Assembly (NCBI GenBank): GCA_037189525.1
Contig: JBBCJC010000005.1
Location: 224,001 to 288,000, forward strand
Source of the DNA: Gemmatimonadales bacterium
Lineage (GTDB): Bacteria; Gemmatimonadota; Gemmatimonadetes; Gemmatimonadales; GWC2-71-9
Length of the DNA: 64,000 nt
Direction of reading: 5' to 3'
The translations under genes were made by a program, and so were the position numbers. Below the pieces are notes generated by a model. That model was not told the DNA's origin. It ran no database searches and was given only the letters and a program-made list of their open reading frames with translations. Shown here piece after piece: positions 1 to 64,000 of the stretch. Every line of letters begins with the position of its first letter. Position 1 is the first letter of the stretch.

Positions 1-199
1 CCTTGCCGACCGCCGCCGCATCCGTCCCCACTTGCAGGCGGGCAATCGGCGTGACGGACGACGCATCGATGTACCGGTGCGGCAGGTGCCAGAGCAGATC
101 GCGCGCGGTGTGGATGTCGAGCCGAGCCAGCGCTTCGGCGCGCCGCTCACCGATGCCCTTGAGGAACTTGACCTCGGTCTCGAGCGAGAGCGGCGCCAT
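1..199 (-). CDS. recG: ATP-dependent DNA helicase RecG, N-terminal part (truncated by window edge)
   Basis: Manual translation from ATG at 199: MAPLSLETEVKFLKGIGERRAEALARLDIHTARDLLWHLPHRYIDAS, typical RecG N-terminus (LKGIG..RA..L..L.I.T..DLL.H.P.RY.D); not in the ORF track. Confidence 0.85.
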   Translation of the reverse strand, partial: MAPLSLETEVKFLKGIGERRAEALARLDIHTARDLLWHLPHRYIDASSVTPIARLQVGTDAAAVGK

Positions 200-203
200 C
201 GGG

Positions 204-1139
204 TCAGTCGGTCGCGCCGGACTCCACCAGCTCACGGGCGAAGTCGCGCGCGTCGAATTCGCGCAGGTCGTCGACCCCTTCGCCCAAGCCGATGAAACGG
301 ATCGGCACATCGAGTTCCCGGCGCAAGGCCACCACCGCTCCGCCCCGCGCCGTCCCATCGAGTTTGGTCACCACCAAACCGGTCGGCGGAATGGCCTGGG
401 CAAACTGCCGCCCCTGCTGCACCGCGTTCTGCCCCACGGTGCCATCGAGCACCAGGAAGACCTCGTGCGGCGCCCCCTCAATCTTCCGACCGACGACCCT
501 GCCCACCTTGCGGAGCTCGTCCATCAAACCGTCCTGGGTGTGGAGACGGCCGGCCGTGTCGATAATGACCAGCGTCGCCCCGCGCGCCTGCGCCGCTTCA
601 ACGCCATCGAAGGCCACCGCCGCCGGGTCGCCGCCGGACGCCCCCGACACGCACGGTACCCCGATGCGCTCGGCCCACGTCTTGAGCTGATCGATCGCGC
701 CGGCGCGATAGGTGTCCGCCGCTACCAGCAGCACCGAGTCTCCCTGCCGTTTGTAACGCGAGGCGAGCTTGGCCACGGTCGTCGTCTTTCCGGTGCCGTT
801 GACCCCCATCACGATCAGCACCGTCGGGCCGCTGACCGATCGGCGCAATTGCCCCGGCGCACTCGGCCCGGTCAACATCTCGCCGACCCGATCGACGATG
901 GCCTGTTTCAGATCATCTTCGGATTTGAGTTTGCCGCGCCGGACCTGATCGTCGAGTTCGTCGATCAATACGGAGGTCGAGGCGATCCCGAAATCGGCTT
1001 CGAGGAGCACCTGCTCCATCGCATCGATATCGGCCGCCTTGAAGCCGCGGACCAGAGCGCCCACGTCGGTGAGCGCGAGGCGTTTGATTTTGCCCCAGAG
1101 GGAGAGCTTCTTGCCTTCGGTAATACGAGAGCTTGCCAT
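204..1139 (-). CDS. ftsY: Signal recognition particle receptor FtsY (short NG form)
   Basis: GVNGTGKTTT, ADTYRAGA, DTAGR and TKLDGTARGG motifs. Confidence 0.97.
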   Translation of the reverse strand: MASSRITEGKKLSLWGKIKRLALTDVGALVRGFKAADIDAMEQVLLEADFGIASTSVLIDELDDQVRRGKLKSEDDLKQAIVDRVGEMLTGPSAPGQLRRSVSGPTVLIVMGVNGTGKTTTVAKLASRYKRQGDSVLLVAADTYRAGAIDQLKTWAERIGVPCVSGASGGDPAAVAFDGVEAAQARGATLVIIDTAGRLHTQDGLMDELRKVGRVVGRKIEGAPHEVFLVLDGTVGQNAVQQGRQFAQAIPPTGLVVTKLDGTARGGAVVALRRELDVPIRFIGLGEGVDDLREFDARDFARELVESGATD

Positions 1140-1157
1140 CCCCGAATGATAGTCGGG

Positions 1158-2951
1158 TCAGCGCAGTCCCGAACGCCGGCGCCACCACCACTCGCCGGCC
1201 AGCGCGCCGATCAGAATCCCGAAGATCCAGAGCTTGTCGCGCAGCGGCTCGCGGCCTGCGGAGGCCGTCACGGTCGCTTCCCGATCGGTCAGGGCGACCG
1301 GACGGGGGGTCCATTCATCCGAATAGACCTCGACGCCCAGGAGGCCGCGGCCGCCGCCCTCGAGGCGATAGTCGTAGCGGCCCGGCGCCAGCAGCAATTC
1401 GGCCCGCCCGGCGCCATCGAACCGGAGGGTGTCGGTGCGGGCGCCCTCCGGTCCGGTCAGCTCGACTCGCACCGTGGCCGCGTCGGGGCGGAGCCGCTCG
1501 AACAGGACCGGCCGACCCTGCTGCACGATGGCGCGAACCGGACGCGCGATCCCGGTCGTCGAATCCGAAGCGCCGAGCAGCCACGAGGTGGTCGCCGCGA
1601 CCCAGGCCCGGTAGGCCTGCTCACTCTCCCCGCCCCGGAAGGCCCAGCGCCAGAGCCCGCTCACCCCGACCTGCACCTGGCGGATCCCGCTCGAATCGCG
1701 CCCGACCACCGCGACTCGCTCGCCGCCCCGCCGGTTGAGCACGGCAGACAGGCCGACCCAGTCGCGCGGACCCGCCACCAGATTGGCCAACCCCGTCGCC
1801 GGAGGAAAGCTGTCGGTGGGCAGCGCCACGAACGCGCCCGATACCGGAGAAACGCTGCCGGGCGACAGGTACCAGTCACCGTCCACGACCGGGGTTCCTT
1901 CGCCGGTTGCAACCCAATCCCAACGGGCCCGCGTCCGAACCCGGCGCAACCGCTCCGGCAACTCGCCGAAGCGCACCAGCAGGTCGGCACGGTTGACCGC
2001 CTGATCCACTTCGCCGGCCGAGGTCACCGCCACGTCGCCCATGCGGACCCAGCGATCCCGCTCGACCGCGTAGTAGCCGCGCACTGGAAGCGACGCGACA
2101 TCGGTCAGGGCCCGAAAGAAGAACCGGCTTTCCCATCCCGCCGAGGCCGCGACGACCACGATGCCGGGGGTCGGCAGCACGGTGATCGCATGGAGCCTTC
2201 GGTCGGTACGCAGCTCGGCGTCCGCCGCATCGCGGAGGGACAGGGTCAGCAGGTGAGCACCCGCCTGCACCGACGCCGGCAACGGAAATTCGAGGGTGGC
2301 GCGACCCGATCCGGCTTCGAGCGGGACGGTCCGGGAGAACCAGCGCTGCTCACCTGACCCGATGTCTACCGTCACTTCACGCCGGTCCGGCAGATCGAAT
2401 CCGGAGACCTCGACCTCGAAGCGCACGGTATCGCCCACGGACACGCGATCGGGGCCGATCACGCCGGTCAGGGCCAGATCGGGACGGCGCTCACGCGGCA
2501 GCACCCGCACTCCGGCCTGCGCCAGCAACCCGGGCGAGAGTTCGGAGGCGTCGTCGATTTCGCCGTCGGTCACCAGCCAGACGGGGCGACTCACCGCCGT
2601 CGCCGCCAGCAGCGCATCGCCCACGGCCGAACGACCGCCTGCCGGTGCGGAATCGGGACCGAGCGGACCGATGAGGCGGACCTCGCCGAGTTGGGCGGCG
2701 GCCTGCCGGGCCTCGTCCCAGCGCGCGCCGACCCCAGCCATACTGAGCGAGGCATCGAGCAGGACGAGGGGACGGATCGACCCTGGTTGGCGCGCACAGG
2801 ATTGATCGACGAGCAGGAGGCCGAGCAGCGTCCAGGCCACGAAACGAAGAGACGCCGGCACAGTGGCACGGCGTCCGAGTCGCTCCAGCCCGAGATAGAC
2901 CCCAAGTACCAAGACGGCGGCGATCAGCGCGACCGCAAGGGACTCGACCAT
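1158..2951 (-). CDS. Membrane-anchored hypothetical protein with vWA-like MIDAS motif
   Basis: N-terminal TM helices, LLDASLSM (DxSxS) and LVTDGE, C-terminal TM ending EWWWRRRSGLR. Confidence 0.65.
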   Translation of the reverse strand: MVESLAVALIAAVLVLGVYLGLERLGRRATVPASLRFVAWTLLGLLLVDQSCARQPGSIRPLVLLDASLSMAGVGARWDEARQAAAQLGEVRLIGPLGPDSAPAGGRSAVGDALLAATAVSRPVWLVTDGEIDDASELSPGLLAQAGVRVLPRERRPDLALTGVIGPDRVSVGDTVRFEVEVSGFDLPDRREVTVDIGSGEQRWFSRTVPLEAGSGRATLEFPLPASVQAGAHLLTLSLRDAADAELRTDRRLHAITVLPTPGIVVVAASAGWESRFFFRALTDVASLPVRGYYAVERDRWVRMGDVAVTSAGEVDQAVNRADLLVRFGELPERLRRVRTRARWDWVATGEGTPVVDGDWYLSPGSVSPVSGAFVALPTDSFPPATGLANLVAGPRDWVGLSAVLNRRGGERVAVVGRDSSGIRQVQVGVSGLWRWAFRGGESEQAYRAWVAATTSWLLGASDSTTGIARPVRAIVQQGRPVLFERLRPDAATVRVELTGPEGARTDTLRFDGAGRAELLLAPGRYDYRLEGGGRGLLGVEVYSDEWTPRPVALTDREATVTASAGREPLRDKLWIFGILIGALAGEWWWRRRSGLR

Positions 2952-2966
2952 CAGAACAGCGTGAGA

Positions 2967-4226
2967 CTACTCGACGTCAGCCGCGATGGCGGCGGGCATC
3001 TGGGGGCCGAGCCGCATCAGATAAGTGAGCCGATCCCGCTCGGCCTGGAAGGCAGCGAGTTCTTGCGGCGACACCGGATCGCCGTTGCCGAGATCGACCG
3101 ACCCCGGATTGCGGGCCACCCCGTTCTGGCGGAACTCGTAGTGGAGATGCGGGCCCGATGCGAGCCCGGTGGCTCCGACGTACCCGATCACGTCACCCTG
3201 GCGAACCCGTGCCCCGGTGCGCACGCCGGGCGCAAAGCCGCGCAGATGAGCGTACCGCGTGGTAATCCCGCTCTTGTGACGCAACTCGACCATCAGGCCG
3301 TACCCGCCAGCCCGGGCAGCCCGCAGCACGCTGCCGTCGCCGGCCGCCATCACGGGTGTTCCACTGCTGGCCGCATAGTCGATGCCTTCGTGCCGCCGGT
3401 ACACGCCTAGGACCGGATGGAACCGGGCCGAGCTGAAACGCGAGGAAATCCGCCGGAACTCGACCGGCGCGCGGAGGAACGCCCGCTTGAGCGAGGTACC
3501 CTCTGTATCGAAATACTGTTTTCGCCCGTCCTGAGTTTCGAATCGGAAGGCGGACTGACGGCGGCCACCGACCTCGAGATGCGACGCGAGGATATTCCCC
3601 ACCCGGCTTTCACCCAGTTCGGACACTTCACGCTCGAAGAGCAGCGTGAAGCGATCGCCGGGCTGGAGGTCGCGGCTGAAATCCACCGACCAGGCAAAGA
3701 CATCGGCCAGATCCCACGCCAGCCGGACCCGATCGCCCGACGGAATGGCTTCGGAGATCTCGGCGTCGATCAGGGCGTCGTAGAGCGAAGTCTCGATCCG
3801 CCCTTCGAGCCGGACCTGGTGTGAGGTCCACTCGATCGGCCGGACCTCGGCCGTCCAATTCGACGCTTCACGCACCACCCGGGTCTCTTCGGTGTGCTTG
3901 GTGCGGACAGTTACGTCGATCGGATGCGGCGCCGAATCGTGATATCCGAAATGGAACACCTGCCCCGCCCGGATCCGCCGGGCATCGAGCCCCAGCAGTC
4001 CCACGACGGTCCCCAGATCGATGGCGCCGATGCCGCGCCGGGCAAACAGTTCGCTGACCGTCTCACCCGACCGCAGAGTGTCTGATGCGACCCGGCGCTC
4101 CACCACCGGCACGATGACCGGTGTCTCGACCGACAACCGCTGCCACGGCCAGTCACTCCGCGCGCTGAACGCGGCGGCCGAGACCAGGATTCCGAGGGCG
4201 CCGACGACGGCGAGCAACCGCCGCAT
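2967..4226 (-). CDS. M23 family peptidoglycan DD-metalloendopeptidase (MepM/OapA-like)
   Basis: HEGIDY, YAHL and GPHLHYE zinc motifs; signal/anchor; start overlaps ftsZ stop (TGATG). Confidence 0.92.
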   Translation of the reverse strand: MRRLLAVVGALGILVSAAAFSARSDWPWQRLSVETPVIVPVVERRVASDTLRSGETVSELFARRGIGAIDLGTVVGLLGLDARRIRAGQVFHFGYHDSAPHPIDVTVRTKHTEETRVVREASNWTAEVRPIEWTSHQVRLEGRIETSLYDALIDAEISEAIPSGDRVRLAWDLADVFAWSVDFSRDLQPGDRFTLLFEREVSELGESRVGNILASHLEVGGRRQSAFRFETQDGRKQYFDTEGTSLKRAFLRAPVEFRRISSRFSSARFHPVLGVYRRHEGIDYAASSGTPVMAAGDGSVLRAARAGGYGLMVELRHKSGITTRYAHLRGFAPGVRTGARVRQGDVIGYVGATGLASGPHLHYEFRQNGVARNPGSVDLGNGDPVSPQELAAFQAERDRLTYLMRLGPQMPAAIAADVE

Positions 4227-5440
4227 CAGTCCATCTGCCGTCGGATGAAGGTGGGGATTTCCATGTCCGGCATGTCGGTGCCCAGTCCGGGCATCGCGGT
4301 TCTCGACGGCAGCGGAATGGTCCGCGCCGGGGGCTGCGGAGCAACCGGCTCACGGGCCTCGACCGGAGCCGGCGCCGGAGTCGCGGCGGCCGCCGGCCGA
4401 GTCTTCTGCTGCGGGAACTGGAGGACCTGGGAGCTGGCCCGCTGAGCCTGCGCGGGGGCCGGCACGGGCACATCACCGGTCACCGCCCTATCGAAACCCG
4501 TCGCGATTACCGTGATGCGGACCTCGCCCTTCAAGGTCGGATCGATCGCGGCGCCGAAGATGATTTCGGCATCGTCGCCCACGGCCTCGTGGACGATCTC
4601 GGCCATGGTGGTGACCTCGTCGATCTGGAGATCTGCGCCGACCACGTTCATGAGCACACCGGTTGCGCCGGCAATCGAGATGTTGTCGAGCAGCGGGCTG
4701 GTAATCGCCTGCTGCGCGGCCTCGAGTGCCCGGTTGTCGCCATAGCCGATCCCGGTACCCATCAGCGCCGAGCCGCCGTTCTGCATTACGGTCCGGACGT
4801 CGGCAAAGTCGACATTGATGAGACCCGTTGCCGTGACCAGACCCGCGATACCCTGGGTGGCCTGGAGCAGCACGTCATCGGCCTTCTTGAGCGCGTCCTG
4901 GAACAGGATCCCCTTCCCGACCACGGCCAGGAGGCGCTCGTTCGGAACCACGATCATAGTATCGACATGCTGCCGCATTTCCATGATCCCGGTCTCGGCC
5001 TGCTTCATCCGCTTCTTGCCTTCGAAGAGGAAGGGTTTGGTCACGATCCCGACCGTCAGGGCGCCGATGTCCCGGGCCATCTGGGCAATGAAGGGGGCGG
5101 CGCCGGTCCCGGTGCCACCGCCCATGCCGCAGGTGACAAAGACCAGATCACAGCCCTGCATGGCTTCGAGCACCTCGTCGCGGTTCTCCTCGATGGCCTG
5201 GCGACCGATTTCCGGTCGCGCCCCGGCCCCGAGCCCGCGGGTCAGCTTCTTGCCGATCTGGACCTTCACGTCGGCCTTGTTGGACGTGAGGGCCTGCGCA
5301 TCGGTGTTGACCGAAACGAATTCGACCCCGACCAGGGCCTCCTGGATCATCCGGTTGACGGCGTTCCCTCCGCCACCGCCGACACCGATCACCTTCATGC
5401 GGGCGTTCTGAACCGGCGGTTCTTCAATCCGGAAGGTCAT
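4226..5440 (-). CDS. ftsZ: Cell division protein FtsZ
   Basis: GVGGGGGNAVNRM, GGGTGTG tubulin signature, INVDFADV, C-terminal EIPTFIRRQMD; start placed at ATG 5440 (MTFRIEE). Confidence 0.98.
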   Translation of the reverse strand: MTFRIEEPPVQNARMKVIGVGGGGGNAVNRMIQEALVGVEFVSVNTDAQALTSNKADVKVQIGKKLTRGLGAGARPEIGRQAIEENRDEVLEAMQGCDLVFVTCGMGGGTGTGAAPFIAQMARDIGALTVGIVTKPFLFEGKKRMKQAETGIMEMRQHVDTMIVVPNERLLAVVGKGILFQDALKKADDVLLQATQGIAGLVTATGLINVDFADVRTVMQNGGSALMGTGIGYGDNRALEAAQQAITSPLLDNISIAGATGVLMNVVGADLQIDEVTTMAEIVHEAVGDDAEIIFGAAIDPTLKGEVRITVIATGFDRAVTGDVPVPAPAQAQRASSQVLQFPQQKTRPAAAATPAPAPVEAREPVAPQPPARTIPLPSRTAMPGLGTDMPDMEIPTFIRRQMD

Positions 5441-5460
5441 GGCCTCTGTCCTCTCGATGC

Positions 5461-6714
5461 TCAAAAGAAGTCTTGTAACCAGCGCTTGACGGGTCCGATC
5501 ACCTTGTCCACCGCAGGCGAGCGGCGCCCATGGGCCCCGAACCCGCCGGTCTGCAATACCTGCCGTGCTCCGTACAACAGCAACCCGGCGGGCACGGTCA
5601 TGCGCGGCGACGCGACACGATCCGCCAGCCCGCTCAGGCCCGTACCCGGTACGCCAACCCGCACCGGAAGAGCAAACACTTCCCGGGTCAATTCCACAAT
5701 GCCCGGGAACTGGGCACCACCGCCGGACAACACCACGCCCGCGGCCAATCGTTGACGAAAGCCGGTTCGGTTGAGTTCGTCCAGGGCCAACTCGAGAATT
5801 TCCTGCATTCGCATGTGGACGATGTGCGCCAGCACGCGGCGATGCACGTTCCGGGCGGGTTGACCCGCCAGGTTGGGCAGCTGAATGATTTCGTCGTCGG
5901 CCACCAGGGGTTCGTAGGCCGCGCCGTGGCGTTCCTTGAGGCGCTCGGCTTCCTGCTGTGGCACCTGCAAGCCGTGCACGATGTCGTTGGTGACATGCCC
6001 GCCGGCAAACATCAGCGACGCCGTGTGACAGATCTTGCCGTGCTGGAAGACCGACACGTTGGTCGAGCCGCCCCCCAGTTCGATCAGGGCGCAACCCAGC
6101 TCCCGCTCGTCGGGCGTCAGCACGGCAAGCGAGCCGGCCAGCGGCTCCAGCACGAACTCGCCGACCCGGAAGCCCGCGCGTTCGATGCAGCGCTGCAGGT
6201 TGACCATGGCGCTCGACAGGACGGTGACCAGGTAGACCTGGGCCTCGAGCCGCGACCCGACCATCCCGATCGGATCGGAGATGCCGTCCTGGGTATCGAC
6301 GAGATAATCCTGCGGGACGCCGTGGAGCAGTTCGTGATCGCGGCTGAAGGCGATGTTGGCGGCCACTTCATTGACGCGCGCCACGTCGGCCGTCCGGACC
6401 TCGTTGCCCGAGACCGACACCACACCGTGAGAGAGCCGCCCGGCCACGTGCTCGCCGGCGACGCCGACGTACAGGGTGCCGACCTCGACCCCGGCCATCA
6501 GCTGCGCATCCTTGAGCGCGCGGCCGATGGCACGGGTCGTTTCCTCGACGTCGCGCACCACGCCGCGCCTGAGCCCCGAGGTCCGTTCGGTTCCCACGCC
6601 GAGCACCCGGACGCCGGGGCTCCGCGGATCGCCGGTGACCTCTCCGATCGCAGCCGTGATGGCGCTCGACCCCAAGTCGAGCGACGCCACCAGCCGCGGG
6701 CCGGCGGCGCTCAT
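5461..6714 (-). CDS. ftsA: Cell division protein FtsA
   Basis: LDLGSS, ELGGGST, GGHVTNDI actin-fold motifs; position before ftsZ. Confidence 0.96.
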   Translation of the reverse strand: MSAAGPRLVASLDLGSSAITAAIGEVTGDPRSPGVRVLGVGTERTSGLRRGVVRDVEETTRAIGRALKDAQLMAGVEVGTLYVGVAGEHVAGRLSHGVVSVSGNEVRTADVARVNEVAANIAFSRDHELLHGVPQDYLVDTQDGISDPIGMVGSRLEAQVYLVTVLSSAMVNLQRCIERAGFRVGEFVLEPLAGSLAVLTPDERELGCALIELGGGSTNVSVFQHGKICHTASLMFAGGHVTNDIVHGLQVPQQEAERLKERHGAAYEPLVADDEIIQLPNLAGQPARNVHRRVLAHIVHMRMQEILELALDELNRTGFRQRLAAGVVLSGGGAQFPGIVELTREVFALPVRVGVPGTGLSGLADRVASPRMTVPAGLLLYGARQVLQTGGFGAHGRRSPAVDKVIGPVKRWLQDFF

Positions 6715-7391
6715 CGCGCCCTCCGCCGGACGATGACACGCCCTTCGAAGCGGGCGTCGACTTCAGCGACGTTCCACTGGCGGCTGGCAACCTCGGCCAG
6801 CGCGGCGGCGGTTCCCTGGATGTCTTTCGTGGTAGCCCCCACGCGGAAGAGAAGTCGATGCTTCACGGTTTCCAGCACGATCGTGTTCCGCTCCCGACTG
6901 ACCGCCTCGATGGCGCCATGCAATTCCGAATCGGTGTCCCGCACCCGCTCGATGAACGCCCCGACCTCGCCATCCGCCTCCGCGATCGGCAGATCGGCCG
7001 GCGACCGGGTCGGATCGAAGGGCAGGATCCGACCGCGGCGATCCATCAGCGCCACCCGGTTCGGGGCCCGAACCAGGGCCACCGGCTCGAACTCCGTCAC
7101 CTCGACTTCGAGGGCGCCCGGCAAACGACGATGCACCACGACCCGCTGAATCCCCGGCAGGGCCAGCACCCGGTCGTGCAGCGGCGCGGTATCGTCAAAA
7201 ATACTCGCGCCGGGCGGGAGCTTGGCAGCCTCGGCGATTTCCGCGGCCGTGAAGTAGCGCGACCCGGTCACCTCCAGGCGGCGCACCTTGAACACGCTCA
7301 TCCGCCGGAGCGCCATCGGAGCCAGCCACCAGAGGCTGACCAGCGCCGCGACCCCCAAGGCCCCCAGAATGACGACCCAACCCCGCTTCAC
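6711..7391 (-). CDS. ftsQ: Cell division protein FtsQ/DivIB
   Basis: Single TM, POTRA-like region (RRLPGALEVEVTE), C-terminal DARF; between murC and ftsA. Confidence 0.88.
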   Translation of the reverse strand: MKRGWVVILGALGVAALVSLWWLAPMALRRMSVFKVRRLEVTGSRYFTAAEIAEAAKLPPGASIFDDTAPLHDRVLALPGIQRVVVHRRLPGALEVEVTEFEPVALVRAPNRVALMDRRGRILPFDPTRSPADLPIAEADGEVGAFIERVRDTDSELHGAIEAVSRERNTIVLETVKHRLLFRVGATTKDIQGTAAALAEVASRQWNVAEVDARFEGRVIVRRRAR

Positions 7392-8761
7392 CGGGCCGCC
7401 AACCGGCCGAGCAGCTCGCGCCCGACCCGCGTCACATCACCAGCCCCCAACGTAATGACGATGTCGCCTGACTCAAGCAGGCCCTCGACGGTATCCGTCA
7501 ATCCGGACCGGTCGGGAACGTACCGCACCGCGGCGCGCCCCTCGCGCTCCGCCGCAACCGCCACCAGCGCGCCCGTTACTCCGGGCACCGGCGCCTCGCG
7601 GGCGCCGTACACGTCGGTAACGATCGCGAGGTCCGCCGCCGCGATCGCCCGGCCCATCGCGTCGGCGTGCAGCGCGGTCCGGCTGTAGAGGTGCGGCTGG
7701 AACACCGCCACCAGTCGCCGTCCCGGAAACGCTTGCCGCGCAGCAGCGAGCGTGGCCGCCAGCTCGGTCGGATGGTGCGCATAATCGTCGACGAGCGCAA
7801 TGCCGCCCACCTCGCCCACCCGCTCGAACCGCCGCCCCACCCCGGCAAACTGCCCCAGAGCCGATGCGGCACCCCGCACGTCCGCGCCAAGCGCGTAGAC
7901 GGCACCGAGCGCAGCGAGCGCGTTACGCAAGTTGTGCAGCCCCGGCACCTGCAGCGCCAACTCCGCTGTCGACCCATCGGGAAATCGAACCACGGCCCGG
8001 CTGCCATGCTCGGCAAGCGCCACGGCCTCGAGCGCCAGATCGGGCGCCCCCGGTCCGAAACGCCAGACCCGGGCGCCGATGGCCGACGCCACCCGATCCG
8101 GCCCGTCGCCATCCGTACCGACCAGGACCCGCTCCGCCGGCTGCGCAAAGGTCACGTAGGCCGCTTCCATCACTTCGACCGAGCCGTAACACTCCAGATG
8201 ATCCGGCTCGACGTTGTTGATCACGGCCACAGTCGGCGTCAACGTCAGAAAGGCCTGGTCGTACTCATCGGCTTCCACCACGAAGAGCGCCGTCCCGCCC
8301 AGCCGGGCGTTGCCCCCCCACGACCCCACTCGGCCACCCGCCAGGCCGGTCGGATCAAGCCCGGCCCCGATCAGCGCCTCGGTGGTCATGACGGTGGTCG
8401 TCGTCTTGCCGTGCGTACCCGCCACGGCCACCACCGTCGCTCCGGCTACCAGCCCGGCAAGCGCCTGCTTCCTGGGCACGACCGGGAGTCCCAACCGGGC
8501 CGCCTCGACCAGATCGGGATGCCCCGACGGAATCGCCGCGCTCGCCACCACCGCGCCCGCCTCCGCGACCAGGAGCGGCGCACTGCCCTCGGCCACCACC
8601 GCACCGGCTGTGACCAGATCGACGCAGCCGGAGATGTCCGCATCCGAGCCGGTGACACGCACGCCGCGACGAAGCGCGACCAGGGCCAGCGCGCTCATCC
8701 CTGCGCCGCCGATTCCGACGAAGTGCAGCGGCCGCGAATCCGACTGGAGAAACAGGTTCAT
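7388..8761 (-). CDS. murC: UDP-N-acetylmuramate--L-alanine ligase
   Basis: HFVGIGGAGMS, GTHGKTTT, EADEYD, DDYAHHPTE, FQPHLYSRT. Confidence 0.97.
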   Translation of the reverse strand: MNLFLQSDSRPLHFVGIGGAGMSALALVALRRGVRVTGSDADISGCVDLVTAGAVVAEGSAPLLVAEAGAVVASAAIPSGHPDLVEAARLGLPVVPRKQALAGLVAGATVVAVAGTHGKTTTTVMTTEALIGAGLDPTGLAGGRVGSWGGNARLGGTALFVVEADEYDQAFLTLTPTVAVINNVEPDHLECYGSVEVMEAAYVTFAQPAERVLVGTDGDGPDRVASAIGARVWRFGPGAPDLALEAVALAEHGSRAVVRFPDGSTAELALQVPGLHNLRNALAALGAVYALGADVRGAASALGQFAGVGRRFERVGEVGGIALVDDYAHHPTELAATLAAARQAFPGRRLVAVFQPHLYSRTALHADAMGRAIAAADLAIVTDVYGAREAPVPGVTGALVAVAAEREGRAAVRYVPDRSGLTDTVEGLLESGDIVITLGAGDVTRVGRELLGRLAAR

Positions 8762-8846
8762 CCGTGTCGGGCTAATCTAAATTGCTGTCGAGAGTTGAGA
8801 AAGACAGACGTGACATCATACGCCGGCTTTGCACGGAAGCCGGCTG

Positions 8847-9944
8847 CTACCCGATCAGGCGCTCCAGCCGTGTGACAATTTCGGTCACCGCGTGGGGCTT
8901 ACCGCGCGTCAACGCCGCCCGGCGCATCGCGTCGAGCCGAATCGGATCGGCCAGCAGCCGGCGCACCGCATCGGCCAGCTGTCGCGGCGTCAGGTCGGCC
9001 TGGCGGCGCATCACCGCGGCCCCGGCCCGCTCCAGCGCCTCGGCGTTCTTGGTCTGGTGATCGGCCGCGGCGGTCGGAAGCGGAATCAGCACCGACGGCA
9101 GCCCCCAGGCACACAACTCGGCGATCGTCGTCATCCCCGCGCGCCCCACCACCAGGTCGGCCACGGCGTAGGCGTCGGCAATCGGATCGAGAAAGTCGAC
9201 CACCCGGCGATCCGGCCGAGCATCGAGATGGCGGAACCGCTCGTAGCTGCCCCGCCCGGTCGCCCAGATCAGACTGAGATCGGTCAACCCGTCCTCGGCT
9301 ATCCAGCCGGCCATCAGCTCATTGATGGCCACCGCGCCCTGACTCCCGCCGATCACGAGCAGCACCGGCCGGTCGTCCGGCAAGCTGAAAGCGGCCCGCG
9401 CCGACGCCCTCCGTTCTGGATTCGGAGGAGCAATCGGACTGCCGGTCACCACCACCTCGGTCGAGCGCCCGGGACGCAGATGCGGCACCGCCTCGGGCGC
9501 CCCCAGGTAGACCTCCCGCACCCGGGGCGCCAGCCAACGGGTGGCCAAGCCGGGAAAGGCATCCTGATCGAGGATGGCCGTCGGAATCCCGCGACGGGCC
9601 GCCGCCCACACCAGCGGGCCCGACGCATACCCGCCGGTACCCACGACCAGCGCCGGCCGCTCCTGGTCGAGCAACCGGCGGATCATGCCGAGCAAGCGAA
9701 TGGCGAGTCCGGGCCAGCGCCAGTTCTTCCACCACTGCCGGCGGTAGATCGGCTCGAACGGGAGGAGATGAAAGGGAAAGTTCCGGGCCGGTAGCAGATG
9801 AGCCTCCACGCCCCGTGTGGCCCCGACCATGACGCTCCGCCACTCGGGGTGACGCGCGCGGAGCGCCTCGGCAATCGCGAGCGCGGGCATCAGATGGCCC
9901 CCGGTGCCGCCACCAGCCACCAGGACGGTGCGCGACTCGCTCAC
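8847..9944 (-). CDS. murG: Undecaprenyl-PP-MurNAc-pentapeptide GlcNAc transferase
   Basis: GGGTGGH, GTGGY, GGSQGA, HQTKNA. Confidence 0.97.
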   Translation of the reverse strand: MSESRTVLVAGGGTGGHLMPALAIAEALRARHPEWRSVMVGATRGVEAHLLPARNFPFHLLPFEPIYRRQWWKNWRWPGLAIRLLGMIRRLLDQERPALVVGTGGYASGPLVWAAARRGIPTAILDQDAFPGLATRWLAPRVREVYLGAPEAVPHLRPGRSTEVVVTGSPIAPPNPERRASARAAFSLPDDRPVLLVIGGSQGAVAINELMAGWIAEDGLTDLSLIWATGRGSYERFRHLDARPDRRVVDFLDPIADAYAVADLVVGRAGMTTIAELCAWGLPSVLIPLPTAAADHQTKNAEALERAGAAVMRRQADLTPRQLADAVRRLLADPIRLDAMRRAALTRGKPHAVTEIVTRLERLIG

Positions 9945-11068
9945 GGAGGAACGGCCCGGCCGCGCATCCGGCCGACGCTCAGCACCACGCCGACGCCCAG
10001 CAGCGTGACCCAGAGATTCGACCGCCCGGCCGACATGAACGGGAGCACCAGGCCGGTCGTCGGCATCAGCCCCATGTTGACCGCCATGTGCATCAACGCG
10101 GTGATCCCCACCGACGCCGTGAGCCCGCCAGCCAGGTAACGCCCGAACGGATCAGGCGCCGTCCGAGCAATCCGAAGCCCGAGCCAGCAGAAGACACCGA
10201 ACAGCAGCACCACGAAGGCCACGCCGAGAAAACCCCACTCCTCACCTACCGTGCTGAAGAGGAAGTCGGACGGCGCATAGGGCAGATAGTTGAGCTTGAG
10301 CTGCCCTTCCCCGAACCCGGTGCCGAAGAATCGTCCCGCCGCGAATCCCTTGGTGGCCTGATCGAGCTGCCAGTTGGTCGTGGCCTGGCAATCGGAGGCA
10401 AGCCCGAAGAAGCAGCGGAAGCGCTGAAAGCGATACGGCTCCGCCATGATCGCCGCGACGCCGGCAAAGACCACGCCGATGAAGAGCAACAGGAACTGAC
10501 CGATCTTTGCGCCGGCAATGAAGAGGATCGTCCCGCCCAGCACCGCAATGATGGTGGCCATCGACAGGTTGGGCTGCAGCAGCACGAGCAACGATACCAG
10601 TCCGGTCACCACCAGCACCGGCGCCATTCCCTTCTTGAACTCCCGGATCTGGTCGCCCTTCTTGGCCGCGATCATGGCCGCCCACACCACGATGGCAAAG
10701 CGCGCCAGCTCCGAAGGCTGGAATCCCATCCCGGCAATATTGATCCACCGCTTGGCGCCGTTGATCCGCGGCGCAATCGACCCGAGTCCCGGCAGGAGCA
10801 GGATCACGAGCAGCGTCAGCGTGAGGAACAGGATCGGCCAGGCCCAGTCACGCCAGCGCTGATAGTCGATCCGCGAGGCGATGAGCAGGATCACCGCGCC
10901 AACCCCGGCGCCGAAGAGCTGCTTGAGCGCGACACTCAACCCCGCATCCTGGAAACTCGCCGCGGAATAGACGCTGACGATCCCGAAGACGGTCAGCACG
11001 GCGGTCACCGTGCCGAAGAGCCGAGTTTCCCAACGAACCTCGCTCGGATGGTCGACCTGACGATTCAC
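9941..11068 (-). CDS. ftsW: SEDS peptidoglycan polymerase FtsW
   Basis: INGAKRWI, FQPSE, DFLFS..GEEWG, PTTGLVLPFMS; GTG start overlapping murD stop. Confidence 0.95.
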   Translation of the reverse strand: MNRQVDHPSEVRWETRLFGTVTAVLTVFGIVSVYSAASFQDAGLSVALKQLFGAGVGAVILLIASRIDYQRWRDWAWPILFLTLTLLVILLLPGLGSIAPRINGAKRWINIAGMGFQPSELARFAIVVWAAMIAAKKGDQIREFKKGMAPVLVVTGLVSLLVLLQPNLSMATIIAVLGGTILFIAGAKIGQFLLLFIGVVFAGVAAIMAEPYRFQRFRCFFGLASDCQATTNWQLDQATKGFAAGRFFGTGFGEGQLKLNYLPYAPSDFLFSTVGEEWGFLGVAFVVLLFGVFCWLGLRIARTAPDPFGRYLAGGLTASVGITALMHMAVNMGLMPTTGLVLPFMSAGRSNLWVTLLGVGVVLSVGRMRGRAVPP

Positions 11069-12414
11069 ATCGCCTCCACCAGCCGGCGGAACGTGGCGCC
11101 CCGCACCTCGTAGTTCGGGAACATGTCGTAACTCGAGCACGCCGGCGACAGCAGTACTGCGTCGCCCGGCTGCGCCAGCGATCGCGCGGTGGCGATCACC
11201 TCTTCAAACGAGCCTCCCTCCACGAGAGGGACCCGGCCGCGCAGATCGTCGAGAATGATCGGCCGAGCCTCGCCGTAGGCAATCACGGCCCGGCATTGCG
11301 TCAGGAGCGGCGCCAGGCGCGCATAGCTCTCGCCCTTGTGCCTGCCACCGAGCAACAGGACGTAGCGGCGGGTCATCGCACGGACTGCCACGTCGGTCGA
11401 CGACAGGTTGGTCGCCTTGGAATCGTTGATCCAGAGCACCCCGCCCTTTTCACCGACCGGCTCCATCCGGTGCGGCAGCGCGGCAATCGTCTCGAGACCC
11501 TGCCCGATGACTTCGATCGGCACACCCAGCGCCGCCACCGTCAGCGCTGCCGCCAGCGCATTGGCGACGTTGTGGTCGCCCAGGAGCGGCAAGCGGTCGC
11601 GATCGAGCAACCCCGCATCGCCCAACCGGAGCAGGTTCTCGGCCCGGTCGTACCACGCATCGGCCGGACCAGTCAGCGAGAACTGATAGCGATGCCCCGG
11701 CATGTCGCCGACCCAGCGCGCCGACGTCTCGTCGTCGGCATTGGTAATCCAGTGCGACTCGACAGCGGCGTTGGCAAAGAGCCGCATCTTGTCGCGATAG
11801 TAATCGTCCAGGGTGGCGTACCGATCGAGATGGTCCGGCGCAAGGTTGGTGAGCACCCCCACCGACGGCGCCAGGCTGGGCATGTGGTGCAACTGAAAGC
11901 TCGAGAGCTCGACGGCCAGCTGATCCGGACGATCGGCCGAAAGCGCCAGCTGCGAAAGCGGCGTTCCGATGTTGCCGGCCGTCCGGGCGCGGCGTCCCGC
12001 GGCGACGAGCAGATGGCCGACCAGCGCCGTCGTCGTGGTCTTGCCGTTGGTGCCGGTAATCGCGGCGTACTCGATCGGCTGGAGGGCGCGCAAACCCAGC
12101 TCCGCCTCCGCCCACACGGTCACGTCGCGCGCCCGCGCGGCAACCACCGGCGGGGCATCGGGCGGCACGCCCGGCGAGAGCACCGCCAGCCCGGCTCGGC
12201 CGATCCGATCGAGATCGTGGCCGCCGACCTCGACCGTCGCACCCAACTCCCGCAGCTGGACAGCGGTGGCGTCCAGCGACTCTCCGCGCCCGCCATCGGA
12301 GGCGTAGACGGCCGCGCCGGCGCTCCGGAGCAGCCGCGTTGCCGCTTCGCCGCTCCGGCCCAGGCCGATGACGGCGACCTCGCGAGCCCGGTCGAGGCCG
12401 GGAATCGTCGGCAC
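11065..12414 (-). CDS. murD: UDP-MurNAc-L-Ala--D-glutamate ligase
   Basis: GLGRSG, SPG, TGTNGKTTT, ELSSFQL, NDSKATN, LLSPACSSYDMF; GTG start at 12414. Confidence 0.97.
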   Translation of the reverse strand: MPTIPGLDRAREVAVIGLGRSGEAATRLLRSAGAAVYASDGGRGESLDATAVQLRELGATVEVGGHDLDRIGRAGLAVLSPGVPPDAPPVVAARARDVTVWAEAELGLRALQPIEYAAITGTNGKTTTTALVGHLLVAAGRRARTAGNIGTPLSQLALSADRPDQLAVELSSFQLHHMPSLAPSVGVLTNLAPDHLDRYATLDDYYRDKMRLFANAAVESHWITNADDETSARWVGDMPGHRYQFSLTGPADAWYDRAENLLRLGDAGLLDRDRLPLLGDHNVANALAAALTVAALGVPIEVIGQGLETIAALPHRMEPVGEKGGVLWINDSKATNLSSTDVAVRAMTRRYVLLLGGRHKGESYARLAPLLTQCRAVIAYGEARPIILDDLRGRVPLVEGGSFEEVIATARSLAQPGDAVLLSPACSSYDMFPNYEVRGATFRRLVEAM

Positions 12415-12415
12415 C

Positions 12416-13543
12416 TTATCGGACCTTGAGCGTGGCAAAGGCCACCAGCGCGCAGAAGAAGCCGAGAATCCAGAAGCGGACCACGACCTGACTCTCGGGC
12501 CAGCCCTTCTTCTCGAAGTGATGATGCAGCGGCGCCATCCGGAAGACCCGGTGGGCATCGGCATATTCGCGCCCCCGGGTCCGCTTGAACCACTTGTAGA
12601 CCCCAATCTGCAGGATCACCGATACCTGCTCCGCCACGAACACCCCGCCGATGATCAACAACAAAAACTCGGCGCGGAGCAGGATGGCCACGGTTCCGAA
12701 GGCGCCGCCGATGGCCAGGCTGCCCGTATCGCCCATGAAGACCCGCGCCGGATGCGCGTTGTACCAGAGGAAGCCGATGGCCCCGCCCATCAATGCCGCG
12801 CAGAAGACAGTGAGTTCACCGGCACCGGGCAGATAGTAGAAGCCCAGGTACGACGTCATGTCGACGCGGCCGAAGATGTAGGCAAACACCGCGAACGCCC
12901 CTGCGGCGATTGCCGTGAGACCGGCCGCGAGACCGTCCAAACCGTCGGTCATGTTGACCGCGTTGCTGGAGCCCGTCACGACGAAGGTGACGAATCCGAC
13001 ATACAACAACGGTGCGAAGATGACGACCGTGTACTTGAGAAACGGCAGGATCGTTGCCGTCGCCGGGAGCGTCGTGGTGGGCACCACGGGTTCGAGCCAG
13101 AGATACAGACCGAGCGCAATACCGAAGGTGCACTGTCCGACCAGCTTCCAGCGCGCCACCAGGCCGCGCGATTTGCCCTGCACCACTTTGAGATAGTCGT
13201 CCAGGAATCCGATCGCACCGGTCCACAGCGTCGCGAACACCGCCACCAGGATGAACCGGTTGGTGAGCGGCGCCCAGAGCAGCGTCGGCACCACGGTAGC
13301 AAGCAGGATGATCAGCCCACCCATGGTCGGGGTGCCGCGCTTGGCCTCGTGGCTCGCCAGCAAGCCGGTCCGCACCACCTGCCCGATCTTGAGGCGGTGC
13401 AGTCGCTCGATGATCCAGGGCCCCGCCACGAACGCAATCAGGAGCGCCGTCACCACCGCCCCGGCGGCGCGGAAACTGATGTAGTTGAAAAGATTGAAGA
13501 GGATGTGATCGCGGCCCAGCGGGGCCAGCAGATGATAAAGCAT
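12416..13543 (-). CDS. mraY: Phospho-N-acetylmuramoyl-pentapeptide transferase
   Basis: TPTMGG, NAVNMTDGLDGL, FMGDTGS, MAPLHHHFE. Confidence 0.98.
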   Translation of the reverse strand: MLYHLLAPLGRDHILFNLFNYISFRAAGAVVTALLIAFVAGPWIIERLHRLKIGQVVRTGLLASHEAKRGTPTMGGLIILLATVVPTLLWAPLTNRFILVAVFATLWTGAIGFLDDYLKVVQGKSRGLVARWKLVGQCTFGIALGLYLWLEPVVPTTTLPATATILPFLKYTVVIFAPLLYVGFVTFVVTGSSNAVNMTDGLDGLAAGLTAIAAGAFAVFAYIFGRVDMTSYLGFYYLPGAGELTVFCAALMGGAIGFLWYNAHPARVFMGDTGSLAIGGAFGTVAILLRAEFLLLIIGGVFVAEQVSVILQIGVYKWFKRTRGREYADAHRVFRMAPLHHHFEKKGWPESQVVVRFWILGFFCALVAFATLKVR

Positions 13544-13552
13544 CGCGAAGCC

Positions 13553-14896
13553 TTAAGGCGCAGTGCGAGCGATGAGAGCCGGGAGCATCCGTTCGAGCGT
13601 CACGCCGCGCGACCCCTTGAGGACGACGAGTTCATCGCCGGCGAGCCGGGGAGCGAGTTGTTCGCCCATGGTAAGGGCGTCGGGCGCTGTGAGCAACCGT
13701 TCGCCCAGCCGATCGGCGTACGGAACCAGCGCAGGCCCGAATTCCCCGACCGCGGCCAGCAGGTCGGGGTCGAGCGCCACCAGCGCTTCGGCGATCTCGG
13801 CATGCCATCGCGCCGCATCGGGACCGAGTTCACGCATGGTCCCGGCCACGAAGACCAGCCGCCGGTTGCCACGCATGGACCGGGCGACCTCGATGACCGC
13901 GCGAAAGGACGCCGGATTGGCGTTGTAGCTGTCGTTGAGGATGGTGAGCGCCCCATGCTGCGTCAGCTCACCCCGCCCGCCGGGCAGGCTGACTCGGCCG
14001 AGCGCCGCTGCCACGGCTGCCAGGTCGAGGCCAAGCTCCTTGGCCACCGCCCAGACGAGGAGGGCGTTCCGGGCCTGGTGGAGCCCCAGCTGGCTCAACC
14101 TGAACTCGGCGCCGTCGACCATGAGCCGGGCATGTCCAGCTGCATCGAGGGCCACCGACGTCGGCACGATATCGCCCCGTTCGAAGCCCGCCGTCACCAC
14201 TCGGCCGGCGCGCGCTCGGGCCCCTGCCAGCAACTCGGCATCGTCGGACGGGATCACCGCGACCGGAACGCCATCGGCCAGGGCAAGCTTCTCGGTCCGC
14301 ACCGCCTCGACCGATCCGAACCCCTCAAGATGCCCTTGCGCCACGTTGGTGATGACCGCGACGGTCGGCTCGATGATCTCCCGATAGCGCGCAATCTCGC
14401 CGAGCAGGTTGGCGCCCGCCTCGACCACCAGCGCCTGGGTATCCTCCGGCGCCTCGAGAATCGTCTGCGGGACCCCGACCAGGTTATTGAGATTGAGCCG
14501 AGTGGCGTGGACCCGGAACCGGGTCGCGAGCGCCGCCGCGAGCATTTCTTTCGTCGAGGTCTTGCCGTTGGTCCCCGTCACCCCGACCACCGGCCCGCGC
14601 AGCTGGCGACGGCGATGACGAGCCAACCATCCGTAGGCTCGCAGGGTATCGTCGACCCGATAGAGCGAGAGCCCGGGCACTTCCGGCGTATCAGCCCGGA
14701 CGATGGCCGCCGTGGCACCCGCATCGCGCGCGGCTTCGAGAAACCGATGCCCGTCGAACCGCTCACCCACCAGCGCCACGAACAGCGCCCCCGGCACCAG
14801 CGTGCGGGTATCGGTGACGATGGCGGTATAGACGGGCCCATCCGCGCCGCCCGGAAGGCCCAGCGCCGTGCGCACCGCCCGGTCGTCCCAGCGCAT
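13553..14896 (-). CDS. murF: UDP-MurNAc-tripeptide--D-Ala-D-Ala ligase
   Basis: GERFDGH, GTNGKTSTKE, NDSYNANP, LKGSRG. Confidence 0.96.
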   Translation of the reverse strand: MRWDDRAVRTALGLPGGADGPVYTAIVTDTRTLVPGALFVALVGERFDGHRFLEAARDAGATAAIVRADTPEVPGLSLYRVDDTLRAYGWLARHRRRQLRGPVVGVTGTNGKTSTKEMLAAALATRFRVHATRLNLNNLVGVPQTILEAPEDTQALVVEAGANLLGEIARYREIIEPTVAVITNVAQGHLEGFGSVEAVRTEKLALADGVPVAVIPSDDAELLAGARARAGRVVTAGFERGDIVPTSVALDAAGHARLMVDGAEFRLSQLGLHQARNALLVWAVAKELGLDLAAVAAALGRVSLPGGRGELTQHGALTILNDSYNANPASFRAVIEVARSMRGNRRLVFVAGTMRELGPDAARWHAEIAEALVALDPDLLAAVGEFGPALVPYADRLGERLLTAPDALTMGEQLAPRLAGDELVVLKGSRGVTLERMLPALIARTAP

Positions 14897-16369
14897 CTAG
14901 CGACCCTCCAGGATCTCGACGACGACAACCCGTTCATCGAACGGATACGACGTGGTTCCGATGATCTGGTAGGTCTCGTGTCCCTTCCCGGCCAGCACCA
15001 GGGTATCGTCGGGCCGAGCCTGCTCGAGCACCCAGCGAATCGCCTCGCGTCGATCGGCAATCCGCTGCAGCCCATCTCGCGAGGGAAACCCGGCGACGAT
15101 CTCGTCGATGATCGCGTCGGGATCTTCGGTTCGGGGGTTGTCGGAGGTCACGATCGACAGATCGGCCAACTCCGCCGCCAGCCGACCCATGATCGGCCGC
15201 TTGCCCCGGTCACGATCGCCGCCGCAGCCGAACAGCACCATCAGCCGGCCGGGCGTGATGGGACGCAAGGTCCGCAAAACCCGTTCAAGCGCGTCCGGTT
15301 TGTGCGCATAGTCGCGGATCACCACGCAGGGCTGGTCGGCCAGACGCTCCATCCGTCCCGGCACCTGGGGTGCATCGGCCAGCCGGGCTGCCACCGTATC
15401 GAACGACCGACCCAACCCGAGCGCACAGGCCGCCGCCGCGAGAGCATTGGAGACATTGAATTCTCCCGGGAGCGGCAGCGTCACCTCGGCATCACCGTAC
15501 CGGCCGGTCAGCCGGAAACGGCTTTCGAGCGGCAACAGCACCAGGTCACGGGCCTGCAGCATCGCCGATGGGGAGGTACCGAAGGTCACCACGTCGGAGC
15601 GGTCCCAGAGTGACTCCCACGCCGGATCGTCCCGATTGGCCGCGACCACTCCGCTCGGCGCCAGCAGGTCGAGCAGACGGAGCTTGGCGTCGCGATAGCG
15701 GTCCATGGTGATGTGATAGTCGAGATGCTCGCGGCTCAGATTGGTGAAGATGGCGCCGTCGAACACCAGGCCGTCCAACCGCCCCTGCTCCAGGCTGTGC
15801 GAGGAGGTTTCCATCGCGATCTGCCGAACCCCGGCAGCCACCATCCCGGCAAGCGTGGCCTGGAGATCGACCGGCCCCGGTGTCGTCAGCGACCCTGCCG
15901 TCGACGGCACCGATCGGCCGGCGCCATCGTACGCACCGAGCGTCCCGATCGTCCCCGCCGCGTGATGGTCGTCGCCCAGCAGGTGCGCAGCGAGTAGCGT
16001 CGTGGTCGTTTTGCCGCTGGTGCCCGTCACCCCGATCAACGACAGGTGCCGGGCCGGGTCGCCGAACCAGGCCCGGGCCAGCGCAATCGCGGCGCGCCGG
16101 CCGTCGCGTACCACCACCTGGGGAATGGCCAACTCGGACAGCAGAGTTTCGACCACCGCCACCGTCGCGCCCGCCGCCGCAGCCATCGGGACGAACCGGT
16201 GACCGTCGACCTGTGAGCCTCGAACCGCCAGAAACCAGGCGCCTGGAGTCACCCCGCGGCTGTCCACCACCAATGCCGACGGCGACGGACATCCGTCCGG
16301 TGCGCTGACCAGCAAATCGTCCCGCCCGAGCGCCGCCAGGAGTGACGCCGTGTCCCGAACGCCGGTCAT
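14897..16369 (-). CDS. murE: UDP-MurNAc-dipeptide--meso-diaminopimelate ligase
   Basis: GTSGKTTT, LTTPG, DYAHKPDA, GCGGDRD, DNPR (mDAP specificity), GKGHE. Confidence 0.97.
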   Translation of the reverse strand: MTGVRDTASLLAALGRDDLLVSAPDGCPSPSALVVDSRGVTPGAWFLAVRGSQVDGHRFVPMAAAAGATVAVVETLLSELAIPQVVVRDGRRAAIALARAWFGDPARHLSLIGVTGTSGKTTTTLLAAHLLGDDHHAAGTIGTLGAYDGAGRSVPSTAGSLTTPGPVDLQATLAGMVAAGVRQIAMETSSHSLEQGRLDGLVFDGAIFTNLSREHLDYHITMDRYRDAKLRLLDLLAPSGVVAANRDDPAWESLWDRSDVVTFGTSPSAMLQARDLVLLPLESRFRLTGRYGDAEVTLPLPGEFNVSNALAAAACALGLGRSFDTVAARLADAPQVPGRMERLADQPCVVIRDYAHKPDALERVLRTLRPITPGRLMVLFGCGGDRDRGKRPIMGRLAAELADLSIVTSDNPRTEDPDAIIDEIVAGFPSRDGLQRIADRREAIRWVLEQARPDDTLVLAGKGHETYQIIGTTSYPFDERVVVVEILEGR

Positions 16370-18360
16370 GTGCTACGCGGCCGGCCGGCCACGATCACGA
16401 CGGTCTTCCCCGCCTCGAATGTCTCACCCGTTTCCGGCACCGTACGCTGCACCACTCCGCTCCCTTCGAGTCGAACCTGGAACCCGCGTCGATGCAGCGC
16501 GGCAGTCGCCTTCCGGACGGAGAGGCCGACCACATCTGGGACCTCGTGCGACGGCGCGGCCTCGCGACCCGCCGGCGGAACCGGAATCGCGACCCAGCTG
16601 CGCCGCTCCGGTTCCCGATCGACCGTCGTCGGCCGCGCCGCTACAGCGTGCCGCCCAGCGCCCTGGTCCGCCAGCCGGGTACGGTCGAGCGAGGTCCGCC
16701 GGGCAGCCAGCGCCTGCCGCAGCATCCGACCGACCAGCGGCGCCGCCACCGTGCCTCCGTAATAGCCGCCCCTCGGCCGCTCGATGCGCACCACGACCAC
16801 CAGCTGCGGATCGTTGGCCGGGAAGATGCCCGCAAACGACGCCGCATGCTCGTCGACATACCGGCCATTGCGCACCAACCGAGCCGTTCCGGTCTTGCCC
16901 AGCACGCCGCCGCGGACCTGTGCCCGGCTACCAGTACCGGAGTCGGCGGCCGAGAGCGCCAAATAGCGCCGGATGGTGGCGGCCACTTCGGGGGTGACGG
17001 CCTGCCGAACCTCGAGCGGCTGATGGCGATAGATCACTTTGCCTTCGGGGTCGCGGATTTCGCGGATCAGCGCCGGCGCCATCAGGCGCCCGTCGTTGGC
17101 CAGCGCCCCGTACGCAGCCGCCAGCTGAATCGGCGTGACCTGAATGGCGTAGCCCATCGCCGCGCTGATACCCTCCTGCCCCGCCCGCCAGCGTTCCGGC
17201 CGAGGCACCACCCCGGACGCCTCACCCGGAAACTCGACCCCGGTGGGCGAGGCGAAACCGAAGGCCCGCAATGCCTCATAGTGTTCGGCGGAACTCAGCC
17301 GCTGGGAAAACTTGCCCATCGCGATGTTGCTCGACACCTGGATCGCGCGCGCCAAAGTGAGCGGGTGCTTCTGGGGATGATCGTCGCGCACCGGCCGGGA
17401 CCGGCCGGCCACCGGCCAGGTGCCCTTCTCCGGCGACACCTCATCGGTACTGTCGACCCGGCCGAGCGCGAGCAGCGCCGCCGCGGTAAAGGGCTTGGCG
17501 GTCGATCCGGGCTCGAACGAACTCCCGAAGAACGAGGCGCTGACCACCTCGCGTCCCAGCGAATCAACCTCGCGCGCGGCTGCCGCCAGCACCTCGCCGG
17601 TCCGCGGATCGAGAAACACGATGTCGCCGCGACGGGGGTTGGCTTCGCGGAACACCGCGGCCAGGCTCCCCTCGGCGATCTCCTGCAACTCCCGATCGAT
17701 GGTCAGGGTGACATCGTGACCGCGCACCGCCGGCCGCGCCACCCGCCCCGGCGATTCGTAGGTCTGGCCTTTGGCGTCTTTGATCAGCACCGCCTCGCCG
17801 GGCACCCCGACCAGGAGCGAATCGAGGAAGCGCTCGAGACCGGTGCGCCCTTCACTCCGATCCGCCCACAGGTTGCCGATCAGCGGCCTGGCCAGCGGCC
17901 CGGACGGATATTCACGCCGGTAGAGGGGACGCGGATAGACGCCGTCCATGGTGCGCAACCGCCGCATCTGGTTCGCGGTGAACGGACCATGGGCGTAGAA
18001 GTCCCGCTTGGCGCGCAGTGCCGTTTCCAGCCGGTTGACGTCGCGCCCGATGTCCTGCCGGTAGATCCGCAGGAGCGAGTCCGGATGCCTGACCTGGACG
18101 CCGGCAATGTCGATCCGATAGCGTTCGAGCGAGGTGGCGAGCGGGGTTCCGGCCCGGTCCGCAATCACCCCGCGCGGGGGTTCGATGACGCGGCGGGCCG
18201 TCCGCTCGGACTCCGCGATGTCGGCATAGTCTCCCCCGCGCGCCAACTGCAGATACCCGGCTCGGCCGACCATCGCCAGGCCGCCCAACAGGAGGAAGAT
18301 ACCGAGCCAGCGGAGCCGGCCTTCGGGATTCGTGGCGCGCTCAGCGGGGACGCGATTCAC
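16366..18360 (-). CDS. ftsI: Class B penicillin-binding protein FtsI with C-terminal PASTA domain
   Basis: EPGSTAK (SxxK), SSN, KTGT; VPDVVGLS PASTA repeat; start estimated at GTG 18360. Confidence 0.93.
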   Translation of the reverse strand: MNRVPAERATNPEGRLRWLGIFLLLGGLAMVGRAGYLQLARGGDYADIAESERTARRVIEPPRGVIADRAGTPLATSLERYRIDIAGVQVRHPDSLLRIYRQDIGRDVNRLETALRAKRDFYAHGPFTANQMRRLRTMDGVYPRPLYRREYPSGPLARPLIGNLWADRSEGRTGLERFLDSLLVGVPGEAVLIKDAKGQTYESPGRVARPAVRGHDVTLTIDRELQEIAEGSLAAVFREANPRRGDIVFLDPRTGEVLAAAAREVDSLGREVVSASFFGSSFEPGSTAKPFTAAALLALGRVDSTDEVSPEKGTWPVAGRSRPVRDDHPQKHPLTLARAIQVSSNIAMGKFSQRLSSAEHYEALRAFGFASPTGVEFPGEASGVVPRPERWRAGQEGISAAMGYAIQVTPIQLAAAYGALANDGRLMAPALIREIRDPEGKVIYRHQPLEVRQAVTPEVAATIRRYLALSAADSGTGSRAQVRGGVLGKTGTARLVRNGRYVDEHAASFAGIFPANDPQLVVVVRIERPRGGYYGGTVAAPLVGRMLRQALAARRTSLDRTRLADQGAGRHAVAARPTTVDREPERRSWVAIPVPPAGREAAPSHEVPDVVGLSVRKATAALHRRGFQVRLEGSGVVQRTVPETGETFEAGKTVVIVAGRPRST

Positions 18361-18654
18361 CGGCACCGGCTCCCAGCAAGAGAATGGTCGACGCCGTATC
18401 CGGAGGCACGGCAAGACCCAGCTTGGCCACCTTGGGCGCCAGCGCCTCGGCCGTCGAGGCCATCCGAATCCGGCGCTCCAGTTCCGCCTGGCGCGCCTCG
18501 AGAGCGCCCCGGGCCTCCTTGAGCTGCCGGAGCCGTCCCGCGGTGTCGAACGCCGCCTTCTGACGCAGCAGCACCCCGGCGGCCACCACCAGGAAGATGG
18601 TGAGCCAGAACGCGACCCAGTAGCGCCCGGTGCCCTTCTTAGCGCGCTTGGCCG

Positions 18655-18658
<4 letters not shown>
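18341..18658 (-). CDS. ftsL: FtsL-like cell division protein
   Basis: Short basic N-terminus, one TM, coiled coil, A..LG tail; between rsmH and ftsI. Confidence 0.75.
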
Positions 18659-19560
<902 letters not shown>

Positions 19561-19570
19561 GTGTCCTCAT

Positions 19571-19610
19571 AAAAAAAATCACCCCGCCACCAAATTGGGA
19601 CGGGGTGATT
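19571..19610 (-). terminator. Intrinsic terminator after tRNA-Asp
   Basis: Minus strand AATCACCCCG-(14 nt)-CGGGGTGATT followed by a T run. Confidence 0.8.
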
Positions 19611-19623
19611 GGTACCTTCGAGA

Positions 19624-19698
19624 CGGGGCTGACGGGGCTCGAACCCGCGACCTCCGCAGTGACAGTGCGGCACTCTAACCAAGCTGAGCTACAGCCCC
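19624..19698 (-). tRNA. tRNA-Asp(GTC), CCA not encoded
   Basis: Cloverleaf GGGGCTG...CAGCCCC-G, anticodon arm CCGCA-CTGTCAC-TGCGG, T loop TTCGAGC. Confidence 0.96.
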
Positions 19699-19717
19699 TG
19701 GTCGTTTGGAGCCCCTA

Positions 19718-19747
19718 AATATAAGGGGCTCCTACGCCTTCGATCAA
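19718..19747 (-). promoter_or_regulatory. Putative sigma70 promoter for tRNA-Asp
   Basis: TTGATC-N18-TATATT about 20 nt upstream of the tRNA; the -10 sits in the loop of inverted repeat GGAGCCCCT/AGGGGCTCC. Confidence 0.55.
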
Positions 19748-19754
19748 TGGCTGC

Positions 19755-21479
19755 TTAGCGGCAGAACGCCTTCTTCATCTGGGCAATCCGCTGCGGGTAG
19801 CTGGACTCCAACGACTGAATCCGCGATCCGACAGCTTCAGCCTGAATGGGCTGTCCCGCCCGCAACGCGGTGACCGTCTCGGAGATCCACTGCTCGAGTG
19901 CAGTAGCGCCCTCGCACGTCTTCGCCTCGACCGCGGCGGCATCCTTCGTGGGAATCTGTCCCAGCTTGCCGAAACCGAGAACGTAGCTCGCCAGCTGGTG
20001 CTGACGGGTTCCTTCGCGAAGTAGCGCCACTGCCCGGCTGCCGAACTGCTCGGCCAGCACGAAATCGACCGGCTCGGATTGCAGCACGGGCAAACCACCT
20101 TCCTGCGCCAGTACCGCGCCCAGTGTGGCCTTGTCCGTATCCTGCCCGCCCTGCTCGATGGCCCCGCCAACTTCGAGTGCCTCGGCGTACCGCTTTTCCT
20201 TGAGCAGCGCCCGGACGGCCCGGATCACGGGCGTAAGGTCCGACTTATCGGCCGCGACCAGACGGCGGGTGACCGCCACCAAGCTGTCAACCGGACCGGT
20301 CAGGGCATACGCCGAGGCGAGTTCGCCCAGGAAGTACCCGTTGTTCGGGAACTTGCCCACGGCGCGCTGCGACCACTTGAGGTATGCCGGCGCCTGGGCC
20401 GAGTCGCGCGAAGCGATGAACAGCATCTTCTGGAGATTCAGCGTGTCCATCTTGGTGGTGTCGAGCGTAAAGACGTGCTCGAGCGCTTCGAGGGCGCACT
20501 GATTCTTTTCCGGCTTTTCCTGCACCAGGCACGCCGTCGACAGCATGTTGTAGTTGTCCGGGTTCGACGGATCCCGGGCAATCGCTTCGCGGGCCTTCTC
20601 TTCGCCGATGTCCGGCTTGCCGGCGACGATGAAGAAGCGGACCGCGTCCTCGACCACGCGCTGGTTGTTCGGCGCGATCAGGATCAGCTGGCTGTAGGTC
20701 TCGATGATGTTGGTGGTGTCGCCCTTGGTCTGGTACTGACCCAACAGGCCGCCCCACGCCTCGAGGGAGAAGCGATCGCCCTCGGTGGCGTTCTTGTAGT
20801 GCGCGAGGATCTCGTCCGTCGGCGCCTTCCGGGCCACCGCCAGCTGCGCCAGGCAGAGCTCGGCCAGCGCGTGGTTCGGCTGGGCCCGGATGGCCTTGCG
20901 CGCGGCCTCGGCGGCCTTGCTCGGATTGGTCTGCGACTCTTCGTAGCAGGCCTTGGCGTCCGGCAGCGCGCTGAAGGCGCCGCGCATCGACTCCGCCAGC
21001 TTGGATCCCAGATCTTCCGGGCTCTGCCCCGCCACCTGCGTCATGGTGACGAGATGGCCGGTCTGATCGTTACCCGACAGGACCCGGGCTTCGACCTTGA
21101 GCTGCCCGCCTTCACGCGCCAGCGTGCTGATGATCGAGGCGCGGGCCTGCAACTGGGAGCCCAGCTGACGCGCCACCAGCGGCGGCAGCACGGCGTCCGG
21201 CGGATAGCCGTACTGGGTCAGCGCGTCGTTCATCTGATCGCGCTGAATGACCGTGAACCACCGGTCGGCGACGCCCTCGAGCTTGCTGCGCATACCCTGC
21301 CCGACCCGAACGGCCGGTGCAGAGTCCGCGGCAACGAAGGTGTGCGGGTTCGCCACCAAGAGGCGCGGGAGGTTGCGCTGTGGAGCCGCAGGACGGCTGG
21401 CCCGCAACTGCGCGGCGAGCGGGGCCGCCGCGCCGACCGTGAGAACACCAAGAACCAGGGGAGCAACACGCAAACGCAT
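19755..21479 (-). CDS. Exported all-helical/TPR-like protein
   Basis: Signal peptide (AAAPLAA-Q), strong RBS GGGAGG, TPR-like repeats (AIRAQPNHALA, AIARDPSNPDNY). Confidence 0.75.
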   Translation of the reverse strand: MRLRVAPLVLGVLTVGAAAPLAAQLRASRPAAPQRNLPRLLVANPHTFVAADSAPAVRVGQGMRSKLEGVADRWFTVIQRDQMNDALTQYGYPPDAVLPPLVARQLGSQLQARASIISTLAREGGQLKVEARVLSGNDQTGHLVTMTQVAGQSPEDLGSKLAESMRGAFSALPDAKACYEESQTNPSKAAEAARKAIRAQPNHALAELCLAQLAVARKAPTDEILAHYKNATEGDRFSLEAWGGLLGQYQTKGDTTNIIETYSQLILIAPNNQRVVEDAVRFFIVAGKPDIGEEKAREAIARDPSNPDNYNMLSTACLVQEKPEKNQCALEALEHVFTLDTTKMDTLNLQKMLFIASRDSAQAPAYLKWSQRAVGKFPNNGYFLGELASAYALTGPVDSLVAVTRRLVAADKSDLTPVIRAVRALLKEKRYAEALEVGGAIEQGGQDTDKATLGAVLAQEGGLPVLQSEPVDFVLAEQFGSRAVALLREGTRQHQLASYVLGFGKLGQIPTKDAAAVEAKTCEGATALEQWISETVTALRAGQPIQAEAVGSRIQSLESSYPQRIAQMKKAFCR

Positions 21480-21552
21480 TCTGGACTTACCTCCCTACGA
21501 GGCCCATCCGAAGATCGGATGGCAGAGTGAGACGCCACCGTGGCGTCGAGCA

Positions 21553-21627
21553 TGGGCGAAGAGGGATTCGAACCCCCGACATCCTGCGTGTAAGGCAGGC
21601 GCTCTGGACCAGCTGAGCTATTCGCCC
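21553..21627 (-). tRNA. tRNA-Val(TAC), CCA not encoded
   Basis: GGGCGAA...TTCGCCC-A acceptor, anticodon arm CCTGC-CTTACAC-GCAGG, TTCGAAT T loop. Confidence 0.96.
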
Positions 21628-21725
21628 GCACGGTACCCTCGACGCTTGCCAATACAGGTCCGCCGTTACGGGGGAGACGCGTAATTGCGCGTACCCTGCA
21701 CGGCGGGACCGATTGTCAGCCGGGC

Positions 21726-21917
21726 CTATAACGCAATGGCCAAGGGAATGAGCACACAGTAACCGACGACGAGCAACACGGCCGCAACGCTCGCCTGACC
21801 TGCCGATAACGCAACGTACCCGGCTACGAGCACCAGAACGGCCATCGCCAAAACGACAACGTTCCGTCGCCCCAACAGGCTCCGGCGATTCTGTGGTGCT
21901 GCATCCGTTTGCGGCAT
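21726..21917 (-). CDS. Small two-TM membrane protein (DUF3098-like)
   Basis: 63 aa, two hydrophobic helices, ends LLVVGYCVLIPLAI. Confidence 0.65.
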   Translation of the reverse strand: MPQTDAAPQNRRSLLGRRNVVVLAMAVLVLVAGYVALSAGQASVAAVLLVVGYCVLIPLAIAL

Positions 21918-21941
21918 AAGGTGATGAGGATATTCCGATCG

Positions 21942-22946
21942 CTACGTCCGGTCAAGCGTTGGAGCCGTTTCCTCGTCGCCAATTGAAACATCCCACCCGA
22001 TATCGAGCGCGGCGCGACGGGGGCGGTCCCTCCGCCGACGCCACCAGTACCCGAACACCAGCAACCCGCCGACCACCGACCAAATCCCGCCCGCCGCCAG
22101 CCACAGGCCCCAATTGTACCGACGGCGAACATCCCGCTGCCAGCCCTCGTCGAACCGATCCCGGGTGTAGCCGGCCGTCCGCACCACGGCGGAATCGAAC
22201 GGAACGCCCTGCGCCAGCTGGCCGAGCAGCGGTGCGAGCGTGCCGTCGCGGCTGCCGCGCGCCAGAAAGGCGACCGCACTCGCCGCCAGCGCGTAGGCCG
22301 TCTCCGCTTCATGCCGGTTGCCGCGCAGCGAATTGTTGAGCTCGCCGAGTGACGGCACCGCCCCGCGCATCACACCCAGATTGAGGGCCAGACGATCGAA
22401 CCGATCGAACTCCCCGGCGGCCAGCACCGCGTACCCTTCGTCGAACCAGAGCGGCACCCGGCCCCGGATCGATTGCCGCAGCGCAAAGTGCGCCAGTTCG
22501 TGCCGCAGGACCCGGACGGGATCGTCGCCGCCGTCGGCGCGCACCGCAATCAGCCGCGCACCCGGCAGCGCCAGCCCGACCCCCCAGCGCGGCACCTGCC
22601 CCCGCCCGGCCCGATGAAAGGCCGCTTCACCGCGCACGACCACCAGCGAGAGGGGGGTGACCGTGACGCGCCCCAAGCCATACCAGTCGCTCGGCCGGTC
22701 GGCGATTTCCGCGAGGGCCACGGCAAGATCGAGATCCCTGGCCTGGGCAATCGCCGTGACCTGGCCGACGGTGACGGCACTGGCCTCCGCGCCGACGAGA
22801 TCGCCGGCCAGCGACGAGAGACGGCTGCTGCGTTCGAGTGGCGGTGCTTGCTGCGCGAGTGTTGGAAGCGCCGTCAGGACGAGGCAGGCGGCGAGGAGCG
22901 CGGCACCGATTCGCCTCGCTCGACGGCTTCCAGCAGTTCCTGACAT
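21942..22946 (-). CDS. Exported, C-terminally anchored gluzincin (peptidase MA-like) metalloprotease
   Basis: HELAH plus PLWFDEG third ligand, signal peptide, C-terminal TM followed by WWRRRR; start uncertain (22946 or 22958). Confidence 0.8.
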   Translation of the reverse strand: MSGTAGSRRARRIGAALLAACLVLTALPTLAQQAPPLERSSRLSSLAGDLVGAEASAVTVGQVTAIAQARDLDLAVALAEIADRPSDWYGLGRVTVTPLSLVVVRGEAAFHRAGRGQVPRWGVGLALPGARLIAVRADGGDDPVRVLRHELAHFALRQSIRGRVPLWFDEGYAVLAAGEFDRFDRLALNLGVMRGAVPSLGELNNSLRGNRHEAETAYALAASAVAFLARGSRDGTLAPLLGQLAQGVPFDSAVVRTAGYTRDRFDEGWQRDVRRRYNWGLWLAAGGIWSVVGGLLVFGYWWRRRRDRPRRAALDIGWDVSIGDEETAPTLDRT

Positions 22947-23749
22947 CGTTTGGCCCATGGCGCAAACCGATTGGCGTTGGCCCCCTTATGCCAGACGGCC
23001 TTAGCCCCCGCATGGTCTCCGGCAAACCACTTGGCCCGCCCGAGATCGTAGTAGGCTTCGATCAGATTGGGACCGAGCTGGATGGCTTTCTCGAAGAAGG
23101 TCTGCGCATCGAGATCCATTTCCCGCTCGAGGTACACCAGGCCCAGGTAATAGTGGGCGTAGAGTACCGCCTTCCGATCGTTGTCGAGGCGGATGGCCCG
23201 GGAGAGATGCTCGATGGCCTCCCCGAAGATCCGCTTCTTGAGACAAATGTAACCGACATTGACCCGGGCCAGTGCATTGGTGGGCTCCTCCGCGAGGACC
23301 CGCGAAAAGGCCGCCAGCGCCTCGTCGAACTTGTGGCCCAGCATCTGGGCCCAGCCCAGCAGCGAGGCGGCCTGCAGATCGCCCGGCGCCAGCTCGAGCG
23401 CCCGGGTCAGCGCTTGCTCGGCAGCGGCGTGGTCGCCCAGCGCGATCAGCGACCAGCCCTTCTCGATGAAGGTCGACGCGCCGAGATGATCGGCTCGGAC
23501 CAGCGGCCGCCGCTCGACCATCTGGGGGTCGCGGGTGGTCTCGGCCGTTCCCTGCTTGTAGCTCTCGACCAGGCCCTTGATCCGCTCCCGGAGCGACTCG
23601 AAGTGGTTGAGCGCCGCTTCGGTTTCCTTGTAGATGGCCACGATCCGACGCTTGATCTGCTCCCGCACCACGGGCGTCGCCGCCTGCCCGACCTGGGCTT
23701 CCAGCGCGGCAATTTCCCGCTCGATCGGCCCCGCCGCGCGCTCCGTCAC
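22874..23749 (-). CDS. Coiled-coil plus TPR protein
   Basis: N-terminal heptad helix, then ~5 TPRs (ALELAPGD, EEPTNALARVNVG, AIQLGPNLIEAYYDLG). Confidence 0.85.
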   Translation of the reverse strand: MTERAAGPIEREIAALEAQVGQAATPVVREQIKRRIVAIYKETEAALNHFESLRERIKGLVESYKQGTAETTRDPQMVERRPLVRADHLGASTFIEKGWSLIALGDHAAAEQALTRALELAPGDLQAASLLGWAQMLGHKFDEALAAFSRVLAEEPTNALARVNVGYICLKKRIFGEAIEHLSRAIRLDNDRKAVLYAHYYLGLVYLEREMDLDAQTFFEKAIQLGPNLIEAYYDLGRAKWFAGDHAGAKAVWHKGANANRFAPWAKRCQELLEAVERGESVPRSSPPASS

Positions 23750-24234
23750 AGCACCTGTCCCGACCGGTTGTAGGATGTGATCGTGATTCGGCCACTGGCC
23801 AGGTCGAAATCGGCGGTCCGCCCGAAATCGCCCCCGACGGCTTCACCGACCAGGCGAATGCCCAACCGATGCAGCACCTCGCGCGCCGCGACCACGTTGC
23901 GATCGCCCATTTGAATTGACCCTGGCGGCGTCAGGGAGACAAACATGCTGGCACCGCCGACCAGGCGCGCCGTGATGGTCGGTGCCCGAGCCCCCCGCGC
24001 AATCATCCGCTCCAGCAGTTCGGGCGCCGCCGTCTGCGCATAGCGTCCGGGTTGGCCGGTTACCCGGCCCATGGCCTGCGAGGGCAGCAGCGCATGGGCG
24101 AGCCCGCCGATCCGGGTCGTCGCATCGTGCAGCACGATAGCTACGCAGCTGCCGAGCGCCACCGCCACCAGCCGGGCCGGCGCGTCGGTCACCAGCAGTT
24201 CCCCGACCCGAACGACGAGACGCGGCGTCGTCAT
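23746..24234 (-). CDS. cheD: Chemoreceptor glutamine deamidase CheD
   Basis: LGSCVAIVLHD (catalytic Cys), GGLAHALLP (His), LVGGASMF, GDRN, VGGDFGR. Confidence 0.93.
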   Translation of the reverse strand: MTTPRLVVRVGELLVTDAPARLVAVALGSCVAIVLHDATTRIGGLAHALLPSQAMGRVTGQPGRYAQTAAPELLERMIARGARAPTITARLVGGASMFVSLTPPGSIQMGDRNVVAAREVLHRLGIRLVGEAVGGDFGRTADFDLASGRITITSYNRSGQVL

Positions 24235-25019
24235 CGGACCCTCCGGTAGATCCGCTCGCGGCGGTCGACCGGCTCGAGCCGTGGCGCCACGGCCCACGCC
24301 GCCAGTTCGGCCTTGCCCAGCACCAGCAGCCCGCCCGGACGGAGCGCATCCACCAGCCCCGTCAGGATCCGTTCCTGCGCAGCTTCGGTGAAATAGATCA
24401 GCACGTTGCGGCACAGGATCAGATCGCAGCCGGTCCGTTCACCGGGCCGGGTCAGGTCCGCCTGGCGGAATCGGATCGCCTCGCGCCAGATGGCTGGCAT
24501 GACCAGGCCGTCCGGCTCGACCGTCAGCGGCGCATCGGGGACCATACTCGCGAGAGCGGCCCGCATCCTGACCGGATAGCGGCCCGGCACCGCCACCGCG
24601 AGCGAGCGGGCGTCGAGATCGGTGGCGTCGATCTGCCAGGCTCCCGGTTGGGGCCGCTGCCGCCAGAGGAGCGCAGCGAGCGACCAGGCTTCCTCACCAG
24701 TTGCGCACCCGGCGCTCCACGCCGCGAGCGGCCGACCCGATGGCCAGCTGAGCAGCGGACCCAGCGCGGACCAGACCGACGGGTTCCGGAAAAAGCCGGT
24801 GACATTGACGGTGAGCGCCGCCGCAAGCCGGCTCCGCTCCGCGGCGTCGTGATCGAGCAGATCGGCATACGCGGCCGGATCGGCCACTCCGCACGCCCGC
24901 CACCTGATCCGGAGCCGCCGGTCGAAGTACGCCGGCTTGCACCAGGTCAACGCCTCGGCGCCGACAGCTGCCAGATGCGCATGGATCCGCTCCACGGACG
25001 AGTCGACGGCGGTCATCAT
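24231..25019 (-). CDS. cheR: Protein-glutamate O-methyltransferase CheR
   Basis: NVTGFFRN, WSAGCATGEE, DATDLD, DLILCRNVLIYF, LRPGGLLVLG. Confidence 0.93.
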   Translation of the reverse strand: MMTAVDSSVERIHAHLAAVGAEALTWCKPAYFDRRLRIRWRACGVADPAAYADLLDHDAAERSRLAAALTVNVTGFFRNPSVWSALGPLLSWPSGRPLAAWSAGCATGEEAWSLAALLWRQRPQPGAWQIDATDLDARSLAVAVPGRYPVRMRAALASMVPDAPLTVEPDGLVMPAIWREAIRFRQADLTRPGERTGCDLILCRNVLIYFTEAAQERILTGLVDALRPGGLLVLGKAELAAWAVAPRLEPVDRRERIYRRVR

Positions 25020-26632
25020 CCGGACACCGGCAACAGTTCGAGATTGGCGCGGGCGAGCTGATGGCCGGGATTGAGCCGAACCGCCTGGGCCCAATGCTCG
25101 CGCGCCTGATCGGCGGCGCGACGCCGGAAGGCCAGGTTGCCGAGTTTGAAGAAGAGGTCGTCGCCCAACTCCGGGGCGAGCACGGCAGCGCGGTCGTAGT
25201 GCTGGGTGGCCTCATCGTAACGCCCCGAGCGATAGAGCAGATCGCCCAGGTTCTTGTGGAGCTGGGGGAGCGCCGGGTCGTCGGTCGCGGTTTCACGCAG
25301 CAGAGTCTCGGCGCCGGCGACATCACCGGTGGCCTCGAGCAGGACGGCCAGGTTGTTCCGCAGGACCGGATGGGCGGGATGCGCACCAACTCCGTCTCGG
25401 GCCAGCGCCAGCGCCGGCTCCAACTGCTCCTGCATGGCAAGCGCGAGCACCGCAGCAAAGTACCAGAGCGGCGGCGGGGTACCGGTCTCGAGTTCACGCA
25501 CGCGTTCGAGCCGCGCCCAGGCCACCGCCGGATCGTCGCGCCTGAGTCCGAGCAGGGCCCAATTGACGAAGACCATCCGGTTGTCCGGCAGCCGGCCCGC
25601 GGCCTCGGCGAACATGGCGTCGGCCTGGTCGAGCCGGCCGACCTCTTCGAGCGCGATGGCCAGGTTGTGCATCACCTGTCCCCGCGGCCCGGCCCGATCG
25701 AGCGACTGGCGGAACGAATCGACCGCCTCCGACCAGCGTCCCTGCCGTCCGGCAATCACGCCGAGCAGAAAGGGCGCCGCACCTTCCGACGGTCTCAACT
25801 CGATGACGCGACGCAATTCCCGCGCGGCTTCCTCCAGCATACCGCTGCGCAGGAATGCGACCCCCAGGTTGCGATGCTCTTCGATCTGCGCTTCGAGGAG
25901 ACGAGACGGTGTCGTCTTGGACGACATCCCGATCCGCTGCGCCAGCCCGGCGGTAATCAGTCCGAACAACGCCTGCCCAGCCTCGAAGTCGGAGAGGCCG
26001 GAGGCATCGATTACTTCCCGGGTGTCCCGGACGCCATCGATCAGCGGCAGCAAGCGGCGCTGCGCTTCGGTAAAACTCAAAGTCTCGTTGGCCAGCAGCG
26101 AGCGATCCAGCGCGAAGATCAGATCGAAGCTGGGGACCTTCTTTTCGATCAGGCTCCACTCGTCGATGCGGCGCGCGCCCTCGAGCAGGAGATTCTCGGG
26201 ATTGATCCGATCGAGATCGCCCTCCATCTCGGGACGGAGGCCGGCATCGAAGGTGAACGTCCCGGTGGTCCAAGCGAAGAGGGTGTAGACCGCCTCGTCG
26301 ATCTGGAATCGAAGGACCCGCTTCAGTTCGTCCGGAGCAATCGCGCCCAGGCTGACGAGGATCTCTCCGAGCCGCCGGCCGCGGGCGCCGTGCTGCAGCG
26401 CCAGCGCCTGATCGAGCTGCTCGCGCGTGATGGCGCCGGTGTTGAGCAGGATGTCGCCGATCCGATCTCGCCGGTTGACGATGGTGGCGTAGGTGATCCA
26501 GCCGTCCTCGAAGTAAATCGACCCGAACTGCTGCCGGTCGCTCAGCGCGAGACAGCCGGTCCGGCGGCCGAAGAAGAGCAGCTGGACCACGTCCGGCAGG
26601 CTGGCCTCTTTGAGGCTCCCTTTGATGGCCAT
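25016..26632 (-). CDS. DUF4388 (PATAN-like) + MshEN + TPR protein
   Basis: MAIKGSLKEASLPDVVQLL..RRTG DUF4388 start, tandem MshEN motifs, W..G.F.F and LLLEGARRIDEW, C-terminal TPRs. Confidence 0.88.
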   Translation of the reverse strand: MAIKGSLKEASLPDVVQLLFFGRRTGCLALSDRQQFGSIYFEDGWITYATIVNRRDRIGDILLNTGAITREQLDQALALQHGARGRRLGEILVSLGAIAPDELKRVLRFQIDEAVYTLFAWTTGTFTFDAGLRPEMEGDLDRINPENLLLEGARRIDEWSLIEKKVPSFDLIFALDRSLLANETLSFTEAQRRLLPLIDGVRDTREVIDASGLSDFEAGQALFGLITAGLAQRIGMSSKTTPSRLLEAQIEEHRNLGVAFLRSGMLEEAARELRRVIELRPSEGAAPFLLGVIAGRQGRWSEAVDSFRQSLDRAGPRGQVMHNLAIALEEVGRLDQADAMFAEAAGRLPDNRMVFVNWALLGLRRDDPAVAWARLERVRELETGTPPPLWYFAAVLALAMQEQLEPALALARDGVGAHPAHPVLRNNLAVLLEATGDVAGAETLLRETATDDPALPQLHKNLGDLLYRSGRYDEATQHYDRAAVLAPELGDDLFFKLGNLAFRRRAADQAREHWAQAVRLNPGHQLARANLELLPVSG

Positions 26633-28572
26633 CAGCCGAGCTCCGTGAGCAGGCGCTCACCGGCAACCGGCCAGACATGGATCATCTTTTCCGGGCTGCG
26701 CACGATACCCATTCCCGGGGACAGGATTCCGCTGCGGGCGCCGAGCGGGCGGCGTTCACGCCGCGGCGTCTTGCCTTCCACGGTATCCAGCGTCTCCCGC
26801 GCCAGCGCAGCTGACGGTACGGTATGCGCCGCCTCCGCTTCGACCATGACGCGATGCACGATGCCCTGCACCGCCCGCACCGAATCGGCGGGGCGGCCCG
26901 CCAGGAAATCGATCAGACCGACATCGTTGGCGGCCGGCGTGTCTGCAAGGAGCGAGCGCACCACGGCGAGGCGAACTTCCCGATCGGGGCTCCGCACATC
27001 GACGACCGTACCGCCCTCGAGGCGATTGAGCAGCCGCGGATCGAACCCGGCCAGATCGGACAGGGCCCGCGCGCTGGTAAAGACCATCGGACGGCCGCCC
27101 TCCTCGAGCGCCGCATAGATCTGCAGCAGCTCCGCATGCGCCCGCGGCTCGTTGGCCAGCAGGTGGATGTCGTCGATCAGGAGGGCCGCGACCCACTGGT
27201 ACCGGGCCCGCCACTGCGCGACCTCCTCGGGCGTGGTGAGCGACGCCAGCTCACCAAGCAGACTGTGCGCCGAAAGGCAGGCAATCGGCGCCAGGCCGCG
27301 ATGAGCGAGCGCATTGCCGAGCCCGTGGAGCAGATGGGTCTTTCCAACTCCGCTCGGCCCGGCGAGCACCAGCGGGTTGTGACGGGCGCCCGGCTCCGCG
27401 ACGATCGACGCGAGGGTCTCCAGCGCAACCCGATTGGAAGCGCCGACCCCGATGGTCGCCAGGGTCAGGTCCGGCAGCGGCGCGGACAACGGCGCACGAC
27501 GGGTCCGCGCTTCGGCGACGAGGCGACGGGCCGCTACCAGTTGATCCGGATCACGCAAGACATCGGCACCTGCCAGGTCCGGAGCCAGGACTGCGATTTC
27601 GGCCGCCAGCTGGACCAGTTCGTTGGCATCGCGCTCGAAGGCGTCGAGCACCGGCTCGGGATCGCCCGGGCCCTCTTCGGCCAGCAGGCGTTCCAGTCGC
27701 CCGGTGCGCATCCCGGCGCCCTGCCAGAGGGCCACGGCGTCCCGTAGCTTGCCGCGCCAATGATCGAACTGTTCAGAGACGTTGGCGACGACTTCCGTCA
27801 GGAATTCGTCGAACTCTCCCGCAGCGAACTCCTGCGACGCCGTGCCGCTGCCATCGACCGAAACGGCAGCCGTTCGTTCGAGCCCCACCAGCGCCAAAGC
27901 GTCATCGACTGGAATCGGCGTCGGGGTGGTCTCCTGCACCGCCAGGATGCGATTGAGCGCGCCGAGATATTCCTTGACCGAGCCGAGTTCCGCTTCGGCC
28001 AGCGCGGTCACGACGCCGGGCAGCAGGTCGAGACCGGCCTCGGCAATACGCCGATCGAGGATTTGCGCCCGCGCCGCCGCGCCCGGCAGCCCCAACTCCA
28101 CGGTCGAAGCATCGCGCAGCCGGCGGACTAGGCGGGCATCGAGCCCGGTCAACTGGGCCAACGGACGCGCAGCCGTCACGACCGTCGCGAGCCCCGCAGC
28201 CAGCCGGCTTTCGAGCACGTCGAACACGAACGACTGCACCGCCAGTTGTCGCTCGATCATCTCGAGATCGTCGAGCAAGACAATTTCGGCGCGGAGCAGC
28301 CGCTCCCTCAACGCGACGCCCGCATCCGCCAACCCGCGGCTCTGAACATGCTCGGCCAGACGGCTCAAGGTGACCAGTTCGACCTGGCGCGGCGGAGTCG
28401 CTCCGGCCACCCGATCGCGAATCGAGCGCAGCAAGTGCGTCTTGCCGGAGCCCCGGGCGCCGATGATCAGCAGCAGGAAATGCGCGCGCGGTGACTCCGC
28501 CACCATCCGGGCCGCAGCAAACGCAGCGCGGGTGGCCGGATCAGGCACCAGGGACGCAAACGGGTCGGTCAC
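26632..28572 (-). CDS. Tandem DnaA/Hda-family AAA+ ATPase without DNA-binding domain IV
   Basis: Two DnaA domain III modules: GARGSGKTHLL/LLDD and NPLVLAGPSGVGKTHLLHGLGN/LLIDDIHLL/DPRLLNRLEGG/SVRAVQG. Confidence 0.85.
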   Translation of the reverse strand: MTDPFASLVPDPATRAAFAAARMVAESPRAHFLLLIIGARGSGKTHLLRSIRDRVAGATPPRQVELVTLSRLAEHVQSRGLADAGVALRERLLRAEIVLLDDLEMIERQLAVQSFVFDVLESRLAAGLATVVTAARPLAQLTGLDARLVRRLRDASTVELGLPGAAARAQILDRRIAEAGLDLLPGVVTALAEAELGSVKEYLGALNRILAVQETTPTPIPVDDALALVGLERTAAVSVDGSGTASQEFAAGEFDEFLTEVVANVSEQFDHWRGKLRDAVALWQGAGMRTGRLERLLAEEGPGDPEPVLDAFERDANELVQLAAEIAVLAPDLAGADVLRDPDQLVAARRLVAEARTRRAPLSAPLPDLTLATIGVGASNRVALETLASIVAEPGARHNPLVLAGPSGVGKTHLLHGLGNALAHRGLAPIACLSAHSLLGELASLTTPEEVAQWRARYQWVAALLIDDIHLLANEPRAHAELLQIYAALEEGGRPMVFTSARALSDLAGFDPRLLNRLEGGTVVDVRSPDREVRLAVVRSLLADTPAANDVGLIDFLAGRPADSVRAVQGIVHRVMVEAEAAHTVPSAALARETLDTVEGKTPRRERRPLGARSGILSPGMGIVRSPEKMIHVWPVAGERLLTELG

Positions 28573-29171
28573 AGCGTCGGGGGGCGCGCCGCCAGCCGCT
28601 GCAGCACGATGGTCGACAGCGCTTTCAAGGTCTCGAATACCCCGGTTCCGTGCAGCGCGTCGGCGGCTAGGCTGGGCACCGAGCGGAAGTTGAACGCCTC
28701 GTCCATCTCATCCGGCGTCAACACGAGGTCGGACGGCAGGTCCTGCTTGTTGTACTGCAGCACCAGCGGAAGCTGGCGGATGTCAACGCCTTGCTCCAGC
28801 AGATTTTCCTGGAGGTTCTGAAAGCTCTCGACATTTTCGTCGAAGCGGCGCGCCTGGCTGTCGGCCACGAAGACCACGCCATCGGCCCCTTGCAGCACCA
28901 GGCGCCGGGTCGCGTTGTAATAGACCTGGCCCGGCACGGTATAGAGCTGGAATCGCGTCGTGAACCCGGAAATGACGCCCAGTTCGATCGGCAGGAAATC
29001 GAAGAACAGCGTCCGATCCGCCTGCGTGGCAAGCGACACCATCCGCCCCCGCCGCGCTTCGGGAACGCGGCCGTGGATATACTGCAAATTGGTCGTCTTC
29101 CCGCAGCGGCCGGGCCCGTAGTAGACCAGCTTGCAGGTGATTTCGCGGGCGGTAAAGTTGACGAGAGGCAT
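28569..29171 (-). CDS. mglA: Ras-like small GTPase MglA
   Basis: KLVYYGPGRCGKTTNL, DRTLFFDFLP, LYTVPGQVYY, GVVFVADSQ, QYNKQDLP; closely follows the Myxococcus MglA pattern. Confidence 0.96.
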   Translation of the reverse strand: MPLVNFTAREITCKLVYYGPGRCGKTTNLQYIHGRVPEARRGRMVSLATQADRTLFFDFLPIELGVISGFTTRFQLYTVPGQVYYNATRRLVLQGADGVVFVADSQARRFDENVESFQNLQENLLEQGVDIRQLPLVLQYNKQDLPSDLVLTPDEMDEAFNFRSVPSLAADALHGTGVFETLKALSTIVLQRLAARPPTL

Positions 29172-29174
29172 AGT

Positions 29175-29636
29175 TTACCGTCCGAAGAGCGCGCGGAGGC
29201 TCGAGTCGAGATCCTCTTCGAACGTCTCGGCCAGGACCTGACGGGCTGGCGGATCGCGCGGCGCCACCTTGACCAGGTCGTCGATCATCCGGCCAAAGAA
29301 GAGCTGCACCATGCCGAGCGAGGTATCCGGGCCGAAGACCGCCAGACCGATCCACTGCGCGTCGGGCATCGCAAAGGGAGCCAGGTAGACCCCGGTGCGC
29401 GAACTGTGATGCACCACCGCGCCGAACTCGCCGGCCTGCATTTCCGACGCAATGGCGCGCGTCGACGCCACGATCCCGGCCCCCAGCGCAGCTGCCGTCA
29501 TCACATCGAGCGACCGGGTGAAGCCGTGCTGCGCCACGACCTGGCCCGACGACGTCATCAGGAGCGCAATCCGCACCTGCGACTCGGCCACGAAGGTCGC
29601 CAGCGGCGATTCGACCCAGGGTTCGATGGTCCGCAT
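29175..29636 (-). CDS. mglB: Roadblock/LC7 protein, MglB-like GAP
   Basis: Directly upstream of mglA; GQVVAQHG, AAALGAG, DTSLGMVQLF, acidic C-terminal helix EEDLDSSLRALF. Confidence 0.75.
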   Translation of the reverse strand: MRTIEPWVESPLATFVAESQVRIALLMTSSGQVVAQHGFTRSLDVMTAAALGAGIVASTRAIASEMQAGEFGAVVHHSSRTGVYLAPFAMPDAQWIGLAVFGPDTSLGMVQLFFGRMIDDLVKVAPRDPPARQVLAETFEEDLDSSLRALFGR

Positions 29637-29986
29637 CAGCTCAACTGGCCGGCCGCATCCAGCAGGGCGAGCCGGACTTCACCGATGTTGACGTCGTTGC
29701 CGGTCACCGCCACGAGCAGCAACCCCTCGCCGCCCGCCACGATGAAGAGTTGTCCGGCCGCCGCCTGCAGGAGCAGCACGCTCATGGGCGGTGTGTGCAG
29801 GGTCCGGGTCAGCACGCCGAGCCGCTGCGCCAGGCGGGCAGCAAAGGCGGCGGCCGCCTCGGTGGCCTGCCCTTCCAGCGCCGCTTCGGCCACGACCAGC
29901 CCGTCCTCGATCGAGACGAGAAGCGCGCTCCGGACACCCGCAACCCGGGTAATGTCCTCGAGCATCAGATGTTCGCGGCCGATCAT
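29636..29986 (-). CDS. Roadblock/LC7 domain protein (MglB/MglC-like paralog)
   Basis: GVRSALLVSIEDGLVVAE and VNIGEVRLAL roadblock pattern, 116 aa. Confidence 0.8.
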   Translation of the reverse strand: MIGREHLMLEDITRVAGVRSALLVSIEDGLVVAEAALEGQATEAAAAFAARLAQRLGVLTRTLHTPPMSVLLLQAAAGQLFIVAGGEGLLLVAVTGNDVNIGEVRLALLDAAGQLS

Positions 29987-30771
29987 TCGAGCGCCTCCAG
30001 CCAGCGGCGGGCATCCTGCGTCGCTCGGTCCGCAATCCGCGCCAGGCGACCTGCCGGCACTTCCCGCCCCCGCATGACCAGGAGCAGCGTTTCCGGCGTC
30101 GGCGTGCGCAGTTCGTAATTGACGGCGCCGCTTTCAATCGCAATCGCCTTCCACTCGCCGAGTTCGAGCATCCGGGTGGCCCGATCGGCTTCACGCGATA
30201 CACCGGCCAGAGCCGCGGCGACCGCCTCGCTGGCGTCGACGCCATCGGCGCGGCTGAGTTCTCCGCGCAGCACCCGCCCCTGCTGATCGAACAGCAGGCT
30301 GGGCGTGGGTCCGGCCGCGGCGGCGACCGGGACGGGATTCGGATCGGCTTCGATCTGCGCCACCCGGGCCGCCATCATGGAGCGGATCCGTTCGATGGCG
30401 GAGGCCAGAGTGGTGTCGTCAGGAGCGAGTTCGAGGGCACGCGAGAGATGGCGAACACTCCGGCCGAGATCGCCGGTTCTGAAAGCCAGGAACGCCAGCC
30501 CTTTGTGGGCGCCAAGATGGTCGGCATCGAGCCGGAGCACGGTGGTCCAGGCATCGAAGGCGGCGTCACCCTCACCGCGATCCGACTGGATCCGCGCCAG
30601 CAGGTCGTGCGCGTCGGCCACGTTGGGGTATCGGGCCACACCGCGGCTCGCGACCGTGAGGGCCGCATCGAGCTGGCCACGGCGGCGCAACGCTTCCGCC
30701 AGGCGCAGGAACACCAGACTGGCCGGATCGGAGGCCAGTTCGAGCGTCATCGCGGCAATATCGTCAGTCAT
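29983..30771 (-). CDS. TPR + C-terminal roadblock-like domain protein
   Basis: DPASLVFLRLAEALRRRG TPRs; C-terminal LLFDQQGRVL..VAAALAGV..LELGEW..PAGRL roadblock-like fold. Confidence 0.75.
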   Translation of the reverse strand: MTDDIAAMTLELASDPASLVFLRLAEALRRRGQLDAALTVASRGVARYPNVADAHDLLARIQSDRGEGDAAFDAWTTVLRLDADHLGAHKGLAFLAFRTGDLGRSVRHLSRALELAPDDTTLASAIERIRSMMAARVAQIEADPNPVPVAAAAGPTPSLLFDQQGRVLRGELSRADGVDASEAVAAALAGVSREADRATRMLELGEWKAIAIESGAVNYELRTPTPETLLLVMRGREVPAGRLARIADRATQDARRWLEALE

Positions 30772-31915
30772 AATTCTCTCGCAGCAGAGCCGCCAGCTGG
30801 CGCGCCGCCGGAATGGCCGCGCCGACCGTTACGACTTTCCGCTCTTCCTCGGAACCTAACGAGGGTAACGCCAGCCACGCTTCAAAGCCATGGACCGCCT
30901 CGTCCAGGCGCCCGGCCCCCATCAGCGCCCATGACAAGAGCCGGAGCGCCTTGGGCGACGCGGGGTCCAATCGCACCGCTTCCCGGAATGCCGTTTCGGC
31001 CTGGGTGTAGCGCCGGTCGGCCAGAAACACGCGGCCTAGCATCACGTGAGTTTCGGCCTCATCGGGAAAGGCGGCGACGGCCGCTTGCGCAATCGAAAGC
31101 GCGGCCTCGGCCTGACGGGCCTGCAACTGGCGTTCGGCCTCCGACAGGAGCGACTGGGCATCGGCGCGCGGCGCGGCCTGAGTGGTTTCCTTGATCGGAT
31201 CGCGCAGCGCGAGCACCCCGGCAGCCGACAGGCCGAAGACGGCCCGGGCCACGTCGAACTCGGGTTCGCTCAGCAGGGTCGCCATTTCCTGGAGATCACG
31301 GGTCCCGTCGGCCACGGTGAGGACGCGCCATTCGAACGGATTGAGGACCAGGCTGCCCGGCTCCCCTTCCGGCAGGCTGGCAATCCGGGGGATCACACCC
31401 AGATGGGGAACCTTGGCCCGAATCCGGGACCACTCGTCGATCCGGCGCGCGCCTTCGAGCAACAGCGCCTCGACGGAAATCCGGACATCCGCTTCGCGCG
31501 GAATGGTGTCGGGCGCAGCCTCCTCGAAGACGAAATATCCTTCGGACCAGCCGAGCATCGTGAAGACGACTTCCTCGATCTGGGCGCGGACCTGCGAGGC
31601 GAGTTCCTTCGGCGTGATGGCGCCGATCGCGACCAGAATGGCACCGATCCGGCGCTGGTCGCCGCCGGACTGGAGCGCCTGGGCCCGGGTCAGATCTTCG
31701 CTGGCAATCCGCCCCGCCCGCACCAGGTGCTGTCCCAGCATGTGGGGATTCGATCGGACCGACGCGGCCACGATGCCGGCCTCGTGAAACCAGATGGTTC
31801 CCTCGTTGTGGCGCAGATCCGAAACGACCCGGAGACGCCCGGTCTTCTTGCCCAGGTCGAGCAACTGGAAGACGTCGTGGATACCGAGTTCGCGAAGCGG
31901 GCCCTGGATGGCCAT
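30764..31915 (-). CDS. DUF4388 + degenerate MshEN + TPR protein
   Basis: MAIQGPLRELGIHDVFQLL..KKTG, WSEGYFVF, LLLEGARRIDEW; paralog of 25016..26632. Confidence 0.87.
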   Translation of the reverse strand: MAIQGPLRELGIHDVFQLLDLGKKTGRLRVVSDLRHNEGTIWFHEAGIVAASVRSNPHMLGQHLVRAGRIASEDLTRAQALQSGGDQRRIGAILVAIGAITPKELASQVRAQIEEVVFTMLGWSEGYFVFEEAAPDTIPREADVRISVEALLLEGARRIDEWSRIRAKVPHLGVIPRIASLPEGEPGSLVLNPFEWRVLTVADGTRDLQEMATLLSEPEFDVARAVFGLSAAGVLALRDPIKETTQAAPRADAQSLLSEAERQLQARQAEAALSIAQAAVAAFPDEAETHVMLGRVFLADRRYTQAETAFREAVRLDPASPKALRLLSWALMGAGRLDEAVHGFEAWLALPSLGSEEERKVVTVGAAIPAARQLAALLRENYD

Positions 31916-31916
31916 C

Positions 31917-34580
31917 TCAGGCCTCGACCGGCTGGAGGATGTGCATCAGATCGCGGGTCGACCGCGCTTCCGCGCGCGCCGCCGCAGCCAGCGGTCCGGT
32001 CGGATTGCTCCGAATCACCTGCTCCCACTCGTCCAACGCCTCGGCAAACTGACCGAGCGCAGCGAGCGACATACCGCGGTGGAAGCGCGCCGTCGCCTGG
32101 TCGGACACGAACTTGAGGACCCGGGTAAACGCGGTCAGCGCATCACGATGACGGCGTTCGTCGGCCAACGACCGGCCGAGCAGGACCAGGGCATCGGTCG
32201 CGTAGGGCTCGACCAGCAGGAGGTCGACCAGCAGCTTGATGGCTTCGGCCGTTTTGCGCTGCCGGCGGAGCAGTTCTCCGAGAGCAAGTCCGGCGTCCAG
32301 GTAGGTGGGCAGGACCGCGAGGGCTCGTTCGTAGGCAGCCTGCGCCAGGCCGAGTTCGCGGCGCTCTTCGCGCACCAGGCCGCTTTCGAACCAGGCCTGC
32401 ACGTGCCCGGGGTCGAGCGCCACCGCCGCCTGGAGCGAACTCAAGGCTTCGTCGGAATCGCCCAGCTGGCGTCCGATCCGGCCGCGCAGCACCAGCAGAT
32501 CCGCCCGCGCCGGCGCCAGCGCAATGGCGCCGAGCGCATCGTCCTGGGCGCCGTGGAGATCGTTCATGGTGAGACGAGCCCGGGCCCGCAACTCGAGCGG
32601 CTCGGGCTCGCGCGGCCTGAGCCGCACCAGATCGTCGGCCAAGGCACGCGCTTCCTCCGCACGCCCCAACGCGAGCAGCGCTGCCGCTTCACCACGCAGG
32701 ATGGCCGGATCGTCGGGCAGCTCCTGCCGGGCCTGGCGAAAGCGTTCGAGCGCCTCACCATGCAGACCGCGCCGGGCAAAGATCTCTCCCAGGAGCGCGA
32801 TACCCGGCCCGGCAGGCCCGCCGCGCCGCAAGGTGCGATGCACTTCGGCGGCGGCCGACTCGAGCAGCCCCTTGGCAATCAGGTCACGGGCCACGTCGAA
32901 CGGGTCGACCGCAGCCACCGCGGCCGCTTCATCGGGCGCCAGCGCGACGAACAAGTCGTCGAGCACGGCCGGATCGAAGGTGAAGTCTTCACCGACGGCT
33001 TCGAGCGTCACATCGGCCGCGAGGTTCGGAACGATCCCGACTGAGGTCTCGCTGAACTGCAACTCGATCGACAACGCGTATTTCTGGGGAACGTAGAACG
33101 GATCGATCTCCAGCGCGCGGCGGGTTTCCCGCAGCGCTTCGTCGAACGCGCCGAGCTGGCTCAATGCAAAACCGAGATTGTAGTGCGCCGGGGCGCAACT
33201 GGGATCGGACTCCACCGCGCGCCCGAAGGCGTTCCGGGCATCCGGAAAGCGCTTCAACTCCATCAGCACCAGGCCGATGCCGTTCCAGGCAATGGCGTGA
33301 TCCGGATCGGCGGCGAGCACGCCGCGATATCCGTCGAGAGCCGCCTGATAACGCTGCCGGTGAAAGTGGAACAGCGCCAGATTGAGCCGCGCGGCCTGCA
33401 GCCCCCCCTGCGCAGCAATGGCGCGCTCGAACGCGAGCCGGGCCGGTTCCACCTCCTGCTCCGCAGCCAGCAGTACGGCCAGGTTGTTCCAGGCGAGCGC
33501 GGCGTCGGCATCGAGCCGGACCGCTTCTTCGTACGCCGCGCGCGCCTCGGCCCGGCGACCGGCCTGGTGCAGCACCACGCCGCGCTCGTTCCAGAGCTTG
33601 GGATTCTCGGGATCCTGCTCGAGCAGCCGGCGATAGAGTTCGAGCGCTTCGCCGGTGTCCCGCTGCAGCAGGTGAATCTCGGCCATACCTTCGAGCGCCG
33701 GACGTTCGTCCTCTCCGGCTTCGAGCGCCAGACGGTACTCGCGCAACGCTTCGACGAAGTAACCCCGCCGCCGGAATGCCACCGCCAGGTTGAGATGCGC
33801 TTCGGTCGGACCGCTCGAAGCATCGGCGGGTTGAGCCGATTCGCGGGACGCGGGGCGCGCCTGATTGATCCGCAAGTTGGCCTGGGCCGACCCGAGCGAT
33901 GGGTTGAGCGTCACCGCGCGACGGGTCGCGGTCCGCGCCGCATCATGAAAACCGAGATCGCCATAGACGAAGCCGAGCAGATACTGGACATCGGCGTGTT
34001 CGGGATTGATCTGGGCCGCTTCGGTCAGCACTGTCAGCGCGCCGTCGACCAAGCCACGATTGTAGAGCGCCTGGCCGAGATAGAGGCGGGCCACGGTGCT
34101 GCGGGGGTCGATCTCGACGGCGCGCTGGAACCATTCGGTGGCCAGGTCGTGACGACCGCGGGCCTGTTCGACCAGGCCGAGCTGCACCAGCGCGGTCCCA
34201 TCCCTGGGGTTGCTGCGCAGCAGATCTTCGAACTGCTCGCTGGACCGGTCGTACTGGTGGAGGGCCAGATAGATCCGGCCGAGTTCGAGGCGCAATTGGC
34301 GATCGTCGGGGCGCCGGGCGATCTGCTCCCGCAGTTCCCCGATCCGGCGATCGTAGTAGCCGGTTTCGCGCTGGACGGTGTCGAGATTCTCCTGCGCCAC
34401 CCGCATGTGCGGGTCGAGTTCGAGCGCCCGGGTAAACGCGGCAATGGCCTCGGCCACCATGCCGCGATCGTAGTAGAGTACGCCGAGATTGTTGTGCGCG
34501 CCCGAATCGGACGGATCGATCCGCCGTGCCAGGGAGCGAAGCACTCCCAGGTCCCGTTCGGACGTCGCCTGATGGGCCAT
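31917..34580 (-). CDS. Large multi-TPR scaffold protein
   Basis: 887 aa with many TPRs (AHNNLGVLY, AWNNLAVLL, AWNGIGLVL, AHYNLGFAL); no signal peptide. Confidence 0.9.
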   Translation of the reverse strand: MAHQATSERDLGVLRSLARRIDPSDSGAHNNLGVLYYDRGMVAEAIAAFTRALELDPHMRVAQENLDTVQRETGYYDRRIGELREQIARRPDDRQLRLELGRIYLALHQYDRSSEQFEDLLRSNPRDGTALVQLGLVEQARGRHDLATEWFQRAVEIDPRSTVARLYLGQALYNRGLVDGALTVLTEAAQINPEHADVQYLLGFVYGDLGFHDAARTATRRAVTLNPSLGSAQANLRINQARPASRESAQPADASSGPTEAHLNLAVAFRRRGYFVEALREYRLALEAGEDERPALEGMAEIHLLQRDTGEALELYRRLLEQDPENPKLWNERGVVLHQAGRRAEARAAYEEAVRLDADAALAWNNLAVLLAAEQEVEPARLAFERAIAAQGGLQAARLNLALFHFHRQRYQAALDGYRGVLAADPDHAIAWNGIGLVLMELKRFPDARNAFGRAVESDPSCAPAHYNLGFALSQLGAFDEALRETRRALEIDPFYVPQKYALSIELQFSETSVGIVPNLAADVTLEAVGEDFTFDPAVLDDLFVALAPDEAAAVAAVDPFDVARDLIAKGLLESAAAEVHRTLRRGGPAGPGIALLGEIFARRGLHGEALERFRQARQELPDDPAILRGEAAALLALGRAEEARALADDLVRLRPREPEPLELRARARLTMNDLHGAQDDALGAIALAPARADLLVLRGRIGRQLGDSDEALSSLQAAVALDPGHVQAWFESGLVREERRELGLAQAAYERALAVLPTYLDAGLALGELLRRQRKTAEAIKLLVDLLLVEPYATDALVLLGRSLADERRHRDALTAFTRVLKFVSDQATARFHRGMSLAALGQFAEALDEWEQVIRSNPTGPLAAAARAEARSTRDLMHILQPVEA

Positions 34581-34582
34581 GG

Positions 34583-35203
34583 CTATCGGATCGGGCGAAT
34601 CGAGTCGAAGATGGCGGTCAGCGACGCTACATCCGGCATCAGGATGAACTGCCCGTTGACCGACTCGTCGGAGCCGGCAATCCGGAAGGCGGTTTCGACG
34701 CAGATGACGTGATCACGCGAGTGGCCGAAGTTGAGGTAGGCGGTCGTCAACACCGCGCCGGCCTGATCTACCACCAGCGCAGGTACCGACGGCACCAGCA
34801 TCATGCCCATGAAGTCCGACAGCGCGTTGAGGTAGGCGCTGCAGAGGATGTTGCCCGTTTCCATCACGGTCGAGCGTTCCATCTCCGAGAACCCCGGCCC
34901 GCCGCTCGGCGAGCGCAGCAGGATGCTGCAGAGGGTCCGGGCCGAGACTTCGGGGAACACGAGCAGGGTCCGGCCGGTCAGGTCGCCCATCATGTGCATC
35001 AAGACTGCGGCGATGATCGTATCGGTCGGACCGAGCAGTTCGGCGGCTTCTTCGAGCCGCTTCACATCCACCTGCGGGACATCGATCATGATGGTGCGCC
35101 CGGTCATCTGCGACAGCGCCGTCGCGGCATGACCCGCGCCGATGTTCGCGATTTCCCGGAGGGCATCCCGCTGGGCCGCGGTCATCTCCCGTGCATCGAT
35201 CAT
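34583..35203 (-). CDS. cheC: CheY-P phosphatase CheC
   Basis: Two ExxN active-site motifs: REIANIGAGHAATALSQM and METGNILCSAYLNAL. Confidence 0.94.
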   Translation of the reverse strand: MIDAREMTAAQRDALREIANIGAGHAATALSQMTGRTIMIDVPQVDVKRLEEAAELLGPTDTIIAAVLMHMMGDLTGRTLLVFPEVSARTLCSILLRSPSGGPGFSEMERSTVMETGNILCSAYLNALSDFMGMMLVPSVPALVVDQAGAVLTTAYLNFGHSRDHVICVETAFRIAGSDESVNGQFILMPDVASLTAIFDSIRPIR

Positions 35204-35248
35204 CTCATCCTCGCCTTCCGCTAAGAGGCCGCGCCGCTGCCCGCCGCA

Positions 35249-36817
35249 TCAGAAAAACGCCGTCGGGTCGAGCACGAACGCCGGCGCGCCGTCCGCCAGG
35301 ATCGTGGCGCCGCTGACCCATCCCGGCAACGAGTCGGGCGCTTCGATCCGTTCCAGCAATACGTCATGCTGACCAAGCAGGGTGTCGACGGCGACGGCGC
35401 CGTCGCGGCTGCCCCATTCGAGCACCAGCACCGGCCGGCGGTTCGGGACCTCCGTCCGCCGGCGACCGACCAGCTCGGCCAGGTCGACGAACGGCACCGA
35501 CCGGTCCCGAAATGCGAAGCTGCCGTTGCCCGCCACCGTCTCGGTCCGCCCGGGCAAAACCGCCTCGCGCACCAGGCGGAACGGAATCGCGTACCGCTCC
35601 CCGTCCGCACCAACCAGCAAGACCCGCTGCACCGCCGTCGTCAGCGGCACCGTGATCTCGAAGACGGTGCCCCGCCCCGGCTCCGACCGGAGCCCGAGCG
35701 ACCCGCCGAGCGCCCGGACCTTCGAGGCCACCACATCGAGCCCGACGCCGCGCCCGGACACCTCCGTCACTTCGGCCTTGGTCGAGAACCCCGGGCGCAC
35801 CAGGAGCTGCAACACCTCGGCATCCGACAAGGTTTCGGGCGCCGCCGGCAGCAGTCCGCGTTCGACCGCGCGACGCACCACCGCATCGCGATCGACGCCG
35901 CGGCCATCGTCTTCGAGCCGAATCACGATCCACTCGCGCCGCCGCCCCGCGCCCAGTCGAAGGCTCGCTTCGGCCGGCTTGCCGGCGGCCACCCGATCCG
36001 CGGGCCGCTCGACCCCGTGGTCGACGGCGTTCCGCAGCAAGTGGATCAGCGGCTCGACTAGTTCCTCCAGCATGGCGCGATCGAGCTCGATACCTTCGCC
36101 GCCCAGTTCGAGGCGCGCCGGCTTGCCCAGCGACTCGCCCAGATCGCGCACCACCCGGGGAAAACGGCCGAACAGTTCCGACACCGGCGCCAATCGGGCC
36201 TTGATGACCAGGCCGTGCAGCGACCGCACCAGCGAATCGACCTGCCCCGACACCTGCTCCAGTTCCGGATCGGTCCGGGCCGCCACCAGATTGGCCAGCC
36301 GATTGCGCGCCACGACCAGCTCGCCGGCCGTCTGCAGCAGATCGTCGAGGCGATCCGGATCGACGCGCACCGGACGACGCTCGGTGCGCATCGGCGTCGG
36401 CGCCGCTGCAGGCGCGGCGGCCGGCGCCGCCACCGGGCTGCTGGTGGAGACGAGACGCGCGAGCGCCGCGACGACCTGATCGGCCTCGGGAATCGGCACT
36501 CCAGCCGTAGCGGGTTCGATTCCCTGCTCGAGCAGATCGACGGTCCGAAACAACGCGGCAACGACGGCGCGCGACGGCGCCAGTTCACCCCGCCGAACGG
36601 CCTCCAACAGGTGCTCGGCGCCGTGGGTCAGATCCACCACATCGCCGTACCCCATCGACGCCGCCGCGCCCTTCAGCGAATGAAAGGCCCGGAACAGTTC
36701 CGCCAACGGCGCCAGGTCCGCAAGATCCCGCTCCCAGCGCAGCAACTCCGCCGAGGCGCGGCGCAAATGCTCCCGGCCATCGGCCAGGAACAGCGCGGTG
36801 TACCGGCGCAGGTCCAC
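35249..36817 (-). CDS. cheA: Chemotaxis histidine kinase CheA (P1, P3, P4, P5; no evident P2)
   Basis: FRAFHSLKG Hpt, HLLRNAVDHG, EDDGRG, PGFSTK, SGRGVGLDVV, C-terminal CheW domain. Confidence 0.96.
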   Translation of the reverse strand: MDLRRYTALFLADGREHLRRASAELLRWERDLADLAPLAELFRAFHSLKGAAASMGYGDVVDLTHGAEHLLEAVRRGELAPSRAVVAALFRTVDLLEQGIEPATAGVPIPEADQVVAALARLVSTSSPVAAPAAAPAAAPTPMRTERRPVRVDPDRLDDLLQTAGELVVARNRLANLVAARTDPELEQVSGQVDSLVRSLHGLVIKARLAPVSELFGRFPRVVRDLGESLGKPARLELGGEGIELDRAMLEELVEPLIHLLRNAVDHGVERPADRVAAGKPAEASLRLGAGRRREWIVIRLEDDGRGVDRDAVVRRAVERGLLPAAPETLSDAEVLQLLVRPGFSTKAEVTEVSGRGVGLDVVASKVRALGGSLGLRSEPGRGTVFEITVPLTTAVQRVLLVGADGERYAIPFRLVREAVLPGRTETVAGNGSFAFRDRSVPFVDLAELVGRRRTEVPNRRPVLVLEWGSRDGAVAVDTLLGQHDVLLERIEAPDSLPGWVSGATILADGAPAFVLDPTAFF

Positions 36818-36827
36818 GGACCTCGCC

Positions 36828-37190
36828 TCAGCCGAGCAGTCGCTGAACCGCTTCGAGGACGCGCGAAGGCTGAAACGGCTTGACCACGAAGTCCTTGGCC
36901 CCGGCCTGAATCGCCTCGACGACTAGGGCCTGCTGCCCCATCGCGCTGCACATCAGGATCTTGGCGCCCGGATCCTCTTTGCAGATGGCGCGAACTGCCT
37001 CGATCCCGCCCATGGTCGGCATCACGATGTCCATGGTTACGAGATCAGGCTTGAGCGCGGCATACTGGCGGACCGCCTGCTCGCCGGTTTCCGCTTCGCC
37101 GACCACCTCGAACCCGGCCTGGGTCAGGATATCGGCAATCATGGTCCGCATGAACATCGCGTCGTCGCAAACAAGCACCGTGTGGGCCAC
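36828..37190 (-). CDS. cheY: Chemotaxis response regulator CheY (Bacillus/Thermotoga-like)
   Basis: VCDDAMFMR, TMDIVMP, MCSAMGQQ, AKDFVVKPF; GTG start at 37190. Confidence 0.95.
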   Translation of the reverse strand: MAHTVLVCDDAMFMRTMIADILTQAGFEVVGEAETGEQAVRQYAALKPDLVTMDIVMPTMGGIEAVRAICKEDPGAKILMCSAMGQQALVVEAIQAGAKDFVVKPFQPSRVLEAVQRLLG

Positions 37191-37219
37191 GCGTTTCCTC
37201 CCCATCGACTCCGAGCGCG

Positions 37220-37609
37220 TCAGGCTGATCGGCCGAACACCGAGTCCAACGCGCCATCGAGATCCAGCCGAGCTATCGACGCATCCGCCGCCGCCAGCTC
37301 GAGTACCGCTTCGACTCCGAGTCCAACTCGCCCACCCCGGGCTCGCAACACGACGAGCCAGGGCGACGGTCCGGACCGCGCCGTCCGAATACCGAGCAGA
37401 TCGGCAGCGCGCACGATCGTAACGAGGGTACCGCGAATATTTGCGACACCCTCGACCGGAGATGCAACTCCCGGCACTCGGACCAGGGTCGTTTCCGTGC
37501 AAACTTCGAGCACGACCGCGACCGGAAGCGAGAACTGGAAATCGCCCACCCGACAGACCACGAGACGATCGCTCGTCGGCTTACCCTTCGGTGGCTCGAT
37601 AGAATCCAA
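37220..37609 (-). CDS. cheW: CheW coupling protein (short, divergent)
   Basis: LVRVPGVASPVEGVANIRGTLV and VGLGVEAV CheW pattern; next to cheY/cheA. Confidence 0.85.
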   Translation of the reverse strand: MDSIEPPKGKPTSDRLVVCRVGDFQFSLPVAVVLEVCTETTLVRVPGVASPVEGVANIRGTLVTIVRAADLLGIRTARSGPSPWLVVLRARGGRVGLGVEAVLELAAADASIARLDLDGALDSVFGRSA

Positions 37610-38582
37610 AATAGGTCAACCAATCAGGCGGATCAACTTGATCTGCAACGAGTTGCAGCGCCGGGACGAGGTCGGCCGGCCAGTCGCTCTGGAAATGCAG
37701 AGCCGCCTGGGTGATGGGATGCCGGAAGGCCAGGAGGGCCGCATGGAGGGCCTGGCGCGGGGTCGCGGCATCGACGCGTTCCGCCAGATTTCGGCCAGAC
37801 CCGGTAATCCGGCGCGCCCCGCCCCCGGCATAGACCGGATCGCCCACGACCGGGTGTCCAATATGTTGGAGGTGGACCCTGATCTGATGGGTCCGGCCGG
37901 TGTGTAGATCGGCCCGGACGAGGTCCGCCACGCCGAGCCGGGCCAGGACGCGGAAGTCGGTCCTGGCGGAACGCCCGTCCTGCCGCACCACCATCCGCTT
38001 CCGGTCGGTCGGGTGCCGGCCGATCGGCGCATCGACCCGCTCCGGCGAACGGTCCAGATGCCCCCAGACCAGCACGGCATAGGACCGTTTGACCTGCCGC
38101 GCGGCAATGGCCGCCCCCAGGCGCCGATGAGCCAGGTCGCTCTTGGCCACCACCATCAGGCCCGAGGTGTCGCGGTCGAGCCGGTGCACGATCCCCGGTC
38201 GCCCCTCCGCCCCGGGCGATAGTGCCGTGCCCCGCGCCACCAGTGCGTTAACGAGGGTGTCTTCCCAATGTCCCGGCGCCGGGTGAACCACCAGGCCGGC
38301 GGGTTTGTCGATGACCGCGAGATCGTCGTCTTCGTAGCAGACGGTCAGCGCAATCGGGTGGGGTGTGAGGGTGCGAGGAGGGGCCTCATCGCTCAGGTCG
38401 ACTTCGACCAGTTCGCGCGCCACGAGGAGGCGCGAGGCCCGGGCCACGGTGCCCGCCACGCGCACCTGTCCGGCGGCCACGATACGCGCGGCCTGGGTTC
38501 GCGAAAGATTCAGCTGATCGGCAAGAAAGCGGTCGATCCGCTCGGTGGCGGGCACGGCCACGGAAAACGTCAGCGTGGCCAG
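37581..38582 (-). CDS. rluD: RluA-family 23S rRNA pseudouridine synthase (RluD)
   Basis: S4 domain, DKPAGLVVHP, GIVHRLDRDTSG, TGRTHQIRVH, RQALHA; start uncertain (possible CTG at 38582). Confidence 0.92.
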   Translation of the reverse strand: MATLTFSVAVPATERIDRFLADQLNLSRTQAARIVAAGQVRVAGTVARASRLLVARELVEVDLSDEAPPRTLTPHPIALTVCYEDDDLAVIDKPAGLVVHPAPGHWEDTLVNALVARGTALSPGAEGRPGIVHRLDRDTSGLMVVAKSDLAHRRLGAAIAARQVKRSYAVLVWGHLDRSPERVDAPIGRHPTDRKRMVVRQDGRSARTDFRVLARLGVADLVRADLHTGRTHQIRVHLQHIGHPVVGDPVYAGGGARRITGSGRNLAERVDAATPRQALHAALLAFRHPITQAALHFQSDWPADLVPALQLVADQVDPPDWLTYFGFYRATEG

Positions 38583-38589
38583 GCAGACC

Positions 38590-39111
38590 TCACCCGGACC
38601 GCTGCTCGGCGGCCTTGGCTTCGCGCGCCAGCCGCGCATCCTCGAGCCAGAAGGAGATTGCGAGCGCGATCGCGCCGCAGCTCACGCCGATGTCGGCAAT
38701 GTTGAAGGTCGGCCAGCGGGTCGTGCCCACGCCGATATCGATGAAGTCCACTACCCCGGAGGCGTGACGCACCCGGTCGACGAGATTCCCGGCCGCGCCG
38801 CCGACGATGAACGCCGAGGCAAACTGCCGCAGCCATTCATTCCAGTCGGCCTGACGCGCCTTCCAGGTAATCCCGATGACGGCCGCGGCGGCAATCACGA
38901 GGAAAATCCAGCGAGAATACTCACCCAGGTGCAGGCTGAACGCCGCACCCGGGTTGTAAGCCAGACGCCAGCGGAACCACTGCCCCATCACTTCCACCGG
39001 CACGTACGGAACCAGGCTCGACTCCGCCCACTGCTTGGTGACGACGTCGAGCCCCAGCCACACGATGGCGAGCGGCCAGAAGATGCGATGCGGATTAGCG
39101 CCGCTTCGCAT
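38590..39111 (-). CDS. lspA: Lipoprotein signal peptidase II
   Basis: NPGAAFS, GGAAGNLVDR, VVDFID, WPTFNIAD. Confidence 0.96.
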   Translation of the reverse strand: MRSGANPHRIFWPLAIVWLGLDVVTKQWAESSLVPYVPVEVMGQWFRWRLAYNPGAAFSLHLGEYSRWIFLVIAAAAVIGITWKARQADWNEWLRQFASAFIVGGAAGNLVDRVRHASGVVDFIDIGVGTTRWPTFNIADIGVSCGAIALAISFWLEDARLAREAKAAEQRSG

Positions 39112-39478
39112 CCTCTTCCTTCTCTTTGCAGCTGATGCAAAGCCGCGCATGCGGAAGCGCATCGAGCCGTTCGAAGCTGATCGGCTGGCCGCAGGTGTGG
39201 CACTGGCCGAAATTGTCGGGAGCGTTGTAGAGACGGCGCAGCGCCTGGTTCACATGCCAGAGATACCGTCCCTCCTGCGATGCGAAGAGGAACTGCTTTT
39301 CCCGCTCCATGGTATCGGTCCCCTGATCGGCCATATGGAACGAGTACGACGAGAGGTCGCCATCGGAGTTCTGCAGCGTCGAATTGAAGGTGTCGTCGTA
39401 GTACCCCAACTCCTTCATCACGCGGGCACGCTCATCGAGCAACCGCTGCTCGAGATGCTTGAGCTGTTCCTTGGTCAT
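39095..39478 (-). CDS. DksA/TraR family C4 zinc-finger protein
   Basis: HMADQGTD coiled-coil tip, CHTC..I..ERL.ALP.ARLCISC. Confidence 0.92.
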   Translation of the reverse strand: MTKEQLKHLEQRLLDERARVMKELGYYDDTFNSTLQNSDGDLSSYSFHMADQGTDTMEREKQFLFASQEGRYLWHVNQALRRLYNAPDNFGQCHTCGQPISFERLDALPHARLCISCKEKEEDAKRR

Positions 39479-39495
39479 CGTGCTCCTCGGTGCGA

Positions 39496-42400
39496 CTAGG
39501 GCGCCGGCTCGGCGAGTCGCCTCACCGAGAGTAGCGCCTGGTGATCATCGATGCTCGCCTCGTCGCGCGCATCGGAAGGATCGAGGACCCGGCCGATTTC
39601 GAGTGACCGGGTCAAAGTTTCGTGCTGAATCAGTTCCGCGTGCTTCCGCACGGCGTCGAGAACGGCGGGACTGCCGTCGACGGCGAGCGTAATCCGGGTG
39701 GTGTAATCGTACCCGGCATCCTTGCGCAGCCGCTGGACCCGGTTGACGACCTCCCGAGCCAATCCTTCGGCCAGCAGGTCATCGGTCAGATGCGGATCGA
39801 GCGCGACCACGAACGGACCGGCACTCTGCACCAGCCAGTCGGTCGTCACTTCACGCTCGACCACGACATCCTCCGGCAACACCTCGACCGCCGCGCCATC
39901 CAGCAACACCTCGGCGGTTTGCCCCTCTTCCAGCCGGCGCAGTGCTTCGGCCGGCAACTGCCCGATCAACCCGGCCACCTCTGGGGTGCGCTTGCCGAAC
40001 CGCTTGCCGAGCGAGCGGAAGTTGGCTTTGGCCTTGAGACGCACCAGGTCCGCATCGGACGAGACGACGTCGATCCGCTTGACGTTGACTTCCTGGCTCA
40101 GCAACGCAAAGAGCGTCTCGAACCGGCCATTGGTTACCCCTTTGGGCAAGGCCACCCGCATGGTCGCGAGCGGCTGGCGCACCCGGCGATTCCCCGCCTC
40201 CCGCGCACTGCGGCCGAGCGATGCGAGCCGCCGCACACCGGCCATGGCGCGCTCGAGGTCGGCGTCGATGTCCGCCTGATTCGCAACCGGGAAATCGGCC
40301 AGATGCACCGAGGTGCCCGCCAGCGCACGGTGGAGCCAGTCGCTCGCGAAGGGGGCCGCCGGCGCCAAGAGGCGGGATACGACGACCAGACACTCCCGCA
40401 GCGTGGCAACCGCCGCGGGATCGGCCGTCCGGTCGGGAGCCCAGAACCGGGATCGGCTCTGACGCACATACCAGTTGGACAACTCCTCGACGAAATCCAT
40501 GACCGCTCGCACCGCGACGGTCGCATCGTAACCGTCATACGCAACGGTAACGTCACGGACGGTCGAGGCCAGCCGGCTCCGGACCCAGCGATCGAGTTCC
40601 GTCGGCGTCCCGCCTTCACCCTCCACCCCTTCGGCGTAGAGCGCCAGGAAGTTGTAGGTGTTGCGCAGCGTGTTGAGGAACCCGCCCACCGTGTCGGGGA
40701 TCTGGGCCCGATCGAACGGCTTGGGCAACCAGACCTGGCTGGAGGCCAGCAGATAGAGACGGACCTGATCGGCCCCGAACTCGCGCACCGCCTCCCAGGG
40801 GTCGACCGTGTTGCCCCGGCTCTTGGACATCTTCTGGCCCTTGGCATCGAGGACCAGCTCGTTGACCACGACGTTCCGGTACGGCGCGCGATCGAACACC
40901 GTGGTGGCAATCGCCAGCAGCGAATAGAACCAGCCGCGGGTCTGATCGATCCCTTCGCAGATGAAGTCGGCCGGGAAATGGCTGTCGAACTTGTCCCGGT
41001 TCTCGAAGGGATAGTGCCACTGCGCGTACGGCATCGACCCGGAATCGAACCAGGCGTCGATCACTTCGGGCACCCGCCGCATCGTGCCGCCGCCCGGCGC
41101 CGGCCAGGTGTAGGCGTCGATGAACGGCTTGTGCGGATCGAAGTCCTCGGGCAGCGCGCGGCCGACCTTTTCCGCCAGCTCCGCATAACTGCCGATCACC
41201 TCGACGACGCTCGGATCGGCGTCGGAGACCCAAACCGGTAACGGCGTGCCCCAGTAGCGATCGCGCGAGAGCGCCCAGTCGAGATTGTTGGCGAGCCACT
41301 CGCCGAACCGGCCGGTCCCCACCTCGGGCGGATGCCAACTGACCGTCTTATTGAGTTCGACCAGCCGATCTTTGACTGCCTGAGTGCGGACGAACCACGA
41401 GTCGCGCGCGTAGTAGATCAGCTTGCTCTTGCAGCGCCAGCAATGCGGATAGCTGTGGACGTACTGCTCGGTCTTGAGATGCAGCCCATCCGTCTTGAGC
41501 CGGCGAATGATCAGTTCGTTGGTGCTGTCGGCCGTGACCAGCTGGCCTTCGAGTTCGGGCCAGGTGGTGCCGGTAAAGGTGCCATCGGCCGCGACGGGCC
41601 GGAGCAAGGCCAGGCCGTCCCGCTGCCCCATGGCATAGTCGTCCGCACCAAACGCCGGCGCCAGATGCACGATACCGGAGCCGTCGTCGGCCGTCACGAA
41701 ATCGGCGCCGACGACGATGGAATGCGCCCGGTCGGCCGGCAGCGGCACCACGTCGAGCGGGCGGCGATAGCGCAATCCCACCAGCGCGCGACCTGGTACC
41801 ACGGCGCCGGCCTCGAGCTTCCCGCCACCGCCCAGGATGTCGTCCATGGCCGCTTCACGCGACGCGGCCGCAATGAAGGTGCGCCCCGGATGTCTGGGAT
41901 GGCGATACTCGCGGTACTCCAAATCGGGATGCACCGCCGCCGCGACGTTCGACGGCAAGGTCCATGGCGTCGTCGTCCAGACCACCAGTTCCCGACCGGA
42001 ACCGTCTTCCAGCGGAAAGGCGAGATAGATCGACTTGTCGGCCACCTCTTCGTAGCCGAGCGACAGCTCGTGGCTCGAGAGCGTGGTCCCGCAGCGCGGG
42101 CAGTACGGCAGCACCCGGTGGCCGCGCACCAGCAGCGACTTGTCGGCCAGCTGCTTGAGCAGCCACCAGACCGACTCGACGTAATCCTTGCTGTAGGTGA
42201 TGTAGGGCCGCTCGTAGTCGAGCCAGTAACCGATCCGATCCGAGAGCTGTTCCCACTCGCTCTGATAGGTGAAGACGCTCTCGCGGCAGAGCCGGTTGAA
42301 CGCCTCGACCCCGTAGGCCTCGATGTCCTTCTTGCCCGACAGGCCCAGCTTCTTTTCGACTTCGATTTCGACCGGCAGTCCGTGGGTATCCCAGCCCGCA

Positions 42401-42645
42401 ATCCGGGTAATCGACCGCCCCTGCATCGACCGGAACCGGCAGAACAGATCCTTGATGGTGCGCGCAAAGACGTGATGGATGCCGGGACGGCCGTTGGCCG
42501 TCGGCGGACCCTCGAAAAATACGAACGGCGGCTGCTCGGCGCGCAACGCCTGCACGGCCTGGAAGAGCCCTTCGGTCCGCCAGGTATCGAGCAGGGCCGT
42601 TTCGAGCCGGTCCGGCCCGCCTTCGGGCCAGGTAGGATACGTCAC
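39496..42645 (-). CDS. ileS: Isoleucine--tRNA ligase, type 2 (IleRS2)
   Basis: EGPPTANG, GWDTHGLPVE, WTTTPWTLP, DQTRGWFY, KMSKS; type-2 C-terminus (EGLAREVVNRVQRLRK), no C-terminal Zn finger. Confidence 0.97.
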   Translation of the reverse strand: MTYPTWPEGGPDRLETALLDTWRTEGLFQAVQALRAEQPPFVFFEGPPTANGRPGIHHVFARTIKDLFCRFRSMQGRSITRIAGWDTHGLPVEIEVEKKLGLSGKKDIEAYGVEAFNRLCRESVFTYQSEWEQLSDRIGYWLDYERPYITYSKDYVESVWWLLKQLADKSLLVRGHRVLPYCPRCGTTLSSHELSLGYEEVADKSIYLAFPLEDGSGRELVVWTTTPWTLPSNVAAAVHPDLEYREYRHPRHPGRTFIAAASREAAMDDILGGGGKLEAGAVVPGRALVGLRYRRPLDVVPLPADRAHSIVVGADFVTADDGSGIVHLAPAFGADDYAMGQRDGLALLRPVAADGTFTGTTWPELEGQLVTADSTNELIIRRLKTDGLHLKTEQYVHSYPHCWRCKSKLIYYARDSWFVRTQAVKDRLVELNKTVSWHPPEVGTGRFGEWLANNLDWALSRDRYWGTPLPVWVSDADPSVVEVIGSYAELAEKVGRALPEDFDPHKPFIDAYTWPAPGGGTMRRVPEVIDAWFDSGSMPYAQWHYPFENRDKFDSHFPADFICEGIDQTRGWFYSLLAIATTVFDRAPYRNVVVNELVLDAKGQKMSKSRGNTVDPWEAVREFGADQVRLYLLASSQVWLPKPFDRAQIPDTVGGFLNTLRNTYNFLALYAEGVEGEGGTPTELDRWVRSRLASTVRDVTVAYDGYDATVAVRAVMDFVEELSNWYVRQSRSRFWAPDRTADPAAVATLRECLVVVSRLLAPAAPFASDWLHRALAGTSVHLADFPVANQADIDADLERAMAGVRRLASLGRSAREAGNRRVRQPLATMRVALPKGVTNGRFETLFALLSQEVNVKRIDVVSSDADLVRLKAKANFRSLGKRFGKRTPEVAGLIGQLPAEALRRLEEGQTAEVLLDGAAVEVLPEDVVVEREVTTDWLVQSAGPFVVALDPHLTDDLLAEGLAREVVNRVQRLRKDAGYDYTTRITLAVDGSPAVLDAVRKHAELIQHETLTRSLEIGRVLDPSDARDEASIDDHQALLSVRRLAEPAP

Positions 42646-42661
42646 GCAAAAACCTCGTTGA

Positions 42662-43213
42662 TCAGGCAGGGCGCCGAAACGTCACTTCCGCATCGACCGA
42701 GGCCGGCGGGCGGCTGTCCGTCGACGATACGGCTTCGAGTTCCGCCAGCTCGCGCTCGAGCAAACGGCGATAACTCGTGACGTAGGCGAGAAACTGCCGG
42801 CGGACCGTTTCGTTGGCGTACTGCAGGCGCTGCTCTTCGTTCTGGGCCTGTTCGAGCACGCGCTGCGCCTCGGCGCGAGCCTCGTTCAGGATCTGGTCGG
42901 CCTGGGCGCGCGCGCGTTCGAGGATGACTTCCGACTCTTTGTCCGCATGCGACTGCATCTCCGCGCGCAGTTGCTGCGCAGCGATGAGAGCCTCGTTCAT
43001 GGCGCGCTCGCGGTCGCGGAAGACCTTGAGCTGTTCGACCATGTTCTGGAGCCGGTCGCTGGACTGGCTCCGATCGCGCCAGACCCGATCGAGTTCCTGC
43101 GCGATCCGCTCTTTGAAGTCGTCCACCTGCACCGGATCGTAGCCGCGAAGCACCCGGTGGAACTCCTGATGCCGCACATCGTGTGCGCTCAGCTGGAAAG
43201 CATCGTCGCTCAT
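42662..43213 (-). CDS. divIVA: DivIVA domain protein
   Basis: LSAHDVRHQEFHRVLRGYDPVQVDDF N-terminal motif followed by long coiled coil. Confidence 0.9.
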   Translation of the reverse strand: MSDDAFQLSAHDVRHQEFHRVLRGYDPVQVDDFKERIAQELDRVWRDRSQSSDRLQNMVEQLKVFRDRERAMNEALIAAQQLRAEMQSHADKESEVILERARAQADQILNEARAEAQRVLEQAQNEEQRLQYANETVRRQFLAYVTSYRRLLERELAELEAVSSTDSRPPASVDAEVTFRRPA

Positions 43214-43896
43214 GGTTCCCGCTCCCCGAACAAGATGGTCCCGAGCCGCACGTGGGTGGCGCCCTCTTCGACCGCCGCCACGAAATCCCCGGACATGCCC
43301 ATCGACATGATGCCGACCGGAACGCCCTGCCGTTCGAGCGACTCCCTGATCTGCCGGAGCCGCGCAAACGACGCCCGCTGCAAAGCCGGCTCATCGGTCA
43401 GCGGCGCCATGGTCATGAGCCCCGAAAACTCGAGACCCGGCATGGTGCGCAGCTGGCCCACCAGATCGGCCGCCGCTTCGGGGGCAACGCCCCCCTTCTG
43501 CGCCTCACCACTGCAATTGACCTCGACCAGCACCCGTTGCCGCTGTCCCTCCGGCACCCGCTTGGCCAGCGCGTCGGCGAGTTCCAACCGATCGACCGAG
43601 TGAATCACCCCGAACCGGCCGACCGCTTGGCGCGCCTTGTTGCGCTGCAGCGATCCGATCAGATGCCAGGTAACCGGGAGCCCAGGCAGCGCCTCCTGCT
43701 TGGCCAGCGCTTCCTGCACCCGATTCTCACCGACGTCCGTGAGCCCCGCTGCCACCGCGGCCGTGACGGCCTCGGGACCGTGACCTTTGGTCACCCCAAT
43801 CACGGTGACCGGGTGCGACCATCCGCCGATGCGCTGCGCCTCCGCGATCCGCTCCCGGACGCGCGCCAGGCGCTCCGTGAGCCCCCGATAGGTCAT
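43210..43896 (-). CDS. yggS: PLP homeostasis protein YggS/PROSC
   Basis: IGVTK, GENRVQE, WHLIGSLQRNK, GLMTMAP, SMGMSGD, VRLGTILFG. Confidence 0.96.
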   Translation of the reverse strand: MTYRGLTERLARVRERIAEAQRIGGWSHPVTVIGVTKGHGPEAVTAAVAAGLTDVGENRVQEALAKQEALPGLPVTWHLIGSLQRNKARQAVGRFGVIHSVDRLELADALAKRVPEGQRQRVLVEVNCSGEAQKGGVAPEAAADLVGQLRTMPGLEFSGLMTMAPLTDEPALQRASFARLRQIRESLERQGVPVGIMSMGMSGDFVAAVEEGATHVRLGTILFGEREP

Positions 43897-43917
43897 AACC
43901 CCTAAAGATAAAAGGAG

Positions 43918-46284
43918 TTACTGCGGTTTCGGAAGCGCTGAATCGCGTCCGCCGATCGACCGAGTTCTGGCGTCGATCAAGGCCTGCTGCAGGGCGGGAT
44001 TGGTCGAGAAGCGGGTGGCCCGCTCCAGGTACCGCACCATGGAGGGATAGTCCTCCCGAGCCTCGGCCCAGAAGGCCAGCTGGGTGAAGGGCATGCCGAG
44101 CATTTGGGCAATGCCGGCCGCCGTGGTTTCGAGCCCGCTCGAGCCGTGCTCCAGCAACCCGCCGTACCGGTAGTTCTGGTCGGCCAGGGCAATGGTTCCC
44201 GAGATGTCGAGCGGGACGTCGAAGAACCGGCGGAAATCGAGGTTCGTATCGGTGCTGTCCGGCGGGGTGGCCTTGAGCTCGATCCCGATGCCCCGCTGGA
44301 CCAGGAGGGGGTCCAACCCGAAATACTTCCCGCCCGAGGTCAGCCCCCAGACGACGGGGCGATGTCCGAAGTTCTGCTGGAGGATCCGGATCGCCACGAT
44401 GTCCTCGGTGTAGACCACCGTGTTCGAGGCGAGCGTGGTCCGATAGGGGCCGAACGCCAGCGAGATGGGCTCCCGAATCATCTGAGGCATGGCCGCCGCG
44501 ATCTCCGCATCCGTCATCGAATGGAGCGGCCGATCGGGCTTGACGGCCGGATAGTCGCGCCAGAAGGGGGCTGCGGTCGCCGGATCGAAGTCCCGCTCGG
44601 GATAGTCCCGGAGCTGGCGGACGTACCAGTCGGTACGCGCCAGGGCCAGACAGACTACCCGCACATCCCGGCGGATCCCTTCGACCTCCTGAGCCCACCA
44701 GAGCGGGAAGGTGTCGTTGTCGCCGAAGGTAAAGAGTACCCCGTACGGCGGCACCGAATTGAGCAGATTGTAAGCAAAGTCGCCCGCCAGCCGCGCATCG
44801 GGGCCGTGGGCCCTCCCGGCCTCTTTGAAGTTCCCGATCGGGGGAATCAGCGCCAGCGCAAACACCGACAGCGCCACGGGCCGAAGCTCCGCCTTGAGCC
44901 GGACGGCCCACCGCCCAGCCAGCTGCGCCAGCGCCAGCGCGGCCCAGCAGGCCCAGACCACGAAGCTCACGACGAAGAAGTAGTCGCGCTCGCGCACCTC
45001 GTGCTGATCCATGGTGGTGTACTGCTCCCACCCCAGGCTGTAACCGGGCTTGAAGTTCATGTACGCCATCAGGCCCAACCCCGTGGCACCCCAGAGCACG
45101 AAGAGGAGCCACCAGCTGCTCCGGTCGGTCCGCCGGTGCGTCAGCATGCCCCGGAGGCCCAGCGCAAAGAAGATCACCGTGGGGATGACCTGCAGCGGGA
45201 ACGACCCGATCTTGGCGCTAATGGCCTTGCCCCACTGCCAGCTGAAATACTGGAGATAGTTGAGTAGCTGCAGCCCGATGATGGTCAGATTGCGCCCCGG
45301 GTTGTCCGGCCCGTGCGGGATGGTCGGGTCGTCCAGCGGACTGCGCGGGGGATACTGCTCCCGCCGGATCACCGCCAGCAGCGCATCCAGCGTTCCGGGC
45401 GCTGCCTCGTTGATAAAAGGATCCTGCGACGAGCGGAGAAAGAGGAAGAGGTACGGCGTCACGCCGAGCAAGGCCACGAGCAGCGAGGTCGCGGCAAAGG
45501 GCAGCGCCCCCGCCGAGATAGCAAAAGCTGCGCAGCCCAGGAACACCAGCAGGCCGATCGTCGCAATCGTGGTACTGCCGAGCCCGATACCCAGGAGCAG
45601 CACCCAGAGCCCCGCGATGACGGCAGCATGCGCCCAGTCCCGGCGGCGCACGGCCGGGTCATCGGCCGGATTGGCCAGCAGTTCCGCCAGCAGGAAGGCA
45701 ATCACCGCCGGCCCCGCCAGGAGCGCCAGCAGGTGATTGGCAATCGACACGCCGAGCAGGTAGGCAATCAGCAGAAGCGCGCGCGGACCGCGTTCGGTGG
45801 CCCGGGTGGCGCGCCAGCGGAGCGAGAGCCAGGTCACCGCACCGATGATGAAGGTGGCGATGCAGTAAACCTCGGTCTCGTTCGAATTGAGCCAGTTGGT
45901 GAATACGAACGCTGACAGCACACTGGCCGTGCCCGCGCCCAGCAAGCGGACCCACCGCTCGAGCGACGCCTCGCCGGGAATCAGGCGAGCCAGCACCTCG
46001 TGCATGATAAGGAACCAGAACCCGGCGGCGCCCGCGCTGAAGACGGCGCTCATCAGGTTGGTGCGCCAGGCAAATTCGCCGAACGGAATCAGGGTGCCCC
46101 AGACGTGCCCCATCATGATGAAGAGCGGCGTACCCGGCGGATGCGGAATGCCGAGAATCTTCATGGAGGCGCTGAACTCGCCGGCATCCCAGAACGTGAC
46201 CGAGGGCGCCAGGGTCAGGATGTACCCGATCAGGACGACGAGGGAGGCGACGAGCGCGGCGCGGTACGGAGGCCGTGAAGTCAT
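43918..46284 (-). CDS. DUF2723 / TMEM260-like GT-C membrane glycosyltransferase
   Basis: TLAPSVTFWDAGEF, HPPGTPLF, ETEVY, HEVRERDYFF, GDNDTFPLW; multiple TMs. Confidence 0.85.
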   Translation of the reverse strand: MTSRPPYRAALVASLVVLIGYILTLAPSVTFWDAGEFSASMKILGIPHPPGTPLFIMMGHVWGTLIPFGEFAWRTNLMSAVFSAGAAGFWFLIMHEVLARLIPGEASLERWVRLLGAGTASVLSAFVFTNWLNSNETEVYCIATFIIGAVTWLSLRWRATRATERGPRALLLIAYLLGVSIANHLLALLAGPAVIAFLLAELLANPADDPAVRRRDWAHAAVIAGLWVLLLGIGLGSTTIATIGLLVFLGCAAFAISAGALPFAATSLLVALLGVTPYLFLFLRSSQDPFINEAAPGTLDALLAVIRREQYPPRSPLDDPTIPHGPDNPGRNLTIIGLQLLNYLQYFSWQWGKAISAKIGSFPLQVIPTVIFFALGLRGMLTHRRTDRSSWWLLFVLWGATGLGLMAYMNFKPGYSLGWEQYTTMDQHEVRERDYFFVVSFVVWACWAALALAQLAGRWAVRLKAELRPVALSVFALALIPPIGNFKEAGRAHGPDARLAGDFAYNLLNSVPPYGVLFTFGDNDTFPLWWAQEVEGIRRDVRVVCLALARTDWYVRQLRDYPERDFDPATAAPFWRDYPAVKPDRPLHSMTDAEIAAAMPQMIREPISLAFGPYRTTLASNTVVYTEDIVAIRILQQNFGHRPVVWGLTSGGKYFGLDPLLVQRGIGIELKATPPDSTDTNLDFRRFFDVPLDISGTIALADQNYRYGGLLEHGSSGLETTAAGIAQMLGMPFTQLAFWAEAREDYPSMVRYLERATRFSTNPALQQALIDARTRSIGGRDSALPKPQ

Positions 46285-46392
46285 GAGATACGATGATGAA
46301 GGCGAACGAACTCGGGCGGCGACGAGCGCCGGGCGAACAGCCCGAGGGCGGAGCGGATCAGATCGATCCTCCCCGCCCTGGCTGTGACACGA

Positions 46393-48384
<1,992 letters not shown>

Positions 48385-48939
48385 CTACATCAAGTCCGCA
48401 ATAAAAGGGAGATGCCGATAGTTCTCGGCGTGATCGAGTCCGTAGCCGACGAGAAACGCCGGCGGCGCCTCGAAGCCGACGAACGCGAGCTCGGCGAATG
48501 GATCGTGGTTCTCGACCTTGTCGAGCAGCGCGCAGATGGTGAGCGATCGCGGCGACCGCTTGCCCAGCAACGCCAGCAGACGGCGCAAGGTGTTGCCGCT
48601 GTCGACGATGTCCTCGACCAGGACGATATGCTTGCCTTCGAGCCGGGTTTCCGGATCGTAGAGGAGTTTGACGTCGCCGCTCGAGACCGTTCCGTTCCCG
48701 TAGGAACTCGCGACGACGAAATCCACCTGCAGCGGCCGCTCGATCCGGCGAACCAGGTCGCTCAGGAAGATGAAGCTGCCTTTGAGGAGACCCAGCACGA
48801 GCAACTCGCCGTCCGGATACGCCGCCGTAATCTGCGCACCAAGCTCACGGACCCGGGCCTCCAGCGTCGCCTCGTCGAAGACGATCGACTTGACGGGTTG
48901 TCCGCCGGTCCGTCGCAGTGTCTCAGCTTGAGCGGGCAT
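48385..48939 (-). CDS. hpt: Hypoxanthine phosphoribosyltransferase
   Basis: LLKGSFIF, VLVEDIVDSGNTL PRPP loop, FLVGYGLD; tilS-hpt-ftsH order. Confidence 0.95.
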   Translation of the reverse strand: MPAQAETLRRTGGQPVKSIVFDEATLEARVRELGAQITAAYPDGELLVLGLLKGSFIFLSDLVRRIERPLQVDFVVASSYGNGTVSSGDVKLLYDPETRLEGKHIVLVEDIVDSGNTLRRLLALLGKRSPRSLTICALLDKVENHDPFAELAFVGFEAPPAFLVGYGLDHAENYRHLPFIADLM

Positions 48940-50248
48940 CAATCCTCACCACGTCCTGTCGCGAAGGCAGCATTGCGTCACTCCGGCAGACGCCGGGAAC
49001 CCAAATCACGTCATTGCCATGCACCAGTACCGGCCATCCTGACCGACGGTGCCGAGAAATCTTCCTATCCTGCATGCATCGCACCACCAACCGCCGGCCC
49101 GTTCCACCCAGCGGGCGAATCCGGTCGCCGGCCATCCAGGGGCGAATCCGGAGATCCGGCGACCACGGCACCCAGGCGGTCCACCCTTCCCGGGGCATCT
49201 GCTCCGGTGGGTCTTCGGCCCGGATCTCGAAGCGCCACCCCGGCACCACGAGATCGTGGCCGGCCGGCGGCAACGCCGCGTCATAGGGCTCTGGATGTCC
49301 AATCGGGTGAAAAAGCCGCAACCGATCGAAATCCAGCTGTGCCACAGCGCCTCCGCGCAGGTCGACTGCCTGCCCGGAAACACCGTGTTCGATGAGGGTT
49401 TGTACGCGCGCCAATTCGCGGTGGCCAATTCCGAGCCGGAACCGGGCTCCCAGGGCGCGCAGCACCCCCCGAACGATGGCCGAACTATACCCGTTGAGCG
49501 GAGCCACAGCAACGGAAGCCCCACCCGATTCAGGGCGCAGATCGAGCCCCGGAAGCTCTTCGATCAGCGCCGCCCAGGCGTCCCGATCCTCGGCGGCGGC
49601 CCGGCCGAGCCGGATCAGTTGGGCATCGACCCGAGGCAGCCGGGATCGCAACCCGGGCAGGACCTCACCCCGGAGCCAATTGCGGTAGTGGCGCGGGTCG
49701 CGATTGCCGGGGTCGTCCCAGGTCTCGAGCTGGCATTGGGCCACATAGCTGGCCAGCTCCGCGCGCTCGATCCCGAGCAGCGGCCGAACCCATCGCCCCC
49801 GGCGGGCCGGAATCCCGACCAGCCCGGCCAGGCCGGTTCCTTCCAGAACCCGCATCAGGATCGTTTCGACCTGGTCATCCCGATGGTGCGCGGTCAGTAT
49901 CCAGGATGCCCCAGCTTCGCGGGCCACGCCTTCGAGCCAGCCGAGCCGGGCCCGGCGCGCCGCCGTTTCAGTGGCCCGGGCACCGAGTGCCACACGATGG
50001 GACACGAACGGCAGGCCCGATCGCTCCGCCGCGCGGCGAACCCGCTCCCCCACCTGCGCACTTTCGACGGCAATGCCATGATCGAAGTGGGCTACGACGA
50101 GGGCGAGCGCCCGTTCGGCCGCGGCATCGGCCGCGAGCGACAGGAGCGCCATCGAGTCGGGACCGCCCGACACCGCGAGGACCGCCGTCCCCTCACGCAC
50201 GCCGAGCCGGTCGAGTGCCGCGCGGAAACGAGTCGGGAGGTCGTTCAT
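48923..50248 (-). CDS. tilS: tRNA(Ile)-lysidine synthetase
   Basis: AVSGGPDSMAL PP-loop, TAHHRDDQVET, RPLL, RNWLR. Confidence 0.95.
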   Translation of the reverse strand: MNDLPTRFRAALDRLGVREGTAVLAVSGGPDSMALLSLAADAAAERALALVVAHFDHGIAVESAQVGERVRRAAERSGLPFVSHRVALGARATETAARRARLGWLEGVAREAGASWILTAHHRDDQVETILMRVLEGTGLAGLVGIPARRGRWVRPLLGIERAELASYVAQCQLETWDDPGNRDPRHYRNWLRGEVLPGLRSRLPRVDAQLIRLGRAAAEDRDAWAALIEELPGLDLRPESGGASVAVAPLNGYSSAIVRGVLRALGARFRLGIGHRELARVQTLIEHGVSGQAVDLRGGAVAQLDFDRLRLFHPIGHPEPYDAALPPAGHDLVVPGWRFEIRAEDPPEQMPREGWTAWVPWSPDLRIRPWMAGDRIRPLGGTGRRLVVRCMQDRKISRHRRSGWPVLVHGNDVIWVPGVCRSDAMLPSRQDVVRIDARSS

Positions 50249-51123
50249 CCTTCGAACGGCTCCATGTGCACGAGGACATCGCGCACGGCGGGGAGGTCGC
50301 GGCGGATCGCGGTCTTGACCTTTCCGCTCACGATGTGGGCCTCGTGGAGTGAGAGGTTGGGATCACTCTGAGCGTGGAGTTCGATGGCGAGGATCGGACC
50401 GATCTTCCGCACCCGGATCTTCTCGGTCGCCAGTACTTCGGACACGGTCCGCGCCGAGCGATCGATCTCGGCCAGCAACTCGTCGCTTGGTGCGCGGTCC
50501 ATCAGTTCCGCGACGGCCGGCCGCACGATGCCCAATCCATTCCAGAAGATGAGGCCCGACGCCGCGAGCGCGGCAAAGTCATCGGCCGACTCCCAACCAT
50601 CGCCGCCGATCAGCGCAATCGAGATTCCGAGAAACGCGGCCGCCGAGGTGATCGCATCGCTCTGGTGATGCCAGGCATCGGCTTCGACCAGGCCACTGCC
50701 CGCTTCGCGCGCCACCCGCATCACGTGACGCGACCACGCGGCCTTTACCGCCACGACGGCTACCAGCACGATCAGCGTGAACGGAGCCGGCGCATGATGA
50801 GGCGTCCGGATTTCCCGGACCGCTTCGACGGCAATGCCGATCGCGGCAGCCAGCAGCATCAACCCGACCACAACGGTCGCCAGCGCTTCGACGCGACCAT
50901 AGCCGAAGGGGAAGCGGTGATCGGCCTGACGACCCGAAATCCTGAGGCCGCCCCACACGATGGCCGACCCGACCAGATCGGTGATCGACTCGACCGCGTC
51001 GGCAATGAGGGCGTACGAGTTGCCGACGACCCCGGCCGCCAGCTTCACGACGGCGAGCCCGGCGTTGAGGCCAAATCCGCGGCGGGTCAGCCGCTCGAGC
51101 CTCGCTACCGGGGGTGCAGCCAT
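50245..51123 (-). CDS. Cation diffusion facilitator family transporter
   Basis: NSYALIADAVES, FPFGYGRVE, DAWHHQSD, DVLVHMEP. Confidence 0.93.
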   Translation of the reverse strand: MAAPPVARLERLTRRGFGLNAGLAVVKLAAGVVGNSYALIADAVESITDLVGSAIVWGGLRISGRQADHRFPFGYGRVEALATVVVGLMLLAAAIGIAVEAVREIRTPHHAPAPFTLIVLVAVVAVKAAWSRHVMRVAREAGSGLVEADAWHHQSDAITSAAAFLGISIALIGGDGWESADDFAALAASGLIFWNGLGIVRPAVAELMDRAPSDELLAEIDRSARTVSEVLATEKIRVRKIGPILAIELHAQSDPNLSLHEAHIVSGKVKTAIRRDLPAVRDVLVHMEPFEG

Positions 51124-53447
51124 CGTTCGAACAGATCGAAGATGCGGCGGTACTCGTCGGTCCAGGAGTCAGGTCGGACGAATCCGTGATCTTCGACCGG
51201 ATAGACGGCCATTTCCCAGTTGACCTTGCCGAGTTCGATCAGCCGCTGGCTCAGGCGGACCACGTCCTGAAAATGCACGTTGACGTCCACCATGCCGTGC
51301 GCAATCAGCAGCGGATCCTCGAGCCCTTCCGCAAAGTAGATCGGCGAGGATCGGCGAAAGGCTACGCTATCCTCTTGGGGTTCATTGAGGATTGCAGCCG
51401 TGTAGGGATGATTGTAGTGGGCCCAGTCGGTCACGCTGCGCAGCGCGGCGCCCGCACCGAAGTACTTGGCCTCGGTGAAGAGCGCCATCAGGGTGATGAA
51501 CCCGCCGTAGGAGCCACCGTAGATCCCGATCCGGTCGAACGAGATGCCCAGCTCTCGATTCAGGTAGCGGGCGCCGTCGACGTGATCCTGGAGATCCCGC
51601 CCGCCCATGTGCCGGTAGATGGCCGTACGCCAGTCGCGGCCGTACCCCGCCGAGGCCCGGTAATCGATGTCGAGGACGAGGTACCCCTTCCGGGCCAGGA
51701 AGTGATGGAACTGGTACTCGCGATAGTAGCTCGACCAGTAGTTGTGCACGTTGTGCAGATACCCTGCCCCATGCACGAAGATCACGGCAGCGCCGTTAGG
51801 CCGAGCCCCGACGTCGGCAGGACGATAGATCCGCGCCGGGACCGGAACGCCATCAGAGGCGGGAATCTCGATGATATCCGGTTTGATCCAGGTATGGGCC
51901 AGCCACTCCGCCGTCGGCGAGGTGGTCAACTGGATCGGCTTGCCGGACCCGCGCGTCGGCCGAACGAAAAGTTCGGGCGGCCGGTTGGCGGTCGAGTAGA
52001 CATCCGCCATCCAGCGCCCATCCGGCGAGAGGCTGACGGTATGGCCGCCGACATCCGTGGTCAGCCGTTCCCGGGACCCGCCCGCGGTCGGCAGCAGATA
52101 GAAGTGTCGTTCATAGAGTGAGGGCTCGCTGGTGTGCAGGGCCCAGCGCGTCCGGTCGGGCGTCAGTTCGGCGGCGAGGACTTCCCAACGGCCGCGGGTC
52201 CGCTGTTCGCGGCGCGACCCGTCGGGCGCCACGGTATAGAGATGGGCGAATCCGTCGGCCTCGGAGACAAACCAGACGCCCGCCTCCCCAGCGAGCCATC
52301 CGGCGCAGCGGCCGCAGGGCCCGCCCACCCAGGCGCTGTCCCGAAGCAGGTCGAGCGAACGAACGGTTGCCGCGCTGTCGGCGTCGATGCGCACCAGGTG
52401 CCGCGTGGTATAGTCGCGACTGATGGCCATCAGCAGGACGGCGGTACCGGCATCGTTCCAGCCCGCGTCCGCCAGGTAGGCATAGACCATCCCGGAGTCC
52501 GACGGGATCGGGCGGATCCAGCTCACGCGTCCGGTGGCTACAGTCAGCAGGCCGACCCGGCGGCGGGCCTGGCCGTCGCCCACCTTGATGCGGGTCTCGA
52601 GGGTTTCGGTATATCCCGAAGGCGCCACGTAATCGGGCACTCCGGTCCGCCGGGTTTCCCCCGGCGTCGAGGTCAGCACCAGAACATGCGTACCTTCCGG
52701 CGACGGAACCAGCTGGTCCACCTGTTCATTGCGCTGCAGGTGGACCGCTGCGAGCCCCCCCGCCTCACGCGCTTCGCGCTCGGCGCGCTCCAGGCTGTCC
52801 CGCCAGGCCCGATCACGCACCGCGCCCAGCAGTCGGCGCTCTTCCTGGACCAGAAAGGCGCGCTGGGGAGTCGTCTGCGCCGAATCCGGGCGCGGACCGG
52901 GGCGAATGTTGGTGAGTTGGGTAACCTGCCAGTTCACCAGATCGAACGCGAAGAGATTGGTCTCGCGCCGGAAGAAGATACGATTGCCGGCAACGTCGAA
53001 GCTCGGGCTCTGCTCGGCCGCTCCCGGCGTATCGGTCAATCGGCGGATCGCGCCCGACGGCAACTCGATCAGAAACAGATCGTTCCGGACCGACACCACG
53101 CGCCGTCGGCCGTCGCGCGACGTCGCGCCGGTCGCCAGCAATGGCGCGATCGAATCGGCGGCCGCCGGCGAGAGCCGTTCGGGAACCGCGCCCTCGCGCG
53201 GGCGGACCCGGAACAGCCGGTTGGGCTCCCGCCACGCCGAGCCGGGCTCGAGCCAATTGAAGTAGAGCCATTGCCCGTCGGGCGACCAGCGCACATCGGC
53301 CGGTTCCCGACCGACCGTTTCCGCGCCGCGCATAATCCAGGGAATGGTCAGTTCCGGTGCCGGACCCGACGACGTCTGGGCGGCCGCCGGCATCGCGCCG
53401 GACACGATCAGCAGGAAGACCGGTACCAGTCGCCACGGACTCGTCAT
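51105..53447 (-). CDS. S9 family (DPP IV-like) exported peptidase
   Basis: Signal peptide, beta-propeller repeats, GGSYGG nucleophile, DVNVH, EDHGF. Confidence 0.93.
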   Translation of the reverse strand: MTSPWRLVPVFLLIVSGAMPAAAQTSSGPAPELTIPWIMRGAETVGREPADVRWSPDGQWLYFNWLEPGSAWREPNRLFRVRPREGAVPERLSPAAADSIAPLLATGATSRDGRRRVVSVRNDLFLIELPSGAIRRLTDTPGAAEQSPSFDVAGNRIFFRRETNLFAFDLVNWQVTQLTNIRPGPRPDSAQTTPQRAFLVQEERRLLGAVRDRAWRDSLERAEREAREAGGLAAVHLQRNEQVDQLVPSPEGTHVLVLTSTPGETRRTGVPDYVAPSGYTETLETRIKVGDGQARRRVGLLTVATGRVSWIRPIPSDSGMVYAYLADAGWNDAGTAVLLMAISRDYTTRHLVRIDADSAATVRSLDLLRDSAWVGGPCGRCAGWLAGEAGVWFVSEADGFAHLYTVAPDGSRREQRTRGRWEVLAAELTPDRTRWALHTSEPSLYERHFYLLPTAGGSRERLTTDVGGHTVSLSPDGRWMADVYSTANRPPELFVRPTRGSGKPIQLTTSPTAEWLAHTWIKPDIIEIPASDGVPVPARIYRPADVGARPNGAAVIFVHGAGYLHNVHNYWSSYYREYQFHHFLARKGYLVLDIDYRASAGYGRDWRTAIYRHMGGRDLQDHVDGARYLNRELGISFDRIGIYGGSYGGFITLMALFTEAKYFGAGAALRSVTDWAHYNHPYTAAILNEPQEDSVAFRRSSPIYFAEGLEDPLLIAHGMVDVNVHFQDVVRLSQRLIELGKVNWEMAVYPVEDHGFVRPDSWTDEYRRIFDLFERWLHPR

Positions 53448-53501
53448 CGCCAGACTCCGATCGAACGTGATGTTAGCTGCGCAAGGAGTGCGGCACCCGA
53501 A

Positions 53502-54137
53502 TCAGGGAGACAGGCGCTCCCGCTCCCACCCGCCTGCCGCGCGCCGATAGCGAATCCGGTCATGGAGCCGGTTGGACCGGCCCTGCCAGAACTCGATTGC
53601 TTCGGGCACCACCCGAAAGCCGCCCCAATGCTCCGGATACGGCACGGCCCCTTCGGCGTAGCGGGCCTCCGTTTCCGCCAGCGCCGCTTCCAGCGTAGCG
53701 CGATCCGGCAAGACACTGCTCTGCCGAGAAGTCCAGGCGCCCAGTTGCGAGCCGTGCGGCCTCGAATGGAAGTACTCGGCGGACTCGGCGGGCGCAATCC
53801 GTTCGACCCGGCCGATGATGCGCACCTGGCGCTCCAGTAATTGCCAGAAAAACACCAGCGCCGCCACCGGATTGAGGCCGAGCGCGATGGCCTTGGGACT
53901 TCGATAATCGGTAAAGAAGGTGAAGCCCGCGGCCGTCACGCCCTTGAGCAGAACGATCCGCGCTTCGGGGACGCCGCCGGGCGTGGCCGTGGCCAACGTC
54001 ATCGCGTTCGGCTCGGGAACCTTGGCGGCCATCGCTTCGGCGTACCAACGCTCGAACTGGACGATCGGATCGGGATCCACGGACGCTTCGTCGAGCGAAT
54101 GCCGGCCGTAGTCGATTCGCTGATCGGCAAGACTCAT
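53502..54137 (-). CDS. pdxH: Pyridoxamine 5'-phosphate oxidase
   Basis: [39 protein letters not shown]. Confidence 0.97.
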
Positions 54138-54170
54138 CGTTCCTCCCTGCACACCGGCGCCATGGCGCCG

Positions 54171-55487
54171 TCAGGCCGGCTGCACGACACCGGCACACTC
54201 ACCGAAACCGATCGAGACGGCGCCGGGACGCTCACAGTAGGCACGCATCACCACCTCGTCTCCGTCCTGCAGAAAACGCCGGACTTCGCCGGTCGGCAGG
54301 GTGAGCGGTTCGGTGCCGCGCCAGGTGAGCTCCAGGAGACACCCGCGATTTTCCCGGGCGGGGCCTGAAATGGTTCCACTGCCGAGCAGGTCGCCGGGGC
54401 GCAGGTTGCATCCGTTGCTGGCGTGGTGGGTCAGCAGTTGAGCCACGGTCCAGTACATCGACGCGAACGAGGCGCGGCTGACTGGCTCGGGCTCGAGCTG
54501 CTCGGCACGCATCTGCGCGGTCCTCAGGGCGACCACGACCTGGATATCGAAGCCGCCGGACCGTTGATTGGCCTCGGAGGCCAGGTACGGCAGCGGATCG
54601 GGGTCGCCGGCCGGACGATCGAACGCCGGGACCCGGAACGGCGCCAGCGCATCCGCCGTGACGACCCAGGGCGAGATCGTACTGGCAAAACTCTTGGAGA
54701 GGAACGGACCGAGCGGCTGATACTCCCAGCGCTGGATATCGCGTGCGGACCAGTCGTTCAGCATCGAGAGGCCGAAGATCTGCTGCTCAGCTTCCGCCAG
54801 CGGAATCACGTTGCCAAGACTGTTCCCCGGCCCGACCCAGGCGCCCAACTCGCATTCGTAATCGAGCGACCGGCTGGGACCGAAGACCGGCTCCGGCGCC
54901 TGGTCGTCCTTGATCTGCCCCATCGGCCGGCGAACCGGAGTACCGCTCGGCACGATCGACGAAGCCCGGCCGTGATAACCGATCGGCACGTACTTGTAGT
55001 TGGGCAGGAGCGGGTTCTCGGGCCGGAACATGCTGCCGACGTTGGTGGCATGATGCACCGAGGCATAAAAATCGGTGTAGTCACCGATGGCAGCCGGCAG
55101 CAGCAGTTCCACGTCGTCCATGCGGAAGAGACACCGGGCGACGCGCTCCCGATCGGCGGCGCTGCGTTCCAGCAGCGCAAACAGGCAATGCCGGAGCGCG
55201 CGGGCAGCGTCGCGACCCAGCGCCATCAACGGGTTGAGGGACGTCGCTCCGACCGCATCCCGCACCGCCTGATCCACCGCCGCCAGGAGGCCCTCGTCCC
55301 GGAGCGCCGCCAGGTCGAGCACCTCACGCCCGATGGCAACGCCAACCCGGCCCGGCTGCCCCGACCCGGTACGACGAAACACGCCGAACGGAAGATTCTG
55401 GAGCGGGAAATCCGCGCGCGCCTGCTGGGCAGATTCGACCCACGACGTGGCGGTGGGGTCGTGAGTGTGATCCGTGATCCGTGTCAT
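54171..55487 (-). CDS. fahA: Fumarylacetoacetase
   Basis: FPLQNLPFGVF, DYTDFYAS..HATNVG, PIGYHGRASS, LDYECELG, NDWSARDIQRWEYQPLGPF. Confidence 0.96.
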   Translation of the reverse strand: MTRITDHTHDPTATSWVESAQQARADFPLQNLPFGVFRRTGSGQPGRVGVAIGREVLDLAALRDEGLLAAVDQAVRDAVGATSLNPLMALGRDAARALRHCLFALLERSAADRERVARCLFRMDDVELLLPAAIGDYTDFYASVHHATNVGSMFRPENPLLPNYKYVPIGYHGRASSIVPSGTPVRRPMGQIKDDQAPEPVFGPSRSLDYECELGAWVGPGNSLGNVIPLAEAEQQIFGLSMLNDWSARDIQRWEYQPLGPFLSKSFASTISPWVVTADALAPFRVPAFDRPAGDPDPLPYLASEANQRSGGFDIQVVVALRTAQMRAEQLEPEPVSRASFASMYWTVAQLLTHHASNGCNLRPGDLLGSGTISGPARENRGCLLELTWRGTEPLTLPTGEVRRFLQDGDEVVMRAYCERPGAVSIGFGECAGVVQPA

Positions 55488-56368
55488 GACAGTACCGCTG
55501 GCTCGAGTTCATCGACGGGCTCGCGAAAGGAGCAGGACCCGAACCCGTCGAAACGGTCCGACAGCTGCGCCACGTCGATCCGCCGATCGCCCCAGACGAC
55601 CTGGTCCGCATCGATCCGAAAAGCTCGAGGGGGCTCCGCTTCGAGGGCGGCGCGAACCAGAGCGAGGTCCGCGCCCTGCCCGGCAAGCACTGTCGCAACC
55701 ATCAGATTGAGATATCCATACATGATGCCCGAGGGACCGTCCGGCTCGTAGGTCAGGCGGAACCGGCCACGGACCGGATGGTGCAGACCCGCCGTGGCCT
55801 TGAAGGGAATCCGTCGGGCGCTGACCGCAACCAGAAACGCCGCGACGACCCCCGGATCGGGAAACGCCTCGGGCGTCACCCCGCCCATCCGGATCTTGGC
55901 CCGGGCCCCCGCCCCGGCCAGCGCATCCAACACCGCATCGCGCCCGGCGCCGAGCGGAATTTCTCCGTACCAGCGCCGCGCGCCCACCGCCTGCGCCAGC
56001 CGTTCCACCGCCGCCGGCCCGTCAACCCGGGCTTCGAAGCAATCCAACGCCATGCCCAGCCGGGCCGCATCCGCCTGGTGCGCATCGGTCGCGGCCAGGT
56101 CGGCCACCGGGTCGGCGCCCAGGGTGAGACTCAATTGCCAGGCAGCCTGCGGTCCGTCCGCCGCTTCGATCGCGGCCAGCGATTCGGCCAGCCGGACGGC
56201 GGGAACGACGAAACGACCGAGCGCCCACGCATCCGCGGACCGCCGATAGATGGCGTAGTTCGCCACCGCCTCCGCCATGGACAGCGCCGAGGGCGGAAAG
56301 AGGCCGGCATAGTCGATCCGGCCGGCCAGCAGCGCCGTCCCTACCGGCCTCTCGCCCGGGGTACTCAT
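55484..56368 (-). CDS. Conserved hypothetical protein coupled to fahA
   Basis: IDYAGLFPP, AKIRMGG, FKATAGLHHP, FGSCSFREP; ATGA overlap with fahA; start at ATG 56368. Confidence 0.8.
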   Translation of the reverse strand: MSTPGERPVGTALLAGRIDYAGLFPPSALSMAEAVANYAIYRRSADAWALGRFVVPAVRLAESLAAIEAADGPQAAWQLSLTLGADPVADLAATDAHQADAARLGMALDCFEARVDGPAAVERLAQAVGARRWYGEIPLGAGRDAVLDALAGAGARAKIRMGGVTPEAFPDPGVVAAFLVAVSARRIPFKATAGLHHPVRGRFRLTYEPDGPSGIMYGYLNLMVATVLAGQGADLALVRAALEAEPPRAFRIDADQVVWGDRRIDVAQLSDRFDGFGSCSFREPVDELEPAVLS

Positions 56369-56505
56369 GCCGGCGTCCGGGCCGGGGCAAACCGCGCCGA
56401 TGGCGGAAAATCGTTCCGGACCGGGCCCGCCAACGGGTGACGAGCAGTCGAGACCACCAGGCGCAAACTCATGTATTTCAACGACATGACGAAGTTCCAT
56501 CCCGA

Positions 56506-56521
56506 TGGCACAGCCCCTGCT
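56506..56521 (+). promoter_or_regulatory. Putative sigma54 (-24/-12) promoter
   Basis: TGGCAC-AGCCC-CTGCT with exact GG-N10-GC spacing, in the divergent intergenic region upstream of the GGDEF gene. Confidence 0.55.
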
Positions 56522-56644
56522 AAATGACCGTGCGGGGCGGCAGGTTTTGACCGTCTCGATTTGTCGAGCATGTCCGGGTTTCCTGGGCCGGCCCGACCGA
56601 TCAAACCAATTTCTGGGAGAGCCCGAGTCCACGTGACGACGTTC

Positions 56645-57622
56645 ATGACCACGTCCCCACTGACGTCTCCTGCTCCGTTCGGTGCCGCAAGCACCTCGAC
56701 GGGCGGCAACGCTCTTTCGGCAACTCCACTGATCAACGTTCTCGTCGTCGAAGATAATCCGGTCGACGCGATGCGAATTCGCCAGTTGCTGGCCCGGTCG
56801 CGCAGCGCGCGGTTCGTGGTCGAATCGGCCGCCACTCTTGCCGCGGCCGAGGACCGGATCGCCACGGGGGCCATCGAAGTCGTACTCCTGGACCTGGACC
56901 TGCCGGACAGCCTCGGCCTCGCGACCTACACCTCGCTCGCCGCGCTGGCTCCGCACCTGCCGGTCATCATCCTGTCCCGCAGCAGCGAGGAGGCCGTTGC
57001 GCTGCAGGCCATCCGGCTCGGGGCGCAGGACACGGTTTTCAAGTCACACCTGAGCGCCGAGGGCCTTGCCCGCATGGTGCGATGCGGGATCGAGCGGCAG
57101 CAGATTCTGACCTCACTCCGCGGCCAGTCGCTCACCGACGAGCTGACGGGACTGCTCAACCGGCGGGGCTTCACCACGATTGCGCAGGGTCACCTGCGGC
57201 TGGCCACCCGGACCGGGAACCGCTTCCTGGTGTTCTTCTTCGACGTCGACGACCTGAAGACGATCAACGACGGCTTCGGACACGAAGCCGGCGACCACGC
57301 CATTCGCGCGATCGGCGCGGTCCTTCGCCGGACCTTCCGTCAGTCGGACGTGGTGGCTCGGCACGGGGGCGACGAGTTCGTGGTGCTGGCGCTCGATACC
57401 TCGGGCGACGAAGGCGCGACCATCCGGCGCCGGCTCGCCGCCAACCTGATCCGCGCCAACGGGGAGAGCAACCTGCCGTTCAACCTGGCGGTCAGCACCG
57501 GTACGGTCGCCTACGACGGCCGTGAGCAGGAGCCTCTGGGGTCCCTGCTGGCACGTGCCGACCTGGCGCTCTACGCCGACAAGCGCCGTCGGAAGCTCCA
57601 AGCCGCCGAGGCCGGCGCTTGA
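56645..57622 (+). CDS. Response regulator diguanylate cyclase (REC-GGDEF)
   Basis: VVEDN..LLDLDLPD REC; DELTGLLNRR, DVDDLKTINDGFGH, RQSD I-site five residues before GGDEF; start uncertain. Confidence 0.93.
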   Translation: MTTSPLTSPAPFGAASTSTGGNALSATPLINVLVVEDNPVDAMRIRQLLARSRSARFVVESAATLAAAEDRIATGAIEVVLLDLDLPDSLGLATYTSLAALAPHLPVIILSRSSEEAVALQAIRLGAQDTVFKSHLSAEGLARMVRCGIERQQILTSLRGQSLTDELTGLLNRRGFTTIAQGHLRLATRTGNRFLVFFFDVDDLKTINDGFGHEAGDHAIRAIGAVLRRTFRQSDVVARHGGDEFVVLALDTSGDEGATIRRRLAANLIRANGESNLPFNLAVSTGTVAYDGREQEPLGSLLARADLALYADKRRRKLQAAEAGA

Positions 57623-57694
57623 CCATGATTTTAGCCCGTCGATCGCGCGTCAGACCGGGATTCGGCCACGGGCCGGCCTCCCGGTATCCGACGC

Positions 57695-57722
57695 TCAAGA
57701 TGGCCCTACGCGCCGCCGATAC
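57695..57722 (+). promoter_or_regulatory. Putative sigma28 (FliA) promoter for motAB
   Basis: TCAAG-N15-GCCGATAC, 55 nt upstream of motA. Confidence 0.6.
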
Positions 57723-57777
57723 TTGGCCGGAGCCAGCCGGCTGTCCGGCGCTCGGGAAGGATTGATCAGGGTCCATC

Positions 57778-58638
57778 ATGTTTGCGATCATCGGGATCAT
57801 CGTCGTACTCGCATCCGTGCTGGGCGGCTTCTCCATTGCCGGCGGTAGCATTCCGTCGCTGTTCCACATTTCCGAAATCATCGTCATCCTGGGTACCGCC
57901 TTCGGCACCATGATGATTTCGACGCCCGTTCCCGTCCTCAAAGGGATGATGGGCAAGATCGTGGGTGTCCTCAAAGGCTCCGGCATGAAGGCCGACGTCT
58001 ATCTGGACACGCTCAAGATGCTGTACGAGCTGTTTCAGATTGCCCGGAAAGACGGCCTGGTCGCCATCGAGTCGCATATCGAGGGACCGGACAAGAGCGC
58101 GGTCTTCAAGCGATACCCCGCGGTGCTCCACCACCATCATGCCATGCAGTTCCTCTGCGACAACCTGCGGCTCGTGCTGGTGGGCAGCGTCCCTCCACAC
58201 GACCTCGACGGCCTGATGGACTCCGAAATCGAGTTGCACCATCACCACGAAGAGGCCATGGCCGGCGCGCTCCAGAAGGTCTCCGACGCGCTGCCGGGTA
58301 TCGGCATCGTGGCGGCCGTGCTCGGTATCATCGTGACGATGGCCGCGATTGCCGGCCCGGTCGAAGAAATCGGCTACAAGGTCGGCGCCGCGCTGACCGG
58401 TACCATGCTCGGCGTCTTCTGCGCCTACGGCCTGTTCGGGCCGCTGGCCACAGCCATCGAGCACGCCAACGCCTCGGAGCAGAGCCTCTACCAGGTCCTT
58501 CGGGCCGCCGTGGTCGCGTTTGCCAAGGGACTGGCGCCCATCGTGGCCGTGGAGTTTGCGCGCCGAGCGGTTCCGGCCGACGTGCGCCCGACGTTTGCCG
58601 CCATGGAAACTGCCTGCAAGTCCGTCAAACCGAAGTAA
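57778..58638 (+). CDS. motA: Flagellar motor stator protein MotA
   Basis: RKDGLVAIESHIE, DALPGIGIVAAVLG, GAALTGT, AVEFARRAVP. Confidence 0.96.
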   Translation: MFAIIGIIVVLASVLGGFSIAGGSIPSLFHISEIIVILGTAFGTMMISTPVPVLKGMMGKIVGVLKGSGMKADVYLDTLKMLYELFQIARKDGLVAIESHIEGPDKSAVFKRYPAVLHHHHAMQFLCDNLRLVLVGSVPPHDLDGLMDSEIELHHHHEEAMAGALQKVSDALPGIGIVAAVLGIIVTMAAIAGPVEEIGYKVGAALTGTMLGVFCAYGLFGPLATAIEHANASEQSLYQVLRAAVVAFAKGLAPIVAVEFARRAVPADVRPTFAAMETACKSVKPK

Positions 58639-58650
58639 GCAGGCGGGCTC

Positions 58651-59487
58651 ATGGCGAACAAAGACCGCGAACAACCCATCATCATCATCAAGAAGAAAGT
58701 CGCCGGGCACGGCCATCACGGCGGCGCCTGGAAAGTGGCGTTTGCCGACTTCATGACGGCCATGTTCGCGCTGTTCCTGGTGCTCTGGCTCGTCAATCAG
58801 AGTTCCGACGTGAAGTCGGCCATTGCCGGCTATTTCCAGGACCCGCTCGGTCGCGCGAACGAATTCGGTTCGTCGATCGTGCCGGGTGAGGGCGCGCAGA
58901 CCCAGATGGCGCGTCCGCTCGCGCCGGCGCAGATCGTCGACATCCGGATCGACCGGCTGATACGGCTGGCGGAGGATATCCGCGAAAAGCTGGGCAAGGT
59001 TCCCCTGCTCGACTCGCTGCGCAATCGGGTCGAGATCACCATGACGGACGACGGCCTCCGGATCGAACTCCTGGAGGATTCGACCGCGCAGTTCTTCCAG
59101 TCGGGTAGCGCGATGATGAGCCCACATGGGCGTGAACTGATCACACTGATCGGCCGCGAACTGGCTCAGGACTCGAATCAGATTCAGATCGAGGGGCACA
59201 CCGACTCGAGGCCCTACGCCTCGACTACGGGCTACTCGAACTGGGAACTGTCGGCCGACCGCGCCAACGCGGCTCGCCGGATCCTGGGCGAAGGCGGGGT
59301 CGCGAGCCAGCGGATTTCCGAGATTCGCGGCATGGCCGATCGCGAACTCCGCTATCCGAATGCGCCGTTCGACCCGCGCAACCGGCGCGTCACGATCACG
59401 GTTCTGCTCGATCGGCACCTGTCGGGTCCGCTGCTGCCGCAACAACCCGCCGCCGACCCCGGCGGCTTCAGGCCCGGAGTCCGCTGA
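58651..59487 (+). CDS. motB: Flagellar motor stator protein MotB
   Basis: HHGGAWKVAFADFMTAMFALF, OmpA-like GHTD..NWELSADRANAAR..NRRV. Confidence 0.96.
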   Translation: MANKDREQPIIIIKKKVAGHGHHGGAWKVAFADFMTAMFALFLVLWLVNQSSDVKSAIAGYFQDPLGRANEFGSSIVPGEGAQTQMARPLAPAQIVDIRIDRLIRLAEDIREKLGKVPLLDSLRNRVEITMTDDGLRIELLEDSTAQFFQSGSAMMSPHGRELITLIGRELAQDSNQIQIEGHTDSRPYASTTGYSNWELSADRANAARRILGEGGVASQRISEIRGMADRELRYPNAPFDPRNRRVTITVLLDRHLSGPLLPQQPAADPGGFRPGVR

Positions 59488-59488
59488 G

Positions 59489-60685
59489 ATGCGGCTACAC
59501 GGTCACCTTCTCCTGGTCGTCGCCGACGAACAGATCGCGGCGCACTATCGCACAATCCTCGAGCAGGTCGAGGGTCTGACGCTGACGGTGACCACCACCG
59601 CGGACGAGGCAGCTGCACTCGCCGGGGCGACTCCACCCGACATGGTGCTTGCCGAGCATCGCCCGCCGGTGTTGGATGGCCTGGCCCTGGCCGCCGCGAT
59701 GCGGGCCGACGAGACCCTCCGCGGAACGGGCATGGTGTTGATCAGCCCCGACCTGAGCCTGGCGGACCTGGCCCCGACGGCACGCATCGAAGACGTCATT
59801 TCCCCGAGCATTTCCAGCGGTGAACTGCTCGGCAAGGCGCGGGTCTGGTTCCGGATCAAGAGCATCCACGACGAGTTGCGCGCCGACAAGGCCGAACTCG
59901 AACGGCTGCATCGCCAGTCGGAGCAGCGGCTCCATCAACTGCTGGACCTGCTGGTCCATATCATCGATCTCTCGGTGCCCGGCAGCGCCACCCGCGGGCG
60001 CGAAACGGCGCGGCTCGCTGCGCGGCTTGCGGAGCGCTTCGAGGTCCCGACGACCCTCGAGCACGATCTCGATGTGGCGGCACGGCTCCAGGAGCTGGGC
60101 AAGCTCCTGCTGCGCGCCGATCGGGCGGATGCGGAAGGGCCGGAAGATCTCCGCGAGGGCGACGCCTGGCGCTATGCGGTGGCCACCAAGGAACTGCTGG
60201 AACGGACGGAAGGTCTGGACGGCGCCGCCGAACTGATCGGCACGATCTTCGAGAACTGGGACGGCACCGGCCATCCGGATCGCTTGCGGCAGGGACAGAT
60301 CCCGCTTCGCTCCCGGATTCTCCGTCTGGTGATCGACTACCTGCGTTTGATCGACTCGGGCGAGGTGCCCGACGCCGACGAGGCGCTGGCCCAGCTGCGC
60401 CAGCACGCCGGGACCCGGTACGATCCCCTGGCCGTCGCCCACTTCGACGCCATCCTCGCCGCGCCCAGCCAGGCCGGCTGGCGGGAAACCCGGGTCCGGC
60501 TGCCGGTGCACAGCCTGGCCGAGGGGATGATCGTGGCCGAGGACCTGACGACGAGCGCGGGCGTCAAACTGATGGCGCGGGGCGCGGTCATTACCTCCTC
60601 GATTCTCGACACCATCCTGCGCCGTCACCGGAGCGACCCCATCGTTCCGGGCGTCTGGGTCGAACGGGCCAGCATGCCGAGGTAG
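59489..60685 (+). CDS. Pseudo-receiver + degenerate HD-GYP domain protein
   Basis: REC lacks phospho-Asp (VLAEH); LQELGK in place of LHDIGK, FENWDGTGHP in place of HHERWDGSGYP; AGTRYDP. Confidence 0.8.
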   Translation: MRLHGHLLLVVADEQIAAHYRTILEQVEGLTLTVTTTADEAAALAGATPPDMVLAEHRPPVLDGLALAAAMRADETLRGTGMVLISPDLSLADLAPTARIEDVISPSISSGELLGKARVWFRIKSIHDELRADKAELERLHRQSEQRLHQLLDLLVHIIDLSVPGSATRGRETARLAARLAERFEVPTTLEHDLDVAARLQELGKLLLRADRADAEGPEDLREGDAWRYAVATKELLERTEGLDGAAELIGTIFENWDGTGHPDRLRQGQIPLRSRILRLVIDYLRLIDSGEVPDADEALAQLRQHAGTRYDPLAVAHFDAILAAPSQAGWRETRVRLPVHSLAEGMIVAEDLTTSAGVKLMARGAVITSSILDTILRRHRSDPIVPGVWVERASMPR

Positions 60686-60755
60686 CCCGGCGGGCCATTT
60701 GCCGGGTTCGGGTTCGCGGGCTAAGCTTCTAGGCTGTCCCTAAACCGTACCCGCC

Positions 60756-61469
60756 ATGAGCCTGCTTTCGCATTCCGAACCTCGCGTGCCCGCGCCGGCC
60801 CTCGCCGACCGCCTGATCAAACTGAATCGCGCGGACGTCGTGCAGCAGTTGCTGCGCGGCATTGCCCACGACCTTCGCAACAACCTCCAGGTCGTGGCCC
60901 TCGGCTCGAGTCTCGGCGAAGAAAGCCGCGGGACGGCCATCGGATTTCGTATCGAGCGCGCGCTCGACGATATGGTCGGGGGACTCGACCTCCTGGCGAT
61001 GCTGGGCCATCCGTCGCCGACGGCCAGCGTTCATACCGACATTGCGGAAGTCCTGATTGCGATGCAGCAGCTGACCGATCTGCAGCGGAACCTCCCGACC
61101 GTTCCACTGGTCGTCGAGCCGCCCAATACGATCGTCGCCGCGATTCCACGGACCATGCTGCTGCAGATCCTGCTCAATCTGGTGGCGAATGCGAAGGAAG
61201 CGGTAGGCACGACCGGCACGCCGATCGGGATTGCCGTCGAACGGAACGATAGCACCGTCTCGCTCACGATCGACAACGAGGGCGAGTCGATTCCCGCCGA
61301 CGCCGGCGCCGCGTTCATGACGACGCGGGACCCGGCCACCCATGCCGGGATCGGGCTGTTCGTCAGCCGGACACTGGCCGAGCGTTCAGGGGGGACGTTG
61401 ACGTGGGCGCCTCGGGCGGGCGGCGGTACGAGTGCCCGCCTTACCCTGCCCGTCAGCGACCTAAGTTGA
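60756..61469 (+). CDS. Sensorless histidine kinase core (HisKA + HATPase)
   Basis: IAHDLRNNL H box, LLNLVANAKEA N box, FMTTR, AGIGLFVSR G2. Confidence 0.8.
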   Translation: MSLLSHSEPRVPAPALADRLIKLNRADVVQQLLRGIAHDLRNNLQVVALGSSLGEESRGTAIGFRIERALDDMVGGLDLLAMLGHPSPTASVHTDIAEVLIAMQQLTDLQRNLPTVPLVVEPPNTIVAAIPRTMLLQILLNLVANAKEAVGTTGTPIGIAVERNDSTVSLTIDNEGESIPADAGAAFMTTRDPATHAGIGLFVSRTLAERSGGTLTWAPRAGGGTSARLTLPVSDLS

Positions 61470-62925
61470 TCAGCTCCCGCAGCATTTCGTCGGCCGCCTG
61501 GACCAGACGGGCGGCGGCGGCATAGGCCTGCTGGTGCTGAATCAGCGCGACCATTTCCTCATCGATGTTCACCCCTGATACGGCCTGCCGCTGCGCCGTG
61601 ATGTTGCCGACCAGGACGCCCTGCGCAGCAGCCCGGTTCCCCGCGTCCTGCGTCACCACGCCGAGCGCAGCAACCACACCGGTGTAGTAATCGCCGAGCG
61701 CGGCAACGGGGCCGGCGGCCACGGCGGGTGAATTGGCGGTGGCCCCGGTGGCGCCGGGAATCGGAACGGCCAGGTAGCGCAGCTCGCCCAGCCGGAGCGC
61801 GATGCTGTTGTCGCCCGGACCGGTACTCCACCCCGAGGCAATCTGGGTCGGATCGGCTTGAATGCCCGGGTCGAGCGAAATCGACGCTGCGGTGACCCCG
61901 GCCGGATTGAAGAACGGCCCGATGGCGCGGAGCGGCGCGGGCGCCGGCGTCAGGGTGGGCTGCAGCGGCTTGAGGGCGGGGTCGTAGTCGCTGTGGATCT
62001 GGTTGACGGCGGAGACGATCCCGAGCGCCAGATCGTCGAGCTGGCCTCGGAGCCCGGTGGCCCGGGTCAGCGAGGTTCCGCGCACGCCGATCGTGTCGGC
62101 GGCATCGAGCAGACCCTTGAGCGAGCCGCTCTTGGGCACGATCGCCGCCGGCGGGTCGCCCAGCTGCAGCTGGTAGGGACCGGTTCCGCCGATCGACAGG
62201 GGCTGGGCCCCTCCCCCGCTGCTGACCAACTGGATCCCGCCGAGCAACACGTCGACGGTACCGGCGTCGCGACCGACCACCCGGATATCGAAGGTCTGGC
62301 TCAGCCGGTCGAGGAAGACATCCCGCCGATCGAGCAGGTCGGGGGCGTTGCCGCCCATCTGCCGGATCTGGGTGTTGAGGGCGTCGACTTCCGCCAGCAT
62401 CCCGTTGGCCTCGGTCGTTGCCTGACGAAGCCCGGCCACCACGTTCTGGGTAATCCCCTCGAGCCGAGTATCGATGCTGCGGAACCGATCGGTCAGCACG
62501 GTGGCGTTGGCCATGACCACGGCGCGCGCGGTCGGATCGGCCGGGTTCGACGCCAGCGTCTGGAACGAATCGATCAGCGCATCGAGCGCGGCCGTGATGC
62601 CGACATCGCTCGGTTCGCCGAGCACACCGGAAACCTGCTCGAGCGACTGACGCAACGCATCGAAGCGAGCGCCGGTTCCCGCCTCCTGCCGCCAGCTCGT
62701 GTCATAAAAGGCATCGCGCACGCGATTGATGCCGCTGACGTCGACACCCCGACCCATCTGCAGCATATAGCCGAGCGTCTGAGGCGTCGCCGCGGTGAGA
62801 CCGACCTGCTGGCGGCTGTATCCCGGCGTCTGCGCATTGGCCACGTTGTGACCGATGGTGCCGATGGCGCGCTGATGCGCCTTCAGGGCACCGCTGGCGA
62901 TCGACAGAAGGTTTCCAAGCGACAT
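61453..62925 (-). CDS. flgK: Flagellar hook-associated protein FlgK
   Basis: GHNVANAQTPGYSRQ, GRGV, LLDRRD, SGVNIDEEM..L...QQAYAAAAR. Confidence 0.95.
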   Translation of the reverse strand: MSLGNLLSIASGALKAHQRAIGTIGHNVANAQTPGYSRQQVGLTAATPQTLGYMLQMGRGVDVSGINRVRDAFYDTSWRQEAGTGARFDALRQSLEQVSGVLGEPSDVGITAALDALIDSFQTLASNPADPTARAVVMANATVLTDRFRSIDTRLEGITQNVVAGLRQATTEANGMLAEVDALNTQIRQMGGNAPDLLDRRDVFLDRLSQTFDIRVVGRDAGTVDVLLGGIQLVSSGGGAQPLSIGGTGPYQLQLGDPPAAIVPKSGSLKGLLDAADTIGVRGTSLTRATGLRGQLDDLALGIVSAVNQIHSDYDPALKPLQPTLTPAPAPLRAIGPFFNPAGVTAASISLDPGIQADPTQIASGWSTGPGDNSIALRLGELRYLAVPIPGATGATANSPAVAAGPVAALGDYYTGVVAALGVVTQDAGNRAAAQGVLVGNITAQRQAVSGVNIDEEMVALIQHQQAYAAAARLVQAADEMLRELINLGR

Positions 62926-62927
62926 GA

Positions 62928-63437
62928 TCAGGCTCGCTGATTGAGCAACACACCGCGCTCGGCGTCGGCGTCGGGTGACGCCGTTCCCGGGGTGGTGAGC
63001 AACCGCTGGAGAAACTGCTCACCCAGCGTAATGGCCTGGCGCAATGCCAGCTGGTTCACCTGCAGTTCCCGGCTCGCCATCAGCGCCACCGCGTGCAGCT
63101 CTCGACAAAGCGCGCGGAACGGCTCGGCCACCGACAGCGGCAACTGGGCTGCGACATCCGACAGCGTGGTCGCCCCCTGCCCGCCGATCAGCTCGACCAG
63201 GACGGTGCGTTGCCGCCGGGCCTCGCGGATCGTGAGCAGAGTCCGGCCGATCTGCTGGACCACCTGTTCGAGCAGCGCGGTGTCGTTGGCCGCCAGGCCG
63301 GCCCGCTGTTCGACCAGCTGCAGCTGCAACTCGCCCAACAGGTCCTGCTCCGCCCGTAAGCTCCGCACCAGCGGTCCCAAGCCTTCGACCACGTCCCAGG
63401 CGAGGTCTACCTGCCGATCATCGACTGCCGTCGCCAT
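62928..63437 (-). CDS. flgN: FlgN-like flagellar export chaperone
   Basis: Helical ~169 aa protein between flgJ and flgK; LQVNQLAL, GVLLNQRA tail. Confidence 0.7.
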   Translation of the reverse strand: MATAVDDRQVDLAWDVVEGLGPLVRSLRAEQDLLGELQLQLVEQRAGLAANDTALLEQVVQQIGRTLLTIREARRQRTVLVELIGGQGATTLSDVAAQLPLSVAEPFRALCRELHAVALMASRELQVNQLALRQAITLGEQFLQRLLTTPGTASPDADAERGVLLNQRA

Positions 63438-63738
63438 GTCCCGTTCCCGTTTCCGTAATGTTGGGCGCCAGCCGCGCTGCCAGCTGACGATAGAGGGCGT
63501 CTCCCAAGCCATGCTCCGAACGGGCCGCGGCCTCGCGGGCCAGCGTTTCGTCGAGCATGGCCGTGAACATCTCCTGACCCTGGCCTTCGTCCTCCGTCGG
63601 GACGGTGGCGCGCATCTCCTTGAAGAGCTGCGCCAGGAAGACCCCTTCGAATTCCTTGGCGGCCGCCCGAAGCCGTTCATCCTGGCTCCGCTGCCCCGCC
63701 CCTGCCACACCCGCGGCTCCGATCCGGATATCCGTCAT
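63418..63738 (-). CDS. flgJ: FlgJ rod-binding domain protein (no muramidase domain)
   Basis: LRAAAKEFEGVFLAQLFKEMRATV..MFTAMLD..GLGDALYRQL. Confidence 0.9.
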   Translation of the reverse strand: MTDIRIGAAGVAGAGQRSQDERLRAAAKEFEGVFLAQLFKEMRATVPTEDEGQGQEMFTAMLDETLAREAAARSEHGLGDALYRQLAARLAPNITETGTGHGDGSR

Positions 63739-64000
63739 CGGACGATCACATCCGCTCGCACGGCGCCGGCGGCGCGCAGGGCCTCGAAGATCGCGGCCAC
63801 CTCGGGCGGACGGGCGCCGGCGGCGTGCAGCCCCGCAACCAGCGTTTGCACGCTCGATCCCGGGTTGGCGCGCACCAGACCTGCTCCGCCGCCACCGCCG
63901 TCAGCCGCGGTATCTCCGGTCGCTGCGGCCGTGGCGTCACCGCCGACCTGCACCGTGATGCCGCGATGGCTCACCGTCGCGGCGCCCAGCCGGATCTCGC
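63735..64000 (-). CDS. flgI: Flagellar P-ring protein FlgI, C-terminal part (truncated by window edge)
   Basis: TVSHRGITVQV and LVAGLHAAGARPPEVAAIFEALRAAGAVRAD C-terminal motif; upstream of flgJ. Confidence 0.88.
   Translation of the reverse strand, partial: EIRLGAATVSHRGITVQVGGDATAAATGDTAADGGGGGAGLVRANPGSSVQTLVAGLHAAGARPPEVAAIFEALRAAGAVRADVIVR

Follow-up and report, generated by a model that had tools for sequence, protein, structure and literature searches.

In Myxococcus xanthus, MglA-GTP acts together with the TPR protein SgmX to activate pili, by a route that is described as independent of c-di-GMP (PMC7519303). Group 1 MglA proteins are recognized by an intrinsic arginine next to the G2 threonine and by a TVPGQ G3 motif, and some of them are encoded beside PATAN proteins, as at the Gemmatimonas aurantiaca locus GAU_1409, given as PATAN>MglA>-PATAN> (Wuichet and Sogaard-Andersen, PMC4316618). 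The description of the MglA-PATAN neighbourhood in that paper makes no mention of che genes, of the ATPase, or of a c-di-GMP motif. PATAN itself binds PilB1 and PilC (10.1101/2021.06.11.447907), and the presence of CheC together with CheD is a feature used to assign chemosensory systems to the Dif-like or F1-type (PMC2577667).

Here we describe a cluster of 16 genes in which such parts occur side by side. A literature search found no description of a system of this composition beyond one table row, in agreement with the novelty suspected in the preliminary description of this DNA, and the cluster has apparently never been studied before. The reading that we favour, with a probability of roughly 0.5, is that a Dif-like, largely non-flagellar che pathway and a second MglA switch act on a c-di-GMP-gated PATAN-MshEN-TPR protein, called the hub in what follows, which controls type IV pilus surface behaviour.

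The Gene Cluster and Its Setting

The window, i.e., the whole stretch of DNA analysed, comprises 64,000 nucleotides of a Gemmatimonadales bacterium (GCA_037189525.1, contig JBBCJC010000005.1). The 16 open reading frames lie at 21942..37609, all on the minus strand, and Pfam searches returned for each the domains proposed earlier. The largest intergenic gap is 45 nt (cheA-cheC), as had been reported; cheW and cheY are 14 or 29 nt apart depending on the start chosen, cheY and cheA 10 nt, and the remaining genes are separated by 3 nt or less or overlap. Compared with a genome of the same genus, all 16 genes are under purifying selection (dN/dS 0.00–0.12, with cheR at 0.24). The last two genes encode a 291-aa coiled-coil and TPR protein kept in both phyla that carry the cluster (22874..23749), and a HExxH gluzincin-type peptidase (Peptidase_MA_2; 21942..22958, start uncertain) with a probable signal peptide and a C-terminal membrane anchor, which does not belong to the cluster in the second phylum.

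Upstream, a yggS-divIVA-ileS-dksA-lspA-rluD string leads directly into cheW, its genes spaced by -29 to 28 nt, and in the dcw cluster of the same genome the spacing is -4 to 85 nt. Tight packing is therefore the default of this genome. With the flanking genes spaced just as closely, spacing was rejected as proof of a dedicated operon, and it cannot place the operon's boundary at cheW either. A scan for promoters and terminators gave counts at shuffle level.

Conservation and Natural Deletions

The gene order is conserved in relatives, both in Gemmatimonadota and in a second phylum where the upstream neighbours are different. Che genes flank the block at both ends in 18 of 20 loci, and the order is kept, as far as the loci reach, in 46 of the 46 Gemmatimonadota-labelled loci among the matches listed. 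The 16-gene set is a reduced form, since most relatives also have cheB and one or two further cheW genes, placed after cheD and ahead of the final TPR gene. The window copy has neither cheB nor the two extra cheW genes, its CheA lacks P2, and its cheR is relaxed; judged by its genes, the che arm is eroding in this genome.

Whole parts of the cluster have been lost elsewhere. Genera g28 (three genomes) and g15 (two genomes) have no che genes on either side of an intact core; genus g43 is devoid of the Mgl block and the ATPase gene and retains its che genes; and genus g11, which has lost cheR, cheD, cheB, and the receptors, has a diverged MglA (37–43%) and a truncated TPR protein. Since two genera lack the che genes altogether and a third lacks the Mgl block, the cluster is not the single, indivisible module first imagined. 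The losses in g28, g15, and g43, along with the packing of the whole genome, would suit two functionally separate modules (che and Mgl-PATAN-ATPase) with nothing in common but a transcription unit that follows housekeeping genes, yet we consider this quite improbable, given that both phyla keep the genes interleaved in this order despite different upstream neighbours, that the hub stays with the che genes after loss of the Mgl block, and that both arms are affected in g11. Spanning loci retain the hub throughout (20 of 20 and 16 of 16), che-less and Mgl-less variants included, and the two arms may be detachable inputs to it. These natural deletion variants offer a ready epistasis map.

The Che Arm, Receptors, and Flagella

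The first four genes are a short cheW (37220..37609; dN/dS 0.11), matching Pfam model positions 2–91 of 138 and of uncertain start codon, the TTG start overlapping rluD; cheY (36828..37190; GTG start, alternative ATG at 37205), a probable DifD/F1-type single-domain receiver with Asp54 and 75–89% identity to relatives; cheA (35249..36817; 522 aa), of Hpt(His46)-dimer-HATPase-CheW layout; and cheC (34583..35203), a DifG-like phosphatase with both ExxN sites. Pfam finds the P2 domain (PF07194), absent from the window CheA and its lineage, in the relatives L036 and L226 and in the dif-like CheA L252. Beyond the Mgl block follow cheR (24231..25019), on which selection is relaxed in this lineage devoid of cheB, and cheD (23746..24234), a deamidase with its catalytic Cys and His motifs.

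The F1-type components named in the preliminary description were recovered, F1 being the class label of Dif-like systems: the che half has W-Y-A-C order, a CheY resembling DifD, and CheC with CheD, both encoded in the window cluster. The reference systems chosen there, Frz and Bacillus flagellar taxis, gave way to Myxococcus Dif as the closest characterized che system. The cheW-cheY-cheA-cheC order is direct in 9 of 10 Myxococcota loci, the remainder having W and Y with or without inserts between them, and CheY carries five of five primary DifD specificity residues, a set presumably common to other F1 CheYs, and three of seven secondary ones; three Myxococcota CheYs have 12 of 12.

There is no receptor gene in the window cluster. 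Its inputs are probably two orphan 44-heptad receptors encoded elsewhere in the genome, one with two TM segments and a tiny periplasmic loop (DifA-like; G000:C2:16720-17960), the other a multi-TM GAF receptor. Both families occur almost exclusively in cheC+ genomes (77 of 78 and 81 of 83, the latter counted by hand) and are absent from six of six cheC-less genomes of the window genome's family, and in the second phylum two receptors of 44-heptad length lie inside the cluster. Between the membrane domains of the receptor on contig C3 of the window genome and of a second-phylum receptor, homology was not significant (E 0.19).

The DifA-like receptor, the gene order, and the CheY type would also be expected if the che arm regulated EPS or biofilm, with CheY as a phosphate sink and output via another receiver, and the Mgl/PATAN core served the same sessile switch instead of pilus placement. 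Dif does control EPS in M. xanthus (PMC4671073), and one candidate receptor lies behind an HD-domain gene. Matrix control of this kind seems unlikely to us all the same, for the cluster holds no EPS genes, most secondary DifD residues differ, and CheR, CheB, and CheD are kept in the fuller form of the cluster.

That the system is not primarily flagellar, as first supposed, agrees with the counts: cheC occurs in 100 of 151 genomes and FliG in 40 of 151, and 73 of the 100 cheC+ genomes have no FliG. Nineteen genomes of the second phylum gave the hub ortholog in 18, PilM in 18, and FliG in one, as a marginal match. Flagella are tracked by a separate CheA type with two CheW domains (FliG in 14 of 14 genomes bearing it). 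The window genome does possess a full flagellar cluster ∼30–60 kb away, and eight flagellated genomes show this cluster's CheA alone (seven candidates scored per genome), but an ordinary flagellar chemotaxis operon with inserted passengers is most improbable on these counts and largely refuted for the family. Most of the non-flagellated Gemmatimonadota genomes searched show the cluster as their sole CheA-based system; it therefore probably governs a main behaviour of this abundant, barely studied soil and sediment phylum. PilM, present in 145 of 151 genomes (48 of the 51 without this cheC among them), is near universal, so its co-occurrence does not discriminate, and no pilus gene lies within the cluster.

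The Mgl Arm

Behind cheC stand genes for an 887-aa all-TPR protein (31917..34580), the DUF4388/PATAN and TPR protein a (30764..31915), a TPR and Roadblock protein (29983..30771; Roadblock E 9e-4, and 3e-9 in the L079 ortholog), a Roadblock/LC7 protein (29636..29986), an MglB-like Roadblock protein and putative GAP (29175..29636; NF052242 E 6e-6, below cut-off), and MglA (28569..29171). The latter aligns to M. xanthus MglA with E 2e-73 and keeps the intrinsic arginine beside the G2 threonine (Arg53) and TVPGQ. A coupled MglB, also characteristic of Group 1, is represented by the Roadblock genes adjoining mglA, their GAP activity being putative. The genome has a second, recR-linked mglBA (G000:C3:79.8-81.0 kb) that is 51% identical to the cluster MglA, which by sequence is a second Group 1 paralog distinct from the recR-linked copy.

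An MglA-family gene is also found 4–7 kb from the dif receptor in 8 of 10 Myxococcota loci, with unrelated genes between. In a tree of 45 rows, rooted at the midpoint only and including no canonical Myxococcota MglA, the eight dif-linked Myxococcota GTPases, which we take to be SofG-like, form their own clade (support 100/100) on a long branch, with the cluster MglA outside; orthology between the two is unsupported by this tree. The 887-aa protein shows generic TPR matches only and is, by analogy alone, a candidate SgmX-like MglA effector.

The cluster MglA has a P-loop arginine at position 22, which fails as a cluster marker outside Gemmatimonadota: among the matches listed, 31 of 34 other loci with this arginine lack the cluster, and the three with cluster parts are labelled Acidimicrobiia (one) or unlabelled (two). 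The Acidimicrobiia-labelled locus looks Gemmatimonadales-like and is possibly misbinned. When five genomes, reached from named loci, were searched for CheC, one alone gave matches, and these were weak.

The Hub and the Tandem ATPase

Both DUF4388 proteins had been called c-di-GMP receptors, and at the level of the motif this holds up for one of them. Protein b, the hub (25016..26632; TPR at residues 245–535), scores 62.7 bits with the MshEN model NF053729 (cut-off 38), and its tandem RLGxxL motif (∼residues 55–110), with two half-sites in 54 of 64 orthologs, is a predicted c-di-GMP site; protein a, with a degenerate MshEN-like insert, scores 31.8 bits, below the cut-off.

The ATPase (26632..28572) consists of AAA1, a helical linker, AAA2, a disordered spacer, and a conserved C-terminal EK-x-x-W-x-W-P...R-x-x-E-E motif; the second phylum and some deep relatives have one AAA module, not two. 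It superposes on domain III of Bacillus subtilis DnaA with a TM score of 0.88, and the structures retrieved by fold were limited to DnaA domain III, p97-type tandem AAA (generic matches of high rmsd), and TPR proteins. Walker A/B, the Arg finger, and sensor II are present in each module; among 63 sequences, the two modules retain the Walker A Lys in 63 and 62, the Arg finger in 53 and 59, and the sensor II Arg in 59 and 51. Bac_DnaA_C was absent, with 25 of 25 Pfam families checked, and the profile match stops before domain IV; the protein is thus not the initiator-type ATPase proposed earlier.

The last 34 residues of the ATPase (26635..26736) are modelled in the TPR groove of the hub with a score of 0.80 against 0.02 for the best control, the controls including no other TPR protein of the cluster. 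Among solved pairs this mark is attained by 116 of 157, among mismatched pairs by 2 of 215, a rough guide here, where our own alignments were used. The runs share at least 75% of contacts, with partner pLDDT of at least 51. It should be noted that solved structures include many TPR-peptide complexes. The coupling of a c-di-GMP-motif protein to a DnaA-like ATPase, as originally suggested, would accordingly have a physical basis in the predicted binding of this tail. Where the ATPase is missing, the hub is without its 54-aa MshEN insert and its last TPRs in seven of seven copies (430–438 aa vs 537–587 aa in 64 others); these copies come from two genera of one family and two similar records, and the joint loss may represent one or two events only. 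In genus g41, the second MshEN half is degenerate though the ATPase is kept.

A descent from DnaA invites the idea of a cell-cycle link: controlled by c-di-GMP and polarity, the ATPase would assemble with DnaA or inhibit it, or else bind the unwound DNA of the origin, and replication would thereby be tied to asymmetric division. As a profile, the family lies far nearer DnaA (E 4e-84) than Hda (E 7e-14; the Hda model gives 108 bits, cut-off 195). Using the ssDNA-binding residues of the initiator-specific motif (PMC10721633), equivalents in AAA2 were I190 (I/V/L) in 54, R202 in 61, K222 (K/R) in 47, and E228 in 62 of 63 sequences. AAA1, however, has lost such residues (His at I190 in 42 of 63), and the window AAA2 lacks I190, I193, and K222. 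The N-terminal Hda-type clamp-binding motif, in its usual pattern, occurs in 0 of 63 sequences within the first 40 residues. The gene is missing from many near-complete genomes and dispensable in several lineages, and dnaA is on another contig here; divIVA upstream and the dcw cluster downstream belong to standard housekeeping synteny. No support was obtained for the division or budding role once envisaged, and a tie to the cell cycle is improbable. Equally doubtful is its specific form, a clamp-independent DnaA/origin regulator tail-tethered to the c-di-GMP-binding PATAN-TPR protein and placed by the MglA switch and the chemosensory pathway; if true, it would put replication or asymmetric division under the control of sensing and cell polarity in these phyla.

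A Proposed Model of Pilus Control

In the pilus-control model favoured here, the DifA-like two-TM and multi-TM GAF receptors would drive CheA via CheW, and CheC/CheD would reset CheY-P. MglA-GTP, set by three Roadblock proteins, would place the TPR/PATAN scaffold at a pole; c-di-GMP on the MshEN motif would gate the coupling of hub and ATPase, the latter being an ATP-dependent oligomeric scaffold or remodeller, not an initiator; and the PATAN domains would act on PilB/PilC as in cyanobacteria, the hub deciding where or whether pili extend, and attachment. Parts, motifs, and co-inheritance come from sequence and the tail-hub binding from modelling; the other steps we infer. The DnaA-fold ATPase, recruited to signalling, and the c-di-GMP-motif PATAN-TPR protein form a new candidate pair.

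Comparison with Known Systems

The likeness to Dif, of M. xanthus and of Geobacter, lies in gene order, all five primary DifD determinants, CheC, the non-flagellar character, and a two-TM, tiny-loop 44-heptad receptor encoded in the genome; the Geobacter Dif-like system shares CheD and CheR too. In contrast to Dif, the Gemmatimonadota receptor lies outside the cluster, the che genes are split by an eight-gene Mgl/PATAN/ATPase block missing from dif loci, and the dif-linked MglAs are a separate clade (100/100).

With the MglA/MglB/MglC/RomRX-SgmX-Frz module of M. xanthus, the cluster shares a Group 1 MglA with intrinsic Arg finger, several Roadblock proteins, a large TPR protein, and chemosensory input. 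It differs in that its MglA is a second paralog, recR-linked mglBA lying elsewhere, that RomR is not in the cluster, and that the PATAN-MshEN hub and the DnaA-fold ATPase have no counterpart in the Myxococcus module. The Frz CheA is a CheA-receiver fusion, whereas the cluster CheA has no fused receiver, unlike this ACF system.

The ATPase resembles DnaA and Hda in its domain III fold and its Walker, Arg finger, and sensor II motifs, but it has two tandem modules, neither domain I nor IV, no clamp motif, and a unique tail predicted to bind TPR. Cyanobacterial PatA-type (PATAN-REC) proteins likewise place PATAN/DUF4388 in a chemosensory locus and have a helical insert related to pilus ATPase N-termini; REC is absent from both PATAN proteins here, which have a TPR tail instead, and CheY is a separate protein. 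Finally, the Group 1 MglA-MglB(-MglB)-PATAN neighbourhoods, as described in PMC4316618, have MglA beside PATAN proteins and two MglBs, as here. For this long-noted neighbourhood, the cluster would supply the missing wiring diagram and proposes cognate receptors, and the GAU_1409 layout matches the reduced form found in genus g41.

Organization and surroundings of the cluster

The cluster comprises 16 genes (window 21942–37609) running co-directionally on the minus strand from cheW to a HExxH peptidase gene, and the ORFs bear out the domain content and the largest gap, 45 nt, given in the preliminary description. Matches to named homologs and loci assign the source organism to Gemmatimonadales. 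Measured against a genome of the same genus, all 16 are under purifying selection, with dN/dS of 0.00–0.12 and, for cheR, 0.24, a value that marks relaxed selection on cheR relative to the others. Spacing alone is weak evidence, because the upstream string yggS-divIVA-ileS-dksA-lspA-rluD reaches cheW as densely packed as the cluster and the dcw genes are packed just as tightly; this equal packing favors the view, which we consider unlikely overall, that independent modules are merely co-located here.

The tight string into cheW (window 37581–46284) consists of a TMEM260-like gene, yggS, divIVA, ileS, dksA/traR, lspA, and rluD. At most loci of Gemmatimonadota the pair lspA-rluD stands ahead of the cluster; in a second phylum that carries the cluster it does not. 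Window 204–19560 and 19624–21627 hold the dcw cluster (rsmH to ftsZ), which comes after tRNA-Val, a secreted TPR gene, and tRNA-Asp; gene calling placed no mraZ before rsmH.

Conservation across genomes

Twenty loci were fetched as picks from the best matches of a search through 151 genomes of the phylum. Gene order is conserved in these relatives, with che genes flanking the Mgl block on both sides in 18 of the 20; of the other two, the first retains a che part in decay and the second is reduced to rluD-ATPase-hub-peptidase. A second receiver match follows cheD in 17/20 loci. The 12 that were inspected read as cheB, and Pfam confirmed one of them, at a locus with two further cheW genes. This cheB and the further cheW are absent from the source genome, its sister, and two close records; the P2 domain is likewise absent from the source-genome CheA and present in both relatives scanned. 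At one locus (L044:16861–17661) an inserted AAA_22 (ExeA-like) gene separates cheB from the cheW genes.

From a pattern scan based on the MglA P-loop, which reached at least 120 loci, 80 were listed. Among those listed, all 46 labeled Gemmatimonadota hold the cluster as far as each reaches, and 31 of the 34 others hold none of it. These 31 (L069, L074, L082, L096, and 27 similar) encode Desulfobacterota/Myxococcota MglA-like proteins with the P-loop Arg, and other che genes occur near two cluster-less loci of this kind, L102 and L138. Locus L087, labeled Acidimicrobiia, holds a Gemmatimonadales-like copy of the cluster and is possibly a misbinned contig.

The unlabeled locus L079 led to the second phylum, 19 genomes outside Gemmatimonadota, with a hub ortholog at E below 1e-160 in 18. 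In the six genomes fetched, the gene order is unchanged up to the limits of the contigs; the ATPase has a single module, two receptors close the cluster, and no ATPase was found in one of the six, G169. This order, conserved in Gemmatimonadota loci and in the second phylum, argues against mere co-location. In one second-phylum genome the cluster is interrupted by some 3 kb of unrelated genes that look like restriction-modification genes (L229:7670–10575). An Atlas cluster dominated by WOR-3 also resembles the hub.

The hub protein and its predicted ATPase partner

The gene next after the ATPase gene (26632..28572) encodes the hub (25016..26632), a PATAN protein with a tandem MshEN insert and TPRs. 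As the most likely reading, with a probability of roughly one half, we propose that the che and Mgl arms would both feed this c-di-GMP-motif hub, any contact between the arms being presumptive; that its PATAN domain would act on the pilus motor, on the model of Synechocystis (10.1101/2021.06.11.447907); and that the ATPase would serve the hub as an oligomeric partner.

Eighteen loci were chosen as likely deletion variants. The earlier idea of one dedicated module stands only in part, since genera g28 and g15 keep the core without any che genes and g43 keeps che without the Mgl block and ATPase, losses that also speak for independent modules. In g37 the ATPase and cheD are gone; in g11 (L212, L213, L214) cheR, cheD, cheB, and both receptors are missing, MglA has diverged (37–43% identical), and the large TPR gene is shortened. 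The hub is retained in 16/16 variant loci spanning its position. Its copies with an ATPase (64) have 537–587 aa, and all seven without have 430–438 aa, with neither the final TPRs nor the 54-residue MshEN insert; the joint loss of ATPase, insert, and TPRs may represent one or two events.

The model of the ATPase (pLDDT 88.6, pTM 0.50) shows two AAA modules with a helical linker; the tail is disordered and closed by a conserved motif. Both modules retain their catalytic motifs across the family, whose profile is far closer to DnaA domain III than to Hda. This kinship, together with equivalents of ssDNA-binding residues (PMC10721633, PMC8287927) mostly kept in family module 2, would suit cell-cycle coupling through the DnaA fold; that coupling is improbable, as these equivalents are lost in module 1 and in the source genome, and domain and motif searches of the family found neither domain IV nor the clamp motif.

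For the proposed partnership with the hub, the hub TPRs and the 34-residue ATPase tail gave a complex score of 0.80, against 0.02 for the best control; the score mark is reached by 116/157 solved and 2/215 mismatched pairs, rates that are rough here, where our own alignments were used. Separate runs have 75% or more of the contacts in common, the pLDDT of the partner is no lower than 51, and the near-invariant Glu628/Lys629 and Arg640 of the tail are modeled against conserved Lys460, Asn461, Asp492, and Asn323 regions. The prediction gives support, short of proof, for binding of the tail to the hub TPRs, and the score may express generic TPR-peptide likeness; the controls included no other cluster TPR.

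Relation to flagella and pili

Among the 151 genomes, cheC occurs in 100 and FliG in 40 (both 27, cheC only 73, FliG only 13, neither 38); no P value is attached, because kin are not independent. The expectation that the system does not steer flagella agrees with the 73/100 cheC genomes without FliG (71/98 without the unpublished G055 and G095, both cheC only). Flagellar taxis is very improbable: although eight flagellated genomes show the cluster CheA alone (seven candidates scored in each), those 73 genomes lack FliG, and in the second phylum FliG amounts to a single marginal match among 19 genomes. PilM is found in 18 of these 19, and in 145/151 Gemmatimonadota genomes, where it is therefore not discriminating.

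The source genome is flagellated and holds two further che clusters, in which CheA carries two CheW domains, the F5 hallmark (PMC10782961); by hand count, FliG is present in 14/14 genomes with close orthologs of this CheA. These paralogous clusters (G000:C5:940–951 kb and 994–1004 kb; CheAs 85% identical) track flagella and also hold PAS receptors, cheB, cheR, and cheX. The flagellar region, window 56771–64000 and G000:C5:288001–320000, is bordered by REC-GGDEF, motAB, HD-domain, and histidine kinase genes, and FliG is patchy in the source genome's family (13/72 genomes).

The MglA arm

The Arg finger of Group 1 and the TVPGQ motif are both conserved in window MglA (PMC4316618). P-loop position 22 is Arg in it and in all 18 cluster orthologs aligned, in contrast to Leu in the recR-linked paralog of the source genome. 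That recR-linked mglBA (L061:7531–8975, G000:C3) has an 84-aa gene ahead, and its MglA a 32-residue insertion near the C-terminus. Genes ahead of mglA in the cluster encode three Roadblock proteins, putative GAPs by analogy with MglB/RomY, and a large TPR protein, a putative effector by analogy with SgmX (PMC9481161, PMC7519303, PMC11580455). In a tree of 45 rows with no canonical Myxococcota MglA, the dif-linked Myxococcota GTPases fall in a clade of their own on a long branch; orthology of window MglA to them is therefore not supported.

Candidate receptors and comparison with known systems

Dif-like clusters are defined by the presence of CheA, W, Y, C, and D alongside a 44H two-TM receptor (PMC2577667); the window cluster has no receptor gene inside. 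The source genome encodes two orphan receptors of 44-heptad length: a two-TM protein of 413 aa that aligns over its full length with DifA-like proteins at 26–27%, and a multi-TM GAF protein behind an HD-domain gene. The latter stands in a row (L064:3173–8437, G000:C3) of HEAT-repeat, HD-domain (HD-GYP-like), and receptor genes, and this row may link the cluster to c-di-GMP. Members of the GAF family are found in 78 genomes, of which 77 have cheC (four weak matches set aside), and those of the two-TM family in 83, of which 81 have cheC (some matches may be paralogs); both are missing from all six cheC-less genomes of the source genome's family. We infer that the two receptors are probably the inputs to the cluster.

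The che arm appears Dif-like; the cluster CheY matches 5/5 primary and 3/7 secondary DifD determinants (PMC4671073). Control of matrix in the manner of Dif is a tentative alternative with a minor chance. A Myxococcota search with the cluster CheC matched 53/121 genomes; the ten loci read have receptor-W-Y-A-C order, and three CheYs checked carry 12/12 DifD residues. Of these ten (L252–L261), eight have an MglA-family gene 4–7 kb upstream and, after it, a PocR histidine kinase gene close ahead of the dif-like cluster.

As the preliminary description had suspected, no account of the same module was found in full-text searches of openly available literature, and searching PMC3441718 yielded nothing on Gemmatimonadota. 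The cluster is a real, conserved, apparently undescribed arrangement of parts of known kinds, in which the new element is one predicted pair, ATPase tail and hub TPRs. PMC4316618 gives the Gemmatimonas locus as PATAN>MglA>-PATAN> and has, among its listed loci, MglB-MglB-MglA-PATAN ones in Chloroflexi.
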